Sequence record: OL964749.1
Reading direction: 5' to 3' (one strand)
Length of the DNA stretch: 37,063 nt
From: Escherichia phage T7
In this document: piece by piece, positions 1 through 37,063 of the stretch
Layout: the number at the start of each line of letters is the position of its first letter
How positions within the stretch are numbered: position 1 is the first letter of the stretch
Made by a program: the position numbers and the translations under genes
Notes under the pieces: model-generated
Told to the model about the DNA's origin: nothing
Seen by the model: the letters and a program-made list of their open reading frames with translations, nothing else
Databases searched by the model: none

Positions 1-150
1 CTCACAGTGTACGGACCTAAAGTTCCCCCATAGGGGTACCTAAAGCCCAGCCAATCACCTAAAGTCAATGACCTTGAGGGTTCCCTAAGGGTTGGGGATG
101 ACCCTTGGGTTTGTCTTTGGGTGTTACCTTGAGTGTCTCTCTGTGTCCCT
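1..150. repeat. Left terminal direct repeat (TR) of a T7-type genome; identical copy at the right end
   Basis: Bases 1-150 recur exactly at 36914-37063; sequence matches the T7 terminal redundancy (CTCACAGTGTACGGACCTAAAG...). Confidence 0.95.
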
Positions 151-345
151 ACCTGTTACAGTCTCCTAAAGTATCCTCCTAAAGTATCCTCCTAAAGTCA
201 CCTCCTAACGTCCATCCTAAAGCCAACACCTAAAGACCCATCAAGTCAACGCCTATCTTAAAGTTTAAACATAAAGACCAGACCTAAAGACCAGACCTAA
301 AGACACTACATAAAGACCAGACCTAAAGACGCCTTGTTGTTAGCC
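151..345. repeat. Left-end array of short CCTAAAG-containing repeats (concatemer junction region)
   Basis: Repeated 12-13 bp units such as CCTAAAGTATCCT (165-177 and 178-190), CCTAAAGTCACCT, CCTAAAGACCAGA, as in the T7 left end. Confidence 0.8.
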
Positions 346-366
346 ATAAAGTGATAACCTTTAATC

Positions 367-431
367 ATTGTCTTTATTAATACAACTCATTGTCTTTATT
401 AATATAATCATTGTCTTTATTAATACAACTC
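367..431 (+). repeat. Tandem triplication of a 21-22 bp unit (ATTGTCTTTATTAATACAACTC) spanning the upstream half of promoter phiOL
   Basis: Copies at 367-388, 389-409 (variant AATATAATC) and 410-431; only the third is followed by CACTATAAGGAGAG. Confidence 0.85.
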
Positions 432-443
432 ACTATAAGGAGA
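421..443 (+). promoter_or_regulatory. T7 RNA polymerase promoter phiOL (left-end replication/packaging-associated promoter)
   Basis: TAATACAACTCACTATAAGGAGAG matches the T7 promoter consensus over -17 to +6 except two positions; predicted +1 near 438. Confidence 0.8.
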
Positions 444-494
444 GACAACTTAAAGAGACTTAAAAGATTAATTTAAAATTTATCAAAAAGAGTA

Positions 495-531
495 TTGACT
501 TAAAGTCTAACCTATAGGATACTTACAGCCA
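495..531 (+). promoter_or_regulatory. Strong early sigma70 promoter A1
   Basis: -35 TTGACT (495-500), 17-bp spacer, -10 GATACT (518-523), start near 531; matches the known T7 A1 sequence. Confidence 0.85.
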
Positions 532-642
532 TCGAGAGGGACACGGCGAATAGCCATCCCAATCGACACCGGGGTCAACCGGGCGCACAGTGCCTTCTAG
601 GTGACTTAAGCGCACCACGGCACATAAGGTGAAACAAAACGG

Positions 643-679
643 TTGACAACATGAAGTAAACACGGTACGATGTACCACA
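643..679 (+). promoter_or_regulatory. Early sigma70 promoter A3
   Basis: -35 TTGACA (643-648), 17-bp spacer, -10 TACGAT (666-671); matches T7 A3. The A2 promoter expected between A1 and A3 is absent. Confidence 0.85.
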
Positions 680-789
680 TGAAACGACAGTGAGTCACCA
701 CACTGAAAGGTGATGCGGTCTAACGAAACCTGACCTAAGACGCTCTTTAACAATCTGGTAAATAGCTCTTGAGTGCATGACTAGCGGAT

Positions 790-830
790 AACTCAAGGGT
801 ATCGCAAGGTGCCCTTTATGATATTCACTA
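790..830 (+). promoter_or_regulatory. RNase III processing hairpin R0.3
   Basis: Inverted repeat AAGGGTATCGCAAGGTGCCCTT just upstream of the ocr start, typical of T7 RNase III sites. Confidence 0.55.
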
Positions 831-853
831 ATAACTGCACGAGGTAACACAAG

Positions 854-1549
854 ATGGCTATGTCTAACATGACTTACAACAACGTTTTCGACCACGCTTA
901 CGAAATGCTGAAAGAAAACATCCGTTATGATGACATCCGTGACACTGATGACCTGCACGATGCTATTCACATGGCTGCCGATAATGCAGTTCCGCACTAC
1001 TACGCTGACATCTTTAGCGTAATGGCAAGTGAGGGCATTGACCTTGAGTTCGAAGACTCTGATCTGATGCCTGACACCAAGGACGTAATCCGCATCCTGC
1101 AAGCGCGTATCTATGAGCAATTAACGATTGACCTCTGGGAAGACGCAGAAGACTTGCTCAATGAATACTTGGAGGAAGTCGAGGAAGTCGCACGACAGAA
1201 AGAAATTGACCGCGCTAAGGCCCGTAAAGAACGTCACGAGGGGCGCTTAGAGGCACGCAGATTCAAACGTCGCAACCGCAAGGCACGTAAAGCACACAAA
1301 GCTAAGCGCGAAAGAATGCTTGCTGCGTGGCGATGGGCTGAACGTCAAGAACGGCGTAACCATGAGGTAGCTGTAGATGTACTAGGAAGAACCAATAACG
1401 CTATGCTCCGGGTCAACATGTCCTCTGGGGACTTTAAGGCGCTTGAGGAACGAATCGCGCTGCACTGGCGTAATGCTGACCGGATGGCTATCGCTAATGG
1501 TCTTACGCTCAACATTGATAAGCAACTTGACGCAATGTTAATGGGCTGA
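854..1549 (+). CDS. In-frame fusion: Ocr (gene 0.3 anti-restriction DNA mimic, residues 1 to about 111) joined to the C-terminal roughly 120 aa of gp0.7 (host transcription shut-off domain); kinase domain absent
   Basis: 231-aa ORF; N-terminus [19 protein letters not shown]...[10 protein letters not shown] equals T7 Ocr, then a basic Arg/Lys-rich tail ending 71 bp before gene 1, as gene 0.7 does in T7. Confidence 0.85.
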
Positions 1550-1552
1550 TAG

Positions 1553-1612
1553 TCTTATCTTACAGGTCATCTGCGGGTGGCCTGAATAGGTACGATTTAC
1601 TAACTGGAAGAG
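1553..1612 (+). promoter_or_regulatory. RNase III site R1 upstream of gene 1
   Basis: Hairpin CAGGTCATCTGCGGGTGGCCTG between the fusion ORF stop and the gene 1 start. Confidence 0.6.
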
Positions 1613-1619
1613 GCACTAA

Positions 1620-4271
1620 ATGAACACGATTAACATCGCTAAGAACGACTTCTCTGACATCGAACTGGCTGCTATCCCGTTCAACACTCTGGCTGACCAT
1701 TACGGTGAGCGTTTAGCTCGCGAACAGTTGGCCCTTGAGCATGAGTCTTACGAGATGGGTGAAGCACGCTTCCGCAAGATGTTTGAGCGTCAACTTAAAG
1801 CTGGTGAGGTTGCGGATAACGCTGCCGCCAAGCCTCTCATCACTACCCTACTCCCTAAGATGATTGCACGCATCAACGACTGGTTTGAGGAAGTGAAAGC
1901 TAAGCGCGGCAAGCGCCAGACAGCCTTCCAGTTCCTGCAAGAAATCAAGCCGGAAGCCGTAGCGTACATCACCATTAAGACCACTCTGGCTTGCCTAACC
2001 AGTGCTGACAATACAACCGTTCAGGCTGTAGCAAGCGCAATCGGTCGGGCCATTGAGGACGAGGCTCGCTTCGGTCGTATCCGTGACCTTGAAGCTAAGC
2101 ACTTCAAGAAAAACGTTGAGGAACAACTCAACAAGCGCGTAGGGCACGTCTACAAGAAAGCATTTATGCGAGTTGTCGAGGCTGACATGCTCTCTAAGGG
2201 TCTACTCGGTGGCGAGGCGTGGTCTTCGTGGCATAAGGAAGACTCTATTCATGTAGGAGTACGCTGCATCGAGATGCTCATTGAGTCAACCGGAATGGTT
2301 AGCTTACACCGCCAAAATGCTGGCGTAGTAGGTCAAGACTCTGAGACTATCGAACTCGCACCTGAATACGCTGAGGCTATCGCAACCCGTGCAGGTGCGC
2401 TGGCTGGCATCTCTCCGATGTTCCAACCTTGCGTAGTTCCTCCTAAGCCGTGGACTGGCATTACTGGTGGTGGCTATTGGGCTAACGGTCGTCGTCCTCT
2501 GGCGCTGGTGCGTACTCACAGTAAGAAAGCACTGATGCGCTACGAAGACGTTTACATGCCTGAGGTGTACAAAGCGATTAACATTGCGCAAAACACCGCA
2601 TGGAAAATCAACAAGAAAGTCCTAGCGGTCGCCAACGTAATCACCAAGTGGAAGCATTGTCCGGTCGAGGACATCCCTGCGATTGAGCATGAAGAACTCC
2701 CGATGAAACCGGAAGACATCGACATGAATCCTGAGGCTCTCACCGCGTGGAAACGTGCTGCCGCTGCTGTGTACCGCAAGGACAAGGCTCGCAAGTCTCG
2801 CCGTATCAGCCTTGAGTTCATGCTTGAGCAAGCCAATAAGTTTGCTAACCATAAGGCCATCTGGTTCCCTTACAACATGGACTGGCGCGGTCGTGTTTAC
2901 GCTGTGTCAATGTTCAACCCGCAAGGTAACGATATGACCAAAGGACTGCTTACGCTGGCGAAAGGTAAACCAATCGGTAAGGAAGGTTACTACTGGCTGA
3001 AAATCCACGGTGCAAACTGTGCGGGTGTCGATAAGGTTCCGTTCCCTGATCGCATCAAGTTCATTGAGGAAAACCACGAGAACATCATGGCTTGCGCTAA
3101 GTCTCCACTGGAGAACACTTGGTGGGCTGAGCAAGATTCTCCGTTCTGCTTCCTTGCGTTCTGCTTTGAGTACGCTGGGGTACAGCACCACGGCCTGAGC
3201 TATAACTGCTCCCTTCCGCTGGCGTTTGACGGGTCTTGCTCTGGCATCCAGCACTTCTCCGCGATGCTCCGAGATGAGGTAGGTGGTCGCGCGGTTAACT
3301 TGCTTCCTAGTGAAACCGTTCAGGACATCTACGGGATTGTTGCTAAGAAAGTCAACGAGATTCTACAAGCAGACGCAATCAATGGGACCGATAACGAAGT
3401 AGTTACCGTGACCGATGAGAACACTGGTGAAATCTCTGAGAAAGTCAAGCTGGGCACTAAGGCACTGGCTGGTCAATGGCTGGCTTACGGTGTTACTCGC
3501 AGTGTGACTAAGCGTTCAGTCATGACGCTGGCTTACGGGTCCAAAGAGTTCGGCTTCCGTCAACAAGTGCTGGAAGATACCATTCAGCCAGCTATTGATT
3601 CCGGCAAGGGTCTGATGTTCACTCAGCCGAATCAGGCTGCTGGATACATGGCTAAGCTGATTTGGGAATCTGTGAGCGTGACGGTGGTAGCTGCGGTTGA
3701 AGCAATGAACTGGCTTAAGTCTGCTGCTAAGCTGCTGGCTGCTGAGGTCAAAGATAAGAAGACTGGAGAGATTCTTCGCAAGCGTTGCGCTGTGCATTGG
3801 GTAACTCCTGATGGTTTCCCTGTGTGGCAGGAATACAAGAAGCCTATTCAGACGCGCTTGAACCTGATGTTCCTCGGTCAGTTCCGCTTACAGCCTACCA
3901 TTAACACCAACAAAGATAGCGAGATTGATGCACACAAACAGGAGTCTGGTATCGCTCCTAACTTTGTACACAGCCAAGACGGTAGCCACCTTCGTAAGAC
4001 TGTAGTGTGGGCACACGAGAAGTACGGAATCGAATCTTTTGCACTGATTCACGACTCCTTCGGTACCATTCCGGCTGACGCTGCGAACCTGTTCAAAGCA
4101 GTGCGCGAAACTATGGTTGACACATATGAGTCTTGTGATGTACTGGCTGATTTCTACGACCAGTTCGCTGACCAGTTGCACGAGTCTCAATTGGACAAAA
4201 TGCCAGCACTTCCGGCTAAAGGTAACTTGAACCTCCGTGACATCTTAGAGTCGGACTTCGCGTTCGCGTAA
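1620..4271 (+). CDS. T7 RNA polymerase (gene 1), single-subunit DNA-dependent RNA polymerase
   Basis: 883-aa ORF, MNTINIAKNDFSDIELAAIPFNTLADHYG...ESDFAFA, essentially identical to T7 RNAP. Confidence 0.98.
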   Translation: MNTINIAKNDFSDIELAAIPFNTLADHYGERLAREQLALEHESYEMGEARFRKMFERQLKAGEVADNAAAKPLITTLLPKMIARINDWFEEVKAKRGKRQTAFQFLQEIKPEAVAYITIKTTLACLTSADNTTVQAVASAIGRAIEDEARFGRIRDLEAKHFKKNVEEQLNKRVGHVYKKAFMRVVEADMLSKGLLGGEAWSSWHKEDSIHVGVRCIEMLIESTGMVSLHRQNAGVVGQDSETIELAPEYAEAIATRAGALAGISPMFQPCVVPPKPWTGITGGGYWANGRRPLALVRTHSKKALMRYEDVYMPEVYKAINIAQNTAWKINKKVLAVANVITKWKHCPVEDIPAIEHEELPMKPEDIDMNPEALTAWKRAAAAVYRKDKARKSRRISLEFMLEQANKFANHKAIWFPYNMDWRGRVYAVSMFNPQGNDMTKGLLTLAKGKPIGKEGYYWLKIHGANCAGVDKVPFPDRIKFIEENHENIMACAKSPLENTWWAEQDSPFCFLAFCFEYAGVQHHGLSYNCSLPLAFDGSCSGIQHFSAMLRDEVGGRAVNLLPSETVQDIYGIVAKKVNEILQADAINGTDNEVVTVTDENTGEISEKVKLGTKALAGQWLAYGVTRSVTKRSVMTLAYGSKEFGFRQQVLEDTIQPAIDSGKGLMFTQPNQAAGYMAKLIWESVSVTVVAAVEAMNWLKSAAKLLAAEVKDKKTGEILRKRCAVHWVTPDGFPVWQEYKKPIQTRLNLMFLGQFRLQPTINTNKDSEIDAHKQESGIAPNFVHSQDGSHLRKTVVWAHEKYGIESFALIHDSFGTIPADAANLFKAVRETMVDTYESCDVLADFYDQFADQLHESQLDKMPALPAKGNLNLRDILESDFAFA

Positions 4272-4279
4272 CGCCAAAT

Positions 4280-4302
4280 CAATACGACTCACTATAGAGG
4301 GA
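4280..4302 (+). promoter_or_regulatory. T7 promoter phi1.1A
   Basis: CAATACGACTCACTATAGAGGGA; +1 near 4297. Confidence 0.85.
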
Positions 4303-4354
4303 CAAACTCAAGGTCATTCGCAAGAGTGGCCTTTATGATTGACCTTCTTCCGGT

Positions 4355-4377
4355 TAATACGACTCACTATAGGAGAA
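4355..4377 (+). promoter_or_regulatory. T7 promoter phi1.1B
   Basis: TAATACGACTCACTATAGGAGAA; +1 near 4372. Confidence 0.9.
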
Positions 4378-4455
4378 CCTTAAGGTTTAACTTTAAGACC
4401 CTTAAGTGTTAATTAGAGATTTAAATTAAAGAATTAATAAGAGAGGACTTTAAGT

Positions 4456-4584
4456 ATGCGTAACTTCGAAAAGATGACCAAACGTTCTAACCGTAATGCT
4501 CGTGACTTCGAGGCAACCAAAGGTCGCAAGTTGAATAAGACTAAGCGTGACCGCTCTCACAAGCGTAGCTGGGAGGGTCAGTAA
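4456..4584 (+). CDS. Gene 1.1 protein (42 aa, basic, function unknown)
   Basis: ORF MRNFEKMTKRSNRNARDFEATKGRKLNKTKRDRSHKRSWEGQ with upstream GAGAGGA Shine-Dalgarno; position conserved with T7 gene 1.1. Confidence 0.8.
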   Translation: MRNFEKMTKRSNRNARDFEATKGRKLNKTKRDRSHKRSWEGQ

Positions 4585-4585
4585 G

Positions 4586-4843
4586 ATGGGACGTTTATAT
4601 AGTGGTAATCTGGCAGCATTCAAGGCAGCAACAAACAAGCTGTTCCAGTTAGACTTAGCTGTCATTTATGATGACTGGTATGATGCCTATACAAGAAAAG
4701 ATTGCATACGGTTACGTATTGAGGACAGGAGTGGAAACCTGATTGATACTAGCACCTTCTACCACCACGACGAGGACGTTCTGTTCAATATGTGTACTGA
4801 TTGGTTGAACCATATGTATGACCAGTTGAAGGACTGGAAGTAA
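4586..4843 (+). CDS. Gene 1.2 protein (inhibitor of host dGTPase Dgt), 85 aa
   Basis: MGRLYSGNLAAFKAATNKLFQLDLAVIYDDWYDAYTRKDCIRLRIED...KDWK; matches T7 gp1.2. The ORF-track start at 4547 is an upstream extension. Confidence 0.85.
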   Translation: MGRLYSGNLAAFKAATNKLFQLDLAVIYDDWYDAYTRKDCIRLRIEDRSGNLIDTSTFYHHDEDVLFNMCTDWLNHMYDQLKDWK

Positions 4844-4863
4844 TACGACTCAGTATAGGGACA
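4841..4863 (+). promoter_or_regulatory. T7 promoter phi1.3
   Basis: TAATACGACTCAGTATAGGGACA; +1 near 4858. Confidence 0.85.
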
Positions 4864-4865
4864 AT

Positions 4866-4905
4866 GCTTAAGGTCGCTCTCTAGGAGTGGCCTTAGTCAT
4901 TTAAC
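4866..4905 (+). promoter_or_regulatory. RNase III site R1.3
   Basis: Hairpin TTAAGGTCGCTCTCTAGGAGTGGCCTTAG immediately downstream of phi1.3. Confidence 0.55.
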
Positions 4906-4923
4906 CAATAGGAGATAAACATT

Positions 4924-6003
4924 ATGATGAACATTAAGACTAACCCGTTTAAAGCCGTGTCTTTCGTAGAGTCTGCCATTAAGAAGGCTCTGGATAACGC
5001 TGGGTATCTTATCGCTGAAATCAAGTACGATGGTGTACGCGGGAACATCTGCGTAGACAATACTGCTAACAGTTACTGGCTCTCTCGTGTATCTAAAACG
5101 ATTCCGGCACTGGAGCACTTAAACGGGTTTGATGTTCGCTGGAAGCGTCTACTGAACGATGACCGTTGCTTCTACAAAGATGGCTTTATGCTTGATGGGG
5201 AACTCATGGTCAAGGGCGTAGACTTTAACACAGGGTCCGGCCTACTGCGTACCAAATGGACTGACACGAAGAACCAAGAGTTCCATGAAGAGTTATTCGT
5301 TGAACCAATCCGTAAGAAAGATAAAGTTCCCTTTAAGCTGCACACTGGACACCTTCACATAAAACTGTACGCTATCCTCCCGCTGCACATCGTGGAGTCT
5401 GGAGAAGACTGTGATGTCATGACGTTGCTCATGCAGGAACACGTTAAGAACATGCTGCCTCTGCTACAGGAATACTTCCCTGAAATCGAATGGCAAGCGG
5501 CTGAATCTTACGAGGTCTACGATATGGTAGAACTACATCAACTGTACGAGCAGAAGCGAGCAGAAGGCCATGAGGGTCTCATTGTGAAAGACCCGATGTG
5601 TATCTATAAGCGCGGTAAGAAATCTGGCTGGTGGAAAATGAAACCTGAGAACGAAGCTGACGGTATCATTCAGGGTCTGGTATGGGGTACAAAAGGTCTG
5701 GCTAATGAAGGTAAAGTGATTGGTTTTGAGGTGCTTCTTGAGAGTGGTCGTTTAGTTAACGCCACGAATATCTCTCGCGCCTTAATGGATGAGTTCACTG
5801 AGACAGTAAAAGAGGCCACCCTAAGTCAATGGGGATTCTTTAGCCCATACGGTATTGGCGACAACGATGCTTGTACTATTAACCCTTACGATGGCTGGGC
5901 GTGTCAAATTAGCTACATGGAGGAAACACCTGATGGCTCTTTGCGGCACCCATCGTTCGTAATGTTCCGTGGCACCGAGGACAACCCTCAAGAGAAAATG
6001 TAA
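4924..6003 (+). CDS. ATP-dependent DNA ligase (gene 1.3)
   Basis: 359-aa ORF MMNIKTNPFKAVSFVESAIKK... with the adenylation motif KYDGVRG; matches T7 ligase. Confidence 0.95.
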   Translation: MMNIKTNPFKAVSFVESAIKKALDNAGYLIAEIKYDGVRGNICVDNTANSYWLSRVSKTIPALEHLNGFDVRWKRLLNDDRCFYKDGFMLDGELMVKGVDFNTGSGLLRTKWTDTKNQEFHEELFVEPIRKKDKVPFKLHTGHLHIKLYAILPLHIVESGEDCDVMTLLMQEHVKNMLPLLQEYFPEIEWQAAESYEVYDMVELHQLYEQKRAEGHEGLIVKDPMCIYKRGKKSGWWKMKPENEADGIIQGLVWGTKGLANEGKVIGFEVLLESGRLVNATNISRALMDEFTETVKEATLSQWGFFSPYGIGDNDACTINPYDGWACQISYMEETPDGSLRHPSFVMFRGTEDNPQEKM

Positions 6004-6010
6004 TCACACT

Positions 6011-6038
6011 GGCTCACCTTCGGGTGGGCCTTTCTGCG
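6011..6038 (+). terminator. Early transcription terminator TE (rho-independent, for host RNA polymerase)
   Basis: GC-rich hairpin GGCTCACCTTCGGGTGGGCC followed by TTTCTGCGTTT directly after the ligase stop. Confidence 0.9.
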
Positions 6039-6053
6039 TTTATAAGGAGACAC

Positions 6054-6076
6054 TTTTACGACTCACTAAAGGAGGT
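6054..6076 (+). promoter_or_regulatory. T7 promoter phi1.5 with non-consensus -16/-15 (TTTTACGACTCACTAAAGGAGGT)
   Basis: Matches the class II promoter from -14 to +6; positions -16 and -15 are TT instead of AA, consistent with a deletion junction at the promoter edge. Confidence 0.7.
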
Positions 6077-6083
6077 ACACACC

Positions 6084-6173
6084 ATGATGTACTTAATGCC
6101 ATTACTCATCGTCATTGTAGGATGCCTTGCGCTCCACTGTAGCGATGATGATATGCCAGATGGTCACGCTTAA
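6084..6173 (+). CDS. Gene 1.5 protein (29 aa)
   Basis: ORF MMYLMPLLIVIVGCLALHCSDDDMPDGHA preceded by AAGGAGGT; matches T7 gene 1.5. Confidence 0.7.
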   Translation: MMYLMPLLIVIVGCLALHCSDDDMPDGHA

Positions 6174-6193
6174 TACGACTCACTAAAGGAGAC
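6171..6193 (+). promoter_or_regulatory. T7 promoter phi1.6
   Basis: TAATACGACTCACTAAAGGAGAC; +1 near 6188. Confidence 0.9.
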
Positions 6194-6198
6194 ACTAT

Positions 6199-6465
6199 AT
6201 GTTTCGACTTCATTACAACAAAAGCGTTAAGAATTTCACGGTTCGCCGTGCTGACCGTTCAATCGTATGTGCGAGCGAGCGCCGAGCTAAGATACCTCTT
6301 ATTGGTAACACAGTTCCTTTGGCACCTAGCGTCCACATCATTATCACCCGTTGTGACTTTGAGAAAGCAATAGACAAGAAACGTCCGGTTCTTAGTGTGG
6401 CAGTGACCCGCTTCCCGTTCGTCCGTCTGTTACTCAAACGAATCAAGGAGGTGTTACACCTGTAA
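6199..6465 (+). CDS. Gene 1.6 protein (88 aa here; C-terminal residues may be altered by the adjacent deletion)
   Basis: [32 protein letters not shown]...; position and N-terminus match T7 gene 1.6. Confidence 0.8.
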
Positions 6466-6481
6466 CAAAGGAGCTAACGAT

Positions 6482-6941
6482 ATGACCGAACGTGAACAAG
6501 AGATGATCATTAAGTTGATAGACAATAATGAAGGTCGCCCAGATGATTTGAATGGCTGCGGTATTCTCTGCTCCAATGTCCCTTGCCACCTCTGCCCCGC
6601 AAATAACGATCAAAAGATAACCTTAGGTGAAATCCGAGCGATGGACCCACGTAAACCACATCTGAATAAACCTGAGGTAACTCCTACAGATGACCAGCCT
6701 TCCGCTGAGACAATCGAAGGTGTCACTAAGCCTTCCCACTACATGCTGTTTGACGACATTGAGGCTATCGAAGTGATTGCTCGTTCAATGACCGTTGAGC
6801 AGTTCAAGGGATACTGCTTCGGTAACATCTTAAAGTACAGACTACGTGCTGGTAAGAAGTCAGAGTTAGCGTACTTAGAGAAAGACCTAGCGAAAGCAGA
6901 CTTCTATAAAGAACTCTTTGAGAAACATAAGGATAAATGTT

Positions 6942-6949
<8 letters not shown>
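6482..6949 (+). CDS. Gene 1.7 protein (nucleotide kinase), N-terminally truncated: 155 aa against 196 aa in reference T7
   Basis: ORF MTEREQEMIIKLIDNNEGRPDDLNGCGILCSN...KDKCYA equals the C-terminal 155 aa of gp1.7; AAGGAG lies 8 nt upstream of this internal Met. Confidence 0.8.
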
Positions 6950-7282
<333 letters not shown>

Positions 7283-7285
<3 letters not shown>

Positions 7286-7306
7286 TACGACTCACTATTA
7301 GGGAAG
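7283..7306 (+). promoter_or_regulatory. T7 promoter phi2.5
   Basis: TAATACGACTCACTATTAGGGAAGA. Confidence 0.85.
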
Positions 7307-7350
7307 ACTCCCTCTGAGAAACCAAACGAAACCTAAAGGAGATTAACATT

Positions 7351-8049
7351 ATGGCTAAGAAGATTTTCACCTCTGCGCTGGGTACCGCTGAACCTTACGC
7401 TTACATCGCCAAGCCGGACTACGGCAACGAAGAGCGTGGCTTTGGGAACCCTCGTGGTGTCTATAAAGTTGACCTGACTATTCCCAACAAAGACCCGCGC
7501 TGCCAGCGTATGGTCGATGAAATCGTGAAGTGTCACGAAGAGGCTTATGCTGCTGCCGTTGAGGAATACGAAGCTAATCCACCTGCTGTAGCTCGTGGTA
7601 AGAAACCGCTGAAACCGTATGAGGGTGACATGCCGTTCTTCGATAACGGTGACGGTACGACTACCTTTAAGTTCAAATGCTACGCGTCTTTCCAAGACAA
7701 GAAGACCAAAGAGACCAAGCACATCAATCTTGTTGTGGTTGACTCAAAAGGTAAGAAGATGGAAGACGTTCCGATTATCGGTGGTGGCTCTAAGCTGAAA
7801 GTTAAATATTCTCTGGTTCCATACAAGTGGAACACTGCTGTAGGTGCGAGCGTTAAGCTGCAACTGGAATCCGTGATGCTGGTCGAACTGGCTACCTTTG
7901 GTGGCGGTGAAGACGATTGGGCTGACGAAGTTGAAGAGAACGGCTATGTTGCCTCTGGTTCTGCCAAAGCGAGCAAACCACGCGACGAAGAAAGCTGGGA
8001 CGAAGACGACGAAGAGTCCGAGGAAGCAGACGAAGACGGAGACTTCTAA
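7351..8049 (+). CDS. Single-stranded DNA-binding protein gp2.5
   Basis: 232-aa ORF MAKKIFTSALGTAEPYAYIAKPDYGNEERGFGNPRGVYKVDLTIPN... with acidic C-terminal tail ending ...EADEDGDF. Confidence 0.95.
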   Translation: MAKKIFTSALGTAEPYAYIAKPDYGNEERGFGNPRGVYKVDLTIPNKDPRCQRMVDEIVKCHEEAYAAAVEEYEANPPAVARGKKPLKPYEGDMPFFDNGDGTTTFKFKCYASFQDKKTKETKHINLVVVDSKGKKMEDVPIIGGGSKLKVKYSLVPYKWNTAVGASVKLQLESVMLVELATFGGGEDDWADEVEENGYVASGSAKASKPRDEESWDEDDEESEEADEDGDF

Positions 8050-8469
8050 GTGGAACTGCGGGAGAAAATCCTTGAGCGAATCAAGGTGACTTCCTCTGGG
8101 TGTTGGGAGTGGCAGGGCGCTACGAACAATAAAGGGTACGGGCAGGTGTGGTGCAGCAATACCGGAAAGGTTGTCTACTGTCATCGCGTAATGTCTAATG
8201 CTCCGAAAGGTTCTACCGTCCTGCACTCCTGTGATAATCCATTATGTTGTAACCCTGAACACCTATCCATAGGAACTCCAAAAGAGAACTCCACTGACAT
8301 GGTAAATAAGGGTCGCTCACACAAGGGGTATAAACTTTCAGACGAAGACGTAATGGCAATCATGGAGTCCAGCGAGTCCAATGTATCCTTAGCTCGCACC
8401 TATGGTGTCTCCCAACAGACTATTTGTGATATACGCAAATGGAGGCGACATGGCAGGTTACGGCGCTAA
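8050..8469 (+). CDS. Gene 2.8 protein (139 aa), HNH-type endonuclease-like
   Basis: ORF starting at GTG directly after the 2.5 stop; contains CHRVMSNAPKGSTVLHSCDNPLCCNPEHL, an HNH-like Cys/His motif. Confidence 0.7.
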   Translation: MELREKILERIKVTSSGCWEWQGATNNKGYGQVWCSNTGKVVYCHRVMSNAPKGSTVLHSCDNPLCCNPEHLSIGTPKENSTDMVNKGRSHKGYKLSDEDVMAIMESSESNVSLARTYGVSQQTICDIRKWRRHGRLRR

Positions 8470-8899
8470 AGGAATCCGAAAGGTTGGAGCGTTTCGCTCT
8501 GGCCTAGAGGACAAGGTTTCAAAGCAGTTGGAATCAAAAGGTATTAAATTCGAGTATGAAGAGTGGAAAGTGCCTTATGTAATTCCGGCGAGCAATCACA
8601 CTTACACTCCAGACTTCTTACTTCCAAACGGTATATTCGTTGAGACAAAGGGTCTGTGGGAAAGCGATGATAGAAAGAAGCACTTATTAATTAGGGAGCA
8701 GCACCCCGAGCTAGACATCCGTATTGTCTTCTCAAGCTCACGTACTAAGTTATACAAAGATTCTCCAACGTCTTATGGAGAGTTCTGCGAAAAGCATGGT
8801 ATTAAGTTCGCTGATAAACTGATACCTGCTGAGTGGATAAAGGAACCCAAGAAGGAGGTCCCCTTTGATAGATTAAAAAGGAAAGGAGGAAAGAAATAA
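8450..8899 (+). CDS. Endonuclease I (gene 3), Holliday-junction resolvase
   Basis: 149-aa ORF MAGYGAKGIRKVGAFRSGLEDKVSKQLESKGIKFEYEEWKVPYVIPASNHTYTPDFLLPNG...; the track start at 8402 is an upstream extension. Confidence 0.9.
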   Translation: MAGYGAKGIRKVGAFRSGLEDKVSKQLESKGIKFEYEEWKVPYVIPASNHTYTPDFLLPNGIFVETKGLWESDDRKKHLLIREQHPELDIRIVFSSSRTKLYKDSPTSYGEFCEKHGIKFADKLIPAEWIKEPKKEVPFDRLKRKGGKK

Positions 8900-9354
8900 T
8901 GGCTCGTGTACAGTTTAAACAACGTGAATCTACTGACGCAATCTTTGTTCACTGCTCGGCTACCAAGCCAAGTCAGAATGTTGGTGTCCGTGAGATTCGC
9001 CAGTGGCACAAAGAGCAGGGTTGGCTCGATGTGGGATACCACTTTATCATCAAGCGAGACGGTACTGTGGAGGCAGGACGAGATGAGATGGCTGTAGGCT
9101 CTCACGCTAAGGGTTACAACCACAACTCTATCGGCGTCTGCCTTGTTGGTGGTATCGACGATAAAGGTAAGTTCGACGCTAACTTTACGCCAGCCCAAAT
9201 GCAATCCCTTCGCTCACTGCTTGTCACACTGCTGGCTAAGTACGAAGGCGCTGTGCTTCGCGCCCATCATGAGGTGGCGCCGAAGGCTTGCCCTTCGTTC
9301 GACCTTAAGCGTTGGTGGGAGAAGAACGAACTGGTCACTTCTGACCGTGGATAA
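8899..9354 (+). CDS. T7 lysozyme (gene 3.5), N-acetylmuramoyl-L-alanine amidase and RNA polymerase inhibitor
   Basis: 151-aa ORF MARVQFKQRESTDAIFVHCSATKPSQNVGVREIRQWHKEQGWLDVGYHFIIKRDGTVEAG...; identical to T7 lysozyme as I recall it. Confidence 0.97.
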   Translation: MARVQFKQRESTDAIFVHCSATKPSQNVGVREIRQWHKEQGWLDVGYHFIIKRDGTVEAGRDEMAVGSHAKGYNHNSIGVCLVGGIDDKGKFDANFTPAQMQSLRSLLVTLLAKYEGAVLRAHHEVAPKACPSFDLKRWWEKNELVTSDRG

Positions 9355-9355
9355 T

Positions 9356-9377
9356 TAATTGAACTCACTAAAGGGAG

Positions 9378-9378
<1 letters not shown>
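9356..9378 (+). promoter_or_regulatory. T7 promoter phi3.8
   Basis: TAATTGAACTCACTAAAGGGAGA; +1 near 9373. Confidence 0.85.
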
Positions 9379-11239
<1,861 letters not shown>

Positions 11240-11242
<3 letters not shown>

Positions 11243-11262
11243 TACGACTCACTAAAGGCCAC
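11240..11262 (+). promoter_or_regulatory. T7 promoter phi4.3 with altered initially transcribed sequence (GGCCAC instead of GGAGAC)
   Basis: TAATACGACTCACTAAAGG then CCACACAG; consensus through +2, consistent with a deletion junction at +3. Confidence 0.75.
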
Positions 11263-11380
11263 ACAGTCACGCGCTCTGGCGATTCGCTCCAACGAACTGG
11301 CTGACAGTGCATCCACTAAAGTTACCGAGGCTGCCCGTGTGGCAAACCAAGCTCAACAGCTTTCCAAATTCTTTGAGTAA
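11259..11380 (+). pseudogene. Remnant of gene 4.3 lacking RBS, start codon and about 30 N-terminal codons
   Basis: In-frame segment ATQSRALAIRSNELADSASTKVTEAARVANQAQQLSKFFE without an initiator; about 100 bp missing relative to reference. Confidence 0.65.
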
Positions 11381-11399
11381 TCAAACAGGAGAAACCATT

Positions 11400-11669
11400 A
11401 TGTCTAACGTAGCTGAAACTATCCGTCTATCCGATACAGCTGACCAGTGGAACCGTCGAGTCCACATCAACGTTCGCAACGGTAAGGCGACTATGGTTTA
11501 CCGCTGGAAGGACTCTAAGTCCTCTAAGAATCACACTCAGCGTATGACGTTGACAGATGAGCAAGCACTGCGTCTGGTCAATGCGCTTACCAAAGCTGCC
11601 GTGACAGCAATTCATGAAGCTGGTCGCGTCAATGAAGCTATGGCTATCCTCGACAAGATTGATAACTAA
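11400..11669 (+). CDS. Gene 4.5 protein (89 aa)
   Basis: ORF MSNVAETIRLSDTADQWNRRVHINVRNGKATMVYRWKDSK... preceded by CAGGAGAA; the track start at 11307 is an upstream extension. Confidence 0.85.
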   Translation: MSNVAETIRLSDTADQWNRRVHINVRNGKATMVYRWKDSKSSKNHTQRMTLTDEQALRLVNALTKAAVTAIHEAGRVNEAMAILDKIDN

Positions 11670-11679
11670 GAGTGGTATC

Positions 11680-11713
11680 CTCAAGGTCGCCAAAGTGGTG
11701 GCCTTCATGAATA
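11680..11713 (+). promoter_or_regulatory. RNase III site R4.7
   Basis: Hairpin CAAGGTCGCCAAAGTGGTGGCCTT just downstream of the 4.5 stop. Confidence 0.55.
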
Positions 11714-11736
11714 CTATTCGACTCACTATAGGAGAT
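11714..11736 (+). promoter_or_regulatory. T7 promoter phi4.7
   Basis: CTATTCGACTCACTATAGGAGAT; +1 near 11731, 12 nt before the gene 4.7 ATG. Confidence 0.7.
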
Positions 11737-11742
11737 ATTACC

Positions 11743-11994
11743 ATGCGTGACCCTAAAGTTATCCAAGCAGAAATCGCTAAACTGGAAGCTGAACTGGAGG
11801 ACGTTAAGTACCATGAAGCTAAGACTCGCTCCGCTGTTCACATCTTGAAGAACTTAGGCTGGACTTGGACAAGACAGACTGGCTGGAAGAAACCAGAAGT
11901 TACCAAGCTGAGTCATAAGGTGTTCGATAAGGACACTATGACCCACATCAAGGCTGGTGATTGGGTTAAGGTTGACATGGGAGTTGTAACATGA
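11743..11994 (+). CDS. Gene 4.7 protein, truncated: 83 aa against 135 aa in reference T7
   Basis: ORF MRDPKVIQAEIAKLEAELEDVKYHEAKTRS...VDMGVVT; about 100 bp missing near the 3' end, with the frame-shifted original stop about 55 nt downstream. Confidence 0.7.
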   Translation: MRDPKVIQAEIAKLEAELEDVKYHEAKTRSAVHILKNLGWTWTRQTGWKKPEVTKLSHKVFDKDTMTHIKAGDWVKVDMGVVT

Positions 11995-12068
11995 TTCACA
12001 CAGGTTTCTTGACAGTTGTTTCATATGAAGAGATTGTTAAGTCACGATAATCAATAGGAGAAATCAAT

Positions 12069-14183
12069 ATGATCGTTTCTGACATCGAAGCTAACGCCCT
12101 CTTAGAGAGCGTCACTAAGTTCCACTGCGGGGTTATCTACGACTACTCCACCGCTGAGTACGTAAGCTACCGTCCGAGTGACTTCGGTGCGTATCTGGAT
12201 GCGCTGGAAGCCGAGGTTGCACGAGGCGGTCTTATTGTGTTCCACAACGGTCACAAGTATGACGTTCCTGCATTGACCAAACTGGCAAAGTTGCAATTGA
12301 ACCGAGAGTTCCACCTTCCTCGTGAGAACTGTATTGACACCCTTGTGTTGTCACGTTTGATTCATTCCAACCTCAAGGACACCGATATGGGTCTTCTGCG
12401 TTCCGGCAAGTTGCCCGGAAAACGCTTTGGGTCTCACGCTTTGGAGGCGTGGGGTTATCGCTTAGGCGAGATGAAGGGTGAATACAAAGACGACTTTAAG
12501 CGTATGCTTGAAGAGCAGGGTGAAGAATACGTTGACGGAATGGAGTGGTGGAACTTCAACGAAGAGATGATGGACTATAACGTTCAGGACGTTGTGGTAA
12601 CTAAAGCTCTCCTTGAGAAGCTACTCTCTGACAAACATTACTTCCCTCCTGAGATTGACTTTACGGACGTAGGATACACTACGTTCTGGTCAGAATCCCT
12701 TGAGGCCGTTGACATTGAACATCGTGCTGCATGGCTGCTCGCTAAACAAGAGCGCAACGGGTTCCCGTTTGACACAAAAGCAATCGAAGAGTTGTACGTA
12801 GAGTTAGCTGCTCGCCGCTCTGAGTTGCTCCGTAAATTGACCGAAACGTTCGGCTCGTGGTATCAGCCTAAAGGTGGCACTGAGATGTTCTGCCATCCGC
12901 GAACAGGTAAGCCACTACCTAAATACCCTCGCATTAAGACACCTAAAGTTGGTGGTATCTTTAAGAAGCCTAAGAACAAGGCACAGCGAGAAGGCCGTGA
13001 GCCTTGCGAACTTGATACCCGCGAGTACGTTGCTGGTGCTCCTTACACCCCAGTTGAACATGTTGTGTTTAACCCTTCGTCTCGTGACCACATTCAGAAG
13101 AAACTCCAAGAGGCTGGGTGGGTCCCGACCAAGTACACCGATAAGGGTGCTCCTGTGGTGGACGATGAGGTACTCGAAGGAGTACGTGTAGATGACCCTG
13201 AGAAGCAAGCCGCTATCGACCTCATTAAAGAGTACTTGATGATTCAGAAGCGAATCGGACAGTCTGCTGAGGGAGACAAAGCATGGCTTCGTTATGTTGC
13301 TGAGGATGGTAAGATTCATGGTTCTGTTAACCCTAATGGAGCAGTTACGGGTCGTGCGACCCATGCGTTCCCAAACCTTGCGCAAATTCCGGGTGTACGT
13401 TCTCCTTATGGAGAGCAGTGTCGCGCTGCTTTTGGCGCTGAGCACCATTTGGATGGGATAACTGGTAAGCCTTGGGTTCAGGCTGGCATCGACGCATCCG
13501 GTCTTGAGCTACGCTGCTTGGCTCACTTCATGGCTCGCTTTGATAACGGCGAGTACGCTCACGAGATTCTTAACGGCGACATCCACACTAAGAACCAGAT
13601 AGCTGCTGAACTACCTACCCGAGATAACGCTAAGACGTTCATCTATGGGTTCCTCTATGGTGCTGGTGATGAGAAGATTGGACAGATTGTTGGTGCTGGT
13701 AAAGAGCGCGGTAAGGAACTCAAGAAGAAATTCCTTGAGAACACCCCCGCGATTGCAGCACTCCGCGAGTCTATCCAACAGACACTTGTCGAGTCCTCTC
13801 AATGGGTAGCTGGTGAGCAACAAGTCAAGTGGAAACGCCGCTGGATTAAAGGTCTGGATGGTCGTAAGGTACACGTTCGTAGTCCTCACGCTGCCTTGAA
13901 TACCCTACTGCAATCTGCTGGTGCTCTCATCTGCAAACTGTGGATTATCAAGACCGAAGAGATGCTCGTAGAGAAAGGCTTGAAGCATGGCTGGGATGGG
14001 GACTTTGCGTACATGGCATGGGTACATGATGAAATCCAAGTAGGCTGCCGTACCGAAGAGATTGCTCAGGTGGTCATTGAGACCGCACAAGAAGCGATGC
14101 GCTGGGTTGGAGACCACTGGAACTTCCGGTGTCTTCTGGATACCGAAGGTAAGATGGGTCCTAATTGGGCGATTTGCCACTGA
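12069..14183 (+). CDS. DNA polymerase gp5 (family A, thioredoxin-binding, with 3'-5' exonuclease)
   Basis: 704-aa [39 protein letters not shown]... with exonuclease and polymerase motifs; matches T7 gp5. Confidence 0.98.
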
Positions 14184-14198
14184 TACAGGAGGCTACTC

Positions 14199-14402
14199 AT
14201 GAACGAAAGACACTTAACAGGTGCTGCTTCTGAAATGCTAGTAGCCTACAAATTTACCAAAGCTGGGTACACTGTCTATTACCCTATGCTGACTCAGAGT
14301 AAAGAGGACTTGGTTGTATGTAAGGATGGTAAATTTAGTAAGGTTCAGGTTAAAACATTGTGGTTGACGAAGATGTGCTTATTTTCACATGGGACGAAGT
14401 AA
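14199..14402 (+). CDS. Gene 5.3 (HNH endonuclease-like), frameshift-truncated to 67 aa against 118 aa in reference
   Basis: N-terminus MNERHLTGAASEMLVAYKFTKAGYTVYYPMLTQSKEDLVVCKDGKFSKVQVKT matches gp5.3, then a short out-of-frame tail; about 100 bp missing. Confidence 0.7.
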   Translation: MNERHLTGAASEMLVAYKFTKAGYTVYYPMLTQSKEDLVVCKDGKFSKVQVKTLWLTKMCLFSHGTK

Positions 14403-14466
14403 AAGGTAAGACATCCATGTGTGTCGGCAAGAGAAACAAAGGCATAAAACTATAGGAGAAATTATT

Positions 14467-14766
14467 ATGGCTATGACAAAGAAATTTAAAGTGTCCTTCG
14501 ACGTTACCGCAAAGATGTCGTCTGACGTTCAGGCAATCTTAGAGAAAGATATGCTGCATCTATGTAAGCAGGTCGGCTCAGGTGCGATTGTCCCCAATGG
14601 TAAACAGAAGGAAATGATTGTCCAGTTCCTGACACACGGTATGGAAGGATTGATGACATTCGTAGTACGTACATCATTTCGTGAGGCCATTAAGGACATG
14701 CACGAAGAGTATGCAGATAAGGACTCTTTCAAACAATCTCCTGCAACAGTACGGGAGGTGTTCTGA
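14467..14766 (+). CDS. Gene 5.5 protein (99 aa, H-NS-binding)
   Basis: ORF MAMTKKFKVSFDVTAKMSSDVQAILEKDMLHLCKQVGS...; the track start at 14419 is an upstream extension. Confidence 0.9.
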   Translation: MAMTKKFKVSFDVTAKMSSDVQAILEKDMLHLCKQVGSGAIVPNGKQKEMIVQFLTHGMEGLMTFVVRTSFREAIKDMHEEYADKDSFKQSPATVREVF

Positions 14767-14975
14767 TGTCTGACTACCTGAAAGTGCTGCAAGCAATCAA
14801 AAGTTGCCCTAAGACTTTCCAGTCCAACTATGTACGGAACAATGCGAGCCTCGTAGCGGAGGCCGCTTCCCGTGGTCACATCTCGTGCCTGACTACTAGT
14901 GGACGTAACGGTGGCGCTTGGGAAATCACTGCTTCCGGTACTCGCTTTCTGAAACGAATGGGAGGATGTGTCTAA
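14766..14975 (+). CDS. Gene 5.7 protein (69 aa)
   Basis: ORF MSDYLKVLQAIKSCPKTFQSNYVRNNASLVAEAASRGHISCL...; start overlaps the 5.5 stop. Confidence 0.85.
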   Translation: MSDYLKVLQAIKSCPKTFQSNYVRNNASLVAEAASRGHISCLTTSGRNGGAWEITASGTRFLKRMGGCV

Positions 14976-15133
14976 TGTCTCGTGACCTTGTGACTATTCC
15001 ACGCGATGTGTGGAACGATATACAGGGCTACATCGACTCTCTGGAACGTGAGAACGATAGCCTTAAGAATCAACTAATGGAAGCTGACGAATACGTAGCG
15101 GAACTAGAGGAGAAACTTAATGGCACTTCTTGA
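14975..15133 (+). CDS. Gene 5.9 protein (52 aa, RecBCD inhibitor)
   Basis: ORF MSRDLVTIPRDVWNDIQGYIDSLERENDSLKNQLMEADEYVAELEEKLNGTS; TAATG overlap with the 5.7 stop. Confidence 0.85.
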   Translation: MSRDLVTIPRDVWNDIQGYIDSLERENDSLKNQLMEADEYVAELEEKLNGTS

Positions 15134-16022
15134 CCTTAAACAATTCTATGAGTTACGTGAAGGCTGCGACGACAAGGGTATCCTTGTGATGGACGGCGAC
15201 TGGCTGGTCTTCCAAGCTATGAGTGCTGCTGAGTTTGATGCCTCTTGGGAGGAAGAGATTTGGCACCGATGCTGTGACCACGCTAAGGCCCGTCAGATTC
15301 TTGAGGATTCCATTAAGTCCTACGAGACCCGTAAGAAGGCTTGGGCAGGTGCTCCAATTGTCCTTGCGTTCACCGATAGTGTTAACTGGCGTAAAGAACT
15401 GGTTGACCCGAACTATAAGGCTAACCGTAAGGCCGTGAAGAAACCTGTAGGGTACTTTGAGTTCCTTGATGCTCTCTTTGAGCGCGAAGAGTTCTATTGC
15501 ATCCGTGAGCCTATGCTTGAGGGTGATGACGTTATGGGAGTTATTGCTTCCAATCCGTCTGCCTTCGGTGCTCGTAAGGCTGTAATCATCTCTTGCGATA
15601 AGGACTTTAAGACCATCCCTAACTGTGACTTCCTGTGGTGTACCACTGGTAACATCCTGACTCAGACCGAAGAGTCCGCTGACTGGTGGCACCTCTTCCA
15701 GACCATCAAGGGTGACATCACTGATGGTTACTCAGGGATTGCTGGATGGGGTGATACCGCCGAGGACTTCTTGAATAACCCGTTCATAACCGAGCCTAAA
15801 ACGTCTGTGCTTAAGTCCGGTAAGAACAAAGGCCAAGAGGTTACTAAATGGGTTAAACGCGACCCTGAGCCTCATGAGACGCTTTGGGACTGCATTAAGT
15901 CCATTGGCGCGAAGGCTGGTATGACCGAAGAGGATATTATCAAGCAGGGCCAAATGGCTCGAATCCTACGGTTCAACGAGTACAACTTTATTGACAAGGA
16001 GATTTACCTGTGGAGACCGTAG
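15120..16022 (+). CDS. 5'-3' exonuclease gp6
   Basis: 300-aa ORF MALLDLKQFYELREGCDDKGILVMDGDWLVFQAMSAAEFD...; FEN-family exonuclease matching T7 gp6. Confidence 0.95.
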   Translation: MALLDLKQFYELREGCDDKGILVMDGDWLVFQAMSAAEFDASWEEEIWHRCCDHAKARQILEDSIKSYETRKKAWAGAPIVLAFTDSVNWRKELVDPNYKANRKAVKKPVGYFEFLDALFEREEFYCIREPMLEGDDVMGVIASNPSAFGARKAVIISCDKDFKTIPNCDFLWCTTGNILTQTEESADWWHLFQTIKGDITDGYSGIAGWGDTAEDFLNNPFITEPKTSVLKSGKNKGQEVTKWVKRDPEPHETLWDCIKSIGAKAGMTEEDIIKQGQMARILRFNEYNFIDKEIYLWRP

Positions 16023-16123
16023 CGTATATTGGTCTGGGTCTTTGTGTTCTCGGAGTGTGCCTCATTTCGTGGGGCCTTTGTGACTTAGCCAGAATAATCA
16101 AGTCGTTACACGACACTAAGTGA
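16010..16123 (+). CDS. Gene 6.3 protein (37 aa, hydrophobic), apparent GTG start
   Basis: Small ORF (M)ETVAYIGLGLCVLGVCLISWGLCDLARIIKSLHDTK overlapping the gene 6 stop; position matches T7 gene 6.3. Confidence 0.5.
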   Translation: METVAYIGLGLCVLGVCLISWGLCDLARIIKSLHDTK

Positions 16124-16143
16124 TAAACTCAAGGTCCCTAAAT

Positions 16144-16166
16144 TAATACGACTCACTATAGGGAGA
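16144..16166 (+). promoter_or_regulatory. T7 class III promoter phi6.5
   Basis: TAATACGACTCACTATAGGGAGA, perfect consensus; +1 near 16161. Confidence 0.95.
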
Positions 16167-16220
16167 TAGGGGCCTTTACGATTATTACTTTAAGATTTAA
16201 CTCTAAGAGGAATCTTTATT

Positions 16221-16475
16221 ATGTTAACACCTATTAACCAATTACTTAAGAACCCTAACGATATTCCAGATGTACCTCGTGCAACCGCTGAGTATCTACA
16301 GGTTCGATTCAACTATGCGTACCTCGAAGCGTCTGGTCATATAGGACTTATGCGTGCTAATGGTTGTAGTGAGGCCCACATCTTGGGTTTCATTCAGGGC
16401 CTACAGTATGCCTCTAACGTCATTGACGAGATTGAGTTACGCAAGGAACAACTAAGAGATGATGGGGAGGATTGA
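16221..16475 (+). CDS. Gene 6.5 protein (84 aa)
   Basis: [43 protein letters not shown]... preceded by AAGAGGAA. Confidence 0.85.
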
Positions 16476-16479
16476 CACT

Positions 16480-16746
16480 ATGTGTTTCTCACCGAAAATT
16501 AAAACTCCGAAGATGGATACCAATCAGATTCGAGCCGTTGAGCCAGCGCCTCTGACCCAAGAAGTGTCAAGCGTGGAGTTCGGTGGGTCTTCTGATGAGA
16601 CGGATACCGAGGGCACCGAAGTGTCTGGACGCAAAGGCCTCAAGGTCGAACGTGATGATTCCGTAGCGAAGTCTAAAGCCAGCGGCAATGGCTCCGCTCG
16701 TATGAAATCTTCCATCCGTAAGTCCGCATTTGGAGGTAAGAAGTGA
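16480..16746 (+). CDS. Gene 6.7 protein (88 aa, virion protein)
   Basis: ORF MCFSPKIKTPKMDTNQIRAVEPAPLTQEVSSVEFGG...; the track start at 16459 is an upstream extension. Confidence 0.8.
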   Translation: MCFSPKIKTPKMDTNQIRAVEPAPLTQEVSSVEFGGSSDETDTEGTEVSGRKGLKVERDDSVAKSKASGNGSARMKSSIRKSAFGGKK

Positions 16747-17147
16747 TGTCTGAGTTCACATGTGTGGAGGCTAAGAGTCGCTTCCGTGCAATCCGGTGGA
16801 CTGTGGAACACCTTGGGTTGCCTAAAGGATTCGAAGGACACTTTGTGGGCTACAGCCTCTACGTAGACGAAGTGATGGACATGTCTGGTTGCCGTGAAGA
16901 GTACATTCTGGACTCTACCGGAAAACATGTAGCGTACTTCGCGTGGTGCGTAAGCTGTGACATTCACCACAAAGGAGACATTCTGGATGTAACGTCCGTT
17001 GTCATTAATCATGAGGCAGACTCTAAGGGCTTACAGCGATTCCTAGCGAAACGCTTTAAGTACCTTGCGGAACTCCACGATTGCGATTGGGTGTCTCGTT
17101 GTAAGCATGAAGGCGAGACAATGCGTGTATACTTTAAGGAGGTATAA
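16746..17147 (+). CDS. Gene 7 protein (133 aa)
   Basis: ORF MSEFTCVEAKSRFRAIRWTVEHLGLPKGFEGHFVGYSLYV...; start overlaps the 6.7 stop (GTGATG). Confidence 0.85.
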   Translation: MSEFTCVEAKSRFRAIRWTVEHLGLPKGFEGHFVGYSLYVDEVMDMSGCREEYILDSTGKHVAYFAWCVSCDIHHKGDILDVTSVVINHEADSKGLQRFLAKRFKYLAELHDCDWVSRCKHEGETMRVYFKEV

Positions 17148-17150
17148 GTT

Positions 17151-17438
17151 ATGGGTAAGAAAGTTAAGAAGGCCGTGAAGAAAGTCACCAAGTCCGTTAA
17201 GGAAGGGGCTCGTCCGGTTAAACAGGTTGCTGGCGGTCTAGCTGGTCTGGCTGGTGGTACTGGTGAAGCACAGATGGTGGAAGTACCACAAGCTGCCGCA
17301 CAGATTGTTGACGTACCTGAGAAAGAGGTTTCCACTGAGGACGAAGCACAGACAGAAAGCGGACGCAAGAAAGCTCGTGCTGGCGGTAAGAAATCCTTGA
17401 GTGTAGCCCGTAGCTCCGGTGGCGGTATCAACATTTAA
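17151..17438 (+). CDS. Gene 7.3 protein (tail-associated), 95 aa here (reference about 99 aa)
   Basis: Lys-rich ORF MGKKVKKAVKKVTKSVKEGARPVKQVAGGLAGLAGG... preceded by AAGGAGGT. Confidence 0.8.
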   Translation: MGKKVKKAVKKVTKSVKEGARPVKQVAGGLAGLAGGTGEAQMVEVPQAAAQIVDVPEKEVSTEDEAQTESGRKKARAGGKKSLSVARSSGGGINI

Positions 17439-17451
17439 TCAGGAGGTTATC

Positions 17452-17475
17452 CGTAAGACATGGAGACACATTTAA
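17452..17475 (+). other. Residual 3' end of gene 7.7 (last 7 codons plus stop), retaining the gene 8 ribosome-binding region
   Basis: Only CGTAAGACATGGAGACACATTTAA remains between the 7.3 intergenic AGGAGG and the gene 8 ATG, where reference T7 carries the roughly 130-codon gene 7.7. Confidence 0.65.
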
Positions 17476-19085
17476 TGGCTGAGAAACGAACAGGACTTGC
17501 GGAGGATGGCGCAAAGTCTGTCTATGAGCGTTTAAAGAACGACCGTGCTCCCTATGAGACACGCGCTCAGAATTGCGCTCAATATACCATCCCATCATTG
17601 TTCCCTAAGGACTCCGATAACGCCTCTACAGATTATCAAACTCCGTGGCAAGCCGTGGGCGCTCGTGGTCTGAACAATCTAGCCTCTAAGCTCATGCTGG
17701 CTCTATTCCCTATGCAGACTTGGATGCGACTTACTATATCTGAATATGAAGCAAAGCAGTTACTGAGCGACCCCGATGGACTCGCTAAGGTCGATGAGGG
17801 CCTCTCGATGGTAGAGCGTATCATCATGAACTACATTGAGTCTAACAGTTACCGCGTGACTCTCTTTGAGGCTCTCAAACAGTTAGTCGTAGCTGGTAAC
17901 GTCCTGCTGTACCTACCGGAACCGGAAGGGTCAAACTATAATCCCATGAAGCTGTACCGATTGTCTTCTTATGTGGTCCAACGAGACGCATTCGGCAACG
18001 TTCTGCAAATGGTGACTCGTGACCAGATAGCTTTTGGTGCTCTCCCTGAGGACATCCGTAAGGCTGTAGAAGGTCAAGGTGGTGAGAAGAAAGCTGATGA
18101 GACAATCGACGTGTACACTCACATCTATCTGGATGAGGACTCAGGTGAATACCTCCGATACGAAGAGGTCGAGGGTATGGAAGTCCAAGGCTCCGATGGG
18201 ACTTATCCTAAAGAGGCTTGCCCATACATCCCGATTCGGATGGTCAGACTAGATGGTGAATCCTACGGTCGTTCGTACATTGAGGAATACTTAGGTGACT
18301 TACGGTCCCTTGAAAATCTCCAAGAGGCTATCGTCAAGATGTCCATGATTAGCTCTAAGGTTATCGGCTTAGTGAATCCTGCTGGTATCACCCAGCCACG
18401 CCGACTGACCAAAGCTCAGACTGGTGACTTCGTTACTGGTCGTCCAGAAGACATCTCGTTCCTCCAACTGGAGAAGCAAGCAGACTTTACTGTAGCTAAA
18501 GCCGTAAGTGACGCTATCGAGGCTCGCCTTTCGTTTGCCTTTATGTTGAACTCTGCGGTTCAGCGTACAGGTGAACGTGTGACCGCCGAAGAGATTCGGT
18601 ATGTAGCTTCTGAACTTGAAGATACTTTAGGTGGTGTCTACTCTATCCTTTCTCAAGAATTACAATTGCCTCTGGTACGAGTGCTCTTGAAGCAACTACA
18701 AGCCACGCAACAGATTCCTGAGTTACCTAAGGAAGCCGTAGAGCCAACCATTAGTACAGGTCTGGAAGCAATTGGTCGAGGACAAGACCTTGATAAGCTG
18801 GAGCGGTGTGTCACTGCGTGGGCTGCACTGGCACCTATGCGGGACGACCCTGATATTAACCTTGCGATGATTAAGTTACGTATTGCCAACGCTATCGGTA
18901 TTGACACTTCTGGTATTCTACTCACCGAAGAACAGAAGCAACAGAAGATGGCCCAACAGTCTATGCAAATGGGTATGGATAATGGTGCTGCTGCGCTGGC
19001 TCAAGGTATGGCTGCACAAGCTACAGCTTCACCTGAGGCTATGGCTGCTGCCGCTGATTCCGTAGGTTTACAGCCGGGAATTTAA
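17475..19085 (+). CDS. Head-to-tail connector (portal) protein gp8
   Basis: 536-aa ORF MAEKRTGLAEDGAKSVYERLKNDRAPYETRAQNCAQYTIP...; the track start at 17460 is an upstream in-frame extension. Confidence 0.95.
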   Translation: MAEKRTGLAEDGAKSVYERLKNDRAPYETRAQNCAQYTIPSLFPKDSDNASTDYQTPWQAVGARGLNNLASKLMLALFPMQTWMRLTISEYEAKQLLSDPDGLAKVDEGLSMVERIIMNYIESNSYRVTLFEALKQLVVAGNVLLYLPEPEGSNYNPMKLYRLSSYVVQRDAFGNVLQMVTRDQIAFGALPEDIRKAVEGQGGEKKADETIDVYTHIYLDEDSGEYLRYEEVEGMEVQGSDGTYPKEACPYIPIRMVRLDGESYGRSYIEEYLGDLRSLENLQEAIVKMSMISSKVIGLVNPAGITQPRRLTKAQTGDFVTGRPEDISFLQLEKQADFTVAKAVSDAIEARLSFAFMLNSAVQRTGERVTAEEIRYVASELEDTLGGVYSILSQELQLPLVRVLLKQLQATQQIPELPKEAVEPTISTGLEAIGRGQDLDKLERCVTAWAALAPMRDDPDINLAMIKLRIANAIGIDTSGILLTEEQKQQKMAQQSMQMGMDNGAAALAQGMAAQATASPEAMAAAADSVGLQPGI

Positions 19086-19105
19086 TACGACTCACTATAG
19101 GGAGA
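19083..19105 (+). promoter_or_regulatory. T7 class III promoter phi9
   Basis: TAATACGACTCACTATAGGGAGA; +1 near 19100. Confidence 0.95.
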
Positions 19106-19184
19106 CCTCATCTTTGAAATGAGCGATGACAAGAGGTTGGAGTCCTCGGTCTTCCTGTAGTTCAACTTTAAGGAGACAATAATA

Positions 19185-20108
19185 ATGGCTGAATCTAATG
19201 CAGACGTATATGCATCTTTTGGCGTGAACTCCGCTGTGATGTCTGGTGGTTCCGTTGAGGAACATGAGCAGAACATGCTGGCTCTTGATGTTGCTGCCCG
19301 TGATGGCGATGATGCAATCGAGTTAGCGTCAGACGAAGTGGAAACAGAACGTGACCTGTATGACAACTCTGACCCGTTCGGTCAAGAGGATGACGAAGGC
19401 CGCATTCAGGTTCGTATCGGTGATGGCTCTGAGCCGACCGATGTGGACACTGGAGAAGAAGGCGTTGAGGGCACCGAAGGTTCCGAAGAGTTTACCCCAC
19501 TGGGCGAGACTCCAGAAGAACTGGTAGCTGCCTCTGAGCAACTTGGTGAGCACGAAGAGGGCTTCCAAGAGATGATTAACATTGCTGCTGAGCGTGGCAT
19601 GAGTGTCGAGACCATTGAGGCTATCCAGCGTGAGTACGAGGAGAACGAAGAGTTGTCCGCCGAGTCCTACGCTAAGCTGGCTGAAATTGGCTACACGAAG
19701 GCTTTCATTGACTCGTATATCCGTGGTCAAGAAGCTCTGGTGGAGCAGTACGTAAACAGTGTCATTGAGTACGCTGGTGGTCGTGAACGTTTTGATGCAC
19801 TGTATAACCACCTTGAGACGCACAACCCTGAGGCTGCACAGTCGCTGGATAATGCGTTGACCAATCGTGACTTAGCGACCGTTAAGGCTATCATCAACTT
19901 GGCTGGTGAGTCTCGCGCTAAGGCGTTCGGTCGTAAGCCAACTCGTAGTGTGACTAATCGTGCTATTCCGGCTAAACCTCAGGCTACCAAGCGTGAAGGC
20001 TTTGCGGACCGTAGCGAGATGATTAAAGCTATGAGTGACCCTCGGTATCGCACAGATGCCAACTATCGTCGTCAAGTCGAACAGAAAGTAATCGATTCGA
20101 ACTTCTGA
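19185..20108 (+). CDS. Capsid assembly (scaffolding) protein gp9
   Basis: 307-aa acidic ORF MAESNADVYASFGVNSAVMSGGSVEEHEQNMLALD...; matches T7 gp9. Confidence 0.95.
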   Translation: MAESNADVYASFGVNSAVMSGGSVEEHEQNMLALDVAARDGDDAIELASDEVETERDLYDNSDPFGQEDDEGRIQVRIGDGSEPTDVDTGEEGVEGTEGSEEFTPLGETPEELVAASEQLGEHEEGFQEMINIAAERGMSVETIEAIQREYEENEELSAESYAKLAEIGYTKAFIDSYIRGQEALVEQYVNSVIEYAGGRERFDALYNHLETHNPEAAQSLDNALTNRDLATVKAIINLAGESRAKAFGRKPTRSVTNRAIPAKPQATKREGFADRSEMIKAMSDPRYRTDANYRRQVEQKVIDSNF

Positions 20109-20121
20109 TAGACTTCGAAAT

Positions 20122-20144
20122 TAATACGACTCACTATAGTGAGA
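20122..20144 (+). promoter_or_regulatory. T7 class III promoter phi10 carrying a G-to-T change at +2 (TATAGTGAGA instead of TATAGGGAGA)
   Basis: TAATACGACTCACTATAGTGAGACCACAACGGTTTCCCTCTAGAAATAATTTTGTTTAACTTTAAGAAGGAGATATACATATG; otherwise identical to the phi10 promoter and leader used in pET vectors. Confidence 0.9.
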
Positions 20145-20201
20145 CCACAACGGTTTCCCTCTAGAAATAATTTTGTTTAACTTTAAGAAGGAGATATACA
20201 T

Positions 20202-21239
20202 ATGGCTAGCATGACTGGTGGACAGCAAATGGGTACTAACCAAGGTAAAGGTGTAGTTGCTGCTGGAGATAAACTGGCGTTGTTCTTGAAGGTATTTGGC
20301 GGTGAAGTCCTGACTGCGTTCGCTCGTACCTCCGTGACCACTTCTCGCCACATGGTACGTTCCATCTCCAGCGGTAAATCCGCTCAGTTCCCTGTTCTGG
20401 GTCGCACTCAGGCAGCGTATCTGGCTCCGGGCGAGAACCTCGACGATAAACGTAAGGACATCAAACACACCGAGAAGGTAATCACCATTGACGGTCTCCT
20501 GACGGCTGACGTTCTGATTTATGATATTGAGGACGCGATGAACCACTACGACGTTCGCTCTGAGTATACCTCTCAGTTGGGTGAATCTCTGGCGATGGCT
20601 GCGGATGGTGCGGTTCTGGCTGAGATTGCCGGTCTGTGTAACGTGGAAAGCAAATATAATGAGAACATCGAGGGCTTAGGTACTGCTACCGTAATTGAGA
20701 CCACTCAGAACAAGGCCGCACTTACCGACCAAGTTGCGCTGGGTAAGGAGATTATTGCGGCTCTGACTAAGGCTCGTGCGGCTCTGACCAAGAACTATGT
20801 TCCGGCTGCTGACCGTGTGTTCTACTGTGACCCAGATAGCTACTCTGCGATTCTGGCAGCACTGATGCCGAACGCAGCAAACTACGCTGCTCTGATTGAC
20901 CCTGAGAAGGGTTCTATCCGCAACGTTATGGGCTTTGAGGTTGTAGAAGTTCCGCACCTCACCGCTGGTGGTGCTGGTACCGCTCGTGAGGGCACTACTG
21001 GTCAGAAGCACGTCTTCCCTGCCAATAAAGGTGAGGGTAATGTCAAGGTTGCTAAGGACAACGTTATCGGCCTGTTCATGCACCGCTCTGCGGTAGGTAC
21101 TGTTAAGCTGCGTGACTTGGCTCTGGAGCGCGCTCGCCGTGCTAACTTCCAAGCGGACCAGATTATCGCTAAGTACGCAATGGGCCACGGTGGTCTTCGC
21201 CCAGAAGCTGCTGGTGCAGTGGTTTTCAAAGTGGAGTAA
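20202..21239 (+). CDS. Major capsid protein gp10A
   Basis: 345-aa ORF MASMTGGQQMGTNQGKGVVAAGDKLALFLKVFGGEVLTAFARTSV...; identical to T7 gp10A including the T7-tag N-terminus. Confidence 0.98.
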   Translation: MASMTGGQQMGTNQGKGVVAAGDKLALFLKVFGGEVLTAFARTSVTTSRHMVRSISSGKSAQFPVLGRTQAAYLAPGENLDDKRKDIKHTEKVITIDGLLTADVLIYDIEDAMNHYDVRSEYTSQLGESLAMAADGAVLAEIAGLCNVESKYNENIEGLGTATVIETTQNKAALTDQVALGKEIIAALTKARAALTKNYVPAADRVFYCDPDSYSAILAALMPNAANYAALIDPEKGSIRNVMGFEVVEVPHLTAGGAGTAREGTTGQKHVFPANKGEGNVKVAKDNVIGLFMHRSAVGTVKLRDLALERARRANFQADQIIAKYAMGHGGLRPEAAGAVVFKVE

Positions 21240-21396
21240 TGCTGGGGGTGGCCTCAACGGTCGCTGCTAGTCCCGAAGAGGCGAGTGTTACTTCAACAGA
21301 AGAAACCTTAACGCCAGCACAGGAGGCCGCACGCACCCGCGCTGCTAACAAAGCCCGAAAGGAAGCTGAGTTGGCTGCTGCCACCGCTGAGCAATA
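20202..21396 (+). CDS. Minor capsid protein gp10B produced by programmed -1 ribosomal frameshift near the end of 10A
   Basis: The -1 frame stays open from the GGTTTTC slippery region near 21225 to a TAA at 21394-21396, just before Tphi, as in T7. Confidence 0.7.
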
Positions 21397-21403
21397 ACTA
21401 GCA

Positions 21404-21444
21404 TAACCCCTTGGGGCCTCTAAACGGGTCTTGAGGGGTTTTTT
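21404..21444 (+). terminator. Tphi, the T7 RNA polymerase terminator
   Basis: AACCCCTTGGGGCCTCTAAACGGGTCTTGAGGGGTTTTTTG, a GC-rich hairpin followed by a U-run; identical to the Tphi used in expression vectors. Confidence 0.97.
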
Positions 21445-21462
21445 GCTGAAAGGAGGAACTAT

Positions 21463-22053
21463 ATGCGCTCATACGATATGAACGTTGAGACTGCCGCTGA
21501 GTTATCAGCTGTGAACGACATTCTGGCGTCTATCGGTGAACCTCCGGTATCAACGCTGGAAGGTGACGCTAACGCAGATGCAGCGAACGCTCGGCGTATT
21601 CTCAACAAGATTAACCGACAGATTCAATCTCGTGGATGGACGTTCAACATTGAGGAAGGCATAACGCTACTACCTGATGTTTACTCCAACCTGATTGTAT
21701 ACAGTGACGACTATTTATCCCTAATGTCTACTTCCGGTCAATCCATCTACGTTAACCGAGGTGGCTATGTGTATGACCGAACGAGTCAATCAGACCGCTT
21801 TGACTCTGGTATTACTGTGAACATTATTCGTCTCCGCGACTACGATGAGCTGCCTGAGTGCTTCCGTTACTGGATTGTCACCAAGGCTTCCCGTCAGTTC
21901 AACAACCGATTCTTTGGGGAACCGGAAGTAGAGGGTGTACTCCAAGAAGAGGAAGATGAGGCTAGACGTCTCTGCATGGAGTATGAGATGGACTACGGTG
22001 GGTACAATATGCTGGATGGAGATGCGTTCACTTCTGGTCTACTGACTCGCTAA
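21463..22053 (+). CDS. Tail tubular protein gp11
   Basis: 196-aa [38 protein letters not shown]... Confidence 0.95.
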
Positions 22054-22076
22054 CATTAATAAATAAGGAGGCTCTA

Positions 22077-24461
22077 ATGGCACTCATTAGCCAATCAATC
22101 AAGAACTTGAAGGGTGGTATCAGCCAACAGCCTGACATCCTTCGTTATCCAGACCAAGGGTCACGCCAAGTTAACGGTTGGTCTTCGGAGACCGAGGGCC
22201 TCCAAAAGCGTCCACCTCTTGTTTTCTTAAATACACTTGGAGACAACGGTGCGTTAGGTCAAGCTCCGTACATCCACCTGATTAACCGAGATGAGCACGA
22301 ACAGTATTACGCTGTGTTCACTGGTAGCGGAATCCGAGTGTTCGACCTTTCTGGTAACGAGAAGCAAGTTAGGTATCCTAACGGTTCCAACTACATCAAG
22401 ACCGCTAATCCACGTAACGACCTGCGAATGGTTACTGTAGCAGACTATACGTTCATCGTTAACCGTAACGTTGTTGCACAGAAGAACACAAAGTCTGTCA
22501 ACTTACCGAATTACAACCCTAATCAAGACGGATTGATTAACGTTCGTGGTGGTCAGTATGGTAGGGAACTAATTGTACACATTAACGGTAAAGACGTTGC
22601 GAAGTATAAGATACCAGATGGTAGTCAACCTGAACACGTAAACAATACGGATGCCCAATGGTTAGCTGAAGAGTTAGCCAAGCAGATGCGCACTAACTTG
22701 TCTGATTGGACTGTAAATGTAGGGCAAGGGTTCATCCATGTGACCGCACCTAGTGGTCAACAGATTGACTCCTTCACGACTAAAGATGGCTACGCAGACC
22801 AGTTGATTAACCCTGTGACCCACTACGCTCAGTCGTTCTCTAAGCTGCCACCTAATGCTCCTAACGGCTACATGGTGAAAATCGTAGGGGACGCCTCTAA
22901 GTCTGCCGACCAGTATTACGTTCGGTATGACGCTGAGCGGAAAGTTTGGACTGAGACTTTAGGTTGGAACACTGAGGACCAAGTTCTATGGGAAACCTTG
23001 CCACACGCTCTTGTGCGAGCCGCTGACGGTAATTTCGACTTCAAGTGGCTTGAGTGGTCTCCTAAGTCTTGTGGTGACGTTGACACCAACCCTTGGCCTT
23101 CTTTTGTTGGTTCAAGTATTAACGATGTGTTCTTCTTCCGTAACCGCTTAGGATTCCTTAGTGGGGAGAACATCATATTGAGTCGTACAGCCAAATACTT
23201 CAACTTCTACCCTGCGTCCATTGCGAACCTTAGTGATGACGACCCTATAGACGTAGCTGTGAGTACCAACCGAATAGCAATCCTTAAGTACGCCGTTCCG
23301 TTCTCAGAAGAGTTACTCATCTGGTCCGATGAAGCACAATTCGTCCTGACTGCCTCGGGTACTCTCACATCTAAGTCGGTTGAGTTGAACCTAACGACCC
23401 AGTTTGACGTACAGGACCGAGCGAGACCTTTTGGGATTGGGCGTAATGTCTACTTTGCTAGTCCGAGGTCCAGCTTCACGTCCATCCACAGGTACTACGC
23501 TGTGCAGGATGTCAGTTCCGTTAAGAATGCTGAGGACATTACATCACACGTTCCTAACTACATCCCTAATGGTGTGTTCAGTATTTGCGGAAGTGGTACG
23601 GAAAACTTCTGTTCGGTACTATCTCACGGGGACCCTAGTAAAATCTTCATGTACAAATTCCTGTACCTGAACGAAGAGTTAAGGCAACAGTCGTGGTCTC
23701 ATTGGGACTTTGGGGAAAACGTACAGGTTCTAGCTTGTCAGAGTATCAGCTCAGATATGTATGTGATTCTTCGCAATGAGTTCAATACGTTCCTAGCTAG
23801 AATCTCTTTCACTAAGAACGCCATTGACTTACAGGGAGAACCCTATCGTGCCTTTATGGACATGAAGATTCGATACACGATTCCTAGTGGAACATACAAC
23901 GATGACACATTCACTACCTCTATTCATATTCCAACAATTTATGGTGCAAACTTCGGGAGGGGCAAAATCACTGTATTGGAGCCTGATGGTAAGATAACCG
24001 TGTTTGAGCAACCTACGGCTGGGTGGAATAGCGACCCTTGGCTGAGACTCAGCGGTAACTTGGAGGGACGCATGGTGTACATTGGGTTCAACATTAACTT
24101 CGTATATGAGTTCTCTAAGTTCCTCATCAAGCAGACTGCCGACGACGGGTCTACCTCCACGGAAGACATTGGGCGCTTACAGTTACGCCGAGCGTGGGTT
24201 AACTACGAGAACTCTGGTACGTTTGACATTTATGTTGAGAACCAATCGTCTAACTGGAAGTACACAATGGCTGGTGCCCGATTAGGCTCTAACACTCTGA
24301 GGGCTGGGAGACTGAACTTAGGGACCGGACAATATCGATTCCCTGTGGTTGGTAACGCCAAGTTCAACACTGTATACATCTTGTCAGATGAGACTACCCC
24401 TCTGAACATCATTGGGTGTGGCTGGGAAGGTAACTACTTACGGAGAAGTTCCGGTATTTAA
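22077..24461 (+). CDS. Tail tubular protein gp12
   Basis: 794-aa ORF MALISQSIKNLKGGISQQPDILRYPDQGSRQVNGW... Confidence 0.95.
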   Translation: MALISQSIKNLKGGISQQPDILRYPDQGSRQVNGWSSETEGLQKRPPLVFLNTLGDNGALGQAPYIHLINRDEHEQYYAVFTGSGIRVFDLSGNEKQVRYPNGSNYIKTANPRNDLRMVTVADYTFIVNRNVVAQKNTKSVNLPNYNPNQDGLINVRGGQYGRELIVHINGKDVAKYKIPDGSQPEHVNNTDAQWLAEELAKQMRTNLSDWTVNVGQGFIHVTAPSGQQIDSFTTKDGYADQLINPVTHYAQSFSKLPPNAPNGYMVKIVGDASKSADQYYVRYDAERKVWTETLGWNTEDQVLWETLPHALVRAADGNFDFKWLEWSPKSCGDVDTNPWPSFVGSSINDVFFFRNRLGFLSGENIILSRTAKYFNFYPASIANLSDDDPIDVAVSTNRIAILKYAVPFSEELLIWSDEAQFVLTASGTLTSKSVELNLTTQFDVQDRARPFGIGRNVYFASPRSSFTSIHRYYAVQDVSSVKNAEDITSHVPNYIPNGVFSICGSGTENFCSVLSHGDPSKIFMYKFLYLNEELRQQSWSHWDFGENVQVLACQSISSDMYVILRNEFNTFLARISFTKNAIDLQGEPYRAFMDMKIRYTIPSGTYNDDTFTTSIHIPTIYGANFGRGKITVLEPDGKITVFEQPTAGWNSDPWLRLSGNLEGRMVYIGFNINFVYEFSKFLIKQTADDGSTSTEDIGRLQLRRAWVNYENSGTFDIYVENQSSNWKYTMAGARLGSNTLRAGRLNLGTGQYRFPVVGNAKFNTVYILSDETTPLNIIGCGWEGNYLRRSSGI

Positions 24462-24491
24462 TTAAATATTCTCCCTGTGGTGGCTCGAAAT

Positions 24492-24514
24492 TAATACGAC
24501 TCACTATAGGGAGC
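24492..24514 (+). promoter_or_regulatory. T7 class III promoter phi13
   Basis: TAATACGACTCACTATAGGGAGC; +1 near 24509 (C at +6 where I recall A in reference). Confidence 0.9.
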
Positions 24515-24541
24515 ACAATACGACTACGGGAGGGTTTTCTT

Positions 24542-24958
24542 ATGATGACTATAAGACCTACTAAAAGTACAGACTTTGAGGTATTCACTCCGGCTCACCA
24601 TGACATTCTTGAAGCTAAGGCTGCTGGTATTGAGCCGAGTTTCCCTGATGCTTCCGAGTGTGTCACGTTGAGCCTCTATGGGTTCCCTCTAGCTATCGGT
24701 GGTAACTGCGGGGACCAGTGCTGGTTCGTTACGAGCGACCAAGTGTGGCGACTTAGTGGAAAGGCTAAGCGAAAGTTCCGTAAGTTAATCATGGAGTATC
24801 GCGATAAGATGCTTGAGAAGTATGATACTCTTTGGAATTACGTATGGGTAGGCAATACGTCCCACATTCGTTTCCTCAAGACTATCGGTGCGGTATTCCA
24901 TGAAGAGTACACACGAGATGGTCAATTTCAGTTATTTACAATCACGAAAGGAGGATAA
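24542..24958 (+). CDS. Gene 13 protein (virion assembly/internal protein)
   Basis: 138-aa ORF MMTIRPTKSTDFEVFTPAHHDILEAKAAGIEPSFPD... Confidence 0.9.
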   Translation: MMTIRPTKSTDFEVFTPAHHDILEAKAAGIEPSFPDASECVTLSLYGFPLAIGGNCGDQCWFVTSDQVWRLSGKAKRKFRKLIMEYRDKMLEKYDTLWNYVWVGNTSHIRFLKTIGAVFHEEYTRDGQFQLFTITKGG

Positions 24959-24962
24959 CCAT

Positions 24963-25553
24963 ATGTGTTGGGCAGCCGCAATACCTATCGCTATATCTGG
25001 CGCTCAGGCTATCAGTGGTCAGAACGCTCAGGCCAAAATGATTGCCGCTCAGACCGCTGCTGGTCGTCGTCAAGCTATGGAAATCATGAGGCAGACGAAC
25101 ATCCAGAATGCTGACCTATCGTTGCAAGCTCGAAGTAAACTTGAGGAAGCGTCCGCCGAGTTGACCTCACAGAACATGCAGAAGGTCCAAGCTATTGGGT
25201 CTATCCGAGCGGCTATCGGAGAGAGTATGCTTGAAGGTTCCTCAATGGACCGCATTAAGCGAGTCACAGAAGGACAGTTCATTCGGGAAGCCAATATGGT
25301 AACTGAGAACTATCGCCGTGACTACCAAGCAATCTTCGCACAGCAACTTGGTGGTACTCAAAGTGCTGCAAGTCAGATTGACGAAATCTATAAGAGCGAA
25401 CAGAAACAGAAGAGTAAGCTACAGATGGTTCTGGACCCACTGGCTATCATGGGGTCTTCCGCTGCGAGTGCTTACGCATCCGGTGCGTTCGACTCTAAGT
25501 CCACAACTAAGGCACCTATTGTTGCCGCTAAAGGAACCAAGACGGGGAGGTAA
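24963..25553 (+). CDS. Internal core protein gp14
   Basis: 196-aa ORF MCWAAAIPIAISGAQAISGQNAQAKMIAAQTAAGRRQAMEIMRQ...; the track start at 24888 is an upstream extension overlapping gene 13. Confidence 0.9.
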   Translation: MCWAAAIPIAISGAQAISGQNAQAKMIAAQTAAGRRQAMEIMRQTNIQNADLSLQARSKLEEASAELTSQNMQKVQAIGSIRAAIGESMLEGSSMDRIKRVTEGQFIREANMVTENYRRDYQAIFAQQLGGTQSAASQIDEIYKSEQKQKSKLQMVLDPLAIMGSSAASAYASGAFDSKSTTKAPIVAAKGTKTGR

Positions 25554-25559
25554 TGAGCT

Positions 25560-27803
25560 ATGAGTAAAATTGAATCTGCCCTTCAAGCGGCACAACCGGG
25601 ACTCTCTCGGTTACGTGGTGGTGCTGGAGGTATGGGCTATCGTGCAGCAACCACTCAGGCCGAACAGCCAAGGTCAAGCCTATTGGACACCATTGGTCGG
25701 TTCGCTAAGGCTGGTGCCGATATGTATACCGCTAAGGAACAACGAGCACGAGACCTAGCTGATGAACGCTCTAACGAGATTATCCGTAAGCTGACCCCTG
25801 AGCAACGTCGAGAAGCTCTCAACAACGGGACCCTTCTGTATCAGGATGACCCATACGCTATGGAAGCACTCCGAGTCAAGACTGGTCGTAACGCTGCGTA
25901 TCTTGTGGACGATGACGTTATGCAGAAGATAAAAGAGGGTGTCTTCCGTACTCGCGAAGAGATGGAAGAGTATCGCCATAGTCGCCTTCAAGAGGGCGCT
26001 AAGGTATACGCTGAGCAGTTCGGCATCGACCCTGAGGACGTTGATTATCAGCGTGGTTTCAACGGGGACATTACCGAGCGTAACATCTCGCTGTATGGTG
26101 CGCATGATAACTTCTTGAGCCAGCAAGCTCAGAAGGGCGCTATCATGAACAGCCGAGTGGAACTCAACGGTGTCCTTCAAGACCCTGATATGCTGCGTCG
26201 TCCAGACTCTGCTGACTTCTTTGAGAAGTATATCGACAACGGTCTGGTTACTGGCGCAATCCCATCTGATGCTCAAGCCACACAGCTTATAAGCCAAGCG
26301 TTCAGTGACGCTTCTAGCCGTGCTGGTGGTGCTGACTTCCTGATGCGAGTCGGTGACAAGAAGGTAACACTTAACGGAGCCACTACGACTTACCGAGAGT
26401 TGATTGGTGAGGAACAGTGGAACGCTCTCATGGTCACAGCACAACGTTCTCAGTTTGAGACTGACGCGAAGCTGAACGAGCAGTATCGCTTGAAGATTAA
26501 CTCTGCGCTGAACCAAGAGGACCCAAGGACAGCTTGGGAGATGCTTCAAGGTATCAAGGCTGAACTAGATAAGGTCCAACCTGATGAGCAGATGACACCA
26601 CAACGTGAGTGGCTAATCTCCGCACAGGAACAAGTTCAGAATCAGATGAACGCATGGACGAAAGCTCAGGCCAAGGCTCTGGACGATTCCATGAAGTCAA
26701 TGAACAAACTTGACGTAATCGACAAGCAATTCCAGAAGCGAATCAACGGTGAGTGGGTCTCAACGGATTTTAAGGATATGCCAGTCAACGAGAACACTGG
26801 TGAGTTCAAGCATAGCGATATGGTTAACTACGCCAATAAGAAGCTCGCTGAGATTGACAGTATGGACATTCCAGACGGTGCCAAGGATGCTATGAAGTTG
26901 AAGTACCTTCAAGCGGACTCTAAGGACGGAGCATTCCGTACAGCCATCGGAACCATGGTCACTGACGCTGGTCAAGAGTGGTCTGCCGCTGTGATTAACG
27001 GTAAGTTACCAGAACGAACCCCAGCTATGGATGCTCTGCGCAGAATCCGCAATGCTGACCCTCAGTTGATTGCTGCGCTATACCCAGACCAAGCTGAGCT
27101 ATTCCTGACGATGGACATGATGGACAAGCAGGGTATTGACCCTCAGGTTATTCTTGATGCCGACCGACTGACTGTTAAGCGGTCCAAAGAGCAACGCTTT
27201 GAGGATGATAAAGCATTCGAGTCTGCACTGAATGCATCTAAGGCTCCTGAGATTGCCCGTATGCCAGCGTCACTGCGCGAATCTGCACGTAAGATTTATG
27301 ACTCCGTTAAGTATCGCTCGGGGAACGAAAGCATGGCTATGGAGCAGATGACCAAGTTCCTTAAGGAATCTACCTACACGTTCACTGGTGATGATGTTGA
27401 CGGTGATACCGTTGGTGTGATTCCTAAGAATATGATGCAGGTTAACTCTGACCCGAAATCATGGGAGCAAGGTCGGGATATTCTGGAGGAAGCACGTAAG
27501 GGAATCATTGCGAGCAACCCTTGGATAACCAATAAGCAACTGACCATGTATTCTCAAGGTGACTCCATTTACCTTATGGACACCACAGGTCAAGTCAGAG
27601 TCCGATACGACAAAGAGTTACTCTCGAAGGTCTGGAGTGAGAACCAGAAGAAACTCGAAGAGAAAGCTCGTGAGAAGGCTCTGGCTGATGTGAACAAGCG
27701 AGCACCTATAGTTGCCGCTACGAAGGCCCGTGAAGCTGCTGCTAAACGAGTCCGAGAGAAACGTAAACAGACTCCTAAGTTCATCTACGGACGTAAGGAG
27801 TAA
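25560..27803 (+). CDS. Internal core protein gp15
   Basis: 747-aa ORF MSKIESALQAAQPGLSRLRGGAGGMGYRAATTQAEQPRSS... Confidence 0.95.
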   Translation: MSKIESALQAAQPGLSRLRGGAGGMGYRAATTQAEQPRSSLLDTIGRFAKAGADMYTAKEQRARDLADERSNEIIRKLTPEQRREALNNGTLLYQDDPYAMEALRVKTGRNAAYLVDDDVMQKIKEGVFRTREEMEEYRHSRLQEGAKVYAEQFGIDPEDVDYQRGFNGDITERNISLYGAHDNFLSQQAQKGAIMNSRVELNGVLQDPDMLRRPDSADFFEKYIDNGLVTGAIPSDAQATQLISQAFSDASSRAGGADFLMRVGDKKVTLNGATTTYRELIGEEQWNALMVTAQRSQFETDAKLNEQYRLKINSALNQEDPRTAWEMLQGIKAELDKVQPDEQMTPQREWLISAQEQVQNQMNAWTKAQAKALDDSMKSMNKLDVIDKQFQKRINGEWVSTDFKDMPVNENTGEFKHSDMVNYANKKLAEIDSMDIPDGAKDAMKLKYLQADSKDGAFRTAIGTMVTDAGQEWSAAVINGKLPERTPAMDALRRIRNADPQLIAALYPDQAELFLTMDMMDKQGIDPQVILDADRLTVKRSKEQRFEDDKAFESALNASKAPEIARMPASLRESARKIYDSVKYRSGNESMAMEQMTKFLKESTYTFTGDDVDGDTVGVIPKNMMQVNSDPKSWEQGRDILEEARKGIIASNPWITNKQLTMYSQGDSIYLMDTTGQVRVRYDKELLSKVWSENQKKLEEKAREKALADVNKRAPIVAATKAREAAAKRVREKRKQTPKFIYGRKE

Positions 27804-27829
27804 CTAAAGGCTACATAAGGAGGCCCTAA

Positions 27830-30800
27830 ATGGATAAGTACGATAAGAACGTACCAAGTGATTATGATGGTCTGTTCCAAAAGGCTGCTGATGCCAACGG
27901 GGTCTCTTATGACCTTTTACGTAAAGTCGCTTGGACAGAATCACGATTTGTGCCTACAGCAAAATCTAAGACTGGACCATTAGGCATGATGCAATTTACC
28001 AAGGCAACCGCTAAGGCCCTCGGTCTGCGAGTTACCGATGGTCCAGACGACGACCGACTGAACCCTGAGTTAGCTATTAATGCTGCCGCTAAGCAACTTG
28101 CAGGTCTGGTAGGGAAGTTTGATGGCGATGAACTCAAAGCTGCCCTTGCGTACAACCAAGGCGAGGGACGCTTGGGTAATCCACAACTTGAGGCGTACTC
28201 TAAGGGAGACTTCGCATCAATCTCTGAGGAGGGACGTAACTACATGCGTAACCTTCTGGATGTTGCTAAGTCACCTATGGCTGGACAGTTGGAAACTTTT
28301 GGTGGCATAACCCCAAAGGGTAAAGGCATTCCGGCTGAGGTAGGATTGGCTGGAATTGGTCACAAGCAGAAAGTAACACAGGAACTTCCTGAGTCCACAA
28401 GTTTTGACGTTAAGGGTATCGAACAGGAGGCTACGGCGAAACCATTCGCCAAGGACTTTTGGGAGACCCACGGAGAAACACTTGACGAGTACAACAGTCG
28501 TTCAACCTTCTTCGGATTCAAAAATGCTGCCGAAGCTGAACTCTCCAACTCAGTAGCTGGGATGGCTTTCCGTGCTGGTCGTCTCGATAATGGTTTTGAT
28601 GTGTTTAAAGACACCATTACGCCGACTCGCTGGAACTCTCACATCTGGACTCCAGAGGAGTTAGAGAAGATTCGAACAGAGGTTAAGAACCCTGCGTACA
28701 TCAACGTTGTAACTGGTGGTTCCCCTGAGAACCTCGATGACCTCATTAAATTGGCTAACGAGAACTTTGAGAATGACTCCCGCGCTGCCGAGGCTGGCCT
28801 AGGTGCCAAACTGAGTGCTGGTATTATTGGTGCTGGTGTGGACCCGCTTAGCTATGTTCCTATGGTCGGTGTCACTGGTAAGGGCTTTAAGTTAATCAAT
28901 AAGGCTCTTGTAGTTGGTGCCGAAAGTGCTGCTCTGAACGTTGCATCCGAAGGTCTCCGTACCTCCGTAGCTGGTGGTGACGCAGACTATGCGGGTGCTG
29001 CCTTAGGTGGCTTTGTGTTTGGCGCAGGCATGTCTGCAATCAGTGACGCTGTAGCTGCTGGACTGAAACGCAGTAAACCAGAAGCTGAGTTCGACAATGA
29101 GTTCATCGGTCCTATGATGCGATTGGAAGCCCGTGAGACAGCACGAAACGCCAACTCTGCGGACCTCTCTCGGATGAACACTGAGAACATGAAGTTTGAA
29201 GGTGAACATAATGGTGTCCCTTATGAGGACTTACCAACAGAGAGAGGTGCCGTGGTGTTACATGATGGCTCCGTTCTAAGTGCAAGCAACCCAATCAACC
29301 CTAAGACTCTAAAAGAGTTCTCCGAGGTTGACCCTGAGAAGGCTGCGCGAGGAATCAAACTGGCTGGGTTCACCGAGATTGGCTTGAAGACCTTGGGGTC
29401 TGACGATGCTGACATCCGTAGAGTGGCTATCGACCTCGTTCGCTCTCCTACTGGTATGCAGTCTGGTGCCTCAGGTAAGTTCGGTGCAACAGCTTCTGAC
29501 ATCCATGAGAGACTTCATGGTACTGACCAGCGTACTTATAATGACTTGTACAAAGCAATGTCTGACGCTATGAAAGACCCTGAGTTCTCTACTGGCGGCG
29601 CTAAGATGTCCCGTGAAGAAACTCGATACACTATCTACCGTAGAGCGGCACTAGCTATTGAGCGTCCAGAACTACAGAAGGCACTCACTCCGTCTGAGAG
29701 AATCGTTATGGACATCATTAAGCGTCACTTTGACACCAAGCGTGAACTTATGGAAAACCCAGCAATATTCGGTAACACAAAGGCTGTGAGTATCTTCCCT
29801 GAGAGTCGCCACAAAGGTACTTACGTTCCTCACGTATATGACCGTCATGCCAAGGCGCTGATGATTCAACGCTACGGTGCCGAAGGTTTGCAGGAAGGGA
29901 TTGCCCGCTCATGGATGAACAGCTACGTCTCCAGACCTGAGGTCAAGGCCAGAGTCGATGAGATGCTTAAGGAATTACACGGGGTGAAGGAAGTAACACC
30001 AGAGATGGTAGAGAAGTACGCTATGGATAAGGCTTATGGTATCTCCCACTCAGACCAGTTCACCAACAGTTCCATAATAGAAGAGAACATTGAGGGCTTA
30101 GTAGGTATCGAGAATAACTCATTCCTTGAGGCACGTAACTTGTTTGATTCGGACCTATCCATCACTATGCCAGACGGACAGCAATTCTCAGTGAATGACC
30201 TAAGGGACTTCGATATGTTCCGCATCATGCCAGCGTATGACCGCCGTGTCAATAGTGACATCGCCATCATGGGGTCTACTGGTAAAACCACTAAGGAACT
30301 TAAGGATGAGATTTTGGCTCTCAAAGCGAAAGCTGAGGGAGACGGTAAGAAGACTGGCGAGGTACATGCTTTAATGGATACCGTTAAGATTCTTACTGGT
30401 CGTGCTAGACGCAATCAGGACACTGTGTGGGAAACCTCACTGCGTGCCATCAATGACCTAGGGTTCTTCGCTAAGAACGCCTACATGGGTGCTCAGAACA
30501 TTACGGAGATTGCTGGGATGATTGTCACTGGTAACGTTCGTGCTCTAGGGCATGGTATCCCAATTCTGCGTGATACACTCTACAAGTCTAAACCAGTTTC
30601 AGCTAAGGAACTCAAGGAACTCCATGCGTCTCTGTTCGGGAAGGAGGTGGACCAGTTGATTCGGCCTAAACGTGCTGACATTGTGCAGCGCCTAAGGGAA
30701 GCAACTGATACCGGACCTGCCGTGGCGAACATCGTAGGGACCTTGAAGTATTCAACACAGGAACTGGCTGCTCGCTCTCCGTGGACTAAGCTACTGGACG

Positions 30801-31786
30801 GAACCACTAACTACCTTCTGGATGCTGCGCGTCAAGGTATGCTTGGGGATGTTATTAGTGCCACCCTAACAGGTAAGACTACCCGCTGGGAGAAAGAAGG
30901 CTTCCTTCGTGGTGCCTCCGTAACTCCTGAGCAGATGGCTGGCATCAAGTCTCTCATCAAGGAACATATGGTACGCGGTGAGGACGGGAAGTTTACCGTT
31001 AAGGACAAGCAAGCGTTCTCTATGGACCCACGGGCTATGGACTTATGGAGACTGGCTGACAAGGTAGCTGATGAGGCAATGCTGCGTCCACATAAGGTGT
31101 CCTTACAGGATTCCCATGCGTTCGGAGCACTAGGTAAGATGGTTATGCAGTTTAAGTCTTTCACTATCAAGTCCCTTAACTCTAAGTTCCTGCGAACCTT
31201 CTATGATGGATACAAGAACAACCGAGCGATTGACGCTGCGCTGAGCAGCATCACCTCTATGGGTCTCGCTGGTGGTTTCTATGCTATGGCTGCACACGTC
31301 AGAGCATACGCTCTGCCTAAGGAGAAACGTAAGGAGTACTTGGAGCGTGCACTGGACCCAACCATGATTGCCCACGCTGCGTTATCTCGTAGTTCTCAAT
31401 TGGGTGTTCCTTTGGCTATGGTTGACCTAGTTGGTGGTGTTTTAGGGTTCGAGTCCTCCAAGATGGCTCGCTCTACGATTCTACCTAAGGACACCGTGAA
31501 GGAACGTGACCCAAACAAACCGTACACCTCTAGAGAGGTAATGGGCGCTATGGGTTCAAACCTTCTGGAACAGATGCCTTCGGCTGGCTTTGTGGCTAAC
31601 GTAGGGGCTACCTTAATGAATGCTGCTGGCGTGGTCAACTCACCTAATAAAGCAACCGAGCAGGACTTCATGACTGGTCTTATGAACTCCACAAAAGAGT
31701 TAGTACCGAACGACCCATTGACTCAACAGCTTGTGTTGAAGATTTATGAGGCGAACGGTGTTAACTTGAGGGAGCGTAGGAAATAA
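27830..31786 (+). CDS. Internal core protein gp16 with N-terminal lytic transglycosylase domain
   Basis: 1318-aa ORF MDKYDKNVPSDYDGLFQKAADANGVSYDLLRKVAWTESRF... containing an SLT-like motif. Confidence 0.95.
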   Translation: MDKYDKNVPSDYDGLFQKAADANGVSYDLLRKVAWTESRFVPTAKSKTGPLGMMQFTKATAKALGLRVTDGPDDDRLNPELAINAAAKQLAGLVGKFDGDELKAALAYNQGEGRLGNPQLEAYSKGDFASISEEGRNYMRNLLDVAKSPMAGQLETFGGITPKGKGIPAEVGLAGIGHKQKVTQELPESTSFDVKGIEQEATAKPFAKDFWETHGETLDEYNSRSTFFGFKNAAEAELSNSVAGMAFRAGRLDNGFDVFKDTITPTRWNSHIWTPEELEKIRTEVKNPAYINVVTGGSPENLDDLIKLANENFENDSRAAEAGLGAKLSAGIIGAGVDPLSYVPMVGVTGKGFKLINKALVVGAESAALNVASEGLRTSVAGGDADYAGAALGGFVFGAGMSAISDAVAAGLKRSKPEAEFDNEFIGPMMRLEARETARNANSADLSRMNTENMKFEGEHNGVPYEDLPTERGAVVLHDGSVLSASNPINPKTLKEFSEVDPEKAARGIKLAGFTEIGLKTLGSDDADIRRVAIDLVRSPTGMQSGASGKFGATASDIHERLHGTDQRTYNDLYKAMSDAMKDPEFSTGGAKMSREETRYTIYRRAALAIERPELQKALTPSERIVMDIIKRHFDTKRELMENPAIFGNTKAVSIFPESRHKGTYVPHVYDRHAKALMIQRYGAEGLQEGIARSWMNSYVSRPEVKARVDEMLKELHGVKEVTPEMVEKYAMDKAYGISHSDQFTNSSIIEENIEGLVGIENNSFLEARNLFDSDLSITMPDGQQFSVNDLRDFDMFRIMPAYDRRVNSDIAIMGSTGKTTKELKDEILALKAKAEGDGKKTGEVHALMDTVKILTGRARRNQDTVWETSLRAINDLGFFAKNAYMGAQNITEIAGMIVTGNVRALGHGIPILRDTLYKSKPVSAKELKELHASLFGKEVDQLIRPKRADIVQRLREATDTGPAVANIVGTLKYSTQELAARSPWTKLLDGTTNYLLDAARQGMLGDVISATLTGKTTRWEKEGFLRGASVTPEQMAGIKSLIKEHMVRGEDGKFTVKDKQAFSMDPRAMDLWRLADKVADEAMLRPHKVSLQDSHAFGALGKMVMQFKSFTIKSLNSKFLRTFYDGYKNNRAIDAALSSITSMGLAGGFYAMAAHVRAYALPKEKRKEYLERALDPTMIAHAALSRSSQLGVPLAMVDLVGGVLGFESSKMARSTILPKDTVKERDPNKPYTSREVMGAMGSNLLEQMPSAGFVANVGATLMNAAGVVNSPNKATEQDFMTGLMNSTKELVPNDPLTQQLVLKIYEANGVNLRERRK

Positions 31787-31806
31787 TACGACTCACTATA
31801 GGGAGA
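31784..31806 (+). promoter_or_regulatory. T7 class III promoter phi17
   Basis: TAATACGACTCACTATAGGGAGA; +1 near 31801. Confidence 0.95.
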
Positions 31807-31858
31807 GGCGAAATAATCTTCTCCCTGTAGTCTCTTAGATTTACTTTAAGGAGGTCAA

Positions 31859-33520
31859 ATGGCTAACGTAATTAAAACCGTTTTGACTTACCAGTTAGAT
31901 GGCTCCAATCGTGATTTTAATATCCCGTTTGAGTATCTAGCCCGTAAGTTCGTAGTGGTAACTCTTATTGGTGTAGACCGAAAGGTCCTTACGATTAATA
32001 CAGACTATCGCTTTGCTACACGTACTACTATCTCTCTGACAAAGGCTTGGGGTCCAGCCGATGGCTACACGACCATCGAGTTACGTCGAGTAACCTCCAC
32101 TACCGACCGATTGGTTGACTTTACGGATGGTTCAATCCTCCGCGCGTATGACCTTAACGTCGCTCAGATTCAAACGATGCACGTAGCGGAAGAGGCCCGT
32201 GACCTCACTACGGATACTATCGGTGTCAATAACGATGGTCACTTGGATGCTCGTGGTCGTCGAATTGTGAACCTAGCGAACGCCGTGGATGACCGCGATG
32301 CTGTTCCGTTTGGTCAACTAAAGACCATGGACCAGAACTCATGGCAAGCACGTAATGAAGCCTTACAGTTCCGTAATGAGGCTGAGACTTTCAGAAACCA
32401 AGCGGAGGGCTTTAAGAACGAGTCCAGTACCAACGCTACGAACACAAAGCAGTGGCGCGATGAGACCAAGGGTTTCCGAGACGAAGCCAAGCGGTTCGAG
32501 AATACGGCTGGTCAATACGCTACATCTGCTGGGAACTCTGCTTCCGCTGCGCATCAATCTGAGGTAAACGCTGAGAACTCTGCCACAGCATCCGCTAACT
32601 CTGCTCATTTGGCAGAACAGCAAGCAGACCGTGCGGAACGTGAGGCAGACAAGCTGGAAAATTACAATGGATTGGCTGGTGCAATTGATAAGGTAGATGG
32701 AACCAATGTGTACTGGAAAGGAAATATTCACGCTAACGGGCGCCTTTACATGACCACAAACGGTTTTGACTGTGGCCAGTATCAACAGTTCTTTGGTGGT
32801 GTCACTAATCGTTACTCTGTCATGGAGTGGGGAGATGAGAACGGATGGCTGATGTATGTTCAACGTAGAGAGTGGACAACAGCGATAGGCGGTAACATCC
32901 AGTTAGTAGTAAACGGACAGATCATCACCCAAGGTGGAGCCATGACCGGTCAGCTAAAATTGCAGAATGGGCATGTTCTTCAATTAGAGTCCGCATCCGA
33001 CAAGGCGCACTATATTCTATCTAAAGATGGTAACAGGAATAACTGGTACATTGGTAGAGGGTCAGATAACAACAATGACTGTACCTTCCACTCCTATGTA
33101 CATGGTACGACCTTAACACTCAAGCAGGACTATGCAGTAGTTAACAAACACTTCCACGTAGGTCAGGCCGTTGTGGCCACTGATGGTAATATTCAAGGTA
33201 CTAAGTGGGGAGGTAAATGGCTGGATGCTTACCTACGTGACAGCTTCGTTGCGAAGTCCAAGGCGTGGACTCAGGTGTGGTCTGGTAGTGCTGGCGGTGG
33301 GGTAAGTGTGACTGTTTCACAGGATCTCCGCTTCCGCAATATCTGGATTAAGTGTGCCAACAACTCTTGGAACTTCTTCCGTACTGGCCCCGATGGAATC
33401 TACTTCATAGCCTCTGATGGTGGATGGTTACGATTCCAAATACACTCCAACGGTCTCGGATTCAAGAATATTGCAGACAGTCGTTCAGTACCTAATGCAA
33501 TCATGGTGGAGAACGAGTAA
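31859..33520 (+). CDS. Tail fibre protein gp17
   Basis: 553-aa ORF MANVIKTVLTYQLDGSNRDFNIPFEYLARKFVVVTLIGVDRK... Confidence 0.95.
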   Translation: MANVIKTVLTYQLDGSNRDFNIPFEYLARKFVVVTLIGVDRKVLTINTDYRFATRTTISLTKAWGPADGYTTIELRRVTSTTDRLVDFTDGSILRAYDLNVAQIQTMHVAEEARDLTTDTIGVNNDGHLDARGRRIVNLANAVDDRDAVPFGQLKTMDQNSWQARNEALQFRNEAETFRNQAEGFKNESSTNATNTKQWRDETKGFRDEAKRFENTAGQYATSAGNSASAAHQSEVNAENSATASANSAHLAEQQADRAEREADKLENYNGLAGAIDKVDGTNVYWKGNIHANGRLYMTTNGFDCGQYQQFFGGVTNRYSVMEWGDENGWLMYVQRREWTTAIGGNIQLVVNGQIITQGGAMTGQLKLQNGHVLQLESASDKAHYILSKDGNRNNWYIGRGSDNNNDCTFHSYVHGTTLTLKQDYAVVNKHFHVGQAVVATDGNIQGTKWGGKWLDAYLRDSFVAKSKAWTQVWSGSAGGGVSVTVSQDLRFRNIWIKCANNSWNFFRTGPDGIYFIASDGGWLRFQIHSNGLGFKNIADSRSVPNAIMVENE

Positions 33521-33578
33521 TTGGTAAATCACAAGGAAAGACGTGTAGTCCACGGATGGACTCTCAAGGAGGTACAAG

Positions 33579-33782
33579 GTGCTATCATTAGACTTTAACA
33601 ACGAATTGATTAAGGCTGCTCCAATTGTTGGGACGGGTGTAGCAGATGTTAGTGCTCGACTGTTCTTTGGGTTAAGCCTTAACGAATGGTTCTACGTTGC
33701 TGCTATCGCCTACACAGTGGTTCAGATTGGTGCCAAGGTAGTCGATAAGATGATTGACTGGAAGAAAGCCAATAAGGAGTGA
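33579..33782 (+). CDS. Holin (gene 17.5)
   Basis: 67-aa ORF with one hydrophobic segment and charged C-terminus (MLSLDFNNELIKAAPIVGTGVADVSARLFFGLSLNEWFYVAAIAYTVVQIGAKVVDKMIDWKKANKE). Confidence 0.9.
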   Translation: MLSLDFNNELIKAAPIVGTGVADVSARLFFGLSLNEWFYVAAIAYTVVQIGAKVVDKMIDWKKANKE

Positions 33783-33787
33783 TATGT

Positions 33788-34057
33788 ATGGAAAAGGATA
33801 AGAGCCTTATTACATTCTTAGAGATGTTGGACACTGCGATGGCTCAGCGTATGCTTGCGGACCTTTCGGACCATGAGCGTCGCTCTCCGCAACTCTATAA
33901 TGCTATTAACAAACTGTTAGACCGCCACAAGTTCCAGATTGGTAAGTTGCAGCCGGATGTTCACATCTTAGGTGGCCTTGCTGGTGCTCTTGAAGAGTAC
34001 AAAGAGAAAGTCGGTGATAACGGTCTTACGGATGATGATATTTACACATTACAGTGA
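33788..34057 (+). CDS. Terminase small subunit gp18
   Basis: 89-aa ORF MEKDKSLITFLEMLDTAMAQRMLADLSDHERRSPQLYNAINKLLDRHKF...; the track start at 33779 is an upstream extension. Confidence 0.9.
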   Translation: MEKDKSLITFLEMLDTAMAQRMLADLSDHERRSPQLYNAINKLLDRHKFQIGKLQPDVHILGGLAGALEEYKEKVGDNGLTDDDIYTLQ

Positions 34058-34059
34058 TA

Positions 34060-34100
34060 TACTCAAGGCCACTACAGATAGTGGTCTTTATGGATGTCAT
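34060..34100 (+). promoter_or_regulatory. RNase III site R18.5
   Basis: Hairpin CAAGGCCACTACAGATAGTGGTCTTTATGG downstream of gene 18. Confidence 0.55.
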
Positions 34101-34151
34101 TGTCTATACGAGATGCTCCTACGTGAAATCTGAAAGTTAACGGGAGGCATT

Positions 34152-34583
34152 ATGCTAGAATTTTTACGTAAGCTAATCCCTTGGGTTCTCGCTGGGATGC
34201 TATTCGGGTTAGGATGGCATCTAGGGTCAGACTCAATGGACGCTAAATGGAAACAGGAGGTACACAATGAGTACGTTAAGAGAGTTGAGGCTGCGAAGAG
34301 CACTCAAAGAGCAATCGATGCGGTATCTGCTAAGTATCAAGAAGACCTTGCCGCGCTGGAAGGGAGCACTGATAGGATTATTTCTGATTTGCGTAGCGAC
34401 AATAAGCGGTTGCGCGTCAGAGTCAAAACTACCGGAACCTCCGATGGTCAGTGTGGATTCGAGCCTGATGGTCGAGCCGAACTTGACGACCGAGATGCTA
34501 AACGTATTCTCGCAGTGACCCAGAAGGGTGACGCATGGATTCGTGCGTTACAGGATACTATTCGTGAACTGCAACGTAAGTAG
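34152..34583 (+). CDS. Gene 18.5 protein (Rz-like inner-membrane spanin component)
   Basis: 143-aa ORF with N-terminal transmembrane segment MLEFLRKLIPWVLAGMLFGLGWHLG and coiled-coil-like remainder. Confidence 0.9.
   Translation: MLEFLRKLIPWVLAGMLFGLGWHLGSDSMDAKWKQEVHNEYVKRVEAAKSTQRAIDAVSAKYQEDLAALEGSTDRIISDLRSDNKRLRVRVKTTGTSDGQCGFEPDGRAELDDRDAKRILAVTQKGDAWIRALQDTIRELQRK
34267..34518 (+). CDS. Gene 18.7 protein (Rz1-like outer-membrane lipoprotein spanin component), embedded in the +1 frame of 18.5
   Basis: 83-aa ORF containing a lipobox-like LICVATISGC and Pro-rich tail, nested in 18.5 as in T7. Confidence 0.75.
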   Translation: MSTLRELRLRRALKEQSMRYLLSIKKTLPRWKGALIGLFLICVATISGCASESKLPEPPMVSVDSSLMVEPNLTTEMLNVFSQ

Positions 34584-34604
34584 GAAATCAAGTAAGGAGG
34601 CAAT

Positions 34605-36365
34605 GTGTCTACTCAATCCAATCGTAATGCGCTCGTAGTGGCGCAACTGAAAGGAGACTTCGTGGCGTTCCTATTCGTCTTATGGAAGGCGCTAAACCTA
34701 CCGGTTCCCACTACGTGTCAGATTGACATGGCTAAGGTGCTGGCGAATGGAGACAACAAGAAGTTCATCTTACAGGCTTTCCGTGGTATCGGTAAGTCGT
34801 TCATCACATGTGCGTTCGTTGTGTGGTCCTTATGGAGAGACCCTCAGTTGAAGATACTTATCGTATCAGCCTCTAAGGAGCGTGCAGACGCTAACTCCAT
34901 CTTTATTAAGAACATCATTGACCTGCTGCCATTCCTATCTGAGTTAAAGCCAAGACCCGGACAGCGTGACTCGGTAATCAGCTTTGATGTAGGCCCAGCC
35001 AATCCTGACCACTCTCCTAGTGTGAAATCAGTAGGTATCACTGGTCAGTTAACTGGTAGCCGTGCTGACATTATCATTGCGGATGACGTTGAGATTCCGT
35101 CTAACAGCGCAACTATGGGTGCCCGTGAGAAGCTATGGACTCTGGTTCAGGAGTTCGCTGCGTTACTTAAACCGCTGCCTTCCTCTCGCGTTATCTACCT
35201 TGGTACACCTCAGACAGAGATGACTCTCTATAAGGAACTTGAGGATAACCGTGGGTACACAACCATTATCTGGCCTGCTCTGTACCCAAGGACACGTGAA
35301 GAGAACCTCTATTACTCACAGCGTCTTGCTCCTATGTTACGCGCTGAGTACGATGAGAACCCTGAGGCACTTGCTGGGACTCCAACAGACCCAGTGCGCT
35401 TTGACCGTGATGACCTGCGCGAGCGTGAGTTGGAATACGGTAAGGCTGGCTTTACGCTACAGTTCATGCTTAACCCTAACCTTAGTGATGCCGAGAAGTA
35501 CCCGCTGAGGCTTCGTGACGCTATCGTAGCGGCCTTAGACTTAGAGAAGGCCCCAATGCATTACCAGTGGCTTCCGAACCGTCAGAACATCATTGAGGAC
35601 CTTCCTAACGTTGGCCTTAAGGGTGATGACCTGCATACGTACCACGATTGTTCCAACAACTCAGGTCAGTACCAACAGAAGATTCTGGTCATTGACCCTA
35701 GTGGTCGCGGTAAGGACGAAACAGGTTACGCTGTGCTGTACACACTGAACGGTTACATCTACCTTATGGAAGCTGGAGGTTTCCGTGATGGCTACTCCGA
35801 TAAGACCCTTGAGTTACTCGCTAAGAAGGCAAAGCAATGGGGAGTCCAGACGGTTGTCTACGAGAGTAACTTCGGTGACGGTATGTTCGGTAAGGTATTC
35901 AGTCCTATCCTTCTTAAACACCACAACTGTGCGATGGAAGAGATTCGTGCCCGTGGTATGAAAGAGATGCGTATTTGCGATACCCTTGAGCCAGTCATGC
36001 AGACTCACCGCCTTGTAATTCGTGATGAGGTCATTAGGGCCGACTACCAGTCCGCTCGTGACGTAGACGGTAAGCATGACGTTAAGTACTCGTTGTTCTA
36101 CCAGATGACCCGTATCACTCGTGAGAAAGGCGCTCTGGCTCATGATGACCGATTGGATGCCCTTGCGTTAGGCATTGAGTATCTCCGTGAGTCCATGCAG
36201 TTGGATTCCGTTAAGGTCGAGGGTGAAGTACTTGCTGACTTCCTTGAGGAACACATGATGCGTCCTACGGTTGCTGCTACGCATATCATTGAGATGTCTG
36301 TGGGAGGAGTTGATGTGTACTCTGAGGACGATGAGGGTTACGGTACGTCTTTCATTGAGTGGTGA
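34605..36365 (+). CDS. Terminase large subunit gp19 (ATPase/nuclease DNA maturase)
   Basis: 586-aa [38 protein letters not shown]... with Walker A-like FRGIGKS. Confidence 0.95.
35251..35508 (+). CDS. Gene 19.2 ORF embedded out of frame in gene 19; doubtful expression
   Basis: Alternate-frame ORF at the position of T7 19.2; no convincing independent signal. Confidence 0.25.
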
Positions 36366-36446
36366 TTTATGCATTAGGACTGCATAGGGATGCACTATAG
36401 ACCACGGATGGTCAGTTCTTTAAGTTACTGAAAAGACACGATAAAT

Positions 36447-36469
36447 TAATACGACTCACTATAGGGAGA
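36447..36469 (+). promoter_or_regulatory. T7 class III promoter phiOR (right-end, replication/packaging-associated)
   Basis: TAATACGACTCACTATAGGGAGA; +1 near 36464. Confidence 0.95.
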
Positions 36470-36623
36470 GGAGGGACGAAAGGTTACTATATAGATACTG
36501 AATGAATACTTATAGAGTGCATAAAGTATGCATAATGGTGTACCTAGAGTGACCTCTAAGAATGGTGATTATATTGTATTAGTATCACCTTAACTTAAGG
36601 ACCAACATAAAGGGAGGAGACTC

Positions 36624-36773
36624 ATGTTCCGCTTATTGTTGAACCTACTGCGGCATAGAGTCACCTACCGATTTCTTGTGGTACTTTGTGCTGCCCTTGG
36701 GTACGCATCTCTTACTGGAGACCTCAGTTCACTGGAGTCTGTCGTTTGCTCTATACTCACTTGTAGCGATTAG
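36624..36773 (+). CDS. Gene 19.5 protein (49 aa, hydrophobic)
   Basis: ORF MFRLLLNLLRHRVTYRFLVVLCAALGYASLTGDLSSLESVVCSILTCSD preceded by AAAGGGAGGAGA. Confidence 0.8.
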   Translation: MFRLLLNLLRHRVTYRFLVVLCAALGYASLTGDLSSLESVVCSILTCSD

Positions 36774-36912
36774 GGTCTTCCTGACCGACTGATGGCTCAT
36801 CTATACCTAAAGATAGGCCATCCTATCAGTGTCACCTAAAGAGGGTCTTAGAGAGGGCCTATGGAGTTCCTATAGGGTCCTTTAAAATATACCATAAAAA
36901 TCTGAGTGACTA

Positions 36913-37063
36913 TCTCACAGTGTACGGACCTAAAGTTCCCCCATAGGGGTACCTAAAGCCCAGCCAATCACCTAAAGTCAATGACCTTGAGGGTTCCCTA
37001 AGGGTTGGGGATGACCCTTGGGTTTGTCTTTGGGTGTTACCTTGAGTGTCTCTCTGTGTCCCT
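36913..37063. repeat. Right terminal direct repeat (TR)
   Basis: 36914-37063 is identical to 1-150; the preceding T at 36913 corresponds to the first TR base missing from the window start. Confidence 0.95.

Follow-up and report, generated by a model that had tools for sequence, protein, structure and literature searches.

Architecture of a shortened T7 genome

The Escherichia phage T7 genome in record OL964749.1 (37,063 bp, all of which was analyzed here and is called the window) is 2,874 bp, or 7.20%, shorter than that of reference T7 (39,937 bp; NC_001604), which raises the question of whether the missing sequence was removed by design, lost during laboratory growth, or absent from a natural relative. 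A sequence-only reading had taken it for a minimised T7, engineered or laboratory evolved, and for neither a natural isolate nor a novel system, and the deletion sizes, the closest deposited records, and exact protein matches all agree with that proposal. We conclude that OL964749.1 is very probably a complete laboratory T7 genome shortened by a published CRISPR/Cas9 genome reduction method (CiPGr; Yuan et al. 2022).

Aligned globally to NC_001604, OL964749.1 showed 2,930 bp of deleted sequence, 56 bp of inserted sequence, and 40 single nucleotide polymorphisms (SNPs). Aligned blocks were each 99.5 to 100% identical and all in reference order, and the genome is fully collinear with T7 at 99.7 to 99.9% identity. 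Its first base is T7 nucleotide 2, and direct terminal repeats with 100% identity to each other occupy both ends of the window (Table 1). No essential gene (1, 2.5, 3, 3.5, 4, 5, 6, 7.3, and 8 to 19) was missing; all were full length with 0 to 5 amino acid substitutions each, and gp7.3 was four residues short with its frame kept. The earlier claims of a complete genome with a terminal repeat at each end, about 2.9 kb below the reference and with the full essential gene set, are thus borne out.

Like wild-type T7 (NC_001604 / V01146), OL964749.1 has every essential gene, its genes stand in the same order between terminal repeats of the same architecture, and it keeps most of the annotated promoters, of T7 and of E. 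coli, that were checked. It differs in that it lacks promoter A2, has altered promoters phi1.5, phi10, and phi13, and carries a mutated concatemer-junction pause motif. Besides A2, the lost or truncated elements are genes 0.4, 0.5, and 0.6, the 0.7 kinase domain, and genes 1.4, 1.7 (N terminus), 3.8, 4.3, 4.7, 5.3, and 7.7. All ten blocks that had been named as missing were absent from OL964749.1 in the whole-genome alignment, whereas smaller changes had been overlooked, namely the 0.3::0.7 fusion, the gene 7.3 deletion, the terminal-repeat deletions, the left-end array changes, and the phiOL duplication.

Table 1. Positions of features in OL964749.1 and the corresponding changes relative to reference T7 (ref, NC_001604)
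Feature	Window position	Strand	Details
Left terminal repeat	1..150	+	Without T7 nucleotide 1
Class II pause/termination motif, concatemer junction	151..157	+	ATCTGTT to ACCTGTT (ref 162 T>C)
Tandem array upstream of phiOL	365..432	+	22 bp x 3.1
A2-deletion junction	574..582	+	Ref 544-647 lost, 104 bp, E. coli promoter A2; 9-bp direct repeat GTCAACCGG
Fusion ORF 0.3::0.7	854..1549	+	231 aa, in frame
Early-region junction	1173-1185	+	Ref 1244-2723 lost, 1,480 bp; 13-bp direct repeat AGGAAGTCGAGGA
Gene 1.4 deletion junction	6056..6057	+	Ref 7608-7763, 156 bp
1.6/1.7 junction	6455..6456	+	Ref 8163-8262, exactly 100 bp; stop of 1.6 and first 97 nt of 1.7 lost
Gene 3.8 junction	9370..9378	+	Ref 11177-11453, 277 bp, 5' part of 3.8; 9-bp direct repeat AAAGGGAGA
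Gene 4.3 junction	11255..11256	+	Ref 13340-13439, exactly 100 bp; RBS and 5' end of 4.3 lost
Gene 4.7 junction	11987..11988	+	Ref 14172-14271, exactly 100 bp
Gene 5.3 junction	14357..14358	+	Ref 16642-16741, exactly 100 bp
Gene 7.3 deletion	17194..17195	+	Ref 19579-19590, 12 bp in frame, between 7-bp repeats
Gene 7.7 junction	17451..17452	+	Ref 19848-20216, 369 bp
Promoter phi10 +2 G>T	20140..20140	+	Private to this clone
Right-end spacer junction	36799..36800	+	Ref 39565-39664, exactly 100 bp, between gene 19.5 and right terminal repeat
Right terminal repeat	36914..37063	+	Identical to left; carries same 8-bp and 1-bp deletions

Three classes of deletion junctions

The ten large deletions fall into three classes: five of exactly 100 bp, two anchored on ORFs, and three between direct repeats of 9 to 13 bp. 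Several blocks of about 100 bp had been noted from the sequence, and our measurements sharpen this to five that are exactly that length, scarless, free of foreign DNA, and with only 0 to 3 bp of microhomology at their junctions. That half of the large deletions share this exact size is not chance. The deletions of genes 1.4 and 7.7, which had been described as ORF precise, lack microhomology; the former runs from ATG to TAA, and the latter begins exactly where the ORF does (GTG) and ends 24 bp short of the stop. Loss of gene 1.4 also alters the overlapping promoter phi1.5 at -16 and -15 (TAATACG to TTTTACG).

The direct-repeat class comprises the A2, 0.3-0.7, and 3.8 deletions. Because its junction lies on a 9-bp direct repeat, the A2 deletion is of the spontaneous type. 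The 1,480-bp early-region deletion starts inside 0.3 and removes the end of that gene, all of 0.4, 0.5, and 0.6, and 0.7 to its middle, including the kinase part. In the resulting fusion ORF, Ocr (gp0.3) residues 1 to 106 are followed by the last ~125 residues of gp0.7, and a Pfam ocr domain spans its residues 3 to 103 (E=1.7e-62). Spontaneous T7 mutants of the Studier collection reportedly lost the dispensable 0.3-0.7 genes by recombination between short direct repeats, as appears here with the 13-bp repeat, but in OL964749.1 this is one of ten deletions, and the function-bearing Ocr residues are kept as a fusion. At the 3.8 junction, the start of gene 4A is kept, and by our reading of the flanks the phi3.8 promoter sequence appears to be restored.

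An assembly artefact was ruled out as the source of the deletions by identical junctions in independently assembled sibling clones. Candidate SpCas9 protospacers (NGG PAM) number 5 to 38 inside each designed deleted segment; since that many are expected per segment by chance, their presence is weak evidence.

Probable identity of the phage among CiPGr clones

The closest deposited genomes are those of "Mutant Escherichia phage T7 clone T7_1t1 / T7_1t3" (OL964748.1 and OL964750.1). Accessions adjacent to OL964749 belong to selz, seszw, and T7 clones from a single study. The RNA polymerase and gp16 of OL964749.1 are exact matches to UJQ71098.1 and UJQ71132.1, respectively, which occupy slots 2 and 36 of the 42-protein gap between the accessions of T7_1t1 (UJQ71055-096) and T7_1t3 (UJQ71139-181). 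Due to these exact matches within the gap, the phage is almost certainly clone T7_1t2 of the CiPGr study, which is probably the "T7_100_t2" of the paper. T7_100_t2 was reported to be reduced by 7.1% (PMC9825161), a figure slightly closer to T7_1t1 (7.13%) than to OL964749.1 (7.20%).

OL964749.1 has its background and 30 variants in common with T7_1t1 and T7_1t3; among these variants are the A2, 0.3-0.7, 1.4, 1.6/1.7, 3.8, 4.3, 4.7, and right-end deletions, the loss of 8 bp from the terminal repeat, and the mutation at the concatemer junction. T7_1t1 differs in having gene 5.3 intact and in lacking a further 75 bp between phi1.1A and phi1.1B, and T7_1t3 differs in keeping gene 7.7; the 100-bp deletion in 5.3 occurs in OL964749.1 and T7_1t3 but not in T7_1t1. 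Across the three 1t clones, we counted 11 switches between incompatible sharing patterns, a mosaic that fits the pooling of 30 to 60 populations before screening in the CiPGr study (PMC9825161).

Cassette-gene clones (T7_30S, 40L, 120S, 180S, 5t1, and 5t2; MZ3752xx and OL964739-41) derive from the same experiment and parental stock and likewise have a concatemer-junction mutation and several of the gp16, gp17, and RNA polymerase substitutions. The identical 1.4 deletion is found in all six, and clone 30S also has the 1,480-bp early deletion; in all, five CiPGr clones besides OL964749.1 have the same 0.3::0.7 junction. In contrast, the cassette-gene clones have whole-gene or large-fragment deletions of their own, of 338 bp (5.3), 292 bp (3.8), 1,019 bp (4.3-4.7), 563/676 bp (0.4-0.6), and 189 bp (19.5), and an 18-bp terminal-repeat deletion. 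Among the CiPGr clones compared, exact 100-bp deletions were confined to the 1t clones and never found in cassette-gene clones. The 7.7 deletion of OL964749.1 has the cassette-gene format, as does the 5.3 deletion of cassette-gene clones (16483-16820), whereas the designed cassette-gene deletion of 3.8 (11254-11545) differs from the one observed here. At the right-end spacer site, other CiPGr clones have clustered SNPs (39572/39590/39592) or the 189-bp deletion.

Probable genome reduction by Cas9 selection and competing explanations

In CiPGr, wild-type T7 was put through hundreds of passages on E. coli MG1655 with Cas9, lambda-Red, and a pooled library in which every plasmid combined a spacer aimed at one candidate non-essential gene with a donor bounded by two homology arms of 50 bp (PMC9825161). 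Cassette-100 donors remove exactly 100 bp around the target and cassette-gene donors remove the whole gene, and undesigned large deletions were also reported at gp0.3-0.6 and gp19.5 (PMC9825161). With unedited genomes killed by Cas9, edits accumulate. Judged by size and junction anatomy, the deletions of OL964749.1 match these designs: the five scarless 100-bp cuts would correspond to cassette-100 donors and the two ORF-anchored cuts to cassette-gene donors. The three direct-repeat deletions are presumably spontaneous and would have allowed escape from Cas9 cutting or been lost under selection for fitness. About 38 new point mutations accumulated during passage, and through recombination of co-infecting genomes the phage is a mosaic of co-circulating lineages. 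Whole-gene deletions of 1.4 and 7.7 are unexpected in a cassette-100 lineage, so an extra assumption is needed, which may be carry-over from one oligo pool into the other or gene flow among parallel phage lines. The phage is both engineered, by Cas9 with donor templates, and laboratory evolved, by serial transfers with spontaneous deletions, point mutations, and recombination.

A purely laboratory-evolved T7, in which every deletion arose spontaneously and was fixed by selection for faster replication, would account for the many point mutations and for the three deletions on 9- to 13-bp direct repeats, a classical spontaneous route; a near-identical 0.3/0.7 junction (98.6%, one base different) also occurs in the independent "recombinant T7" genomes PV223880-83. 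Spontaneous events, however, do not produce round numbers and annotation boundaries, and here five deletions measure 100 bp exactly, have 0 to 3 bp of microhomology, and are joined by two that begin precisely where an ORF does. The 100-bp series effectively refutes this explanation, exact protein matches tie OL964749.1 to the CiPGr deposit, and we regard evolution without engineering as highly improbable. We see just as slight a chance that the genome is a rationally designed or chemically synthesized minimal T7 in the refactoring style, built from a design file in a single step. Its deletions are scarless and ORF aware, and the cut of 1.4 keeps to the annotation so closely that it clips the overlapping phi1.5, but 38 mostly missense non-parental SNPs, microhomology deletions, untidy left-end repeat changes, and sibling clones holding different subsets of the same edits as a recombinant mosaic all speak against it. 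The SNPs, microhomology deletions, untidy repeat changes, and sibling mosaic thus indicate pooled iterative editing and evolution rather than a single design.

Gene content of the homing-endonuclease kind varies among T7 relatives, and with genes 3.8 and 7.7 annotated as HNH homing endonucleases, a natural T7-like isolate could be shorter simply through such variation. Yet outside the deletions, OL964749.1 is 99.8 to 99.9% identical to reference T7, the genomes with its junctions are all labelled laboratory mutants, and the early clone T7_10L of the same study is essentially reference T7. Junction-spanning queries found full matches in laboratory T7 mutants only (CiPGr clones at 100%, and PV223880-83 for 0.3::0.7), and no natural T7-like genome collinear at 37,063 bp was found among deposited genomes. 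A natural origin has a very small probability, and CiPGr remains our preferred explanation.

Point mutations and small rearrangements

The 38 non-parental SNPs of OL964749.1 are mostly missense. Nine SNPs are private, including RNA polymerase R357H and E477D, phi10 +2 G>T, and phi13 +6 A>C; clones 120S and 180S have G>T at +1 of phi10 instead. OL964749.1 also carries gp17 N158D, a substitution named in the CiPGr paper (PMC9825161). At the left end, the repeat array has gained one 13-bp unit and lost another, and the array upstream of phiOL is a 43-bp insertion consisting of a tandem copy of the upstream half of the promoter, with phiOL itself intact (+1 at window 438).

We considered PAM escape as a source of the point mutations. 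Thirteen of the 38 non-parental SNPs fall on GG/CC, against 19.6% expected (p=0.024), which is suggestive only; among SNPs of G/C origin, 13 of 24 do so against 40% expected (p=0.12), which is not significant. The excess agrees with the report that ~23% of T7 mutations lie in spacer or PAM regions (PMC9825161). One PAM-type case is convincing: ref 10247 G>T in OL964749.1 and 10248 G>T in T7_1t1 and T7_1t3 affect neighboring Gs of one GG. As a separate observation, G:C>T:A changes made up 22 of 53 in the 1t lineage and 7 of 34 in the cassette-gene lineage (Fisher p=0.06), and no strand bias of these changes was significant in that comparison.

Recurrent mutation of end signals and significance

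Each terminal repeat has lost 8 bp (ref 71-78, the center of the palindrome GTCAACC-TTC-GGTTGAC) and 1 bp (ref 34) and is therefore 151 bp rather than 160 bp. Among 143 T7-like records, the 8-bp deletion occurs elsewhere only in T7_1t1 and T7_1t3; terminal-repeat deletions differ between the two lineages, with 8 bp in 1t clones and 18 bp in cassette-gene clones. At the concatemer junction, the RNA polymerase-lysozyme complex is believed to pause and so start DNA maturation and packaging. ATCTGTT, a class II pause motif (bioRxiv 10.1101/2021.01.11.426313), occurs once on the T7 plus strand, at this junction. Of the 10 CiPGr clones examined, 9 have a mutated junction motif, as does OL964749.1, and three kinds of substitutions are involved (161 A>C, 162 T>C, and 167 T>A). 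Off-target escape from Cas9 was considered as their cause, as two minus-strand protospacers (GGG or AGG PAM) would place 161-167 in the seed. No other T7 site within 5 mismatches of ref 161-180 was found and no gene is annotated there, making a designed spacer at this position unlikely.

OL964749.1 is an already described engineered phage and not a new biological system. As a published engineered genome, its deletions add nothing on phage biology beyond the removable T7 genes of Yuan et al. 2022. Its junction dissection offers a template for spotting such constructs, with round-number or annotation-anchored scarless cuts pointing to design and direct-repeat cuts to spontaneous loss. What remains of biological interest is that the concatemer-junction pause motif and the terminal repeats are recurrently mutated in independent clones. 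The main text of the CiPGr paper contains no discussion of the junction-motif mutation (PMC9825161), and while the genome reduction itself is published, these minor alterations of cis-acting signals at the genome ends may be unpublished. It is possible, though we hold it doubtful, that T7 grown as in CiPGr is under recurrent selection to lose its junction pause signal. If so, the junction pause would be dispensable, or even costly, for packaging, and the junction-motif and terminal-repeat mutations, if adaptive, would bear on how T7 starts DNA packaging.

A published, genome-reduced T7 clone

Megablast searches with both halves of the window matched T7 in over 100 records with identities of ≥99%, with the best matches being OL964748.1 (37,088 bp) and OL964750.1 (37,455 bp), which are nearly the length of the window. 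Global alignment to the T7 reference (NC_001604) was fully collinear, with 2,930 bp lost, 56 bp gained, and 40 SNPs. These losses and gains exactly account for the 37,063 bases of the window relative to the 39,937-bp reference. Because positions 1-150 were 100% identical to positions 36914-37063, the window spans terminal repeat to terminal repeat, with T7 nucleotide 1 as the sole end base absent. All essential genes are full length.

OL964748 and OL964750 are titled "Mutant Escherichia phage T7 clone T7_1t1" and "T7_1t3," respectively, and neighboring accessions in the series include selz, seszw, and further T7 clones. This set of phages leads to the study of CRISPR/Cas9 phage genome reduction (CiPGr) by Yuan et al. 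(Nucleic Acids Res 2022; PMC9825161), in which T7 was passaged on MG1655 with Cas9, lambda-Red, and pooled plasmids, each bearing one spacer plus a donor that had two 50-bp arms (PMC9825161). Large deletions that had not been designed were reported in CiPGr at gp0.3-0.6 and gp19.5, and a gp17 N158D substitution was named (PMC9825161); we observed gp17 N158D in the window. Exact-sequence look-up identified the window RNA polymerase, which has two private substitutions, as UJQ71098.1 and the window gp16 as UJQ71132.1, both entries belonging to a contig of 37,063 bp. The proteins of T7_1t1 and T7_1t3 are numbered UJQ71055-096 and UJQ71139-181, respectively, and the two matched proteins are the 2nd and 36th of the 42 intervening proteins, the same gene slots that they occupy in T7_1t1. 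Because both exact matches fall between these two series, we infer the window to be clone T7_1t2 (OL964749). The window is an already published T7 genome, both engineered and laboratory evolved, and its identity as a CiPGr-type genome supports the sequence-only reading of an engineered or laboratory-evolved minimized T7.

To place the window among related clones, we used variant matrices of ten CiPGr genomes (the window, 1t1, 1t3, 10L, 30S, 40L, 120S, 180S, 5t1, and 5t2). Exact 100-bp deletions occurred only in "1t" clones, at four to five in each, and the nL/nS and "5t" clones carried whole-gene or large-fragment deletions. Thus, "1" denotes the cassette-100 library, with donors deleting 100 bp, and "5" denotes the cassette-gene library, with donors deleting whole genes. 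T7_1t2 is probably T7_100_t2, with the window 7.20% shorter than reference T7 versus the 7.1% reduction stated for that clone. T7_100_t2 is the "optimal" T7 mutant of the paper, which kills 10% faster, has a fitness 0.9 doublings per hour lower, and is outcompeted by wild type (PMC9825161).

Deletion classes and their origins

Global alignment to NC_001604 recovered all ten missing blocks named in the sequence-only reading, which was accurate for the large deletions but missed the smaller events in gene 7.3, the terminal repeats, the left-end array, and the duplication upstream of phiOL.

Deletions and repeat changes in the window, with reference coordinates from NC_001604
Feature	Reference	Window	Size	Detail
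A2 promoter (E. coli promoter) deletion	544-647		104 bp	Global alignment
End of 0.3 through 0.4-0.6 into 0.7, deletion	1244-2723		1,480 bp	
Gene 1.4 deletion	7608-7763	Junction 6056/6057	156 bp	
1.6/1.7 boundary deletion	8163-8262		100 bp	
Gene 3.8 deletion	11177-11453		277 bp	
Gene 4.3 deletion	13340-13439		100 bp	
Gene 4.7 deletion	14172-14271		100 bp	
Gene 5.3 deletion	16642-16741		100 bp	
Gene 7.3 deletion			12 bp	In frame
Gene 7.7 deletion	19848-20216	Junction 17451/17452	369 bp	
Right-end spacer deletion	39565-39664	Junction 36799/36800	100 bp	
Each terminal repeat, deletions	71-78 and 39848-39855 (8-bp deletion)		8 bp + 1 bp	
Left-end repeat array			13-bp unit	One unit gained, another lost
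Tandem duplication upstream of phiOL			43 bp	
phiOL upstream-half array (the same 43-bp duplication)		365-432	22-bp unit	TCATTGTCTTTATTAATACAAC; 3.1 tandem copies vs one in reference

By their junctions, the deletions fell into exact 100-bp, ORF-anchored, and direct-repeat classes. The five exact 100-bp deletions showed microhomology of 0-3 bp and were without foreign sequence. In the ORF-anchored class, gene 1.4 was cut from ATG to TAA, and the cut in gene 7.7 began at the first base of the ORF and ended 24 bp before its stop. The direct-repeat class comprised the deletions in the A2 region (9-bp repeats), in 0.3-0.7 (13 bp), and in 3.8 (9 bp); junctions of this kind, on direct repeats of 9-13 bp, classically mark a deletion as spontaneous.

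None of the genes annotated in NC_001604 is touched by the right-end 100-bp deletion, which sits immediately to the left of the right terminal repeat. Other CiPGr clones are also altered at this site, either by clustered SNPs (39572, 39590, and 39592) or by loss of 189 bp, and these recurrent changes imply that a predicted ORF or spacer in this stretch must have been a target of the study.

The 1.4 and 7.7 deletions are of the cassette-gene style in a clone of the cassette-100 library, a lineage that should not hold such deletions, and are a loose end. The window and cassette-gene clones have five SNPs in common as well as the 1.4 and 1,480-bp deletions, which suggests either carry-over between oligo pools produced on a single chip or gene flow among the parallel phage lines. 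Either possibility would account for the 1.4 and 7.7 deletions.

The 1,480-bp deletion is in frame and creates a 231-residue fusion (window 854-1549) of residues 1-106 of Ocr (gp0.3) to the C-terminal ~125 residues of gp0.7, with the Pfam ocr domain wholly kept. gp0.3 was not removable on a K-12 host (PMC9825161). A one-base variant of this junction is found in independent records PV223880-83 ("recombinant T7-B" and others); given this near-identical junction, the 13-bp repeat may be a hotspot at which deletion recurs. From our reading of its junction flanks, the 3.8 deletion would restore the phi3.8 promoter sequence via its repeat, and the start of gene 4A is kept.

Point mutations and mosaicism

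Apart from two SNPs found in all clones, the earliest of the clones examined (10L) is essentially reference T7, which argues that about 38 of the window SNPs arose within the experiment. Most of these non-parental SNPs are missense, in agreement with the roughly 90% reported for CiPGr (PMC9825161), and G:C>T:A transversions make up 19 of the 38. In gene 2.8, 10247 G>T in the window and 10248 G>T in 1t1 and 1t3 affect neighboring Gs of one GG and look like two independent PAM-escape events; PAM enrichment among SNPs was weak overall (p=0.02) and lost significance when only G/C sites were considered. Thirty variants were common to all three 1t clones. These clones are recombinant mosaics, with all three incompatible two-clone sharing patterns and 11 switches along the genome, and such mosaicism is expected because 30-60 populations were pooled before screening (PMC9825161).

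Terminal repeats, promoters, and the concatemer junction

The 8-bp deletion, present in both terminal repeats, takes out the center of the palindrome GTCAACC-TTC-GGTTGAC and, among 143 T7-like records, was confined to the 1t lineage. In the cassette-gene lineage, a different deletion of 18 bp (reference 99-116) affects the terminal repeat. The terminal repeat thus seems to have been hit repeatedly in this experiment, or these deletions may be collapsed-repeat assembly artifacts. The phiOL array differed slightly among the three 1t clones, reflecting either real instability or assembly difficulty.

In the window, class III promoters carry mutations in their initiation regions, at phi10 +2 (G>T, window 20140) and phi13 +6 (A>C, window 24514). 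Since 120S and 180S are instead changed at phi10 +1, the same phi10 start was struck independently. At phi1.5 (window 6054-6076), the ORF-precise 1.4 deletion changed bases -16/-15, which is collateral of a design that followed the annotation literally, as the promoter overlaps the ORF.

In reference T7, plus-strand ATCTGTT has a single copy at 161-167, directly after the left terminal repeat. No plus-strand copy is present in the window, which reads ACCTGTT at 151-157. ATCTGTT is a strictly sequence-specific class II pause and termination signal for T7 RNA polymerase, and its natural T7 copy sits at the concatemer junction (bioRxiv 10.1101/2021.01.11.426313). We observed the motif to be altered in nine of the ten CiPGr clones examined, with the wild-type form only in the earliest, 10L. 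Three different substitutions occurred among CiPGr clones (161 A>C, 162 T>C, and 167 T>A), and all 24 records with the 162C allele are from CiPGr. Escape from Cas9 through seed mutations is formally possible, as a CCT PAM adjoins the motif, but the site has no lookalike within T7 genes, which makes it an unlikely target for a designed spacer. The main text of PMC9825161 contains no discussion of the junction-motif, terminal-repeat, or phi10 changes. Maturation and packaging are thought to start from pausing at the concatemer junction, and the recurrent loss of its pause motif is the only point that we suggest as worth following.

Follow-up and report, generated by a model that had tools for sequence, protein, structure and literature searches.

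A microhomology-associated tandem expansion upstream of the phiOL promoter in a laboratory lineage of bacteriophage T7

A three-copy array abutting the phiOL promoter

The DNA analyzed here, referred to below as the window, is a 37,063-nucleotide stretch of Escherichia phage T7 (sequence record OL964749.1), read 5' to 3' on one strand. Close to its left end, a tandem array at 362–432 (plus strand) runs into the T7 RNA polymerase (RNAP) promoter phiOL. Its 18-bp core, TCATTGTCTTTATTAATA, is present three times, head to tail and with short linkers in between, and the array reads TAA–core–CAAC–core–TAA–core–CAACTCA; downstream of its end at 432 the sequence runs on as CTATAAGGAGAG. An exact search placed the starts of the 18-mer at 365, 387 and 408, and this is the sole 18-mer that occurs at least three times in the window without also occurring at least three times in reference T7. 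Core copy 1 (365–382, plus strand) is followed by the linker CAAC (383–386, plus strand), which sequence comparison assigns to the right, promoter-side flank and which goes with a TCA microhomology and a 22-bp unit. Core copy 2 (387–404, plus strand) is followed by the linker TAA (405–407, plus strand), which derives from the left flank, and the resulting junction makes AATATAATC. Core copy 3 (408–425, plus strand) is the ancestral copy according to the alignment and adjoins the functional promoter. Tandem Repeats Finder delimited the array to 365–432, with a period of 22, 3.1 copies, 91% matches and a score of 122, and a repeat search returned 28-nt copies at 362–389, 384–411 and 405–432, spaced by 22 and 21 nt. 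The sequence reads exactly as described in the original prediction, which had recorded a 21–22-bp unit at 367–388, 389–409 and 410–431. The A+T content of the array (362–432) is 80%, compared with 52% for the genome. Its open reading frames are trivial (TTG/ATG mini-ORFs of 20–31 aa only), folding of the array as single-stranded DNA gave no significant hairpin (z = −0.64), and Rfam returned no match for it.

In reference T7 (NC_001604), the core is present once (ref 375–392) and the +1 position of phiOL is annotated at ref 405, so that alignment gives the window a net insertion of 43 bp. The site is thus the phiOL promoter region and the reference carries a single copy, both as originally stated. 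A segment that is single in the ancestor is present in three head-to-tail copies in the window, and because the linkers copy the two flanks of that segment, we classify the change as a tandem duplication.

The T7 promoter comprises a binding element from −17 to −5, which is made up of an AT-rich contact (−17 to −13) and a specificity region (−12 to −8), and a melting and initiation element that extends from −4 onward to +6; contacts of T7 RNAP are confined to −17 to −5 (PMC11617373). By this anatomy, the array region holds one full T7 promoter. The intact phiOL (−17 to +6) occupies 421–443 on the plus strand, with +1 at 438, as located by promoter search and the annotation of NC_001604, and its segment 421–438 is the sole match in the array region to the 18-nt promoter pattern within three mismatches. 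Copy 3 supplies the full binding element (421–433) as well as the melting and initiation element, and only this last copy continues into CACTATAAGGAGAG, in agreement with the prediction that a single copy enters the promoter core. Copy 1 contains a truncated phiOL, TAATACAACTCA (378–389, plus strand), which equals −17 to −6, diverges at −5 and is without −5 to +6, while copy 2 is mismatched at −12, −9, −8 and −7. Both extra copies continue as TTGTC, and neither contains the melting and initiation element. Hence, one complete phiOL is present rather than two or more, and the promoter as a whole has not been duplicated. Judged from its sequence, copy 1 of the window could be bindable by the polymerase and unable to melt or initiate.

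The notion that the upstream half of the promoter has been multiplied is therefore correct for copy 1 of the window, which keeps −17 to −6, but not for copy 2, which is altered, or for copy 1 of the sibling clones, which is broken (see below). From −33 (window 405) onward, the functional phiOL does not differ from wild type. Because this context is native, both the functional promoter and the known polymerase contacts are untouched, and the effect on RNAP binding that had been suggested for the repeats appears overstated.

One new element was nonetheless detected. In a relaxed scan, the TAA junction was seen to make a perfect sigma-70 −10 hexamer, TATAAT, at 403–408 (plus strand), which is absent in wild type, common to all three siblings and present twice in clone T7_1t3. 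Its best −35 partner is AATACA at 379–384, which matches the consensus at 3/6 positions with a spacer of 18 nt and brings the total to 9/12 in the window; scores reach 10/12 in T7_1t3, compared with a maximum of 8/12 in the wild-type region, where no site scored 9/12 or more. The upstream DNA is AT-rich, and the early promoter A2 has been deleted. The junction might therefore be read as a new sigma-70 promoter that transcribes the first-entering DNA, either rightward (AATACA-N18-TATAAT) or leftward (TTGTAT-N16-TATATT). We consider this improbable: the −35 candidate lacks TTG and falls short of four matches at a spacing of 16–18 nt, and a consensus scan left the 403–408 site below its threshold, calling only A1 (495–523, plus strand) and A3 (643–671). 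A1, an E. coli early promoter that is also annotated in NC_001604, is retained, and with both strong promoters persisting just downstream, any contribution of the new site would be marginal.

Sibling clones and the genome-reduction background

The window is collinear with NC_001604 and 2,874 bp shorter, a reduction of 7.2%. Exact 100-bp deletions are found at ref 8163, 13340, 14172, 16642 and 39565, gene 1.4 is precisely deleted, and 369 bp of gene 7.7 are gone; the designed 100-bp, whole-gene and gene 7.7 deletions show junction homologies of 0–3 nt. CiPGr, a CRISPR/Cas9 procedure for iterative genome reduction, employed "cassette-100" and "cassette-gene" designs (PMC9825161). With a deletion pattern that fits the cassette design, the window is a CRISPR-reduced T7 mutant of the CiPGr work (Yuan et al. 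2022), almost certainly clone T7_1t2 (T7_100_t2) of the cassette-100 lineage T7_1t. The size reduction given there for T7_100_t2, the "optimal" mutant, is 7.1% (PMC9825161).

A search with the first 1,200 bases of the window returned OL964748.1 (Mutant Escherichia phage T7 clone T7_1t1) as the best match, with 99.9% identity, followed by OL964750.1 (T7_1t3). With c denoting the core, the reference T7 allele is TAA c CAAC and the window allele is TAA c CAAC c TAA c CAAC, while T7_1t1 (OL964748) carries TAA c CAA c TAA c CAAC and T7_1t3 (OL964750) carries TAA c CAA c TAA c TAA c CAAC. Copy number in these short-read assemblies is thus three in the window, three in T7_1t1 and four in T7_1t3, indicating that it is unstable within the lineage. 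The CiPGr clones T7_10L, T7_20S and T7_5t2 have a single core copy. T7_1t1 and T7_1t3 are without the C at 386, which puts their copy 1 out of register from −9 and breaks it at −9 to −6; consequently, the intact half-site of the window is not a property of the whole lineage. The TAA-type junction was found in OL964748 and OL964750 only, among 50,697 phage records, and the CAA-type junction (the sibling form, with an AA microhomology and a 21-bp unit) was likewise confined to these two among phage records. The CAAC junction of the window, with its single extra C at 386 as assembled, matched no other phage record, and neither junction type had a match in the IMG/VR viral, metagenome or GTDB genome collections.

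An assembly artefact had been named as a concern from the start. The CiPGr study used SOAPdenovo to assemble short reads (PMC9825161), the siblings differ in copy number (three versus four) and in a single C, and the two identical TAA-type units of T7_1t3 are hard to count with short k-mers. Even so, we regard an error of short-read sequencing or de novo assembly in this AT-rich repeat as very unlikely. Novel junctions appear in three assemblies, and a de Bruijn assembler has no means of making up k-mers of this kind; in addition, the array, at about 70 bp, should be shorter than a typical Illumina read, and the two junction types are mutually distinguishable. Because three separate assemblies carry junctions foreign to wild-type DNA, and two sibling clones share the array with the window, the deposited sequences confirm the expansion as genuine and as more than an artefact of one assembly. 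The main text of PMC9825161 mentions deletions and point mutations only, with no reference to duplication, tandem repeats or insertions. The expansion is therefore absent from the account of the source paper yet visible in the deposited sibling genomes.

Further features of the lineage were recorded alongside the array. The T7_1t clones are mosaics, in that each shares different subsets of deletions and single-nucleotide changes with the others, a distribution that indicates recombination inside a mixed population. Point mutations relative to NC_001604 are strongly biased to G>T and C>A transversions. Two mutations in promoter initiation regions are unique to this clone: G>T at ref 22905 (phi10 +2, window 20140) and A>C at ref 27279 (phi13 +6, window 24514).

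Origin of the expansion and precedents at the site

Every junction in the array can be accounted for by its flanks, with the linkers CAAC and CAA matching the right flank and TAA the left flank, and by short homologies at the breakpoints. These homologies are AA (ref 373–374 and 394–395), TCA (ref 375–377 and 396–398) and an imperfect TAA/CAA. There are two junction types and therefore at least two events; T7_1t3 requires at least three. We propose that the array arose by spontaneous mutation in the laboratory T7 lineage T7_1t, presumably through slipped-strand mispairing or through unequal exchange between replicating genomes. Two or more rounds, using 2–3-nt microhomologies (AA or TCA, and an imperfect YAA), would have duplicated a 21–22-bp AT-rich segment that lies directly upstream of phiOL and overlaps the first 8–12 nt of the promoter. 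The outcome would be one intact phiOL behind two promoter-less partial copies, in an array that is itself unstable.

Replicating T7 DNA recombines at very short direct repeats, as is established in T7 genetics, and deletions and duplications between such repeats are said to have been described by Studier et al. in 1979 and by Pierce and Masker. The proposed origin of the array resembles these classical events in being a rearrangement at very short homologies in replicating T7, but it differs in that the homologies measure only 2–3 nt and that copies were gained rather than lost. The window genome also contains four unplanned deletions between direct repeats of 9, 13, 9 and 7 nt. They comprise a 104-bp deletion that removes promoter A2 (9-nt repeats GTCAACCGG; junction at 574–582, plus strand, from the alignment), a 1,480-bp deletion that leaves genes 0.3 and 0.7 fused (13-nt repeat, 1173–1185), a 277-bp deletion that takes away gene 3.8 together with the phi3.8 start (9-nt repeat AAAGGGAGA, 9370–9378), and a 12-bp deletion in gene 7.3 (7-nt repeat, at about 17194). 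The gain of one 13-bp SRL unit and the loss of another, detailed below, likewise fit recombination between short repeats.

The host plasmid of the CiPGr experiments encoded lambda Red (PMC9825161), which may have contributed to the expansion. Two other origins were rejected. CiPGr spacers were designed within genes (PMC9825161), and no gene is annotated before ref 925, which argues against a scar of escape from Cas9; the sequence further suggests that the duplication left the original sequence and the nearest PAMs intact. Compensation for genome shortening was dismissed as well, because 43 bp are negligible compared with the 2.9 kb lost.

Natural relatives of T7 place the array in a wider setting. 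In an alignment of 13 distinct natural Teseptimavirus genomes and contigs, a block CTT-YAATCATTG-TCT (about −18 to −33) that abuts phiOL hardly varies. Its conservation equals that of the promoter, while the upstream SRL repeats and the region beyond +6 vary among these 13 relatives. The wild-type T7 motif upstream of phiOL includes AATCATTGTCTT, and in T7, unlike the natural relatives, three additional bases, TAT, separate the motif from the promoter. Most of the 13 relatives carry one copy of the 13-nt unit of this block, TAATCATTGTCTT, which occurs twice in 13a, WW2 and one IMG/VR contig (one mismatch) and in three perfect copies in Bas104. Alleles with two copies of the motif were seen in about a dozen isolate genomes, and at least 95% of a two-copy motif query was covered in about 16–22 isolate records; a strict pattern of the natural two-copy motif had no match in viral contigs.

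The window contains TAATCATTGTCTT three times, two exact and one with two mismatches, and nowhere else than in the array. The natural arrays of 13a, WW2 and Bas104 are similar to that of the window in their position abutting phiOL, their overlapping sequence, their head-to-tail arrangement and their range of one to three copies. However, they have a 13-nt period and a TAAT microhomology and end at the promoter edge, whereas the window array has periods of 22 and 21 nt and a unit that includes promoter bases, reaching 8–12 nt into the promoter. The laboratory array is thus distinct from the natural 13-nt type.

Two additional observations concern the surroundings of phiOL in these phages. Besides its three upstream motif copies, Bas104 has a long (GA)n run downstream of phiOL, and YpP-Y has a long (GA)n run from about +1 of phiOL. 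A second non-coding block, GCCTTGTTGTTA, lies at window 331–361 (ref 341–371), about 35–45 nt upstream of phiOL; it is invariant in 12 of the 13 aligned natural relatives and differs by one base in WW2.

Experimental evolution provides a second precedent. In an independent T7 experiment with an RNAP of altered specificity, phiOL was duplicated in 4/4 lines (PMC6171733, Genome Biol Evol 2018), and the authors read these duplications as adaptive and tied to phiOL-driven genome entry (PMC6171733). The phage, the promoter region and the setting of laboratory evolution are the same as here. In that work, however, the promoter itself was duplicated, mutant promoter copies included, whereas the window has one full promoter and extra copies that extend at most from −17 to −6. 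Taken together with the natural arrays, these duplications make the region upstream of phiOL a known hot spot of copy-number change, both in nature and in experiments.

Functional reading of the left end

The original prediction also proposed consequences for packaging and replication initiation. Such a reading would have the expansion alter left-end functions, either a secondary origin at phiOL or the processing and packaging of concatemers. The location is suggestive, since the array sits between the terminal repeat and SRL repeats on one side and phiOL and the AT-rich region on the other, and the lineage also has terminal-repeat deletions, a mutated class II signal and changes in SRL units. 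On the other hand, phiOL transcripts never cross an insertion that lies upstream of phiOL, the AT-rich origin-like segment downstream of phiOL is unaltered, and a shift of 43 bp is small. A literature search for a packaging (pac) role of the segment upstream of phiOL found nothing specific. We found no link between the array and either process, and consider an effect of this kind highly unlikely.

The mutated class II signal is a change in its own right. The only ATCTGTT heptamer of T7 is altered to ACCTGTT at 151–157 (ref 161–167, plus strand) by a T-to-C substitution at window 152. ATCTGTT is the core of the class II T7 RNAP pause and termination signal at the concatemer junction and is intolerant of any base change (doi 10.1101/2021.01.11.426313). 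The ACCTGTT variant was found in 19 phage records, all of them CiPGr clones, and in no other T7 record, a distribution which suggests a wide spread, in the CiPGr experiment, of phages that have lost the pause signal of the concatemer junction.

Other alterations lie nearby. Two losses affect both terminal repeats (window 1–150 and 36913–37063): a single G at ref 34, and 8 bp, CCTTCGGT, at ref 71–78, the latter taking out the center of an inverted repeat (TCAACC-TTCG-GGTTGA). An independent deletion of 18 bp, at about ref 99–116, is seen in the terminal repeat of clone T7_5t2, so that this element became shorter more than once in the evolved lines. The SRL array (window 163–235), which is built of 13-bp CCTAAAG-type units, has gained CCTAAAGTATCCT and lost ACACCTAAAGCCT, with its net length unchanged relative to reference T7.

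phiOL is a weak promoter, and an adaptive role of the array in cis deserves consideration. The half-site or the motif copies might raise the occupancy of T7 RNAP or the use of phiOL and thereby speed genome internalization or early transcription, and such a gain might make up for the lost promoter A2 and for other left-end changes. Copy 1 of the window preserves −17 to −6 and with it both the specificity region (−12 to −8) and the AT-rich contact; this half-site precedes the real promoter by 43 bp, or roughly four turns of the helix. However, the extra copies, being without −5 to +6, cannot initiate and could just as well serve as decoys, and the half-site is inconsistent among siblings, copy 1 of T7_1t1 and T7_1t3 being out of register from −9. 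The near-invariance of the upstream motif in nature speaks for a role, and because the duplicated segment holds this motif, the segment may be functional and a change in its dosage may not be neutral; against this, the −33 to +6 context of the functional promoter is unchanged. Parallel duplication of phiOL in four lines with a poorly matched RNAP, linked to genome entry (PMC6171733), is also in favor, as is the deletion of A2 in the T7_1t lineage. Conversely, the junctions of the array occur in no other lineage among the T7 records searched.

Population and phenotype data bear on the same question. The array is present in 3/3 clones recovered after fast-killing selection. Its presence in all three sequenced T7_1t clones despite their mosaicism implies a high frequency after that selection and fits either selection or hitchhiking. 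T7_100_t2 was reported to kill cultures 10% faster (P = 0.05), to grow at 0.9 doublings per hour below wild type, and to be outcompeted by wild type, making up <20% of the population in competition (PMC9825161). With faster killing, slower growth and a lost competition, no benefit over wild type is visible in T7_100_t2, which is less fit overall and in this respect supports near-neutrality of the array. On balance, we judge the adaptive explanation unlikely, though it is the one among the alternatives that we would take most seriously.

We therefore favor, with fair but not high confidence, a spontaneous and unstable expansion that was mediated by microhomology, took place at a natural hot spot and has little or no effect. 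Because phiOL is native from −33 onward and the array creates no complete element, its effect should be small or nil, and it is probably near-neutral. Most likely, it hitchhiked as the lineage came to dominate the population, on a left-end haplotype that all three T7_1t clones share and that also carries the A2 deletion, the 0.3–0.7 deletion and the terminal-repeat changes. The CiPGr paper reports neither the expansion nor the other unplanned changes of the left-end haplotype, each of which could have a share in the phenotype ascribed to genome reduction.

The expansion belongs to a known class of events: the phiOL region has been duplicated in evolved T7, copy number at the site varies in nature, and T7 DNA recombines between short repeats. 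A more speculative thought is that CTT-YAATCATTG-TCT is a candidate cis-element with tunable copy number, such as a site for a phage or host factor in phiOL-dependent entry or in the left-end secondary origin. We hold this to be doubtful; if it were true, it would explain the one to three copies found in nature, the recurrent laboratory duplications of phiOL and the dominance of a three- to four-copy allele in T7_1t. More generally, the region upstream of phiOL is a site of recurrent copy-number change in natural and laboratory T7-like phages, and it draws attention to a strongly conserved motif. If copy number affects the use of phiOL or genome entry, the array would be a simple regulatory knob; if not, it would be an ordinary slippage scar.

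Follow-up and report, generated by a model that had tools for sequence, protein, structure and literature searches.

The tandem strong A promoters of bacteriophage T7 serve E. coli RNA polymerase and drive early transcription and genome internalisation. We analyzed a T7 sequence of 37,063 nucleotides (OL964749.1), the whole of which is called the window here, in which one of these promoters, A2, seemed to be lacking. The initial annotation, made from the letters alone, held that A1 and A3 were both present and that a segment of roughly 104 bp carrying A2 had been deleted by recombination between 9-bp direct repeats. The locus raises three questions: whether A2 is really gone, how it was lost, and what its loss means for the phage.

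By BLAST against the reference, the window was a complete T7 genome (37,063 bp) carrying many deletions. In a three-way MAFFT alignment covering window positions 340–900, the A1–A3 interval differed from the reference genome NC_001604 (positions marked ref) by one clean gap of 104 columns, so the estimate of roughly 104 bp was in fact exact. The flanks of the gap were 100% identical to NC_001604 from phiOL to the start of gene 0.3. The gap contained the whole of A2, with its −35 element at ref 589–594, its −10 element at ref 613–618 and its +1 position at ref 626, the last as annotated in NC_001604. A2 was thus absent between A1 and A3, as had been claimed. The following features were located around the junction:

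Window 495–531, + strand: sigma-70 early promoter A1, found by the scan; corresponds to ref 462–498, annotated at ref 498.
Window 574–582, + strand: deletion scar, the sole surviving GTCAACCGG of the bracketing pair, found by alignment and microhomology computation.
Window 643–679, + strand: sigma-70 early promoter A3, found by the scan; corresponds to ref 714–750, annotated at ref 750.

Window positions 565–590 read GACACCGGGGTCAACCGGGCGCACAG, the letters that the initial annotation had quoted. The boundaries of the deletion could be slid by 9 bp, from ref 541–644 to ref 550–653, because the exact 9-bp direct repeat GTCAACCGG is present at ref 541 and ref 645. The motif predicted on either side of A2 was found in the reference, and a single copy was left at the junction. 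The spacing of the two copies (104, ref 541 to ref 645) equalled the length of the gap (104 bp), one repeat and 95 bp having been lost. Besides these two positions, GTCAACCGG occurred in the genome only at ref 3836. A repeat at both parental ends, one copy at the junction and a length equal to the spacing are the marks of a direct-repeat deletion, and all of them were observed. The junction rests on three assembled genomes. One clone from the same laboratory, T7_10L, has one A more in its A5 run (ref 577), which makes the gap 105 bp when measured against it; other clones of the series have exactly the reference sequence at this point.

Both remaining promoters were intact. A1 has its −35 element TTGACT at 495–500, its −10 element GATACT at 518–523 and its start A at 531 (ATCGAGAGGG...). 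A3 has TTGACA at 643–648, TACGAT at 666–671 and its start A at 679 (ATGAAACGACAG...). The −35 and −10 elements were found in both, and both had the reference sequence base for base. A sigma-70 scan of the + strand of window 1–2000 returned exactly two sites, TTGACT-17-GATACT at 495–523 and TTGACA-17-TACGAT at 643–671, whereas the same scan of ref 400–1000 returned three, A1 (462–490), A2 (589–618) and A3 (714–742). This difference confirmed that one of the three early promoters had been removed. The distance from the A1 start to the A3 start was 148 bp in the window versus 252 bp in the reference.

The window was also searched for A2 at other sites. No A2-like sequence was found elsewhere in it with up to 3 mismatches allowed, and the pattern TTGACA-N16-19-TAAGAT gave 0 matches in the window. 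Both searches ruled out that A2 had moved to another site, and the statement that no A2-like −35/−10 pair stands elsewhere held. A scan of the whole window at the Rfam gathering threshold detected 0 known RNA elements. The single-stranded DNA fold of ref 536–658 was unremarkable (z = −1.17), with a small hairpin adjoining the right repeat; the idea that secondary structure draws the repeats together thus received no support. A2 and A3 have in common a 17-bp exact repeat, TTGACAACATGAAGTAA, at ref 589–605 and ref 714–730, 125 bp apart. Recombination at this longer repeat would likewise cost one promoter, and it went unused. Taken together, the alignment and the scans supported the loss of A2 by deletion between 9-bp direct repeats as a real event of an ordinary, well-known kind.

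The window is not a natural isolate but a genome-reduced laboratory T7 mutant made by CRISPR/Cas9 iterative phage genome reduction, CiPGr (Yuan et al. 2022, Nucleic Acids Res 50:13183, PMC9825161). It contained the signature 100-bp and whole-gene deletions of the series and matched deposited clones. The clone names in the accession block (T7_10L, T7_20L and others) agree with Yuan et al. 2022. In that method, two cassettes with 50-bp homology arms are used for each gene; cassette-100 cuts exactly 100 bp, and cassette-gene removes the whole gene (PMC9825161). Once the pooled mutant populations had gone through eight competitive transfers, three isolates, t1–t3, were taken from each library (PMC9825161).

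The nearest public records were OL964748.1 (T7_1t1, 37,088 bp) and OL964750.1 (T7_1t3, 37,455 bp), and the window is very probably the third sibling of these two clones. A 43-nt query centred on the junction, in which neither half was long enough alone to seed a megablast match, had matches in OL964748 and OL964750 alone out of 50,697 phage records. Among the matches listed, the A2 segment was intact in dozens of other clones of the series and in all other T7 records. The near-wild-type T7_10L from the same laboratory also kept A2. Since these clones and T7_10L retain the promoter, the deletion arose within this laboratory lineage. Among the matches listed, T3, Yersinia phage Y, phage NC-A and others aligned through the A2 segment without a break, so the three-promoter arrangement appears from these alignments to be the conserved state among those matches. 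A natural polymorphism was ruled out on the same ground, as T3, Yersinia phage Y and NC-A span A2 among the matches listed.

T7_1t1 and T7_1t3 are the same as the window in the A2 junction, in a fusion of genes 0.3 and 0.7 (0.3::0.7) and in a tandem duplication next to phiOL, and the three genomes have designed 100-bp and gene deletions in common. OL964748 was 99.93–99.95% identical to the window over the aligned blocks. Compared with t1, the window has a 100-bp deletion in gene 5.3 and is without a 75-bp deletion between phi1.1A and phi1.1B; compared with t3, it has a deletion in gene 7.7 and one phiOL-proximal repeat unit fewer. About 20 SNPs separate the window from T7_1t1 and T7_1t3. Relative to NC_001604, the whole window carries about 43 substitutions; G>T and C>A changes make up roughly half of them (about 22). 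The substitutions are partly common to and partly different among the three siblings, a mosaic consistent with recombination in pooled populations. The main text of PMC9825161 does not mention the loss of A2, and the word 'promoter' occurs there only for the guide cassette and in the title of a reference. The A2-deleted allele is already present in two GenBank records, unannotated and undiscussed there.

Deletions in the window were classed by whole-genome alignment and computation of junction microhomology. Seven were classed as designed:

ref 7608–7763, window 6056/6057: 156 bp, exactly the gene 1.4 CDS; 0 bp microhomology.
ref 8163–8262, window 6455/6456: 100 bp; 0 bp microhomology.
ref 13340–13439, window 11255/11256: 100 bp; 3 bp microhomology.
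ref 14172–14271, window 11987/11988: 100 bp; 0 bp microhomology.
ref 16642–16741, window 14357/14358: 100 bp; 0 bp microhomology.
ref 19848–20216, window 17451/17452: 369 bp, most of gene 7.7; 0 bp microhomology.
ref 39565–39664, window 36799/36800: 100 bp; 0 bp microhomology.

These seven deletions are scarless, five of them are exactly 100 bp long, and as a group they carry the hallmark of editing with designed CiPGr cassettes. The others were classed as unplanned, and one from a sibling was added to them:

A2 region: 104 bp; 9 bp microhomology.
Genes 0.3–0.7: 1480 bp; 13 bp microhomology (AGGAAGTCGAGGA).
phi3.8/gene 3.8, window 9370–9378: 277 bp; 9 bp microhomology (AAAGGGAGA).
Gene 7.3, about window 17194: 12 bp, in-frame; 7 bp microhomology (CGTTAAG).
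Sibling t1, from the 17-bp core of phi1.1A to that of phi1.1B: 75 bp; 17 bp microhomology.

Junction microhomology was 0–3 bp for the designed deletions (n = 7) and 7–13 bp for the unplanned deletions of the window (n = 4), or 7–17 bp with t1 included. With the designed deletions as an internal control, the 9 bp at the A2 junction are not a chance match. Together with the repeat structure itself, the low microhomology of the designed deletions supported the proposed recombination between 9-bp direct repeats. The A2 deletion also differs from a designed edit in other respects. It is 104 bp long and intergenic, and the authors' records contain no CDS there; their own records annotate no gene between A1 and gene 0.3. 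Because it is 104 rather than 100 bp long, lies outside genes where cassettes were made per gene, and carries 9 bp of microhomology, the A2 deletion was not designed. In the T7 genome, direct repeats of at least 9 bp whose copies lie within 300 bp form 108 pairs, and this lineage used three such pairs in dispensable DNA (A2, phi3.8/gene 3.8 and phi1.1A/B). The 277-bp loss runs from within promoter phi3.8 into gene 3.8.

Other changes were observed at the left end. In window 362–432, a 21/22-bp unit (…CATTGTCTTTATTAATA[C/T]AA…) is tandemly expanded directly upstream of the T7 promoter phiOL, and the expansion overlaps the 5' half of this promoter. Relative to the reference, the expansion adds 43 bp in the window, 42 bp in t1 and, with a further unit, 63 bp in t3. 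Every added unit contains another copy of the upstream half of phiOL (TAATACAAC or TAATATAAT), which we take to be the polymerase-binding half, without the initiation half. The expansion was found only in the two sibling records with the A2 deletion. The terminal repeat (window 1–240 and 36913–37063) is 9 bp shorter than in the reference at both ends, through a 1-bp and an 8-bp loss. In the left-end CCTAAAG repeat arrays, one 13-bp unit was gained and another was lost.

An in-frame 0.3::0.7 fusion ORF of 231 aa occupies window 854–1549, with its junction at 1173–1185. In this ORF, roughly 110 N-terminal residues of Ocr, altered by G70D, are followed by the C-terminal part of gp0.7. The fusion came from a 1480-bp deletion between 13-bp repeats (AGGAAGTCGAGGA, ref 1244/2724), which takes genes 0.4–0.6 and the 5' two-thirds of gene 0.7, presumably its kinase part. 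T7_20L (MZ375235) has the same 1480-bp deletion and so, judged by matching coordinates, does PV223881, a recombinant T7 from another laboratory. Their occurrence suggests either a recurrent hotspot or a shared backbone.

With the deletion, its repeat structure, its restriction to one lineage and its undesigned nature demonstrated, the most plausible account of its origin is a spontaneous event. Very probably, A2 was lost from a phage of the CiPGr lineage by deletion between the 9-bp repeats during passage, and the loss was tolerated through A1 and A3. Repeats are deleted by replication slippage or by exonuclease action plus annealing. In the long serial passage of this lineage, a deletion would have occurred spontaneously between the two GTCAACCGG copies at ref 541 and ref 645, probably by slippage during replication or by single-strand annealing through the T7 recombination machinery. 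It would have excised one repeat and the intervening 95 bp holding the complete A2. The phage would have survived on the untouched A1 and A3, which are equally strong tandem promoters for host RNA polymerase. These two would keep driving early transcription, and hence transcription-coupled genome entry and the expression of gene 1. Fixation would then have come by hitchhiking or, at most, weak selection, with no strong benefit. A counterpoint to the 9-bp route is the longer 17-bp A2/A3 repeat (ref 589/714), which would be expected to be more recombinogenic and was unused.

Precedents agree with a spontaneous origin. Deletions between direct repeats are classical in T7, according to the passage of PMC5630979 that cites Studier et al. 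1979 and Kong & Masker 1994. The classical early-region deletions (Studier, Rosenberg, Simon & Dunn 1979) were likewise spontaneous, viable and formed at short direct repeats; they lie in the non-essential left 8% of T7 and lost redundant host-polymerase promoters with viability kept. The window allele differs from these mutants in that A2 alone was removed, in a different and smaller event (104 bp). Among the classical deletions, D111 is without A2 and A3 and was for a long time used as an A1-only template.

A Cas9 cut might also have started the deletion. A library guide, designed or off-target, would have cut in the A2 region, and the flanking 9-bp repeats would have annealed in the escaping phage. 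Four SpCas9 NGG protospacers would indeed cut between the repeats, and the phi3.8/gene 3.8 and 0.3–0.7 deletions resemble such escapes within targeted genes. The phi3.8/gene 3.8 deletion may itself be a Cas9 escape that annealed instead of using the supplied template. For A2, however, the cassettes were aimed at annotated genes only, and none is annotated in the stretch from A1 to gene 0.3. In addition, comparison with all 4,234 NGG protospacers of T7 gave none of the four a relative at 6 or fewer mismatches, so an off-target cut by a gene-directed guide is unlikely. A Cas9 origin of the A2 deletion is thus very improbable next to spontaneous loss. We give hardly any credence to the view that the gap is an artefact of assembly or sequencing, or that the parental stock never had A2. 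The 17-bp stretch identical in A2 and A3 might mislead short-read assembly, but the junction sits at the 9-bp repeat and not at the 17-bp one. Three separately assembled clones agree on the junction, and the same pipeline yielded dozens of clones with A2 in place. A parental stock without A2 is contradicted by T7_10L, which has A2 and comes from the same laboratory.

A spontaneous deletion of A2 must also leave the phage viable, and A2 is already known to be dispensable. Promoters A1–A3 support early transcription by host polymerase and transcription-coupled entry of the T7 genome, and a constructed T7 ΔA2A3 mutant forms plaques (PMC13128918). When A0–A3 and genes 0.3–0.7 were swapped for one regulated promoter, the phage was viable with near-wild-type infectivity (bioRxiv 10.1101/2021.08.23.457391). 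MZ318362.1, a del-holin isolate (F10, 36,942 bp) of an independently evolved T7, has lost A2, A3 and genes 0.3–0.7 (about 593–945 in that record), and upstream of gene 1 only A1 and promoter C are left. Like the window, these three phages are viable after the loss of A promoters, and they show that one remaining sigma-70 promoter upstream of gene 1 suffices for plaques. The phages of PMC13128918 and bioRxiv 10.1101/2021.08.23.457391 are deliberate constructions, unlike the window, and the MZ318362 deletion, which starts at about ref 593 and ends upstream of promoter C, is much larger than that of the window. Because A1 and A3 are unchanged, early-promoter function in the window is retained through redundancy.

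The remaining question is whether the loss of A2 was favoured. The deletion would be adaptive if it had been positively selected during passaging or competition, through a shorter leader, less promoter interference, early transcription retuned in the 0.3::0.7 background, or synergy with the phiOL-proximal duplication. We consider this reading unlikely. It draws on the fact that the window, t1 and t3 are mosaic in gene 7.7, gene 5.3, phi1.1A/B and many SNPs, yet all three are A2-deleted, and on the fact that no other sequenced clone of the series in the collection carries the deletion. That all three competition winners lack A2 could mean that selection acted on the left-end haplotype, or on the A2 deletion itself, which would then not be neutral. 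However, the A2 deletion is completely linked to the private phiOL duplication and to the 0.3–0.7 deletion. Because of this complete linkage to other private left-end changes, hitchhiking explains the three-of-three pattern equally well.

The size of any benefit also bears on selection. Host polymerase transcribes about 40–50 nt/s, and a template shortened by 104 bp would save only about 2 s. No independent parallel origin of the A2 junction was found among the 50,697 phage records, which also speaks against an adaptive role. The fitness data point both ways: the best clone of the trio kills in a 10% shorter time, but it is outcompeted by wild type (18.75% after four transfers), and its fitness lies 0.9 doublings/h below that of wild type (PMC9825161). 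A real adaptive role for the A2 deletion is, on this evidence, rather improbable. A more specific proposal is that the deletion, alone or with the phiOL-proximal duplication, is compensatory and retunes both early transcription by host polymerase and genome entry in a genome with an early region shortened by 1.5 kb; this we regard as distinctly doubtful. Spontaneous loss followed by hitchhiking or weak selection at most therefore stays the preferred reading.

The finding carries little weight beyond bookkeeping: among the losses of this published genome-reduced T7 lineage is a regulatory element, which the gene-centred paper leaves undiscussed. Those who use these clones, or who read their fitness and killing curves, should take them as phages with two early promoters, not three, and a remodelled phiOL region. 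This one genome also illustrates cleanly that junction microhomology parts designed deletions (0–3 bp) from spontaneous ones (7–17 bp, sibling t1 included). If the loss of A2 were adaptive, it would offer a modest lesson on promoter redundancy in T7 early transcription. If the compensatory reading were true, the conserved three-promoter arrangement would not be optimal in every genomic context.

Follow-up and report, generated by a model that had tools for sequence, protein, structure and literature searches.

The window, that is, the whole 37,063-nt stretch of Escherichia phage T7 DNA analysed here (record OL964749.1), is the complete genome of a laboratory T7 mutant and aligned end to end to the T7 reference genome NC_001604 (39,937 bp) with approximately 99.8% identity in twelve collinear blocks, between which deletions intervene. 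In its early region, the ORF listing gave one ATG-started frame of 231 aa (854-1549 on the plus strand, TGA stop included), corresponding to a 27-kDa protein. Direct translation revealed that residues 1-111 of this protein are those of T7 Ocr except for G70D, with only the C-terminal six residues of Ocr (YEEDEE) absent, and BLASTP gave 102/103 identities for this part, the low-complexity end being trimmed by the program. Residues 108-231 aligned to gp0.7 residues 236-359 with two mismatches, and the tail proper (112-231) corresponds to gp0.7 240-359, 118 of the 120 residues being identical to T7 gp0.7. Since EVEE occurs in both parent proteins, the fusion may be counted either as 110 + 121 or as 111 + 120 residues. 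The stop codon and the ATG of gene 1 are spaced as in T7, and the intervening DNA contains in T7 the minor E. coli promoter C, annotated at T7 3113. The alignments to both parents confirm that the first gene is an in-frame Ocr::gp0.7 C-terminal fusion.

Domain searches agreed with this composition. The Pfam family ocr (PF08684) was matched at residues 3-103 over its full profile (positions 1-101 of 101, E = 1.7e-62), and the Ocr structure in the PDB (1s7z) was matched over residues 1-115 (E = 2.3e-67). In PHROGs, the ocr-like family phrog_2568 covered residues 1-128, and the kinase family phrog_2828 was matched at residues 103-231 by only the last 134 positions of its profile (233-366 of 366). 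For gp0.7 itself, no family was matched in the Pfam version used, and the protein database lists PF27024. According to a 2026 study, gp0.7 consists of a kinase domain (1-242) and a shut-off domain (243-359), the latter of which binds DNA and, on its own, is described as toxic and inhibitory to host transcription (PMC13645617). With these limits, residues 240-359 being the sole gp0.7 part of the fusion, the kinase domain is absent and the shut-off/DNA-binding domain is wholly present. The fused ORF is annotated as "protein kinase" in OL964748 (854-1549) and MZ375235 (420-1115), wrongly so, as it contains no kinase domain.

The two halves of the fusion are opposite in charge. The Ocr part is acidic (30 Asp+Glu versus 6 Lys+Arg in residues 1-111; net charge -24), with G70D adding one further acidic residue, and the charge calculation gave a net value of the opposite sign for the gp0.7 tail (Table 1). 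Full-length gp0.7 was modelled with AlphaFold2 from 38 close homologues, which predicted helices at 230-305, 307-316, 319-342, and 349-357 (pLDDT 58-84), that is, a very long helix followed by three short ones; the kinase domain was poorly modelled (mean pLDDT 55), and the model is usable in the C-terminal helices only.

Table 1. Coordinates of the fused gene, its surroundings, and the other deletions of the window, together with the Yersinia phage fusions (positions refer to the window unless another phage is named)
Feature	Position	Strand	Description or basis
Fused ORF	854..1549	+	Ocr 1-111 :: gp0.7 240-359; alignments, Pfam, PHROGs
Ocr portion, codons 1-111	854..1186	+	Equal to T7 925-1256 apart from G70D
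Deletion junction, single remaining copy of AGGAAGTCGAGGA	1173..1185	+	Junction alignment, BLAST overlap
gp0.7 residues 240-359	1187..1546	+	Complete C-terminal shut-off/DNA-binding domain; net charge +16
G>A, Ocr G70D	1062	+	G in 15/15 natural Ocr homologues aligned
T>C, fusion W186R = gp0.7 W314R	1409	+	W in 24/26 aligned homologues, F in 2
T>C, fusion F190S = gp0.7 F318S	1422	+	Variable site: F, L, P, Q or T
Spacer, gene 0.7 to gene 1, 70 nt	1550..1619	+	No substitutions versus T7 3101-3170
Gene 1, T7 RNA polymerase, 883 aa	1620..4271	+	ORF listing; OL964748 annotation
Deletion of T7 7608-7763	junction 6056/6057		Exactly gene 1.4
Deletion of T7 8163-8262	junction 6455/6456		100 bp, 1.6/1.7 boundary
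Deletion of T7 11186-11453	junction 9370-9378		Start of gene 3.8
Deletion of T7 13350-13439	junction 11256-11265		Start of 4.3
Deletion of T7 14172-14271	junction 11987/11988		100 bp in 4.7
Deletion of T7 16642-16741	junction 14357/14358		100 bp in 5.3
Deletion of T7 19848-20216	junction 17451/17452		Gene 7.7
Deletion of T7 39565-39664	junction 36799/36800		100 bp near right end
YpP-Y fusion	1501-2187 (YpP-Y)		Plague-diagnostic Yersinia phage
phiA1122 fusion	906-1328 (phiA1122)		Plague-diagnostic Yersinia phage

Megablast against NC_001604 placed window 574-1185 on T7 645-1256 and window 1173-6056 on T7 2724-7607, indicating that 1,480 bp are missing relative to wild-type T7 and that the two segments overlap by 13 bp. 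This overlap is a direct repeat, AGGAAGTCGAGGA, present once in gene 0.3 (T7 1244-1256) and once in gene 0.7 (T7 2724-2736); the left breakpoint lies inside the first copy (AGGAAGTCGAGG(A)) and the right breakpoint inside the second. An exact-repeat search of T7 500-3200 showed that no longer direct repeat bridges genes 0.3 and 0.7, the sole longer repeat in that range being a 17-mer common to promoters A2 and A3. The lost DNA comprises the last six codons of 0.3, genes 0.4, 0.5, and 0.6A/B, and gp0.7 codons 1-239. The repeat is read in the same codon phase in genes 0.3 and 0.7 (E-V-E-E), and the product is therefore in frame. A preliminary description of the DNA had proposed just such a fusion, with Ocr intact to about residue 111, a tail alignable to gp0.7 residues of about 239-359, an ORF ending where gene 0.7 ends, and an early-region deletion of roughly 1.5 kb that removed 0.4, 0.5, 0.6, and the N-terminal kinase domain, all of which the comparison with T7 bears out. 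It had also suggested recombination at a short repeat and named the tandem GAGGAAGTC GAGGAAGTC, which is indeed present at 1172-1189. The repeat origin stands, but the tandem 9-mer does not hold as the substrate: wild-type gene 0.7 already reads AAGGAAGTC GAGGAAGTC, gene 0.3 contributing just the initial base of the tandem, and thus the tandem is not the recombined sequence, the 13-bp repeats 1,480 bp apart taking its place.

Relative to a pure deletion of the reference, three substitutions were identified in the ORF, all of them missense and two at conserved residues (G70D, W186R, and F190S; Table 1). Within the shut-off domain, the nearly invariant W314 is replaced by R, and F318S falls at a variable position. 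Such a non-conservative replacement of an almost invariant tryptophan suggests that the tail is not strongly constrained in the lineage of the window. The three changes are distributed unevenly among related records, since OL964748 has all three, OL964750 has W314R only, and G70D is absent from both OL964750 and MZ375235. G70D converts TGG to TGA on the plus strand, W314R affects a base beside GGG, and F318S sits upstream of a TGGGG run at a distance of 4-6 nt, a geometry with which Cas9 escape would be compatible, as a hypothesis drawn from base context. Over the genome, 13 of 41 substitutions fell in GG/CC dinucleotides versus 19% expected (p = 0.04, all bases), and among G/C bases the count was 13/26 versus 40% expected (p = 0.2), an enrichment too weak to claim. 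G70D, W186R, and F190S are probably later events in a long-passaged lineage that was possibly subject to Cas9 selection.

The same junction was detected elsewhere. A 96-bp junction probe was covered by nine GenBank T7 records (MZ375235, MZ375236, MZ375238, OL964748, OL964750, PV223880, PV223881, PV223882, and PV223883) from at least two submission series. The frame, whose openness in independent sequences the preliminary description had raised as a check, proved uninterrupted in five other records, as translated for OL964748, OL964750, and MZ375235 and as inferred from full-length tblastn matches for MZ375236 and MZ375238. MZ375235, named "T7_20L", carries an unmutated fusion and has a length of 38,457 bp, exactly that of the wild type minus 1,480 bp, the fusion deletion being its only length change. 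PV223881.1 (506-2000), from a recombinant T7 of a different submission series, has the junction and a 1-nt deletion just after it (about locus position 755), so that its product consists of Ocr 1-111, 21 out-of-frame residues, and a stop; this truncation resembles the BREX-escape variants of Isaev et al. (PMC7261183). PV223880, PV223882, and PV223883 gave the same 95-nt probe match length as PV223881 and appear to carry the same 1-nt deletion.

The closest GenBank relative of the window was OL964748, "Mutant Escherichia phage T7 clone T7_1t1", which is heavily deleted and differs from the window by one 75-bp segment, one 100-bp deletion, one single-base gap, and 19 substitutions. The 75 bp present in the window and lacking in OL964748 (at approximately 4281-4297 of the latter) equal the phi1.1A/phi1.1B spacing, and the loss probably reflects recombination between the phi1.1A and phi1.1B copies. 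By clone names and deletion design, not by a printed accession, the window matches the work of Yuan et al. (2022; PMC9825161), in which T7 was taken through hundreds of transfers on MG1655 with Cas9, using up to eight spacers per non-essential gene and a "cassette-100" design. In that study, spacer or PAM regions accounted for about one quarter of the T7 point mutations (PMC9825161).

Several further changes accompany the fusion in the window. Besides the deletions listed in Table 1, several of which measure exactly 100 bp and thereby suggest designed editing cassettes, a 95-bp deletion (T7 550-644, window 574-582), flanked by the short direct repeats GGGGTCAACCGG, has eliminated E. coli promoter A2 and left A1 and A3; it is also found in OL964748. 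At 362-432, the sequence just upstream of phiOL (TAATCATTGTCTTTATTAATACAAC...) occurs as a tandem triplicate, a 43-bp insertion relative to T7 that is common to OL964748 with one single-base difference. In both terminal repeats, 1 bp and 8 bp are missing versus T7 (window 33, 69; 36946, 36982), and about ten changes are clustered at 186-225 in a region of CCTAAAG-type repeats, where they may be real or assembly noise. Gene 7.3, whose product is a virion protein needed for infectivity, has a 12-bp in-frame deletion (window 17195, T7 19579-19590), and the 7.3 annotated in OL964748 is also 12 nt short. Outside the genome ends, the 41 substitutions show a strong G>T and G>A bias, with 7 synonymous versus approximately 28 non-synonymous changes, and include four changes in T7 RNA polymerase (P100Q, Q184R, R357H, and E477D). 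Two substitutions affect the initially transcribed sequences of T7 late promoters, namely G>T at +2 of TATAGGGAGA at phi10 (window 20140, T7 22905) and A>C at about +6 at phi13 (window 24514, T7 27279). In addition, the tail-fibre gene 17 carries N158D (window 32330, T7 35095), and the same A>G also reached fixation in a separate, independent evolution study of T7 (Tom et al. 2018, PMC6042481), so that this change is probably a general laboratory adaptation.

The fusion is already published and partly tested, and it is a recurrent spontaneous deletion of laboratory T7. By sequencing several in-house T7 stocks, Isaev et al. (2020, NAR, PMC7261183) identified a deletion of 1256-2735 with 12-bp flanking repeats, the product being a 231-aa ORF named the "0.3-0.7 fusion", which arose spontaneously in rich medium at 37 °C. 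These authors equated the deletion with H1 of Studier, naming also Cunningham et al. 1997 and Bull et al. 2012, and the comparison with the classical Studier deletions proposed in the preliminary description is answered on the strength of their identification (PMC7261183). The anticipated retention of anti-restriction is likewise documented for the unmutated fusion, as the fusion phage still defeats EcoKI and lyses EcoKI-positive AB1157 like the wild type (PMC7261183). Against BREX, which it counteracts in part, the fusion phage performs about 10-fold worse than wild-type T7, the protection afforded by BREX being approximately 100-fold versus the fusion phage and approximately 10-fold versus the wild type (PMC7261183). 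On BREX-positive cells, escape mutants truncate the gp0.7 part, and phages with the truncated tail are viable and better in anti-BREX activity; the retained gp0.7 domain, in the words of Isaev et al., "might be important" (PMC7261183). No published test of transcription inhibition or DNA binding by the shut-off domain behind Ocr was found in the literature. More generally, early-region deletions are reported to be frequent when T7 is propagated in rich medium (PMC7261183, PMC2680503, PMC6042481, PMC6009699), and loss of gene 0.7 is common and beneficial on serial transfer, gp0.7 being deleterious in rich medium (PMC2680503, PMC6042481, PMC6009699).

A protein-collection search with the fusion uncovered two other chimeras, in the Yersinia phages YpP-Y and phiA1122. 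Protein 0.3 of YpP-Y (AFK13391, 228 aa) is an in-frame Ocr::gp0.7 fusion with the whole shut-off domain, 93% identical over the full length; the RefSeq copy is labelled "serine-threonine kinase". Its junction lies one repeat unit further along, corresponding to a 10-bp repeat GAGGAAGTCG (T7 1243 and 2732), and the protein is three residues shorter than the T7 fusion; the different junction marks it as an independent event in another phage species. In phiA1122, R, and Y, protein 0.3 (NP_848263, 140 aa) joins Ocr in frame to the end of gp0.7, and the distance from the end of the ORF to gene 1 downstream is, in phiA1122, equal to that of the T7 fusion. Here the deletion is larger, only the last 35 gp0.7 residues are present, and the junction, lying in CTTGAGGAA, reads LNEYLEERIA. 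The junction microhomologies are thus GAGGAAGTC in YpP-Y and CTTGAGGAA in phiA1122. Taken together, the junction sequences indicate a minimum of three origins of in-frame Ocr::gp0.7 tail fusions in this phage group, and the location of all junctions in same-phase Glu-Glu codon runs would explain the frame without selection for the chimera.

The window very probably (about 95%) carries the recurrent spontaneous early-region deletion of laboratory T7, and nothing found in the analysis speaks against this identification. Its formation would be explained by replication slippage or short-homology recombination between the two AGGAAGTCGAGGA copies, a step suggested by the repeat itself. The repeat-to-repeat event removed 1,480 bp and automatically gave an in-frame product from the shared codon phase; expression of the fusion would presumably rely on the start codon and upstream region of gene 0.3, both of which are unchanged. 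In the literature, the spread of the deletion is attributed to the cost of gp0.7 in rich medium, and the Ocr half would still block the type I enzyme EcoKI, with anti-BREX activity lowered, as published for the unmutated fusion. An alternative is that the deletion was engineered or Cas9-driven, either designed or selected because it removed all Cas9 targets from 0.4 to early 0.7. The window does contain several exact 100-bp deletions and an exact whole-gene deletion of 1.4, typical of designed cassettes, and non-essential early genes were targeted with up to eight spacers each (PMC9825161); moreover, as the sole length change in MZ375235 ("T7_20L"), the fusion deletion must have been early or pre-existing. 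However, 1,480 bp fits neither cassette design (100 bp or one gene), both deletion ends lie in a native 13-bp repeat, the loss of a large "gp0.3-0.6" fragment is listed by Yuan et al. as outside their design, with gp0.3 not removable (PMC9825161), and the same junction occurs in stocks never exposed to Cas9 (PMC7261183), all of which makes this origin unlikely. Far less credible still is an assembly artefact, in which short reads would have been collapsed across the repeat. The small clustered differences in the terminal repeats and at window 186-225 are possible assembly noise, but a repeat of only 13 bp is much too small for an assembly to collapse on it, the total length agrees with the sum of the deletions, and nine other records share the junction, as do stocks that were sequenced independently. 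Both the engineered deletion and the artefact were rejected, given the native repeat ends, the shortness of the repeat, and the occurrence of the junction elsewhere.

It might also be supposed that the chimera itself was selected, an acidic DNA mimic joined to a basic shut-off domain forming a useful or detoxified bifunctional protein. The existence of three different in-frame Ocr::gp0.7 junctions (in T7 laboratory stocks; in YpP-Y; and in phiA1122, R, and Y), the retention of the entire shut-off domain in the T7 and YpP-Y fusions, and the opposite charges of the two halves are consistent with such a role. In a more specific form, the fusion would be self-neutralising, its halves masking each other so that the shut-off toxicity is tamed and the anti-type I activity kept; mutual masking would, speculatively, explain the weaker anti-BREX activity, and selection of such a fusion would explain the three or more origins of in-frame tail fusions. 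Nevertheless, the frame is set by Glu-codon microhomologies (GAGGAA...), making selection needless for an in-frame outcome; phages with a truncated tail are viable and counteract BREX better (PMC7261183), and PV223881 carries such a frameshift; phiA1122 keeps just 35 tail residues; and in the window W314R alters a residue that hardly varies. Selection of the chimera is accordingly considered improbable, and the self-neutralising version is regarded as an equally long shot.

The retention of Ocr and the loss of the kinase in the window fit passage on an EcoKI-positive K-12 host. E. coli K-12 MG1655 is EcoKI-positive, and Ocr may have been kept while the kinase was lost because of passage on this host. 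Beyond this lineage, many laboratory "wild-type" T7 stocks silently carry the 0.3-0.7 fusion deletion, which alters how T7 scores against defence systems, since such phages are BREX-sensitive and lack the kinase known to disarm several defences. The details new here are the three missense changes, the kinship with OL964748, and the analogous fusions of YpP-Y and phiA1122 with different junctions.

In comparison with known systems, the window shares its breakpoints, flanking repeat, 231-aa ORF, and lost genes with the published T7 0.3-0.7 fusion (PMC7261183), from which it differs by the three extra missense changes G70D, W186R, and F190S and by its genome, which has lost nine more segments of 90-369 bp in addition to the 12-bp in-frame deletion in 7.3. 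Other early-region deletions of T7 are known from experimental evolution; one with different breakpoints, reported by Tom et al. 2018 (PMC6042481), spans 1,084-3,212 and fuses codon 53 of gene 0.3 to gene 1. Like the deletion in the window, it entails a spontaneous loss of 0.4-0.7 on passage and an in-frame fusion starting from gene 0.3; unlike it, Ocr is destroyed and the RNA polymerase truncated, whereas the deletion in the window would keep a working Ocr.

Follow-up and report, generated by a model that had tools for sequence, protein, structure and literature searches.

The Escherichia phage T7 record OL964749.1 raises the question of why several deletions in one phage genome should share the same length, and why some of their ends should lie in T7 promoters. 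The whole record, a stretch of 37,063 nucleotides called the window here, is 7.2% shorter than the 39,937 bp of the reference. Breakpoints were mapped against the T7 reference V01146 by BLAST with exact junction extension, and eleven internal deletions were found (Table 1). The earlier note had put the deletions at 1.6/1.7, 4.3, 4.7, 5.3 and the right end at about 100 bp; alignment puts each of the five at exactly 100 bp, the offset to the reference shifting by a net 100 at its junction. The joins are seamless, with no inserted scar bases, and microhomology is 0 bp at four of them and 3 bp (AGG) at 4.3. A spontaneous size distribution would not yield exactly 100 bp five times. The first of the five cuts 4 nt from the end of gene 1.6 and 97 nt from the start of gene 1.7, and the frameshifts in 4.7 and 5.3 leave a truncated 83-aa ORF (window 11743-11994) and a 67-aa ORF (window 14199-14402), respectively.

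Table 1 Deletions and associated features of the window (strand + throughout), with protospacers centred in the 100-bp blocks.
Feature	Window position	T7 position (V01146)	Size (bp)	Repeat, microhomology or effect	Protospacer (T7 position; PAM)
A2 deletion	574..582 (kept repeat copy)		104	9-bp repeat GTCAACCGG	
ocr-0.7 deletion	1173..1185 (kept repeat copy)		1480	13-bp repeat AGGAAGTCGAGGA	
Gene 1.4 deletion	6056..6057 (junction)	7608-7763	156	exact CDS, no microhomology	
1.6/1.7 deletion	6455..6456 (junction)	8163-8262	100	no microhomology	ACCCGCCAGTACAAGCAACT (8203-8222; GGG)
Gene 3.8 deletion, undesigned	9370..9378 (kept repeat copy)		277	9-bp repeat AAAGGGAGA, phi3.8 -3..+6	
phi4.3 promoter	11240..11262			-17 to +2 retained	
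Gene 4.3 deletion	11256..11258 (junction)	13340..13343-13439..13442	100	3-bp AGG ambiguity	TGTACATACGAACCAGCAGT, minus strand (13381-13400; CCA on + strand)
Gene 4.7 deletion	11987..11988 (junction)	14172-14271	100	frameshift	GCACAAGTGTCATACATCAC (14212-14231; AGG)
Gene 5.3 deletion	14357..14358 (junction)	16642-16741	100	frameshift	TTAGGCTAGGTGGATGCGGT (16682-16701; AGG)
Gene 7.3 deletion, in-frame	17195..17205		12	between short direct repeats (11 bp), loss of KKVV	
Gene 7.7 deletion	17451..17452 (junction)	19848-20216	369	no microhomology	
Right-end deletion	36799..36800 (junction)	39565-39664	100	between gene 19.5 and right terminal repeat	CCCTATAGAGTCAAGTCCTA (39605-39624; AGG)

In all five deleted 100-bp blocks, exactly offsets 41-60 are occupied by a 20-nt SpCas9 protospacer that is followed by an NGG PAM. 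Such a protospacer and PAM are found, on either strand, at 10.3% of T7 positions, and the joint chance of five centred protospacers is ~3.8e-5 with the four placements at gene 4.3 allowed for. CiPGr, a CRISPR genome reduction of T7 (Yuan, Shi, Jiang and Ma 2022, Nucleic Acids Res 50:13183; PMC9825161), used a 'cassette-100' library giving 100-bp deletions by design from 50-bp homology arms and a spacer, as well as a 'cassette-gene' library for whole-gene deletions. The suggestion that a fixed size hints at a design rule is therefore confirmed by the published cassette-100 design and by the protospacer geometry in the sequence, and the same junctions recur in the sibling clones OL964748 and OL964750. 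The window is very probably a T7 clone from the CiPGr experiment, its five 100-bp deletions being cassette-100 edits of 40 + 20 + 40 bp. It is most probably T7_1t2 (T7_100_t2), whose genome reduction is given as 7.1% (PMC9825161), and we infer that these exact five spacers were present in the library. The 100-bp regularity is already known as a published design and is not a new natural deletion mechanism.

According to this reading, the phage would have gone through hundreds of transfers on an E. coli host equipped with SpCas9, lambda Red and the pooled plasmid library, each cassette-100 plasmid supplying one spacer and a repair template of 2 x 50 bp that joins the sequences 40 bp either side of the protospacer. 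A Cas9 cut of the phage genome, followed by recombination with the template, would leave a seamless deletion of exactly 100 bp, which would destroy the target, give immunity to that guide and shift the reading frame. Five such edits would have built up, in 1.7, 4.3, 4.7, 5.3 and downstream of 19.5, and two whole-gene templates, 1.4 and 7.7, would also have been taken up.

Four of the protospacers target non-essential annotated genes (1.7, 4.3, 4.7 and 5.3), and the fifth, at the right end, falls in no annotated gene, 67 bp beyond the 19.5 stop codon as annotated. A search there for an ORF that would make this target genic returned only a 22-aa ORF (39557-39625) and a 36-aa minus-strand ORF, both unconvincing; gp19.5 losses were counted as undesigned by Yuan et al. 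2022 (PMC9825161). As for chip-oligo synthesis errors in the 50-bp arms, no mismatch was found within 50 bp of the designed junctions, the nearest being 69 bp away.

The perfect match of the boundaries to the design, and the authors' calling of deletions with breseq against the reference (PMC9825161), would also fit gaps that are bookkeeping artefacts, the sequence having been derived from the reference by cutting out the expected or called deletions, without assembly. This is very unlikely. The record holds many features foreign to the reference that no design file would contain. Among them, 43 bp are re-duplicated at phiOL, the left repeat array has changes of +13/-13 bp, the terminal repeats carry mirrored deletions, and some point mutations are private. 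In addition, disruptions of 4.7 and 5.3 were detected by PCR in the paper (PMC9825161), and exact boundaries are expected from homology-templated repair anyway.

The deletions of 1.4 and 7.7 match the cassette-gene engineered type, with starts at CDS boundaries, no microhomology and the same junctions as cassette-gene clones. The 7.7 deletion begins at the first CDS base (19848), and 24 nt remain in front of gene 8. Two whole-gene-style deletions in a clone family of the '100' library are not predicted by the published methods. At the ends of these two and of the five 100-bp deletions, no direct repeats of at least ~5 bp were found (0-3 bp).

The remaining four deletions, A2 (9 bp), ocr-0.7 (13 bp), 3.8 (9 bp) and 7.3 (11 bp), each retain one copy of a direct repeat. 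The first eliminates the E. coli promoter A2, and the second creates an in-frame Ocr-gp0.7 C-terminal fusion ORF (window 854-1549). The 3.8 deletion differs from the designed 3.8 deletion of the cassette-gene clones (292 bp, T7 11254-11545). In the A2 and 3.8 junction searches, two-piece wild-type matches outrank one-piece matches where microhomology is present. The A2 and ocr-0.7 deletions had been taken for possibly older, repeat-mediated events. Their repeats support the second half of that description, but an older origin of these two or of the 3.8 deletion is not supported, because T7_10L, an early clone of the same study, is colinear with V01146. The 1480-bp ocr-0.7 junction also recurs in the separate cassette-gene lineage, whose later clones carry different deletions at ocr-0.7 (563/676 bp). 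This region is a known adaptive hot spot, where position 1,253 has been reported as the site of a deletion of 1,489 bp with the homology GAGGAAGTCG (PMC8923235), and GAGGAAGTCG is a neighbouring register of the ocr-0.7 repeat in the window. All four deletions very probably formed with no template involved, through recombination or slippage at the 9-13-bp direct repeats, and those at 3.8 and ocr-0.7 probably served as escapes from Cas9 cutting. Deletion between direct repeats can be stimulated by breaks, and we infer that Cas9 breaks did so here; a literature search for T7-specific break-stimulated direct-repeat deletion returned mostly mitochondrial papers.

The window carries 35-39 point differences, which were considered as Cas9 PAM-escape mutations. 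This was rejected, since neither comparison is significant: GG/CC holds 11 of 35 where 19.6% is expected (p = 0.065), and when only G/C sites are counted it holds 11 of 22, the expectation being 40% (p = 0.24). The paper places only ~23.5% in spacer or PAM regions (PMC9825161).

As for the promoters, the earlier note had set two breakpoints exactly at phi3.8 +6 and phi4.3 +2. These positions hold for the right-most placement but not as exact sites, both junctions being ambiguous: the 3.8 breakpoint ranges from between -4 and -3 to between +6 and +7 of phi3.8, across AAAGGGAGA, and the 4.3 breakpoint from between -2 and -1 to between +2 and +3 of phi4.3. The design-consistent placement of the 4.3 deletion is T7 13341-13440, corresponding to +1..+100 of phi4.3, and the initially transcribed sequence is changed from GGAGAC to GGCCAC. 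A third promoter-adjacent breakpoint, previously missed, is the end of the 1.4 deletion at -15 of phi1.5, where positions -17..-15 are changed from TAA to TTT.

Promoters make up well under 1% of the genome, and 3 of 22 breakpoints lie inside them (phi1.5 -15, phi3.8 -3..+6, phi4.3 +1); the sibling T7_1t1 moreover has a 75-bp promoter-to-promoter deletion (phi1.1A/phi1.1B). Such a pattern could suggest that deletion is linked to transcription, with initiation complexes of T7 RNA polymerase or R-loops, for instance, steering breaks to +1..+6, yet this is extremely unlikely given where each breakpoint comes from. The phi4.3 breakpoint is exactly the protospacer start minus 40 and arises because the 40-bp design flank reaches +1, and that of phi1.5 is the stop codon TAA of gene 1.4, which overlaps promoter positions -17..-15. 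The phi3.8 breakpoint arises because the promoter's AAAGGGAGA supplies microhomology, and at both phi3.8 and phi1.1A/B the direct repeat is the conserved promoter sequence itself. T7 class II genes also begin 10-45 bp past promoters, so that gene-aimed deletions fall there. The promoter-adjacent breakpoints are by-products and have no mechanism in common with the 100-bp size, phi3.8 being a microhomology event and phi4.3 a consequence of flank geometry.

Two more speculative ideas, both unlikely, concern the promoters and the private changes. T7 promoters may be preferred microhomology substrates for break-stimulated deletions, in which case loss of class II genes flanked by promoters would be intrinsically easier; examples are phi3.8 AAAGGGAGA and an internal copy of it in the window, and, in the sibling clone, phi1.1A and phi1.1B. 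Separately, the private changes of the clone (RNAP R357H and E477D, phi10 +2 G>T, phi13 +6 A>C) could represent a co-adaptation of transcription in the fastest-killing isolate.

A spontaneous origin of the 100-bp deletions, through some mechanism of fixed length inherent in T7 replication or recombination, is effectively refuted and has a negligible probability: although spontaneous T7 deletions do recur in these non-essential regions, including 769-1019-bp deletions of 4.3-4.7 and a ~1.5-kb ocr-0.7 deletion in unrelated evolution experiments, those documented lie between 7-13-bp repeats and vary in size, whereas microhomology is absent at four of the five 100-bp junctions, an NGG protospacer is centred in all five blocks (p ~4e-5), and none of these junctions occurs in T7 records outside the Yuan et al. 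study. The outcome is a clean negative, in that the regular size is a signature of human design and not of biology. It also indicates that an engineered genome can be recognised from sequence alone when its deletions have one fixed length, its junctions bear no scar and a protospacer flanked by a PAM always lies at the same offset.

The closest records to the window are OL964748 (T7_1t1) and OL964750 (T7_1t3), which have junctions in common with it. The cassette-100 siblings share its seamless, exactly 100-bp deletions with the same junctions (1.7, 4.3, 4.7, 5.3 and right end), as well as the parental background with the undesigned A2, ocr-0.7, 3.8 and 7.3 deletions. The 1.6/1.7 junction is identical in both siblings, the 5.3 junction is found among database records only in OL964750, and the right-end junction is confined to the two '1t' clones; a search of 50,697 phage records matched the right-end and 5.3 junctions in '1t' clones only. 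The window differs from T7_1t1 in having the 5.3 deletion and in not having the 75-bp phi1.1A/B deletion, and from T7_1t3 in having the 7.7 deletion; the four point mutations in RNAP, phi10 and phi13 are private to it. The cassette-gene clones (T7_30S to T7_300L.2, MZ3752xx) have 1.4 and 7.7 junctions identical to those of the window, the former in T7_30S, 80S, 110S and 300L.2 and the latter in eight late clones, but carry gene-length deletions of 1.7, 4.3, 4.7 and 5.3 (536, 198, 408 and 338 bp) in place of 100 bp. The 100-bp junctions recur in cassette-100 clones; neither cassette-gene clones nor other T7 stocks have them. The A2, ocr-0.7, 3.8 and 7.3 deletions resemble the classical direct-repeat deletions of T7 (Studier et al. 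1979 and Cunningham et al. 1997, as cited in PMC8923235 and PMC6042481), unlike the five 100-bp, 1.4 and 7.7 deletions, which have no such repeats. One genome thereby displays the contrast between such engineered edits and the repeat-mediated deletions that the phage makes unaided.

Breakpoints were located by aligning the window to the T7 reference V01146 and extending the flanks base by base, and this extension detected no inserted bases at any of the 11 junctions. The repeated size of about 100 bp claimed in the earlier note proved real, five deletions being exactly 100 bp long in the alignment. As for microhomology versus engineered scars at these five joins, four have no repeat and that in gene 4.3 has three ambiguous bases.

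Deletions in the window relative to V01146 (slashes and dots give alternative placements)
Locus	T7 coordinates	Window coordinates	Size	Junction
A2 promoter	541/550-644/653		104 bp	9-bp repeat GTCAACCGG
ocr-0.7	1244/1257-2723/2736		1480 bp	13-bp repeat AGGAAGTCGAGGA
Gene 1.4	7608-7763	6056-6057	156 bp	exact CDS, no repeat
1.6/1.7	8163-8262		100 bp	no repeat
Gene 3.8	11177/86-11453/62		277 bp	9-bp repeat AAAGGGAGA
Gene 4.3	13340..43-13439..42		100 bp	3 ambiguous bases
Gene 4.7	14172-14271		100 bp	no repeat
Gene 5.3	16642-16741		100 bp	no repeat
Gene 7.3	within gene	17195-17205	12 bp, in-frame, loses KKVV	between CGTTAAGRAAG repeats
Gene 7.7	19848-20216	17451-17452	369 bp	no repeat
Right end	39565-39664	36799-36800	100 bp	no repeat

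All SpCas9 N20-NGG sites of either strand were then listed for each deleted block and its surroundings. A plus-strand protospacer occupies offsets 41-60, with its PAM at 61-63, in all four unambiguous 100-bp blocks, and with the 4.3 block placed at 13341-13440 a minus-strand protospacer (T7 13381-13400) lies at the same offsets 41-60. Such a protospacer, on either strand, is available at only 10.3% of T7 genome positions, giving a joint chance of ~3.8e-5 for the five blocks with four placements allowed for 4.3. The rule is therefore 40 bp, a 20-nt target and 40 bp. In the CRISPR genome reduction method CiPGr of Yuan et al. 2022, chip-synthesised 200-nt cassettes carry one 20-nt spacer and a 2 × 50-bp repair template, with gp4.7 and gp5.3 as worked examples (PMC9825161). 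The centred protospacers and this published design bear out the earlier suggestion of a design rule: the 100-bp regularity is a published engineering rule, and the feature is already known. As a result of these edits, gp1.6 acquires an altered 88-aa C-terminus, the first 33 codons of gp1.7 are missing, gene 4.3 is left without its ribosome-binding site and start codon, and genes 4.7 and 5.3 are truncated by frameshift to 83 and 67 aa, respectively.

In a database comparison, the first 20 kb of the window are 99.7-99.9% identical to phage T7, and the best-matching records are the 'Mutant Escherichia phage T7' clones OL964748 (T7_1t1, 37,088 bp) and OL964750 (T7_1t3, 37,455 bp). Among 50,697 phage records, the 100-bp junctions of 5.3 and the right end occur only in these '1t' clones. 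Compared with T7_1t1, the window keeps the 75 bp that separate phi1.1A from phi1.1B and has an additional 100-bp deletion in gene 5.3; it is most probably the third sibling, T7_1t2. Both promoters are present in the window (4280-4302 and 4355-4377); in T7_1t1 (4281-4297) they have recombined, with a 75-bp deletion and a 17-bp overlap. T7 was passaged ~300 times on MG1655 with SpCas9, lambda Red and the library; a final competition followed, from which three plaques of each library were sequenced, and the best T7 isolate, T7_100_t2, had its genome cut by 7.1% (PMC9825161). The window is 7.2% below 39,937 bp in length. Faster killing is reported for its clone.

The right-end target lies 67 bp past the stop codon of 19.5 and outside all annotated genes, the central protospacer of the block being intergenic. 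The deletion removes part of the array of short repeats that separates gene 19.5 from the right terminal repeat, and leaves a viable phage. In the same region T7_300L.2 has a 356-bp deletion (T7 39366-39718), and in other clones 189 bp are deleted, with a 9-bp repeat. The deletions of genes 1.4 and 7.7 are of the whole-gene kind made by the 'cassette-gene' library (PMC9825161), although the clone family is named for cassette-100, the library of 100-bp deletions. The 1.4 and 7.7 junctions are identical in the window and in cassette-gene clones, which otherwise carry gene-length, repeat-free deletions in 1.7 (536 bp), 3.8 (292 bp), 4.3 (198 bp), 4.7 (408 bp, exact CDS) and 5.3 (338 bp). Yuan et al. 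2022 make no mention of whole-gene deletions in cassette-100 clones (PMC9825161); their presence suggests oligo-pool cross-amplification, culture carry-over or phage recombination. Neither these edits nor the intergenic target changes the verdict on the 100-bp deletions.

Two breakpoints had been placed at initially transcribed promoter positions. That at phi3.8 +6 holds only as the right-most placement: AAAGGGAGA covers -3 to +6 (+1 = T7 11180) and has a second copy within gene 3.8 (11454-11462), making this a microhomology junction rather than a promoter effect. At phi4.3 (+1 = T7 13341), the designed block starts exactly at +1 because gene 4.3 offers its first usable target 40 bp downstream; GG at +1/+2 happens to be restored by the incoming bases (window, TAATACGACTCACTAAAGGCCAC). 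In a third case, overlooked earlier, the gene 1.4 stop codon TAA forms phi1.5 -17 to -15 and becomes TTT on CDS removal. All three follow from how closely class II promoters abut gene boundaries in T7, and they give no indication of a transcription-linked deletion mechanism.

The window has 39 point differences from V01146, with a strong transversion bias (~18 of 39 G>T or C>A). Putative changes private to its clone, 20140 (phi10 +2 G>T), 24514 (phi13 +6 A>C), 2689 (R357H) and 3050 (E477D), fall in initially transcribed positions of two class III promoters and in gene 1, encoding T7 RNA polymerase. The 35095 A>G change (gp17 N158D) is known as a recurrent mutation of laboratory adaptation (PMC6042481, PMC9825161). 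At the two ends (window 1-404 and 36913-37063), both terminal repeats share identical 1-nt and 8-bp (CCTTCGGT, T7 71-78) deletions and are therefore 151 bp rather than 160 bp long; in cassette-gene clones the mirrored terminal-repeat deletion is one of 18 bp instead. The left short-repeat array shows one +13-bp and one -13-bp change, and ~43 bp around phiOL (window ~362-404) partially re-duplicate T7 372-399 and 378-392.

The A2, ocr-0.7, 3.8 and 7.3 deletions each retain one direct-repeat copy; they are repeat-mediated and arose within the experiment. The earlier note was thus right about the repeats at A2 and ocr-0.7 but not about greater age, since T7_10L, another clone of the study, is colinear with the reference and the parent therefore had none of these deletions. 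The 7.3 deletion occurs in all three '1t' clones and is absent from the cassette-gene clones examined. Undesigned 'large fragment' losses were reported at gp0.3-0.6, gp4.3-4.7 and gp19.5, some probably CRISPR-escape mutations (PMC9825161), and we infer that Cas9 breaks stimulated the undesigned deletions here. The ocr-0.7 locus is a known site of adaptive deletions, including one of 1,489 bp at position 1,253 whose homology, GAGGAAGTCG, is an adjacent register of the same repeat (PMC8923235). The 1480-bp junction recurs in cassette-gene clones MZ375235, MZ375236 and MZ375238 and, with 1 nt different, in the unrelated recombinant T7 records PV223880-83; at this locus, different deletions are seen in later cassette-gene clones (563 bp, 12-bp repeat; 676 bp, 9-bp repeat). 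In the window the 1480-bp deletion creates an in-frame 231-aa ORF (854-1549) fusing Ocr(1-~110) to the gp0.7 C-terminus. The natural Yersinia phage YpP-Y (JQ965700, 1275-1961) carries an almost identical Ocr-gp0.7 fusion, joined three codons away, and the same repeat-mediated loss has therefore happened in nature.

Follow-up and report, generated by a model that had tools for sequence, protein, structure and literature searches.

Natural relatives of phage T7 that lack gene 1.4 are known. In phiA1122 (NC_004777) and T3 (NC_003298), the promoter phi1.5 and gene 1.5 come directly after the early terminator TE. The terminator tail of phiA1122 is joined directly to an intact TAATACGACTCAC (GCGTTTAATACGAC), the ribosome-binding site of gene 1.4 is also absent, and the junction reads CTGCGTTTAATACGACTCACTAAAGGAGGT (GCGTTTAATACGACTCAC). 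Compared with phiA1122, T7 carries an extra module of 169 bp (reference 7594-7762), which comprises this ribosome-binding site and the ORF. Non-essential DNA of the early region is also lost in viable phages through Studier-type spontaneous deletions, which occur between short direct repeats and ignore gene boundaries.

Deletions in T7 have also been made on purpose. In the CRISPR/Cas9 iterative genome-reduction method (CiPGr), 200-nt cassettes combine a Cas9 spacer with a 50+50-bp repair template and remove either an entire annotated gene (cassette-gene) or 100 bp (cassette-100) (Yuan, Shi, Jiang, Ma, Nucleic Acids Res 2022, PMC9825161). According to the same paper, clones were sampled every 10 transfers as large or small plaques, likely regulatory elements were not targeted, and point mutations rose linearly with the number of transfers (PMC9825161). 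The two libraries were kept apart, with populations pooled only within a library, and undesigned losses of fragments such as gp0.3-0.6 were reported (PMC9825161).

Here, we analyzed a T7 genome of 37,063 bp (OL964749.1; the whole stretch is referred to as the window, and positions are those of the window unless the reference, NC_001604, is named). Like phiA1122 and T3, it passes from TE to phi1.5 and gene 1.5 without gene 1.4 and, as in the Studier-type deletions, the DNA lost is non-essential and belongs to the early region. The comparisons below leave us highly confident that the window is a genome-reduced T7 mutant generated by CiPGr, and a sibling of the clones T7_1t1 and T7_1t3.

Extent and layout of the gene 1.4 deletion

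The window is ~99.8% identical to T7, carries eleven deletions relative to NC_001604 and is 7.2% smaller than the reference. A first-pass annotation, made from the sequence alone, had proposed that gene 1.4 was absent through an ORF-precise deletion of about 156 bp. BLAST alignment of the whole window places one block at window 1173-6056 (reference 2724-7607) and the next at window 6057-6455 (reference 7764-8162), so that reference 7608-7763, exactly 156 bp, is missing. As gene 1.4 is annotated in NC_001604 at 7608-7763, the deletion runs from its ATG to its TAA, with 0 nt of overlap between the edges. In the near-wild-type clone T7_10L, the laboratory's own annotation puts this CDS at 7609-7764. 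Thus, around reference 7550-7800 the alignment gave the length and the endpoints that had been claimed. The product lost with the deletion is gp1.4, a hydrophobic protein of 51 amino acids, and neither protein nor DNA searches of the whole window revealed gene 1.4 at another place.

At the locus, AAGGAGACACTTT (6044-6056) is followed directly by TACGACTCACTAAAGGAGGT (6057-6076). The features that surround the junction are listed in Table 1. The TE segment matches reference 7561-7593 exactly, with TE annotated at reference 7588, and its T-rich tail reads CTTTCTGCGTTTA (6030-6042). A simple terminator and sigma-70 scan of window 5850-6350 gave no calls, its rule for T runs being too stringent to detect TE. 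Of the deleted gene, the ribosome-binding site and leader, TAAGGAGACACTTT, have been left behind, with no start codon at a working distance after them, and the last three T of this leader now form positions -17 to -15 of phi1.5. The only gene between phi1.5 and the next promoter is gene 1.5. An in-frame GTG at window 6024 that would extend gene 1.5 was rejected as a mechanical ORF, as it begins inside the TE hairpin and lacks a ribosome-binding site. No point mutations that could represent compensation were present near the junction (window 5538-6327, that is, ~500 bp upstream and ~270 bp downstream).

Table 1 Features of the gene 1.4 deletion locus (window coordinates)
Feature	Position	Strand	Details
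Gene 1.3 (DNA ligase), intact, upstream neighbour	4924..6003	+	359-aa ORF; aligns to reference 6475-7554
Putative 50+50-bp repair-template footprint	6007..6106	+	Reference 7558-7607 joined to 7764-7813, one exact 100-mer
Early terminator TE hairpin, GGCTCACC-TTCG-GGTGGGCC	6011..6030	+	8-bp GC-rich stem in RNA fold; unchanged from T7
Orphan ribosome-binding site/leader of deleted gene 1.4, TAAGGAGACACTTT	6043..6056	+	14 nt
Clipped T7 RNA polymerase promoter phi1.5, -17..+6 = TTTTACGACTCACTAAAGGAGGT	6054..6076	+	+1 at 6071; promoter scan and 17 reference promoters
Deletion junction	6056..6057	.	Blunt; 0 nt microhomology between edges
Gene 1.5 (29 codons), intact	6084..6173	+	ORF list and alignment; "protein 1.5" in the annotation of sibling clones
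Promoter phi1.6, intact, TAATACGACTCACTAAAGGAGAC	6171..6193	+	+1 at 6188; its TAA is the gene 1.5 stop codon

Origin of the deletion

A 40-nt probe centred on the junction, which is unable to seed on wild-type T7, matched 63 GenBank phage records and no others. All of them are MZ3752xx or OL9647xx entries labelled "Mutant Escherichia phage T7 clone". Since the main text of the CiPGr paper names neither gene 1.4 nor accession numbers, we infer that these 63 records belong to that study from the naming of the clones, the genome sizes and the design of the deletions (PMC9825161). Clone names such as T7_10L, T7_30L and so on to T7_290S fit its sampling of large and small plaques every 10 transfers. 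The junction is absent in T7_10L and present from T7_30L (transfer 30) through T7_290S (transfer 290).

The records nearest to the window are OL964748 (T7_1t1, 37,088 bp, 7.1% smaller than the reference) and OL964750 (T7_1t3, 37,455 bp), and the window is identical to neither. It shares its gene 1.4 junction with T7_1t1, T7_1t3 and T7_30L (MZ375237), and has in common with its CiPGr siblings the 0.3-0.7, 1.7, 3.8, 4.3, 4.7 and right-end deletions as well as many point mutations. In contrast to T7_1t1, the window keeps the phi1.1A-phi1.1B interval and carries a 100-bp deletion in gene 5.3; in contrast to T7_1t3, it lacks gene 7.7. The window also has private substitutions, including changes at phi10 +2 and phi13 +6.

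The published method offers a route to this allele. Cas9 would cut inside gene 1.4, which fully contains eleven SpCas9 NGG protospacers, and a 100-bp template carried on a plasmid, joining the 50 bp upstream of the ATG to the 50 bp downstream of the TAA, would serve to repair the break. The outcome would be a scar-free removal of the annotated CDS. Design from CDS coordinates would account for two features of the locus, the orphan ribosome-binding site that was left and the loss of the TAA that gene 1.4 shared with phi1.5. As likely regulatory elements were not targeted according to the paper, the clipping of phi1.5 would represent an undocumented side effect rather than a stated design. The main text makes no mention of promoter clipping and uses the word "promoter" solely for the one that drives the cassette's sgRNA (PMC9825161).

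The other deletions in the window bear on whether the loss of gene 1.4 could have arisen spontaneously during T7 propagation, either between short direct repeats or as a CRISPR escape. T7 readily sheds non-essential DNA, the CiPGr paper itself reports undesigned fragment losses (PMC9825161), and three irregular deletions in the same window lie between direct repeats of 9-13 bp. The first removes 104 bp, including the A2 promoter region, at the 9-bp repeat GTCAACCGG (window 574-582); the second removes 1480 bp at the 13-bp repeat AGGAAGTCGAGGA (window 1173-1185) and fuses 0.3 to 0.7; the third removes 277 bp at the 9-bp repeat AAAGGGAGA (window 9370-9378), from the phi3.8 start region to inside gene 3.8. 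These three look like spontaneous or CRISPR-escape events and not like designed ones. In contrast, the endpoints of the gene 1.4 deletion show no direct repeat (0 nt against 9, 13 and 9 nt) and coincide precisely with the ATG and the TAA. Endpoints on exact ORF boundaries without a repeat are not a chance pattern, and the identical junction recurs in 63 clones of an experiment designed to make such deletions. Thus, we regard a spontaneous origin as very improbable.

The regular deletions resemble designed ones. Five are exactly 100 bp long, of which four are blunt (reference 8163-8262, 14172-14271, 16642-16741 and 39565-39664) and one, at about reference 13343-13442, has an ambiguity of 3 nt. 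The gene 7.7 deletion runs from the GTG start codon (19848) to 24 nt before gene 8 and spares the gene 8 ribosome-binding site. The first-pass annotation had judged the gene 1.4 excision to be designed rather than spontaneous. This judgement is supported by a junction confined to 63 engineered clones, by the cassette-gene method and by the presence of 100-bp-type deletions in the window.

By type, the junctions at 6056/6057 (gene 1.4) and 17451/17452 (gene 7.7) are of the whole-gene type, and those at 6455/6456, 11987/11988, 14357/14358 and 36799/36800 are of the 100-bp type. Because the paper pooled populations within a library only, the occurrence of both types in one genome suggests that cassette pools or phage stocks became cross-contaminated and that recombination followed. 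At 6455/6456, the deletion of reference 8163-8262 takes the gene 1.6 stop and 97 nt from the start of gene 1.7, giving gene 1.6 the new C-terminus ...KEVLHL, and gene 1.7 could restart at an internal ATG (window 6482, 155 aa). The 100-bp deletion in gene 4.3 (window 11240-11262) begins at phi4.3 +3, where the initial transcript now reads GGCCAC instead of GGAGAC, and also takes the ribosome-binding site of gene 4.3 together with its start codon. Gene 7.3 carries an in-frame deletion of 12 bp at about window 17195 (288 vs 300 nt), which is also found in T7_1t1 and T7_1t3 and not in the reference or T7_10L.

That the window might instead be a natural relative without gene 1.4 is suggested by the direct passage from TE to phi1.5 in both phages, and by the presence of gp1.4 homologues in only 46 phage records, mostly of T7 itself. 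However, the flanks of the junction are identical to T7, and the natural allele has a different junction, which reads GCGTTTAATACGACTCAC, keeps the TAA and has no orphan ribosome-binding site. In the window, the terminator tail does not abut an intact promoter; the 14-nt leader TAAGGAGACACTTT is kept and the TAA is lost. A kept leader with a lost TAA is the mark of a deletion drawn on CDS coordinates and not of a natural module boundary. The exact 100-bp deletions in the window, and nearest records that are labelled as mutants, also speak against a natural relative, and the comparison of the junctions rules this origin out.

An artefact of assembly or sequencing, with reads collapsed across the region, would be another way to lose gene 1.4 from a record. 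The assembly is not flawless throughout, as there are small indels relative to the reference at the left end and in the terminal repeat. Nevertheless, there is no collapse-prone repeat at reference 7608/7763, 63 genomes deposited as separate records share the junction, and the 156 bp removed correspond to exactly one ORF. We therefore consider an artefact to be extremely improbable. The deletion of gene 1.4 is a known, published laboratory construct, and no natural oddity.

As for the rest of the sequence, ~39 substitutions separate the window from NC_001604; G>T and C>A are over-represented (17/39), and many of the substitutions are common to sibling clones. The terminal repeat, 160 bp long in the reference, measures 150-151 bp here (window 1-150 and 36913-37063), contains small indels and is identical to that of T7_1t1; this shortening may be real or an effect of the assembly.

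The clipped phi1.5 promoter

In NC_001604, the first base transcribed from phi1.5 is at 7778 and gene 1.4 ends at 7763; therefore, positions -17 to -15 of the promoter (7761-7763) are the TAA stop codon of gene 1.4, and direct reading of the reference agrees. The earlier description had already placed the stop codon at the first three bases of phi1.5, and had noted that TT was left at -16 and -15. Indeed, both positions change from A to T, and the T at -17 is kept by coincidence, being supplied by CACTTT. Positions -17 to -13 now read TTTTA instead of TAATA, and -22 to -18 change from ACTGG to GACAC. Positions -14 to +6 are unchanged; in window 6059-6076, which equals native phi1.5, the specificity-loop core at -12 to -5 (CGACTCAC), the unwinding region and the +1 G are intact.

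Published data on single changes allow an estimate of the consequences. In the part of file S2 of Komura et al. 2018 (PMC5937735) covered here, where each value stems from one barcode and from the consensus promoter in vitro, not from phi1.5 in vivo, the wild-type promoter has a mean of 169 ± 19 (100%), the -16T variant gives 114.5 and the -15T variant 115.7 (each ~68% of wild type), and the -2A variant, with the base found in native phi1.5, gives 161 and 138 (~88%). There, TTTTGCGACTCACTAAAGG, which combines TTTT with -13G, gives 19.6 (~12% of wild type), and replacing A by T at -16 or at -15 is one of the least harmful substitutions in the data. This part of the file contains neither the exact -16T/-15T double variant nor matched-background partners of its three TTTT-containing variants. 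Nor do these values include phi1.5 itself (-2A, +3 AGGT) with both changes, and we found no in vivo data. According to a preprint, the polymerase touches positions -13 to -17 with its AT-rich recognition loop, and a change from TAATA to TATAT had little effect while a GC-rich replacement was damaging (Padmanabhan & Miller 2019 preprint). This one preprint suggests that in -17 to -13 base composition weighs more than the exact sequence.

Based on these values, clipped phi1.5 is probably weakened ~2-4-fold, to between a quarter and half of its native activity, and not inactivated; the figure is an extrapolation, because the exact double variant is not among the available values. If the deletion were engineered but clipped phi1.5 virtually inactive, transcription of gene 1.5 and of the genes downstream would depend entirely on read-through and phi1.6. 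This would fit the ~12% left in vitro by TTTT plus -13G, in the part of file S2 covered, and the base usage of the 17 native T7 promoters, where T at -15 does not occur and T at -16 is seen in phi4.7 only. Against this, each single change leaves ~68% of activity in the same partial data set, the TTTTA element consists entirely of A and T, thereby preserving the composition that is reported to matter, and the -12 to -5 core and the start region are intact. Consequently, we find a dead promoter unlikely.

For the weakened promoter that we favour, the effect on the phage would be small, because only gene 1.5 partly depends on phi1.5 and intact phi1.6 follows, 117 bp downstream. T7 RNA polymerase that starts at phi1.1A, phi1.1B and phi1.3 also crosses the phi1.5 region. 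The first-pass annotation was correct in all details that could be checked. It was made unaware that the construct had been published. The promoter is not lost, the change being a mild A-to-T swap in its AT-rich edge.

Other promoters of the window also differ from the reference. A tandem triplication at window 362-432, with ~43 extra bp and a unit of 21-22 bp (TAATCATTGTCTTTATTAATACAA), overlaps the upstream half of phiOL; it is found in T7_1t1 and is absent from NC_001604 and T7_10L. At window 20140, phi10 carries G to T at +2 (TATAGTGAGA), and at window 24514, phi13 carries A to C at +6; neither change is in the reference, T7_10L, T7_1t1 or T7_1t3. As phi10 drives the major capsid gene, its +2 change could alter fitness.

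Late clones and implications

The later clones show what happens when phi1.5 and phi1.6 are merged. In T7_260L, 270S and 290S (MZ375283, MZ375286 and MZ375290), gene 1.5 has also been lost, as the repeats of phi1.5 and phi1.6 recombined (117 bp). These clones retain one hybrid promoter, TTTTACGACTCACTAAAGGAGAC, which keeps the clipped TTT edge and is the sole promoter between TE and gene 1.6. Therefore, phages with the clipped version alone in this interval are still viable.

One could ask whether serial passage selected for clipped phi1.5, or for the loss of gp1.4, instead of either being neutral collateral. With weaker firing just after TE, or once a small membrane protein is gone, growth might be faster on a host bearing Cas9 and the plasmid. 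Such an advantage would explain the presence of the junction by transfer 30 and in 63 clones, and its retention in the only promoter between TE and gene 1.6. We consider this improbable.

For the biology of T7, the finding means little: the genome comes from a laboratory construct that has been deposited, and gene 1.4 had previously been counted among the non-essential genes. The deletion of gene 1.4 is already known, and the predicted promoter defect is mild. In genome scans, the window should be marked as engineered to keep its other peculiarities from being taken for natural variation. The lesson is for genome designers. The TAA at -17 to -15 is the stop codon of the upstream gene in 7 of the 17 T7 promoters (genes 1.2, 1.4, 1.5, 2, 4.2, 8 and 16), and since promoter and stop codon share it, a deletion drawn purely on CDS coordinates clips the promoter. 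The arrangement of phiA1122, in which the ribosome-binding site is removed and the promoter is whole, is the cleaner design.

What the first reader, a model, noticed from the sequence alone, without database searches (positions are those of the whole stretch)
6450..6485. About 100-bp deletion at the 1.6/1.7 boundary leaves an N-terminally truncated gp1.7
Gene 1.7 here begins at an internal Met (MTEREQEM...), giving 155 aa against 196 in reference; the first 41 codons, including a Cys-rich segment, are missing. A plausible Shine-Dalgarno (AAGGAG) sits 8 nt upstream of the new start, so the truncated kinase could still be made. gp1.7 is a nucleotide kinase that also confers dideoxynucleoside sensitivity.
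Basis: partly seen in the sequence, partly recalled or inferred. Interest (0 to 1): 0.5.

Follow-up and report, generated by a model that had tools for sequence, protein, structure and literature searches.

The report
Engineered 100-bp deletion in T7 gene 1.7
The window is a laboratory genome-reduced phage T7, and the gap at the gene 1.6/1.7 boundary is a designed CRISPR-guided 100-bp deletion that removes only a dispensable N-terminal extension, so the nucleotide kinase gene is probably still working.

Summary
Compared with reference T7 (V01146), exactly 100 bp (8163-8262) are missing at window 6455|6456. The deletion removes the gene 1.7 start codon and its first 32 codons, plus the last 4 nt of gene 1.6. 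The first start codon after the upstream stop is Met42 (window 6482). It is preceded by AAGGAG and an 8-nt spacer, and gives a 155-aa product identical to gp1.7 residues 42-196.

The deletion is engineered, not natural. The window carries five deletions of exactly 100 bp. Four have an unambiguous SpCas9 protospacer with an NGG PAM in their central 20 nt (chance about 1e-5); the fifth is compatible. This matches the "cassette-100" design of the CiPGr genome-reduction study (Yuan et al., NAR 2022). Deposited mutants T7_1t1 and T7_1t3 carry the same junction.

The truncation probably does not knock the gene out:
- Met42 is nearly invariant across homologues.
- 35 of 90 homologues, including K1F, C5 and KP32-like phages, start naturally at this Met.
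- The internal Shine-Dalgarno is conserved at the DNA level.
- The DUF3310 domain and a conserved four-cysteine cluster are retained.
- An AlphaFold model is confident only from residue 42 onward.

From memory, unverified here, wild-type T7 already makes this short active isoform. Verdict: already known, low interest.

The parts
6171..6193 (+). T7 class II promoter phi1.6 (+1 at 6188). It is intact and drives the 1.6-1.7-1.8-2 transcript.
   Evidence: TAATACGACTCACTAAAGGAGAC read. It maps to the V01146 phi1.6 start at 7895 through the colinear block 6057-6455 = 7764-8162.
6199..6465 (+). Gene 1.6 (Pfam BC10 family), 88 aa. The C-terminus is changed by the deletion (F86 becomes L, plus H and L). 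It also carries a G52C substitution.
   Evidence: ORF. Comparison with the reference. SNPs. Pfam PF06726, 82 bits, over residues 1-67.
6455..6456 (.). Deletion junction (scar). V01146 8163-8262, exactly 100 bp, is missing between these two bases. No microhomology.
   Evidence: The deleted segment is centred on the protospacer ACCCGCCAGTACAAGCAACT with PAM GGG (V01146 8203-8225).
6456..6481 (+). Remnant of gene 1.7 codons 33-41. It now holds the last three codons and stop of the extended gene 1.6, and serves as the 5' leader of the truncated gene 1.7.
   Evidence: The in-frame upstream codons contain no ATG/GTG/TTG.
6468..6473 (+). Shine-Dalgarno AAGGAG, 8 nt upstream of the Met42 ATG. It is unpaired in the predicted mRNA fold.
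   Evidence: Sequence. Fold (MFE -7.2 kcal/mol, SD and ATG unpaired). AAAGGAG is conserved in 8 of 9 long or intermediate homologous loci, and GGAG in 9 of 9, despite synonymous changes alongside.
6482..6949 (+). Truncated gene 1.7: a 155-aa product (calculated 17.7 kDa) identical to gp1.7 residues 42-196.
   Evidence: OL964748 and OL964750 annotate the same 155-aa CDS.
6557..6595 (+). Conserved four-cysteine cluster (C26, C30, C35, C38 of the short form; C67, C71, C76, C79 of the full-length protein). Retained.
   Evidence: These columns are invariant or at least 90% conserved in alignments A2 and A3. They lie in the part of the AlphaFold model with pLDDT 71-90.
6722..6910 (+). DUF3310 (PF11753) domain, the conserved core shared by all gp1.7-like 'nucleotide kinase' proteins. 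Retained intact.
   Evidence: Pfam hit of 82.1 bits against a cut-off of 24, residues 81-143 of the 155-aa product.

Best explanation
[quoted passage not shown] It is most likely isolate T7_100_t2 or a sibling.

The gap at 6455|6456 is a 'cassette-100' edit. Cas9 cut the protospacer ACCCGCCAGTACAAGCAACT(GGG) near the 5' end of gene 1.7. A plasmid template with two 50-bp arms then repaired the break and removed 40 + 20 + 40 = 100 bp.

The edit deletes the annotated start and the first 32 codons of gene 1.7, and rewrites the last codon of gene 1.6. It leaves in place:
- the phi1.6 promoter;
- an internal ribosome-binding site (AAGGAG, 8-nt spacer, ATG);
- everything from Met42 onward.

Ribosomes are therefore expected to initiate at Met42, either directly or by re-initiation after the gene 1.6 stop 16 nt upstream. 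The product would be a 155-aa, 17.7-kDa gp1.7 with the conserved Cys4 cluster and the DUF3310 core. That is the architecture many natural T7-like phages encode. The intended 'disruption' is therefore most likely not a null allele. The dTMP/dGMP kinase activity, and with it dideoxythymidine sensitivity, are probably retained.

Shown here: the deletion, its engineered signature, the retained ORF and ribosome-binding site, and the natural short homologues. Inferred: that the short protein is made and is active in this mutant.
For: Engineered origin:
- The deletion is exactly 100 bp with no microhomology.
- The window holds five deletions of exactly 100 bp, in genes 1.7, 4.3, 4.7 and 5.3 and at the right end. 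All four with unambiguous ends have a 20-nt protospacer followed by NGG at exactly their central 20 nt. The fifth, ambiguous by 10 bp, has compatible placements.
- NGG follows 6.1% of + strand positions in T7, so four out of four has p about 1.4e-5.
- The window also has whole-CDS deletions of gene 1.4 (7608-7763) and gene 7.7 (19848-20216).
- The CiPGr paper describes 20-nt spacers, 2 x 50-bp arms, a cassette-100 that deletes 100 bp and a cassette-gene that deletes whole genes. It reports T7_100_t2 as reduced by 7.1%; the window is 37,063 bp, a 7.2% reduction (PMC9825161).
- The same junction is present in GenBank 'Mutant Escherichia phage T7 clone T7_1t1' and 'T7_1t3', OL964748 and OL964750.
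- The junction is absent from 2.9 million IMG/VR contigs.

Short product likely made and functional:
- The ORF and Shine-Dalgarno are present, and the product is identical to residues 42-196.
- The DUF3310 domain is intact.
- Met42 is at least 90% conserved. Of 90 homologues, 35 start at the Met42 equivalent, 30 at about residue 18-20, and 25 are full length.
- In K1F and Klebsiella phage vB_Kpn15-P2 an in-frame stop lies 8 codons and 1 codon upstream of that Met respectively, with no alternative start. The short form is therefore genuine and not an annotation choice.
- In the C5-like locus L015, the end of gene 1.6 abuts the Met42 equivalent directly.
- The internal Shine-Dalgarno is conserved at the DNA level.
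- The ribosome-binding site is unpaired in the predicted fold.
- The AlphaFold model has pLDDT below 50 for residues 1-41 and 71-90 for residues 42-100.
- Public T7 assemblies with a frameshift in the N-terminal extension also leave only this 155-aa ORF.
- From memory, not verifiable here: Tran et al. 2010 (Mol Microbiol 77:492) reported purified gp1.7 as two forms of about 22 and 18 kDa, both active, with only the C-terminal part needed for ddT sensitivity. The calculated masses are 22,184 and 17,711 Da.
Against: - No expression or activity data exist for this mutant.
- The link between accessions OL964748/OL964750 and the CiPGr paper rests on clone names, the design signature and genome size. 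Supplementary Table S10 is not held, and OL964749 is not in the collection.
- The primary gp1.7 papers could not be read.
- My remembered mass for the short form (17,782 Da) differs by 71 Da from the calculated 17,711 Da. The literature claim should be re-checked.
- The AlphaFold model is poor overall (mean pLDDT 55.8), and low confidence over residues 1-41 may partly reflect the thinner alignment there.
- Conservation of AAAGGAG cannot be fully separated from selection on the K-G-A residues it encodes.
Confidence: 0.8

Rival explanations
1. The deletion is engineered as described, but it is a true knock-out. Without the native start and its coupling to gene 1.6, the short protein is made at negligible levels, or is unstable or inactive without the N-terminal 41 residues.
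For: The CiPGr design intent was disruption (PMC9825161). Gene 1.7 is non-essential (PMC9712115; PMC7697293), so viability says nothing about function. No expression data exist. 55 of 90 homologues keep some N-terminal extension, so it may have a role.
Against: The Shine-Dalgarno is strong, accessible and correctly spaced. The gene 1.6 stop lies only 16 nt upstream, which favours re-initiation. The short architecture is natural in K1F, C5 and KP32-like phages. The conserved domains are intact. By recollection, both isoforms are active.
Confidence: 0.14
2. The deletion arose spontaneously, either during laboratory passage or in nature, as in the classical T7 early-region deletions that form by slippage or recombination between short direct repeats.
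For: T7 does acquire such deletions. This same window has a 1480-bp deletion with a 13-bp repeat, a 277-bp deletion with a 9-bp repeat and a 12-bp in-frame deletion between repeats.
Against: There is no microhomology at this junction. The size is exactly 100 bp and is shared with four other deletions. Four of the five have an unambiguously centred protospacer with NGG, and the fifth is compatible (p about 1e-5). The junction is absent from IMG/VR. Among the records listed, only the two 'Mutant T7 clone' records span the junction in a single aligned piece.
Confidence: 0.04
3. The gap is an assembly or sequencing artefact, and the phage actually has an intact gene 1.7.
For: The genome ends of this record do look error-prone or rearranged.
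Against: The identical junction appears in two independently deposited sibling genomes. The boundaries are clean and fit a published design rule.
Confidence: 0.02

Closest known systems
CiPGr 'cassette-100' deletions in phage T7 (Yuan, Shi, Jiang and Ma, Nucleic Acids Res 2022; PMC9825161); GenBank mutants T7_1t1 (OL964748) and T7_1t3 (OL964750)
   Same: The junction is identical base for base. The 100-bp size, the centred SpCas9 protospacer with PAM and the absence of microhomology all match.
   Different: The window (37,063 bp) is not identical to either deposited sibling (37,088 and 37,455 bp). It differs from them by a few SNPs and deletions. The paper treats such edits as gene disruptions. 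The evidence here indicates that this one probably leaves a functional short gene.
Wild-type T7 gp1.7 nucleotide kinase (V01146 8166-8756; 196 aa; Pfam DUF3310)
   Same: Residues 42-196 are 100% identical. The gene sits in the same position between genes 1.6 and 1.8, under the same phi1.6 promoter, and has the same internal ribosome-binding site.
   Different: It lacks the annotated start and residues 1-41 ([41 protein letters not shown]). Only the short isoform can be made.
Natural short gp1.7 homologues: Escherichia phage K1F gp1.7 (AM084414 7483-7950, 155 aa), phage C5 (155 aa), and Klebsiella KP32-like phages such as vB_Kpn15-P2 (148 aa)
   Same: The protein begins at the Met42-equivalent position, directly after gene 1.6. 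The Cys4 cluster and DUF3310 core are the same, and the length is about 148-158 aa.
   Different: These are natural genes with 55-80% identity. Their start codon abuts or overlaps the end of gene 1.6. In the window, a 26-nt remnant of the T7 N-terminal extension lies between the junction and the ATG.
Studier-type spontaneous T7 deletions between short direct repeats
   Same: They are viable deletions in the non-essential early or class II region of T7.
   Different: They have direct repeats at their end points, and this junction has none. Their sizes are arbitrary, whereas this one is exactly 100 bp.

Membership tests
CiPGr cassette-100 engineered deletion | The deleted segment is exactly 100 bp. 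| tested here: met
   V01146 8163-8262 is missing.
CiPGr cassette-100 engineered deletion | An SpCas9 target (20 nt plus NGG) lies inside the deleted segment, so the edited phage escapes cutting. | tested here: met
   The protospacer at 8203-8222 with PAM GGG sits at exactly the central 20 nt. The same geometry holds in the other three unambiguous 100-bp deletions and is compatible in the fifth. Chance is about 1.4e-5. The 40+20+40 rule is my inference; the paper states only the 100-bp size and the 50-bp arms.
CiPGr cassette-100 engineered deletion | The junction is precise and template-directed, with no repeat-mediated end points. | tested here: met
   Microhomology is 0 bp at 6455|6456.
CiPGr cassette-100 engineered deletion | The genome is documented as a product of that study. 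| tested here: inconclusive
   The nearest records are 'Mutant Escherichia phage T7 clone T7_1t1' and 'T7_1t3'. The paper names T7_100_t2 with a 7.1% reduction. The accession table (Supplementary Table S10) is not held, and OL964749 is not in the collection.
T7 gp1.7 / DUF3310 nucleotide kinase | DUF3310 (PF11753) domain scoring above Pfam's gathering threshold. | tested here: met
   82.1 bits against a cut-off of 24, residues 81-143.
T7 gp1.7 / DUF3310 nucleotide kinase | Sequence identity and synteny with T7 gene 1.7, between gene 1.6 (BC10 family) and genes 1.8 and 2. | tested here: met
   100% identity to residues 42-196. Gene order confirmed.
T7 gp1.7 / DUF3310 nucleotide kinase | Metal-independent phosphorylation of dTMP and dGMP, and conferral of ddT sensitivity. 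| not testable with these tools
   These activities are described for the full-length protein in the cited literature (PMC7693777; PMC11897194). They have not been measured for this allele.
T7 gp1.7 / DUF3310 nucleotide kinase | Full-length 196-aa product made from the annotated start at V01146 8166. | tested here: not met
   The start codon and codons 1-32 are deleted, and no upstream in-frame start exists. The allele therefore belongs to the family as its short form only.
Spontaneous repeat-mediated T7 deletion | A short direct repeat flanks the deleted segment. | tested here: not met
   There is no shared base at the two end points. Compare the 13-bp and 9-bp repeats at two other deletions in the same window.

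The most novel reading that the evidence does not exclude
The 41-residue N-terminal extension of T7 gp1.7 may be a modular, lineage-specific add-on. It comes in three natural states: absent, a 22-residue CxxC...HxC module, or the full 41 residues. It could have its own regulatory or immune-related role, for example modulating kinase assembly or recognition by defence sensors such as EfAvs5. Its loss might then have been favoured, rather than merely tolerated, in the CiPGr screen for faster-killing T7, since the window and both deposited T7_1t siblings share this edit. A side consequence would be that some cassette-100 'disruptions' used to call genes removable are not nulls.
Probability: 0.1. 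Interest if true: 0.4.

Novelty: already known. Interest (0 to 1): 0.12.

Why it matters
The finding matters mainly as a caution. The feature is a man-made scar in a published synthetic-biology strain, not a natural variant, so it carries no evolutionary signal.

It has one practical consequence. This 100-bp 'disruption' of gene 1.7 probably leaves the natural short kinase isoform intact. Phenotypes of this strain, and any 'removable gene' call that rests on this cassette, should not be read as a gene 1.7 null. The same applies to any use of the strain to test gp1.7-dependent traits such as dideoxythymidine sensitivity or activation of the Avs5 defence protein.

The comparative result is a modest by-product: three natural N-terminal architectures, with Met42 as a conserved start.

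Tried and rejected
- I tried to read the primary gp1.7 papers: JBC 2012 (PMC3436134), PNAS 2008 (PMC2453740), J Bacteriol 2014 (PMC4135679), and Mol Microbiol 2010 by PubMed id, by DOI and by a guessed PMC id. None is held. Full-text searches for the two-isoform statement found nothing. That claim therefore stays a recollection.
- Searching papers for the accession OL964748 gave no hit. The CiPGr supplements are not held. OL964749 is not in the phage collection.
- A 70-nt junction query against the phage collection was uninformative, because BLAST joins the two flanks in wild-type records. I replaced it with an exact-pattern scan of IMG/VR, which gave 0 hits.
- I checked microhomology as a signature of spontaneous deletion. 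It is absent here.
- A PDB sequence search for gp1.7 gave no homologue.
- The AlphaFold model was too weak overall (pLDDT 55.8) to justify a fold search, so I used only its per-residue confidence profile.
- The RNA fold of the new leader showed no structure that sequesters the ribosome-binding site.

Full report
**What the window is.** The region reads as phage T7: class II promoters TAATACGACTCACTAAAGGAG, the ligase gene, and genes 1.5, 1.6, 1.7, 1.8, 2 and 2.5. Megablast of 6150-7000 hits T7 records at 99.8-100% identity. Among the listed records, only two span the query in a single piece: OL964748 ('Mutant Escherichia phage T7 clone T7_1t1', 37,088 bp) and OL964750 ('T7_1t3', 37,455 bp). 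Every wild-type record needs two pieces. The first 25 kb of the window needs 11 pieces against V01146, so the genome carries many deletions.

**Checking the observation.** Aligning window 6380-6520 with V01146 gives one gap of exactly 100 bp, V01146 8163-8262. The junction is GGTGTT|ACACCTG at window 6455|6456, and it is identical in OL964748 and OL964750.
- In the reference, gene 1.6 is 7906-8166 and gene 1.7 is 8166-8756 (196 aa); the stop and the start overlap as TGATG.
- The deletion removes the last 4 nt of gene 1.6. gp1.6 changes from ...KEVF* to ...KEVLHL*, 86 to 88 aa, with a new stop at 6463-6465.
- It also removes the gene 1.7 ATG and 32 codons plus 1 nt.
- The next start in frame is Met42 at window 6482. 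The ORF list confirms this is the first ATG/GTG/TTG after the upstream stop.
- The 155-aa product is identical to residues 42-196 of gp1.7.
- AAGGAG lies at 6468-6473, 8 nt from the ATG.

Two corrections apply. Codons 33-41 are still present as leader, and the conserved Cys4 cluster (C67, C71, C76, C79) is retained. Only an accessory C-x2-C...H-x-C segment is lost.

**Origin of the deletion.** A whole-genome comparison, refined, lists the following deletions relative to V01146.

| Type | V01146 position | Gene or region | Microhomology |
|---|---|---|---|
| Exactly 100 bp | 8163-8262 | gene 1.7 | 0 bp |
| Exactly 100 bp | within 13340-13449 | gene 4.3 | 10 bp, ends ambiguous |
| Exactly 100 bp | 14172-14271 | gene 4.7 | 0 bp |
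| Exactly 100 bp | 16642-16741 | gene 5.3 | 0 bp |
| Exactly 100 bp | 39565-39664 | right end, no annotated gene | 0 bp |
| Whole CDS, 156 bp | 7608-7763 | gene 1.4 | 0 bp |
| 369 bp from the start codon | 19848-20216 | gene 7.7 | 0 bp |
| 1480 bp | about 1244-2736 | genes 0.3 to 0.7 | 13-bp repeat |
| 277 bp | about 11177-11462 | gene 3.8 | 9-bp repeat |

In all four 100-bp deletions with unambiguous ends, the central 20 nt (positions 41-60) are followed directly by NGG on the + strand. For gene 1.7 the protospacer is ACCCGCCAGTACAAGCAACT with PAM GGG. The ambiguous deletion has compatible placements. NGG follows only 6.1% of T7 positions, so four out of four has a chance of about 1.4e-5.

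This is the geometry of a designed Cas9 edit. It matches the CiPGr method of Yuan et al. (NAR 2022, PMC9825161), whose cassettes combine a 20-nt spacer with a template of 2 x 50-bp arms. 'Cassette-100' deletes a 100-bp fragment and 'cassette-gene' deletes the whole gene. Populations from both libraries were pooled and passaged to select fast killers. One of these, T7_100_t2, had a genome reduced by 7.1%. The window, at 37,063 bp, is 7.2% shorter than T7. The GenBank clone names T7_1t1 and T7_1t3 fit T7_100_t1 and T7_100_t3.

I could not see the accession table, and OL964749 is not in the local collection, so the exact identity is inferred. The junction sequence is absent from IMG/VR. A spontaneous origin is effectively excluded by the absence of microhomology, the exact round size and the centred PAM. 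An artefact is excluded by the identical junction in the sibling genomes.

**What remains, and whether it works.**

*Transcription.* The phi1.6 promoter (6171-6193) is intact.

*Translation.* The Shine-Dalgarno and ATG are well spaced and unpaired in the predicted fold of the new leader (MFE only -7.2 kcal/mol). The gene 1.6 stop lies 16 nt upstream, which also allows re-initiation.

*Protein domains.* The DUF3310 domain scores 82 bits over residues 81-143 of the short form.

*Natural short homologues.* A search of 5.8 billion proteins found 1040 homologues. In alignments of 22 and 90 of them, Met42 is at least 90% conserved. The N-termini fall into three classes:
- 25 of 90 are long, starting at residue 1.
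- 30 of 90 are intermediate, starting M(S)GCIAC at about residue 18-20.
- 35 of 90 are short, starting at the Met42 equivalent.

The short class is genuine. In K1F (AM084414) an in-frame TGA lies 8 codons upstream of the start. In Klebsiella phage vB_Kpn15-P2 a TAA lies immediately upstream. Neither has an alternative start. In a C5-like IMG/VR genome, the T7-like end of gene 1.6 (...AATCAAGGAGGTGTTCTG) abuts the Met42-equivalent ATG directly. tblastn across 50,697 phage genomes gives the same picture. Of 1252 records with a match, only 246 cover at least 80% of the 196-aa query. In the listed spread of hits, many Klebsiella phages align from residue 41 or 42, and more distant relatives keep only about the last 75-100 residues.

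*Conservation of the internal Shine-Dalgarno.* Among nine long or intermediate loci, the internal AAAGGAG is invariant in eight and GGAG in all nine, while neighbouring codons vary synonymously.

*Structure prediction.* An AlphaFold2 model of a 197-aa homologue (P0001, 94% identical to T7 gp1.7) is weak overall, with mean pLDDT 55.8. Its confidence jumps at Met42: below 50 for residues 1-41 and 71-90 for residues 42-100.

*Other T7 stocks.* Public T7 assemblies ERR13249017 and ERR13249052 carry a 1-nt deletion in an A5 run within codons 9-11. This frameshift leaves the same 155-aa ORF.

Together these results indicate that residues 1-41 are an accessory, lineage-specific extension, and that the 155-aa protein is a natural, self-sufficient unit.

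**Literature.** Papers readable here describe gp1.7 as follows:
- a non-essential nucleotide kinase (PMC9712115; PMC7697293);
- a phosphorylator of dTMP and dGMP that does not need divalent cations (PMC7693777);
- an activator of the EfAvs5 defence protein (PMC11897194).

From memory, Tran et al. 2010 (Mol Microbiol 77:492) reported that purified gp1.7 exists as two forms of about 22 and 18 kDa, that both are active, and that only the C-terminal part is needed for ddT sensitivity. I could not read that paper or its companions. The calculated masses are 22,184 Da and 17,711 Da. The first agrees with my remembered 22,181. The second differs by 71 Da from my remembered 17,782, so the exact figure needs checking. 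The comparative evidence above does not depend on that recollection.

**Conclusion.** The feature is a designed 100-bp Cas9/homologous-recombination deletion in a published genome-reduced T7. It removes the long-isoform start of gene 1.7 and alters the C-terminal tail of gp1.6. It most likely leaves the short 155-aa kinase expressed and active, so it is probably not a null. I estimate about 0.93 for the engineered origin, about 0.75-0.8 for a functional short form, and 0.8 for the combined statement. The main rival is that the edit is a true knock-out (0.14). A ddT plating test or detection of the 17.7-kDa protein would decide between them.

The finding is already known in kind and in instance, and its interest is low. 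The useful residue is the warning that this cassette-100 'disruption' should not be treated as a gene 1.7 knock-out.

Noticed in passing
L021 1353-1512 and L023 1353-1512 (Logan assemblies ERR13249017 and ERR13249052); corresponds to V01146 about 8193-8197: Other public T7 assemblies carry a 1-nt deletion in the A5 run of gene 1.7 codons 9-11. This frameshifts the long isoform, so gene callers report the same 155-aa Met42 product. 18 of the 23 contigs read show a wild-type-length gp1.6 (86 aa) next to a 155-aa gp1.7. I did not resolve whether this is a real variant or a homopolymer error.
   Followed up: partly
window 6056|6057 (V01146 7608-7763 deleted); promoter phi1.5 at window 6054-6076: The gene 1.4 CDS is deleted precisely, in cassette-gene style. 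The cut also removes the first three bases of the phi1.5 promoter. In the new context, positions -16 and -15 change (TAATACGACTCAC becomes TTTTACGACTCAC), which may weaken phi1.5.
   Followed up: partly
window 6352 (gp1.6 G52C), 6327 (silent), 7087 (gene 1.8 stop TGA to TAA), 7140 (gp2 W17L): There are four point differences from V01146 near the finding, three of them G to T. None is present in the sibling-study clone MZ375233 (T7_10L). They are only partly shared with OL964748 and OL964750. The W17L change lies in gp2, the inhibitor of host RNA polymerase.
   Followed up: partly
window 1-640: The left end differs from V01146 in several ways: an 8-bp deletion in the terminal repeat (ref 71-78); a T-to-C change near ref 162; a short duplication with rearrangement near ref 183-235, similar to the 13-base duplication at base 183 reported for evolved T7 in PMC3737178; a 43-bp partial duplication at the phiOL promoter (window about 361-403); and a deletion of about 95-104 bp (ref about 541-644, bounded by a GTCAACCGG repeat) that removes E. 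coli promoter A2.
   Followed up: partly
window 1172|1173 (V01146 about 1244/1257 to 2723/2736): A 1480-bp deletion with a 13-bp direct repeat at its ends removes the end of gene 0.3, genes 0.4-0.6 and about the first two-thirds of gene 0.7. It looks spontaneous and repeat-mediated rather than designed. Records of 38,457 bp (MZ375235, MZ375236) have a size consistent with carrying this deletion alone.
   Followed up: no
window 36799|36800 (V01146 39565-39664): A fifth exact 100-bp deletion with a centred protospacer and AGG PAM lies to the right of gene 19.5, where V01146 annotates no gene. The designers' own gene prediction presumably called an ORF there.
   Followed up: no
window about 17194-17202 (V01146 about 19579-19590, gene 7.3): A 12-nt in-frame deletion between GTTAAG(A/G)AAG direct repeats removes four codons of gp7.3.
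   Followed up: no
window 9369|9370 (V01146 about 11177-11462): A 277-bp deletion with a 9-bp repeat removes the phi3.8 promoter region and the 5' two-thirds of gene 3.8. It is neither 100 bp nor a whole CDS, so it is probably spontaneous or an imprecise repair.
   Followed up: no
protein P0116 (158 aa), alignment A2: One gp1.7 homologue carries the GCIACLE(K/N)DDRYPHTC module twice, separated by the MGLLDGAAWEKENPP segment, and lacks the Cys4 region. This suggests that the N-terminal pieces behave as shuffled or duplicated mini-modules.
   Followed up: no
window 6452-6467: The junction creates a 6-bp inverted repeat, TGTTAC-ACCT-GTAACA, that spans the new gene 1.6 stop codon. It is predicted to form only a weak hairpin and does not include the Shine-Dalgarno.
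   Followed up: yes

Follow-up and report, generated by a model that had tools for sequence, protein, structure and literature searches.

The T7 genome analysed here (record OL964749.1; the whole stretch of 37,063 nucleotides is called the window) lacks the start of gene 4.3, and this lesion is very probably a designed CRISPR/Cas9 100-bp knockout scar rather than a natural feature. It is already explained by, and in that sense already known from, a published family of genome-reduced T7 mutants.

Exactly 100 bp are lost at the start of gene 4.3

By pairwise alignment of window 11150-12080 with positions 13234-14364 of the T7 reference (ref; V01146 / NC_001604, 39,937-bp), by a four-way alignment and by exact junction mapping, exactly 100 bp are missing at gene 4.3, a shortfall that the original prediction had put at about 100 bp. 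The lost interval extends from ref 13340-13439 in its leftmost placement to ref 13343-13442 in its rightmost, since a 3-nt AGG microhomology at the junction (window 11256..11258) is common to both flanks and permits four equivalent placements, from between window 11255 and 11256 to between 11258 and 11259. Window 11240-11258 reads TAATACGACTCACTAAAGG and continues as CCACACAGTCACGC, whereas the reference at the phi4.3 site reads TAATACGACTCACTAAAGGAGACACACCATG (in a shorter excerpt, ...CACTAAAGGAGACACACCATG); as had been claimed, the sequence thus follows the promoter consensus through +2 and then passes into internal 4.3 coding sequence.

In the reference, gene 4.3 spans 13352 to 13564 and the +1 of phi4.3 lies at 13341, so placed that the GGAG Shine-Dalgarno of the gene overlaps +1..+4 of the promoter. 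The deleted segment took with it this Shine-Dalgarno and the ATG at ref 13352, as well as codons 1-30 and a further base of the gene. Translations of the window and the reference, together with their alignment, show that codons 31-70 and the stop remain on the plus strand at window 11258..11380 (ATQSRALAIRSNELADSASTKVTEAARVANQAQQLSKFFE, then stop), the residues running ATQSRAL...KFFE. This remnant follows directly behind the TAA stop of gene 4.2 in the same frame, and alignments, junction mapping and translations uphold the claim that it has neither RBS nor start at its 5′ end (window 11258-11380). In a search of the remnant for a replacement start, the first ATG, GTG or TTG encountered was an internal GTG, 13 codons short of the end; this GTG was rejected as a start, as it would yield a peptide of 13 aa only and the frame upstream is closed by the 4.2 TAA. 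The list of open reading frames on both strands likewise held no notable new frame across the junction. Because RBS, ATG and codons 1-30 are lost, the genome is a predicted null in which, as read from its sequence, gp4.3 cannot be made. Gene 4.3 is annotated as non-essential in the reference, and it is already known to be dispensable in T7.

The window keeps the neighbouring genes 4.2 and 4.5 whole, together with their signals. The 112-aa gene 4.2 frame (window 10904..11242, plus strand; annotated at ref 12988-13326), identified from the frame list, the reference annotation and its translation, carries one substitution, I95T, at window 11187, and its TAA (11240-11242) forms the first three bases of phi4.3. 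Gene 4.5 (window 11387..11669, plus strand) is identical to the reference and has its own Shine-Dalgarno, AGGAG at 11387-11391, and an ATG at 11400. Further downstream, gene 4.7 bears a designed 100-bp deletion of its own at window 11987..11988 (ref 14172-14271, zero microhomology), which shifts the frame and cuts gp4.7 to 83 aa (CDS 11743-11994).

Promoter phi4.3 keeps its recognition sequence with an altered transcribed start

The class II promoter phi4.3 occupies window 11240..11258 on the plus strand from -17 to +2, reading TAATACGACTCACTAAA and then GG, with +1 at 11257. Positions -17..-1 (TAATACGACTCACTAAA, window 11240-11256) are identical to the reference, G is present at both +1 and +2 (window 11257-11258), and the site matches TAATACGACTCACTANAG with zero mismatches. 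Since -17..-1 is unchanged and GG stands at +1/+2, the promoter should still be recognised and is probably still active in the mutant. Its transcribed start changes from GGAGACACAC in the reference to GGCCACACAG in the window, as expected from the claimed change of the initially transcribed sequence from GGAGAC to GGCCAC, which a comparison of window and reference bears out. Among the first ten transcribed bases, differences fall at +3, +4 and +10 only (window 11259..11266, plus strand; CC versus AG at +3/+4 and G versus C at +10), while +5 to +9 (ACACA) are, by coincidence, the same as in the reference.

In T7 RNA polymerase promoters, sequence from +3 onward mainly affects abortive cycling and yield and not recognition (review PMC11617373); a modest change in phi4.3 output is therefore possible. 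The suggestion that GGCCAC alters promoter clearance is, from this general knowledge of T7 RNA polymerase (PMC11617373), plausible, and any change in strength or abortive cycling would be expected to be modest. The mutant 5′ end contains GCCACAC, which is able to pair with a GUGUGGC lying about 80 nt further on. Read from phi4.3, gene 4.5 now stands behind a 143-nt untranslated leader; the predicted fold of this leader with the start of 4.5 was not more stable than shuffled sequences (z = 0.33), and the gene 4.5 RBS lay outside any strong helix in it. The fold therefore offers no structural argument for an effect on 4.5.

Five 100-bp deletions are each centred on a Cas9 target

Over its full 37,063 bp the window can be aligned with T7 from one end to the other at ~99.8% identity, broken by deletions that leave it 7.2% shorter than the reference. 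Five of these are of exactly 100 bp and lie in genes 1.7, 4.3, 4.7 and 5.3 and downstream of 19.5. Those in gene 1.7 (ref 8163-8262), in gene 5.3 (ref 16642-16741) and downstream of 19.5 (ref 39565-39664; between window 36799 and 36800) have zero microhomology, as does the one in 4.7. The last of them falls in sequence without an annotated gene, gene 19.5 being annotated at ref 39389-39538; the designers' gene prediction there may have differed from the reference annotation.

Deletions of such uniform length recall CiPGr (Yuan, Shi, Jiang, Ma 2022, Nucleic Acids Res 50:13183; PMC9825161), in which a 200-bp cassette combines a 20-bp SpCas9 spacer with a 2x50-bp homologous-recombination template, and T7 is serially passaged on library cells so that deletions accumulate iteratively. 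The method was applied to T7 non-essential genes, with the disruptions of gp4.7 and gp5.3, both checked by PCR, named as examples, and its isolates were called T7_100_t1 to t3, a genome reduction of 7.1% being given for T7_100_t2 (PMC9825161). If deletions were built around the spacer in this way, every deleted segment should hold a Cas9 target at one and the same position. This is what was found: each of the five 100-bp segments has, beginning at offset 40, a 20-nt SpCas9 target with an NGG PAM, giving a layout of 40+20+40. Among random sets of five T7 segments (200,000 sets drawn), offset 40 was common to all five at a frequency of 6e-5 (6 of 100,000), and any common offset occurred in 0.3%.

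The centred target in gene 4.3 lies at ref 13381-13400 on the minus strand, with its PAM as CCA at 13378-13380 (TGG on the minus strand), which argues strongly for 5′-TGTACATACGAACCAGCAGT-3′ as the spacer used. Given this centred target, the designed deletion was probably ref 13341-13440, beginning at +1, and we infer from the protospacer that the designed junction falls between window 11256 and 11257 (between ref 13340 and 13441). The earlier statement that the deletion begins at +3 stands as one of the four equivalent placements, and differs from this design, which would start at +1. If the deletion did run from ref 13341 to 13440, the GG at +1/+2 is most likely the right homology arm and not kept promoter sequence: the first bases of the right flank are the GG supplied by codons 30/31 of gene 4.3 (GAG GCC). 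The promoter's GG start would then have been regenerated by chance after a design that removed +1 and +2.

The sequence of events would be as follows. E. coli carrying SpCas9 and a 'cassette-100' plasmid would have been infected, and Cas9 would have cut T7 DNA inside gene 4.3; recombination with the plasmid's two 50-bp homology arms would have mended the break, scarlessly removing 40 bp, the 20-bp target and a further 40 bp (ref 13341-13440). The deleted phage, without the target, would be immune to the guide, escape further cutting and become enriched.

Two further deletions, likewise free of microhomology, have their left ends precisely at the start of a gene. One removes the whole of gene 1.4 (ref 7608-7763; between window 6056 and 6057) and clips the first three bases of promoter phi1.5 (window 6054-6071), which reads TTTTACGACTCACTAAAG versus TAATACGAC..., making phi1.5 the second T7 promoter here altered by an engineered deletion. 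The other removes gene 7.7 (ref 19848-20216; between window 17451 and 17452) but spares its last 24 bp, which carry the gene 8 RBS. Both resemble 'cassette-gene' designs, whereas the sibling name T7_1t apparently denotes the cassette-100 library, which suggests mixed libraries or mixed populations behind the 1.4 and 7.7 deletions.

Origin of the gene 4.3 deletion

Among 50,697 phage records, the 4.3 junction was matched in one piece by only two, OL964748 and OL964750, both of which also match across the 4.7 junction in one piece. Their titles are 'Mutant Escherichia phage T7 clone T7_1t1' (OL964748) and 'T7_1t3' (OL964750), names that parallel the T7_100_t1 to t3 of PMC9825161; that the OL9647xx records come from the study of Yuan et al. 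2022 is a strong inference. T7_1t1 is 7.1% shorter than the reference, and the reduction given for T7_100_t2 thus does not tell it apart from the window. The siblings have most deletions and most SNPs in common with the window, yet are not identical to it, with lengths of 37,088 and 37,455 compared with 37,063 bp. In these independent records, where the appearance of an upstream ATG and RBS would have spoken against the original prediction, the junction is identical and there is no 4.3 start.

Classical Studier-type T7 deletion mutants arose by spontaneous direct-repeat deletion and lost non-essential class I/II genes, and the 4.3 lesion could have formed likewise, by slipped mispairing or recombination between short direct repeats that happened to span 100 bp. 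Its junction has the AGG microhomology that the other four 100-bp deletions lack, its flanks are imperfectly similar (CTAAAGGAGACACA versus GTAAAGAGGCCACACA; TAAAG..ACACA), and repeat-mediated deletions did occur in this genome: one of 104 bp across the 9-nt direct repeat GTCAACCGG (ref 541-653; window 574-582), which removes the E. coli A2 promoter region, one of 1480 bp that starts at the end of gene 0.3 and reaches into 0.7, across the 13-nt direct repeat AGGAAGTCGAGGA (window 1173-1185), and one of 277 bp within gene 3.8, flanked by 9-nt copies of the direct repeat AAAGGGAGA (window 9370-9378). Seen alone, the 4.3 deletion could pass for such an event. However, the clearly spontaneous deletions here use repeats of 9-13 nt and only 3 nt are shared at 4.3, fewer than the at least 5 bases typical of direct repeats at deletion endpoints; the best local repeat (TAAAG) would have yielded CACTAAAGAGGCC, which is not observed; and the exact length and dead-centre Cas9 target are those of four other deletions without microhomology. 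The junction also had no exact match in the viral, genome and metagenome contig collections searched. A spontaneous origin is thus very improbable. As separate observations on the repeat-mediated deletions, the 1480-bp one leaves a fragment of the 0.7 kinase that the sibling records annotate as 'protein kinase', and that in gene 3.8, which looks spontaneous rather than designed, has as its left AAAGGGAGA copy positions -4..+5 of promoter phi3.8.

Still less probable is natural strain variation, that is, a T7-like lineage without the 5′ part of gene 4.3. The gene is non-essential and T7 relatives do differ in small class II genes, but the near-identity of the window to T7 elsewhere (~99.8%), the zero exact matches in the same viral, genome and metagenome contigs, and the full 4.3 region, matching in separate pieces, of the other T7 records among the matches listed all speak against it, and the sole carriers are titled as mutant clones. 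A sequencing or assembly artefact, in which a read pile-up collapsed at an imperfect repeat, is equally remote: all three genomes were produced in a single laboratory, presumably with a single pipeline, and there are odd small rearrangements at the genome left end, but the junction recurs unchanged in three clones that were isolated and assembled separately and have differences elsewhere, assemblers do not produce gaps of exactly 100 bp with a Cas9 target at their centre, and the analogous 4.7 and 5.3 disruptions were PCR-verified (PMC9825161).

Expected consequences

With the designed knockout as the preferred reading, phi4.3 would still fire and give an mRNA in which the 143-nt leader precedes gene 4.5. 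Upstream class II promoters and phi4.7 also drive T7 genes 4.5 to 5; little effect on the phage is therefore expected, and the effect of the 4.3 lesion should be small. It is unlikely that the GGCC variant of phi4.3, with its pairing 5′ end, measurably changes transcription of 4.5 and the DNA polymerase gene or the stability of their mRNA, or else that loss of gp4.3 is mildly advantageous on defence-poor laboratory E. coli; if true, such a promoter effect or advantage would help to explain the presence of the lesion in all three fast-killing isolates.

With the dispensability of 4.3 known and the mutant family published, T7 biology itself gains little. A small point is that a deletion specified from +1 would by chance have regenerated a usable GG, leaving a +3/+4 promoter variant in a viable phage. 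More practically, scans of deposited phage genomes will include engineered ones, and deletions of round-number length, scarless and with a Cas9 target at their centre, are a signature by which to know them. Moreover, a recent preprint (PMC11482910) has put gp4.3 forward as counteracting a RADAR defence system, and the gp4.3-null mutant would be a ready-made tool for testing that proposal.

Further differences from the T7 reference

Two other promoters carry substitutions private to this clone. That of the major capsid gene, phi10 (window 20122-20145, ref 22905), reads TAATACGACTCACTATAG followed by TGAGA, a G>T change at +2 that is absent from OL964748 and OL964750; +2 is normally important for initiation by T7 RNA polymerase. 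In phi13 (window 24492-24515, ref 27279), A>C at +6 gives GGGAGC versus GGGAGA. Gene 1, encoding T7 RNA polymerase, has four substitutions (window 1918, 2170, 2689 and 3050): P100Q and Q184R are common to the siblings, R357H and E477D private to the window clone. The spectrum of substitutions against the reference is unusual: of 37, 14 are G>T and 4 are C>A, together 18, an excess for which oxidative damage, a mutator condition or sequencing error could be responsible.

Gene 7.3 (ref 19535-19834) has a 12-bp in-frame deletion at window ~17400 that is found in both siblings too (CDS of 288 versus 300 nt). At the left end (window 1-404) the sequence around the phiOL promoter is partly duplicated over 43 bp (about 362-404) and the copy pattern of the CCTAAAGT repeat array is changed, and compared with the reference the terminal repeat (window 36913-37063) is short of 8 bp (CCTTCGGT) and a single G; these changes, too, are present in the siblings.

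Comparison with known systems

The closest relatives of the window are its two sibling clones, from which it differs in having both the 5.3 and the 7.7 deletions, in lacking the phi1.1A/1.1B deletion of T7_1t1 and in its private SNPs. As a third clone beside them it is probably T7_1t2 / T7_100_t2. The 4.3 deletion has the features of the CiPGr cassette-100 design, in that it is exactly 100 bp long, scarless, centred on an SpCas9 target, placed in a non-essential gene and accompanied by further 100-bp deletions in non-essential T7 genes; a pure cassette-100 origin of the genome accounts less well for the whole-gene-style 1.4 and 7.7 deletions, which are a better fit to the 'cassette-gene' library.

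Larger losses from the same cluster have been described, as a 1.02-kb engineered deletion of T7 gp4.3-4.7 (PMC12664982) and as a large gp4.3-4.7 fragment deletion seen in CiPGr populations (PMC9825161). These complete deletions hit the same dispensable cluster, whose loss the phage is thus seen to tolerate, whereas the window has separate 100-bp deletions in 4.3 and 4.7 and keeps 4.5, phi4.3 and phi4.7. With Studier-type deletions the window shares the loss of non-essential class I/II genes, and three of its deletions are events of that kind; the 4.3 deletion, in contrast, combines a 3-nt overlap with a round-number length and a centred Cas9 target. Finally, the mutant phi4.3, as a +3/+4 double substitution (AG to CC) with the GG at +1/+2 kept, resembles the promoter variants of the initially transcribed region of Imburgio et al. 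2000 and Conrad et al. 2020 (as summarised in review PMC11617373), but differs from them in being a by-product of a gene knockout rather than a purpose-made promoter variant.

Follow-up and report, generated by a model that had tools for sequence, protein, structure and literature searches.

Gene 4.7 of this Escherichia phage T7 genome lacks an internal segment of exactly 100 bp, which shifts the reading frame and truncates the product. The deletion is almost certainly a cassette-100 CRISPR edit made with CiPGr, a published phage genome-reduction method (Yuan et al., NAR 2022; PMC9825161; doi 10.1093/nar/gkac1168), rather than a natural or spontaneous variant. The window analysed here is sequence record OL964749.1, a genome of 37,063 bp, which is 7.2% smaller than the 39,937 bp of reference T7 (NC_001604/V01146). 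An initial annotation, made from the letters of the sequence, had recognised the truncation; its cause, which that annotation could not see, is a designed edit by CRISPR/Cas9 and homologous recombination. The edit was deliberate and has been published before, which makes the truncation an ordinary one.

Gene 4.7 locus and its truncated product

Alignment of window positions 11700-12120 with T7 13883-14404 revealed a sole difference, the absence of T7 14172-14271 (100 bp) from gene 4.7. In a whole-genome BLAST comparison with V01146, T7 13440-16641 showed no change besides this deletion, which is flanked by blocks of 100% identity, 732 bp long on one side (T7 13440-14171) and 2370 bp long on the other (T7 14272-16641). 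T7 records matched a 1.2-kb query around gene 4.7 at 100%, always as two pieces spanning 100 extra bases in the record. The wild-type gene (NP_041981.1; T7 13927-14334, 135 aa) and the gene in the window have the promoter, ribosome-binding site, start codon, first 82 codons and 3′ 63 nt in common; they differ in that 100 internal bp have gone, the frame has shifted and the C-terminal residues are lost. The locus contains the following features:

11714-11736, plus strand: intact phi4.7 promoter for T7 RNA polymerase, the same as in T7 around the annotated start at 13915, with its +1 G at 11731
11743-11994, plus strand: truncated gene 4.7 coding sequence, 83 codons plus TGA (open reading frame list, T7 alignment and reference translation)
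11987/11988: deletion junction, T7 14171 joined to T7 14272 with zero microhomology and no insertion (alignment and BLAST)
11995-12050, plus strand: what remains of the 3′ end of gene 4.7, untranslated and out of frame, including the original TAA at 12048-12050 (alignment and frame arithmetic)
12056-12071, plus strand: ribosome-binding site (AGGAG, 12056-12060) and start codon (ATG, 12069) of gene 5, which encodes DNA polymerase, neither reached by the deletion

The initial annotation had described a gene 4.7 that begins 12 nt after the phi4.7 start site as in T7, ends after 83 codons (...DWVKVDMGVVT) and falls short of a reference product given as 135 aa, and each of these points was borne out. 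The ATG at 11743 lies 12 nt past the +1 at 11731 (13927 and 13915, respectively, in T7), the open reading frame list gives 11743-11994, and the reference translation is indeed 135 aa, not 83. The product consists of 82 native residues and one new Thr: codon 82 straddles the junction (GT/A) and retains Val, codon 83 is ACA (Thr, 11989-11991) and TGA follows at 11992-11994, with the loss of 53 C-terminal residues. A loss of 100 bp is not divisible by three and so shifts the reading frame, and the original stop is found, as had been surmised, out of frame at 12048-12050, where (12048 − 11743) mod 3 = 2.

A frameshifting 100-bp deletion had been postulated around 11976-11992, together with a spacing to gene 5 about 100 bp shorter than in the reference. 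Alignment to the reference placed the junction inside that interval, and the distance from the gene 4.7 start to the gene 5 start is 326 nt here vs 426 nt in T7. Gene 5 itself (12069-14183) encodes 704 aa, the T7 length, and no annotated promoters or terminators lie inside the deleted 100 bp.

Five 100-bp deletions and the CiPGr design

CiPGr relies on chip-synthesised cassettes of 200 bp, each containing a 20-bp spacer and a 100-bp recombination template with 50-bp arms, and on a second plasmid that supplies SpCas9 and lambda-Red (PMC9825161). Cas9 cuts unedited genomes, leaving as survivors those phages that have recombined with the plasmid-borne two-arm template (PMC9825161). Disruption of gp4.7 and gp5.3 of T7, tracked by PCR, provides a worked example in the paper (PMC9825161).

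Within and near every deleted segment, we listed all SpCas9 protospacers, defined as 20 nt followed by NGG. Five deletions in the genome measure exactly 100 bp, and each has a protospacer at positions 41-60 of the missing segment, an arrangement of 40+20+40:

T7 14172-14271, gene 4.7: protospacer GCACAAGTGTCATACATCAC at T7 14212-14231, PAM AGG, plus strand, centred at an offset of 40
T7 8163-8262, gene 1.6/1.7 boundary, junction 6455/6456: protospacer 8203-8222, PAM GGG, plus strand
T7 13341-13440, phi4.3 start and 5′ end of gene 4.3, junction 11256/11257: protospacer 13381-13400, PAM TGG, minus strand
T7 16642-16741, gene 5.3, junction 14357/14358: protospacer 16682-16701, PAM AGG, plus strand
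T7 39565-39664, 27 bp past the stop codon of gene 19.5, junction 36799/36800: protospacer 39605-39624, PAM AGG, plus strand

At the gene 4.3 junction, a 3-bp AGG ambiguity allows four placements of the deletion; these were tested directly, and the centred protospacer holds for the placement 13341-13440. In a random 100-bp window of T7, the chance of a centred protospacer is 0.061 on the plus strand and 0.103 on either strand, and all four deletions with unambiguous junctions are centred (P ~1.4e-5 for the plus strand, ~1.1e-4 for either strand). The 40+20+40 geometry is not accidental.

The deletion in gene 4.7 shares its 100-bp size and its centring on a protospacer with the cassette-100 disruptions of CiPGr: exactly 100 bp has been removed, the junction is scarless and an NGG protospacer lies inside the deleted segment. 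Moreover, gp4.7 is among the genes targeted, being named as an example (PMC9825161), and GenBank clones whose names and design point to this study carry the same junction.

On the published scheme, a pTarget plasmid of the cassette-100 library in the host would express an sgRNA against the gene 4.7 protospacer and would also bear the 100-bp repair template. Judging from the geometry, the spacer would be GCACAAGTGTCATACATCAC and the template would consist of two 50-bp arms, T7 14122-14171 and 14272-14321, which correspond in the window to:

11938-11987, plus strand: putative left homology arm ATGACCCACATCAAGGCTGGTGATTGGGTTAAGGTTGACATGGGAGTTGT, identical to T7 14122-14171 (placed from the published 2 × 50 bp design)
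11988-12037, plus strand: putative right homology arm AACATGATTCACACAGGTTTCTTGACAGTTGTTTCATATGAAGAGATTGT, identical to T7 14272-14321 (placed from the published 2 × 50 bp design)

Incoming wild-type T7 genomes would be cut by SpCas9, and template-recombined phages alone, with lambda-Red provided on the Cas9 plasmid, would lose the protospacer and escape cutting. Recombination would take out a segment of exactly 100 bp with the protospacer at its middle, and the ensuing frame shift would leave residues 1-82 of gp4.7 plus one Thr ahead of a TGA, at the cost of the C-terminal 53 residues. As gene 4.7 is non-essential, the phage would remain viable; phi4.7 and gene 5, together with its ribosome-binding site, are unaffected.

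Other deletions and sibling clones

Whole-genome comparison separated two classes of deletion: those of class A have zero microhomology (three ambiguous bases at gene 4.3) and designed-looking sizes, and those of class B have perfect repeats of 9-13 bp. Two class A and three class B deletions were found in addition to those listed above:

T7 7608-7763, junction 6056/6057: class A, 156 bp, coding sequence of gene 1.4 removed exactly from start to stop, zero microhomology
T7 19848-20216, junction 17451/17452: class A, 369 bp, gene 7.7 removed from its start to 24 nt before its stop, zero microhomology
T7 541-644, window 574-582: class B, 104 bp, 9-bp direct repeat GTCAACCGG
T7 1244-2723, repeat at window 1173-1185, open reading frame 854-1549: class B, 1480 bp, 13-bp direct repeats AGGAAGTCGAGGA
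T7 11177-11453, window 9370-9378: class B, 277 bp, 9-bp repeat AAAGGGAGA

The losses of gene 1.4 and gene 7.7, the latter leaving the last 24 nt of the gene ahead of gene 8, resemble ‘cassette-gene’ edits and occur alongside five cassette-100 edits. The presence of such whole-gene deletions, in a clone whose name points to the cassette-100 library, counts against a simple cassette-100 origin: cassette libraries were kept separate in the CiPGr methods, which do not explain the mixture (PMC9825161).

The principal alternative is that the gene 4.7 deletion arose spontaneously, through replication slippage or illegitimate recombination in serial passage. Spontaneous loss between short direct repeats is classical in T7 deletion mutants, which likewise lose non-essential DNA and stay viable. 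The three deletions in this same genome that look spontaneous and lie between direct repeats of 9-13 bp (T7 541-644, 1244-2723 and 11177-11453) therefore indicate that deletions do arise spontaneously in the lineage. However, no direct repeat is present at 11987/11988 (0 bp of microhomology), in contrast to those three deletions, and a round length and a centred Cas9 target set the gene 4.7 deletion apart from the classical mutants. Its exact 100 bp recurs in four other deletions, all five being centred on a protospacer as in the published design, and we regard a spontaneous origin as very improbable next to a designed edit.

Several consequences of the class B deletions may be read from the genome. 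Loss of T7 1244-2723 joins the first ~111 residues of gene 0.3 (ocr), which carry G70D, to the last ~120 residues of gene 0.7 in a continuous frame, creating a chimeric open reading frame of 231 aa in which genes 0.4-0.6 and the kinase domain of 0.7 have been lost; this chimera is labelled ‘protein kinase’ in OL964748.1. Loss of T7 541-644, which looks spontaneous, not designed, takes with it the start site of the E. coli promoter A2 (T7 626). Loss of T7 11177-11453 costs gene 3.8, which encodes an HNH endonuclease, two-thirds of its length from the 5′ end; here a look-alike sequence within the gene has recombined with the region around the phi3.8 promoter start.

The junction in gene 4.7 is shared with two sibling records. 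A 44-mer comprising 22 nt from each side of the junction, to which wild-type T7 cannot seed a megablast match, matched only two of 50,697 phage records: OL964748.1, titled ‘Mutant Escherichia phage T7 clone T7_1t1’, and OL964750.1, ‘clone T7_1t3’. A junction 63-mer is present exactly in both, and both annotate a 252-nt coding sequence, ‘hypothetical protein T7p28’, which is the same truncated gene 4.7. Nothing differs at this gene among the clones, which have a base-identical junction and the same 83-aa product. The first 25 kb of the genome also finds its best matches in the two siblings, which share with the genome a background that includes the 0.3-0.7 fusion and deletions in 1.4, 1.6/1.7, 3.8, 4.3 and after 19.5.

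Compared with T7_1t1, the genome keeps a 75-bp phi1.1A-phi1.1B segment, which T7_1t1 has lost, and carries an extra 100-bp deletion in gene 5.3 plus a few substitutions, with no other differences. T7_1t3, compared at the junction and by annotation, differs at least in that gene 7.7 is present there and missing here. The genome is probably a third clone of this series, T7_1t2, lying between the two deposited siblings, and from the clone naming, extent of reduction and edit design we infer that the OL9647xx records belong to the study of Yuan et al. In that study, clones designated T7_100_t# were chosen for fast killing, and the genome of one, T7_100_t2, was reduced by 7.1% (PMC9825161); the 7.2% seen here lies close to this figure, in favour of the designed edit, although the two do not match exactly.

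The identical junction in two separately deposited clones also bears on whether the deletion might be an artefact of sequencing or assembly, with gene 4.7 intact in the real phage. Small indels in the terminal repeats and the left-end repeat region could be assembly noise, but the gene 4.7 sequence is non-repetitive, an artefact would not measure exactly 100 bp and be centred on a protospacer, and the authors detected disruption of gp4.7 by PCR (PMC9825161), all of which makes such an error scarcely credible.

The terminal repeat (1-151 and 36913-37063) measures 151 bp vs 160 bp, because each end has lost 8 bp, CCTTCGGT, and a single base from a G-run. The left-end repeat array (172-200) has an additional unit of the TATCCTCCTAAAGT type, and the CATTGTCTTTATTAATA segment is partly duplicated in ~33 bp directly upstream of phiOL (390-422). 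These three changes could represent laboratory-strain variation, passage mutations or assembly noise. Gene 7.3 carries a 12-bp in-frame deletion, CGTTAAGAAAGT (T7 19579-19590, window ~17195), presumably common to T7_1t1 and T7_1t3, where the coding sequence is annotated as 288 nt vs 300 nt.

The genome also differs from T7 by ~39 point substitutions, mostly missense and many of them G>T. Four fall in T7 RNA polymerase (gene 1; 1918, 2170, 2689 and 3050), five missense and one synonymous substitution lie in gp16 (30254-31407), and the tail fibre protein gp17 carries N158D and K214E (32330 and 32498), the former also reported in another line, T7_T12 (PMC9825161). Mutations, mostly missense, were reported to accumulate over hundreds of transfers (PMC9825161), and the substitutions seen here fit the accumulation during transfers described in the paper. 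The whole genome is engineered and serially passaged; its round-number deletions, fusions and missing genes are therefore best taken as laboratory edits or passage mutations, not natural variation.

Family and function of gp4.7

Wild-type gp4.7 is assigned by PHROGs to phrog_4023, annotated as of unknown function, and covers positions 1-133 of the 134 in its profile. The 83-aa product, which keeps residues 1-82, does not give a full-length match and is a truncated member of the family. A Pfam search of gp4.7 returned sub-threshold matches only (HicA_toxin, 13.6 bits vs a cut-off of 27), and no functional study of gp4.7 emerged from a search of the literature. Gene 4.7 is a non-essential class II gene.

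That a non-essential gene with no Pfam family above cut-off and a PHROG of unknown function might exist naturally in a short form among T7-like phages carries next to no probability, given that T7 gp4.7 matches the phrog_4023 profile from end to end, every other T7 record inspected has the extra 100 bp, the junction occurs among the 50,697 phage records in two engineered clones only, and the rest of the genome is >99.5% identical to T7 and carries other engineered edits.

The deletion leaves gp4.7 knocked out, or at least C-terminally truncated. Translation of gene 4.7 now ends 74 nt ahead of the start of gene 5 vs 18 nt in T7, and slightly faster host killing has been reported for the T7_100 ‘t’ clones (PMC9825161). 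It is conceivable, though we think it very improbable, that the 82-residue fragment keeps some partial or altered activity, or that the earlier stop changes expression of DNA polymerase, in either case aiding killing; the edited gene would then be something other than a simple null.

The 40+20+40 geometry offers a simple signature by which CiPGr cassette-100 edits may be spotted in other deposited genomes. As a designed knock-out in a published synthetic-biology strain, the truncation carries little biological weight, confirming only the result already reported, that T7 tolerates the loss of the C-terminal 40% of gp4.7 (PMC9825161).

Follow-up and report, generated by a model that had tools for sequence, protein, structure and literature searches.

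Gene 5.3 of the phage T7 genome OL964749.1 has lost a block of exactly 100 bp, and we attribute this loss, with very little doubt, to a designed CiPGr 'cassette-100' edit in a genome-reduced T7. The attribution is based on the exact size of the deletion, its clean junction, the Cas9 protospacer found at the centre of the missing block, the records of sibling phages and the published design of such edits. Throughout, the window is the whole 37,063-nt stretch of OL964749.1, and the T7 reference is V01146 (39,937 bp). OL964749.1 is a near-complete T7 genome, 7.2% reduced relative to V01146 and collinear with it; the identity is about 99.5-100% over the collinear blocks, with the exception of divergent terminal-repeat regions. 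The whole-genome comparison with T7 revealed ten deletions: five of exactly 100 bp, two on gene boundaries and three bounded by direct repeats (Table 1).

The left end of the genome (window 1-600) departs from T7 in ways that are common to OL964748 and OL964750. At both genome ends the terminal repeat has lost 8 bp (CCTTCGGT) and, separately, 1 bp, and the CCTAAAG repeat array contains one altered unit. Directly upstream of the promoter phiOL there are two extra tandem copies of a sequence of ~22 bp (TAATCATTGTCTTTATTAATAYA), with three extra copies in clone T7_1t3 (OL964750.1).

The deletion in gene 5.3

The original prediction, made from the letters of the window, was that gene 5.3 is frameshift-truncated by an internal deletion of roughly 100 bp. 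Alignment to V01146 bears this out and makes it exact: identity is 100% on either side of a single gap, with window 14100-14357 corresponding to T7 16384-16641 and window 14358-14800 to T7 16742-17184, and the 100 bp of T7 16642-16741 are absent. The wild-type flanks are unaltered (258 and 443 identical bases), and the junction has no scar. The alignment to T7 also shows no microhomology at this junction, as the endpoints of the deletion share 0 bases.

Since 100 (3 x 33 + 1) is not a multiple of three, translation leaves the native frame after codon 53 and runs into a stop 14 codons on. Of the 67 aa of the truncated product, the first 53 are identical to gp5.3; LWLTKMCLFSHGTK and the stop follow. 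The reference gp5.3 has 118 aa. These values agree with the prediction, which had described a match to gp5.3 of about 53 residues, a stop after 67 codons and a reference length of 118 aa. Its further remark that a downstream frame still encodes what looks like the original C-terminus also stands: the frame at 14360-14455 spells VVDEDVLIFTWDEVKGKTSMCVGKRNKGIKL, which corresponds to gp5.3 residues 88-118 (31 codons) followed by the original stop. Translation of these 31 aa by a restart at GTG 14360 is unlikely; the upstream sequence GGTTAAAACATT contains no Shine-Dalgarno-like sequence.

Both neighbouring genes are intact, gene 5 ending at its stop at 14183 (window 12069-14183) and gene 5.5 keeping its own ribosome-binding site. 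The distance from the gene 5 stop to the gene 5.5 start, predicted to be about 100 bp shorter than in T7, is shorter by exactly that number. The stop of gene 5.3 now lies 64 nt upstream of the gene 5.5 start, compared to 11 nt in T7. Judging from this change in spacing, the loss of translational coupling, if there was any, is the only plausible polar effect on gene 5.5. The deleted gene 5.3 block contains no annotated regulatory element: the annotation of V01146 has neither a promoter nor a terminator between phi4.7 and phi6.5.

Table 1. Positions of the gene 5.3 features and of the other deletions in OL964749.1, with the corresponding positions in T7
Feature	Window position	Strand	T7 position (V01146)	Details
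Deletion junction, gene 5.3	14357..14358		16641 joined to 16742	
Truncated gene 5.3 ORF	14199..14402	+		53 native codons, 14 frameshifted codons, TAA stop
Residual 3' part of gene 5.3	14358..14455	+		out of frame
Gene 5.5	14467..14766	+		intact; own ribosome-binding site TAGGAGA at 14454-14460
Putative donor homology arms	14308..14407 (14308-14357 + 14358-14407)		16592-16641 + 16742-16791	
100-bp deletion, gene 1.6/1.7 boundary	6455..6456		8163-8262	protospacer 8203-8222, PAM GGG
100-bp deletion, gene 4.3	11256..11258		13341-13440	minus-strand protospacer 13381-13400, PAM TGG
100-bp deletion, gene 4.7	11987..11988		14172-14271	protospacer 14212-14231, PAM AGG
100-bp deletion, right end	36799..36800		39565-39664	protospacer 39605-39624, PAM AGG
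Whole-gene deletion, gene 1.4	6056..6057		7608-7763	ATG to stop
Gene-style deletion, gene 7.7	17451..17452		19848-20216	from start codon, 24 bp left before gene 8
1,480-bp deletion	1173-1185		1244-2723	between 13-bp direct repeats AGGAAGTCGAGGA
277-bp deletion	9370-9378		11177-11453	between 9-bp repeats AAAGGGAGA
104-bp deletion	574-582		~550-653	9-bp repeat GTCAACCGG; E. coli promoter A2 region lost

Protospacers and the other deletions

We scanned the five deleted 100-bp blocks for a 20-nt SpCas9 protospacer with an NGG PAM. All five have such a 20-mer at block positions 41-60, corresponding to a layout of 40+20+40. The centred protospacer is on the plus strand in four blocks and on the minus strand in one (gene 4.3, after resolving a 3-bp ambiguity in the placement of this deletion). 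The gene 5.3 block carries it at T7 16682-16701 (TTAGGCTAGGTGGATGCGGT, PAM AGG), again at positions 41-60. By chance, a centred protospacer is expected in about 10% of T7 100-bp blocks. The joint chance of finding one in five blocks out of five is about 4e-5, or about 3e-3 when corrected for the 81 possible offsets. Microhomology is absent from four of the five 100-bp deletions, the fifth being the ambiguous 3 bp in gene 4.3. The round sizes and the lack of microhomology in four of the five cases, together with the presence of gene-exact deletions, indicate design.

The deletion at the 1.6/1.7 boundary starts 3 bp before the gene 1.7 ATG, so that the stop codon of gene 1.6 is lost too; in the sibling annotation, gene 1.6 is lengthened to 267 nt and gene 1.7 restarts internally. 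The right-end block lies downstream of gene 19.5, near the right terminal repeat, and only a 22-codon ORF overlaps it. The junction at gene 7.7 is also found in MZ375287, MZ375289, MZ375291 and MZ375294.

The remaining three deletions have direct repeats at their ends and for this reason look spontaneous rather than designed. The largest runs from the 3' end of gene 0.3 through genes 0.4-0.6 and takes in most of gene 0.7; the C-terminal fragment of gene 0.7 that it leaves is called 'protein kinase' in sibling annotations. The 277-bp deletion affects both the phi3.8 promoter, whose start region is gone, and gene 3.8, which has lost its 5' part. Such repeat-bounded losses fit the undesigned escape deletions described by Yuan et al. 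2022 (PMC9825161).

Could the gene 5.3 lesion have a similar origin, that is, a spontaneous deletion during propagation, by slippage or illegitimate recombination at short direct repeats, amounting to natural pseudogenisation? The dispensability of gene 5.3 would allow it, and deletions between repeats of 13 bp, 9 bp and, near promoter A2, 9 bp are present in this very genome. However, no repeat is found at the gene 5.3 junction, whereas the T7 1244-2723 and gene 3.8 deletions have repeats of 13 and 9 bp, and the exact size of 100 bp is common to four more deletions, with every block centred on a protospacer. The distribution of the deletion speaks against a spontaneous origin as well. In a search of the phage collection, 54 T7 records matched both flanks of a junction probe, and the junction was recovered from one of them only, OL964750.1, which is a sibling engineered clone; MZ318362 and MZ318363 matched the right half of the probe only. 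A spontaneous deletion is thus a highly improbable source of the lesion.

Sibling clones and the CiPGr design

The design to which we assign the gene 5.3 deletion is that of Yuan et al. (Nucleic Acids Res 2022, PMC9825161), who applied CiPGr to T7, T4, selz and seszw. Their chip-synthesised 200-nt cassettes combine a spacer of 20 nt with a donor whose two arms measure 50 bp each. In this scheme, 'cassette-100' removes a 100-bp fragment to disrupt a gene, 'cassette-gene' removes the entire gene, and the two libraries are described as separate. The worked example of the paper is T7 gp4.7 and gp5.3. Mutants with disrupted gp5.3 rose to dominance during serial transfer, plaques were isolated after eight transfers on a plasmid-free host, and undesigned large deletions were put down to CRISPR-escape events. 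One phage, T7_100_t2, is given as 7.1% reduced (PMC9825161).

Under this design, the plasmid would supply an sgRNA against the gene 5.3 protospacer (T7 16682-16701, the probable spacer, with its AGG PAM), and a donor composed of the two 50-bp stretches that flank the 100-bp block centred on it. In the putative arms listed in Table 1 the bases are identical to T7, while the length of 50 bp is taken from the published design and the boundaries are predicted from it. Cas9 would then cut wild-type T7 genomes at gene 5.3. Recombination with the donor would remove both the protospacer and the PAM, so that edited phages would escape cutting and take over the population. With the frame shifted after codon 53, gp5.3 residues 54-118 are lost, which most probably leaves a null allele of a non-essential gene. 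The original prediction could not see the cause of the deletion; a designed edit by CRISPR-Cas9 and homologous recombination is, in our view, nearly certain to be that cause.

Two observations count against the CiPGr reading. The right-end block (T7 39565-39664) contains no annotated gene in V01146 or NC_001604, and OL964749.1 mixes 100-bp and whole-gene deletions, although the libraries of the paper are separate. The coexistence of 100-bp edits with whole-gene edits (1.4, 7.7) suggests library cross-contamination or recombination between populations.

The closest match to the lesion is found in OL964750.1 ('Mutant Escherichia phage T7 clone T7_1t3', 37,455 bp), where the gene 5.3 junction is identical to that of OL964749.1 and the 204-nt, 67-codon truncated CDS, annotated as T71t3_18, is identical too. 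Over the first 34,417 bases of OL964750.1, which the comparison covered, it shares the 100-bp deletions in 1.7, 4.3 and 4.7 and the deletions of gene 1.4, gene 3.8 and genes 0.3-0.7. It differs from OL964749.1 in having kept gene 7.7, in one more tandem copy of ~22 bp upstream of phiOL and in about 22 point differences in the aligned sequence. As an independently deposited record has the identical junction and CDS, the gene 5.3 deletion is neither a chance pattern nor a read error.

OL964748.1 ('Mutant Escherichia phage T7 clone T7_1t1', 37,088 bp) has all the other deletions of OL964749.1, including that of gene 7.7 and the 100-bp deletion at the right end. Unlike OL964749.1, it retains an intact gene 5.3 of 118 codons; of the three sibling isolates compared, two (OL964749.1 and T7_1t3) carry the 100-bp allele. 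An additional deletion between phi1.1A and phi1.1B, of about 58-75 bp according to BLAST block boundaries, is found only in OL964748.1; its junction, at about position 4281-4297 of the record, has a 17-bp overlap. With an accession between those of T7_1t1 and T7_1t3, OL964749.1 is most likely the sibling clone T7_1t2, which would make it one of the plaques obtained after the eight transfers; its reduction of 7.2%, against 7.1% for T7_100_t2, leaves this assignment uncertain.

These records bear on the possibility that the gap arose in sequencing, assembly or consensus calling, for example from dropped low-coverage windows, and that gene 5.3 of the actual phage still has all its 118 codons. Pipelines can yield gaps of round-number size, and the left ends of the assemblies do differ between siblings in small indels and repeat-copy number. 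Against this, we looked for a common coordinate grid underlying the five 100-bp gaps and found none, while each gap is centred on a PAM-adjacent 20-mer. Moreover, the gap varies among clones of one deposit series, T7_1t1 being intact and T7_1t3 gapped, and the authors' own PCR detected the disruption of gp5.3 (PMC9825161). We give an artefact hardly any credence. Re-sequencing would not bring back the 118-codon ORF, the lesion being one of design and not of decay or of sequencing.

Engineering by another route or in another study has also to be weighed, since the collection holds many engineered T7 genomes: the deletion could come from synthetic genome assembly, retron recombineering or marker-based recombination instead of a CiPGr cassette-100. 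Yet the closest relatives, which have all the other junctions in common with OL964749.1, share an accession block with mutants of the Salmonella phages selz and seszw (OL964747 and OL964751), which belong to the CiPGr study, and the T7_280L records follow the CiPGr clone naming and carry related edits. In addition, the 40+20+40 layout and its NGG PAM are in keeping with a design for Cas9 counter-selection. An origin in some other kind of engineering is very unlikely on these grounds, and we retain the CiPGr cassette-100 edit as the explanation of the lesion.

The gene 5.3 allele, the CiPGr method and the dispensability of the gene have all been published, and the same junction is already in GenBank. 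The outcome is mainly one of curation. The broken or missing genes 5.3, 1.4, 1.7, 4.3, 4.7 and 7.7 are products of design, and as such are uninformative on natural gene decay, homing-endonuclease turnover or sequencing quality. The protospacer-centred 40+20+40 signature provides a simple, reusable marker of CRISPR-donor edits in deposited phage genomes.

gp5.3, its loss and known T7 deletions

Profile searches place gp5.3 in the vicinity of nucleases. The full-length T7 protein matches Pfam PF11645 (PDDEXK_5) with 42.1 bits over residues 5-96, and the truncated product matches it with 38.3 bits over residues 5-58, covering profile positions 4-57 of 138 (cut-off 26.1 in both cases). Both also match phrog_5018, a family of unknown function, the truncated product over residues 1-55. 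A weak alignment (E = 0.013) relates gp5.3 to PDB 2OST, a 'putative endonuclease' which we take to be the PD-(D/E)XK homing endonuclease I-Ssp6803I, and pairs D37 and Q50-V-K52 of gp5.3 with DLV and VQVK of 2OST. On the strength of these sequence matches, gp5.3 is probably a small PD-(D/E)XK-type endonuclease-like protein.

The segment with the putative D37/Q50/K52 motif is preserved in the 67-aa remnant, which has lost residues 54-118. Because more than half of the domain is gone, the remnant is most likely unstable and functionally null. T7 can grow on E. coli MG1655 without gene 5.3, a published result which the allele confirms.

A connection between 'Gp5.3-cleaved' DNA ends and the defence protein Ppl is made in the title of Xu et al. 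(Mol Cell 2026). Should this Gp5.3 be the T7 protein, gp5.3 would be an active nuclease, and knockouts of gene 5.3 might evade defence by Ppl. It is conceivable that the knockout is more than a neutral passenger, having raised the fitness of T7 in E. coli K-12 or removed a trigger of host defence, and that the remnant might have residual activity or disturb other proteins. The basis for such a reading is the dominance of gp5.3-disrupted phages in the serial transfers (PMC9825161), the presence of the allele in two of the three sibling isolates and the wording of the 2026 title; we regard it as unlikely.

The allele described here can be set beside two other kinds of gene loss in T7. MZ375287.1 ('T7_280L'), from the same study, has a gene 5.3 allele of the cassette-gene type, whose junction is clean and free of microhomology. 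This allele lacks 338 bp (T7 16483-16820), starting at the ATG and ending 19 bp short of the stop, and so leaves no truncated peptide. Classical spontaneous deletions of T7, known from Studier-era mutants, occur between short direct repeats and remove dispensable genes, giving viable phages with shorter genomes. Deletions of this classical, repeat-bounded type do occur elsewhere in OL964749.1; the gene 5.3 deletion differs from them in that its ends lack a repeat, its size is round and a protospacer lies at the centre of the deleted block.
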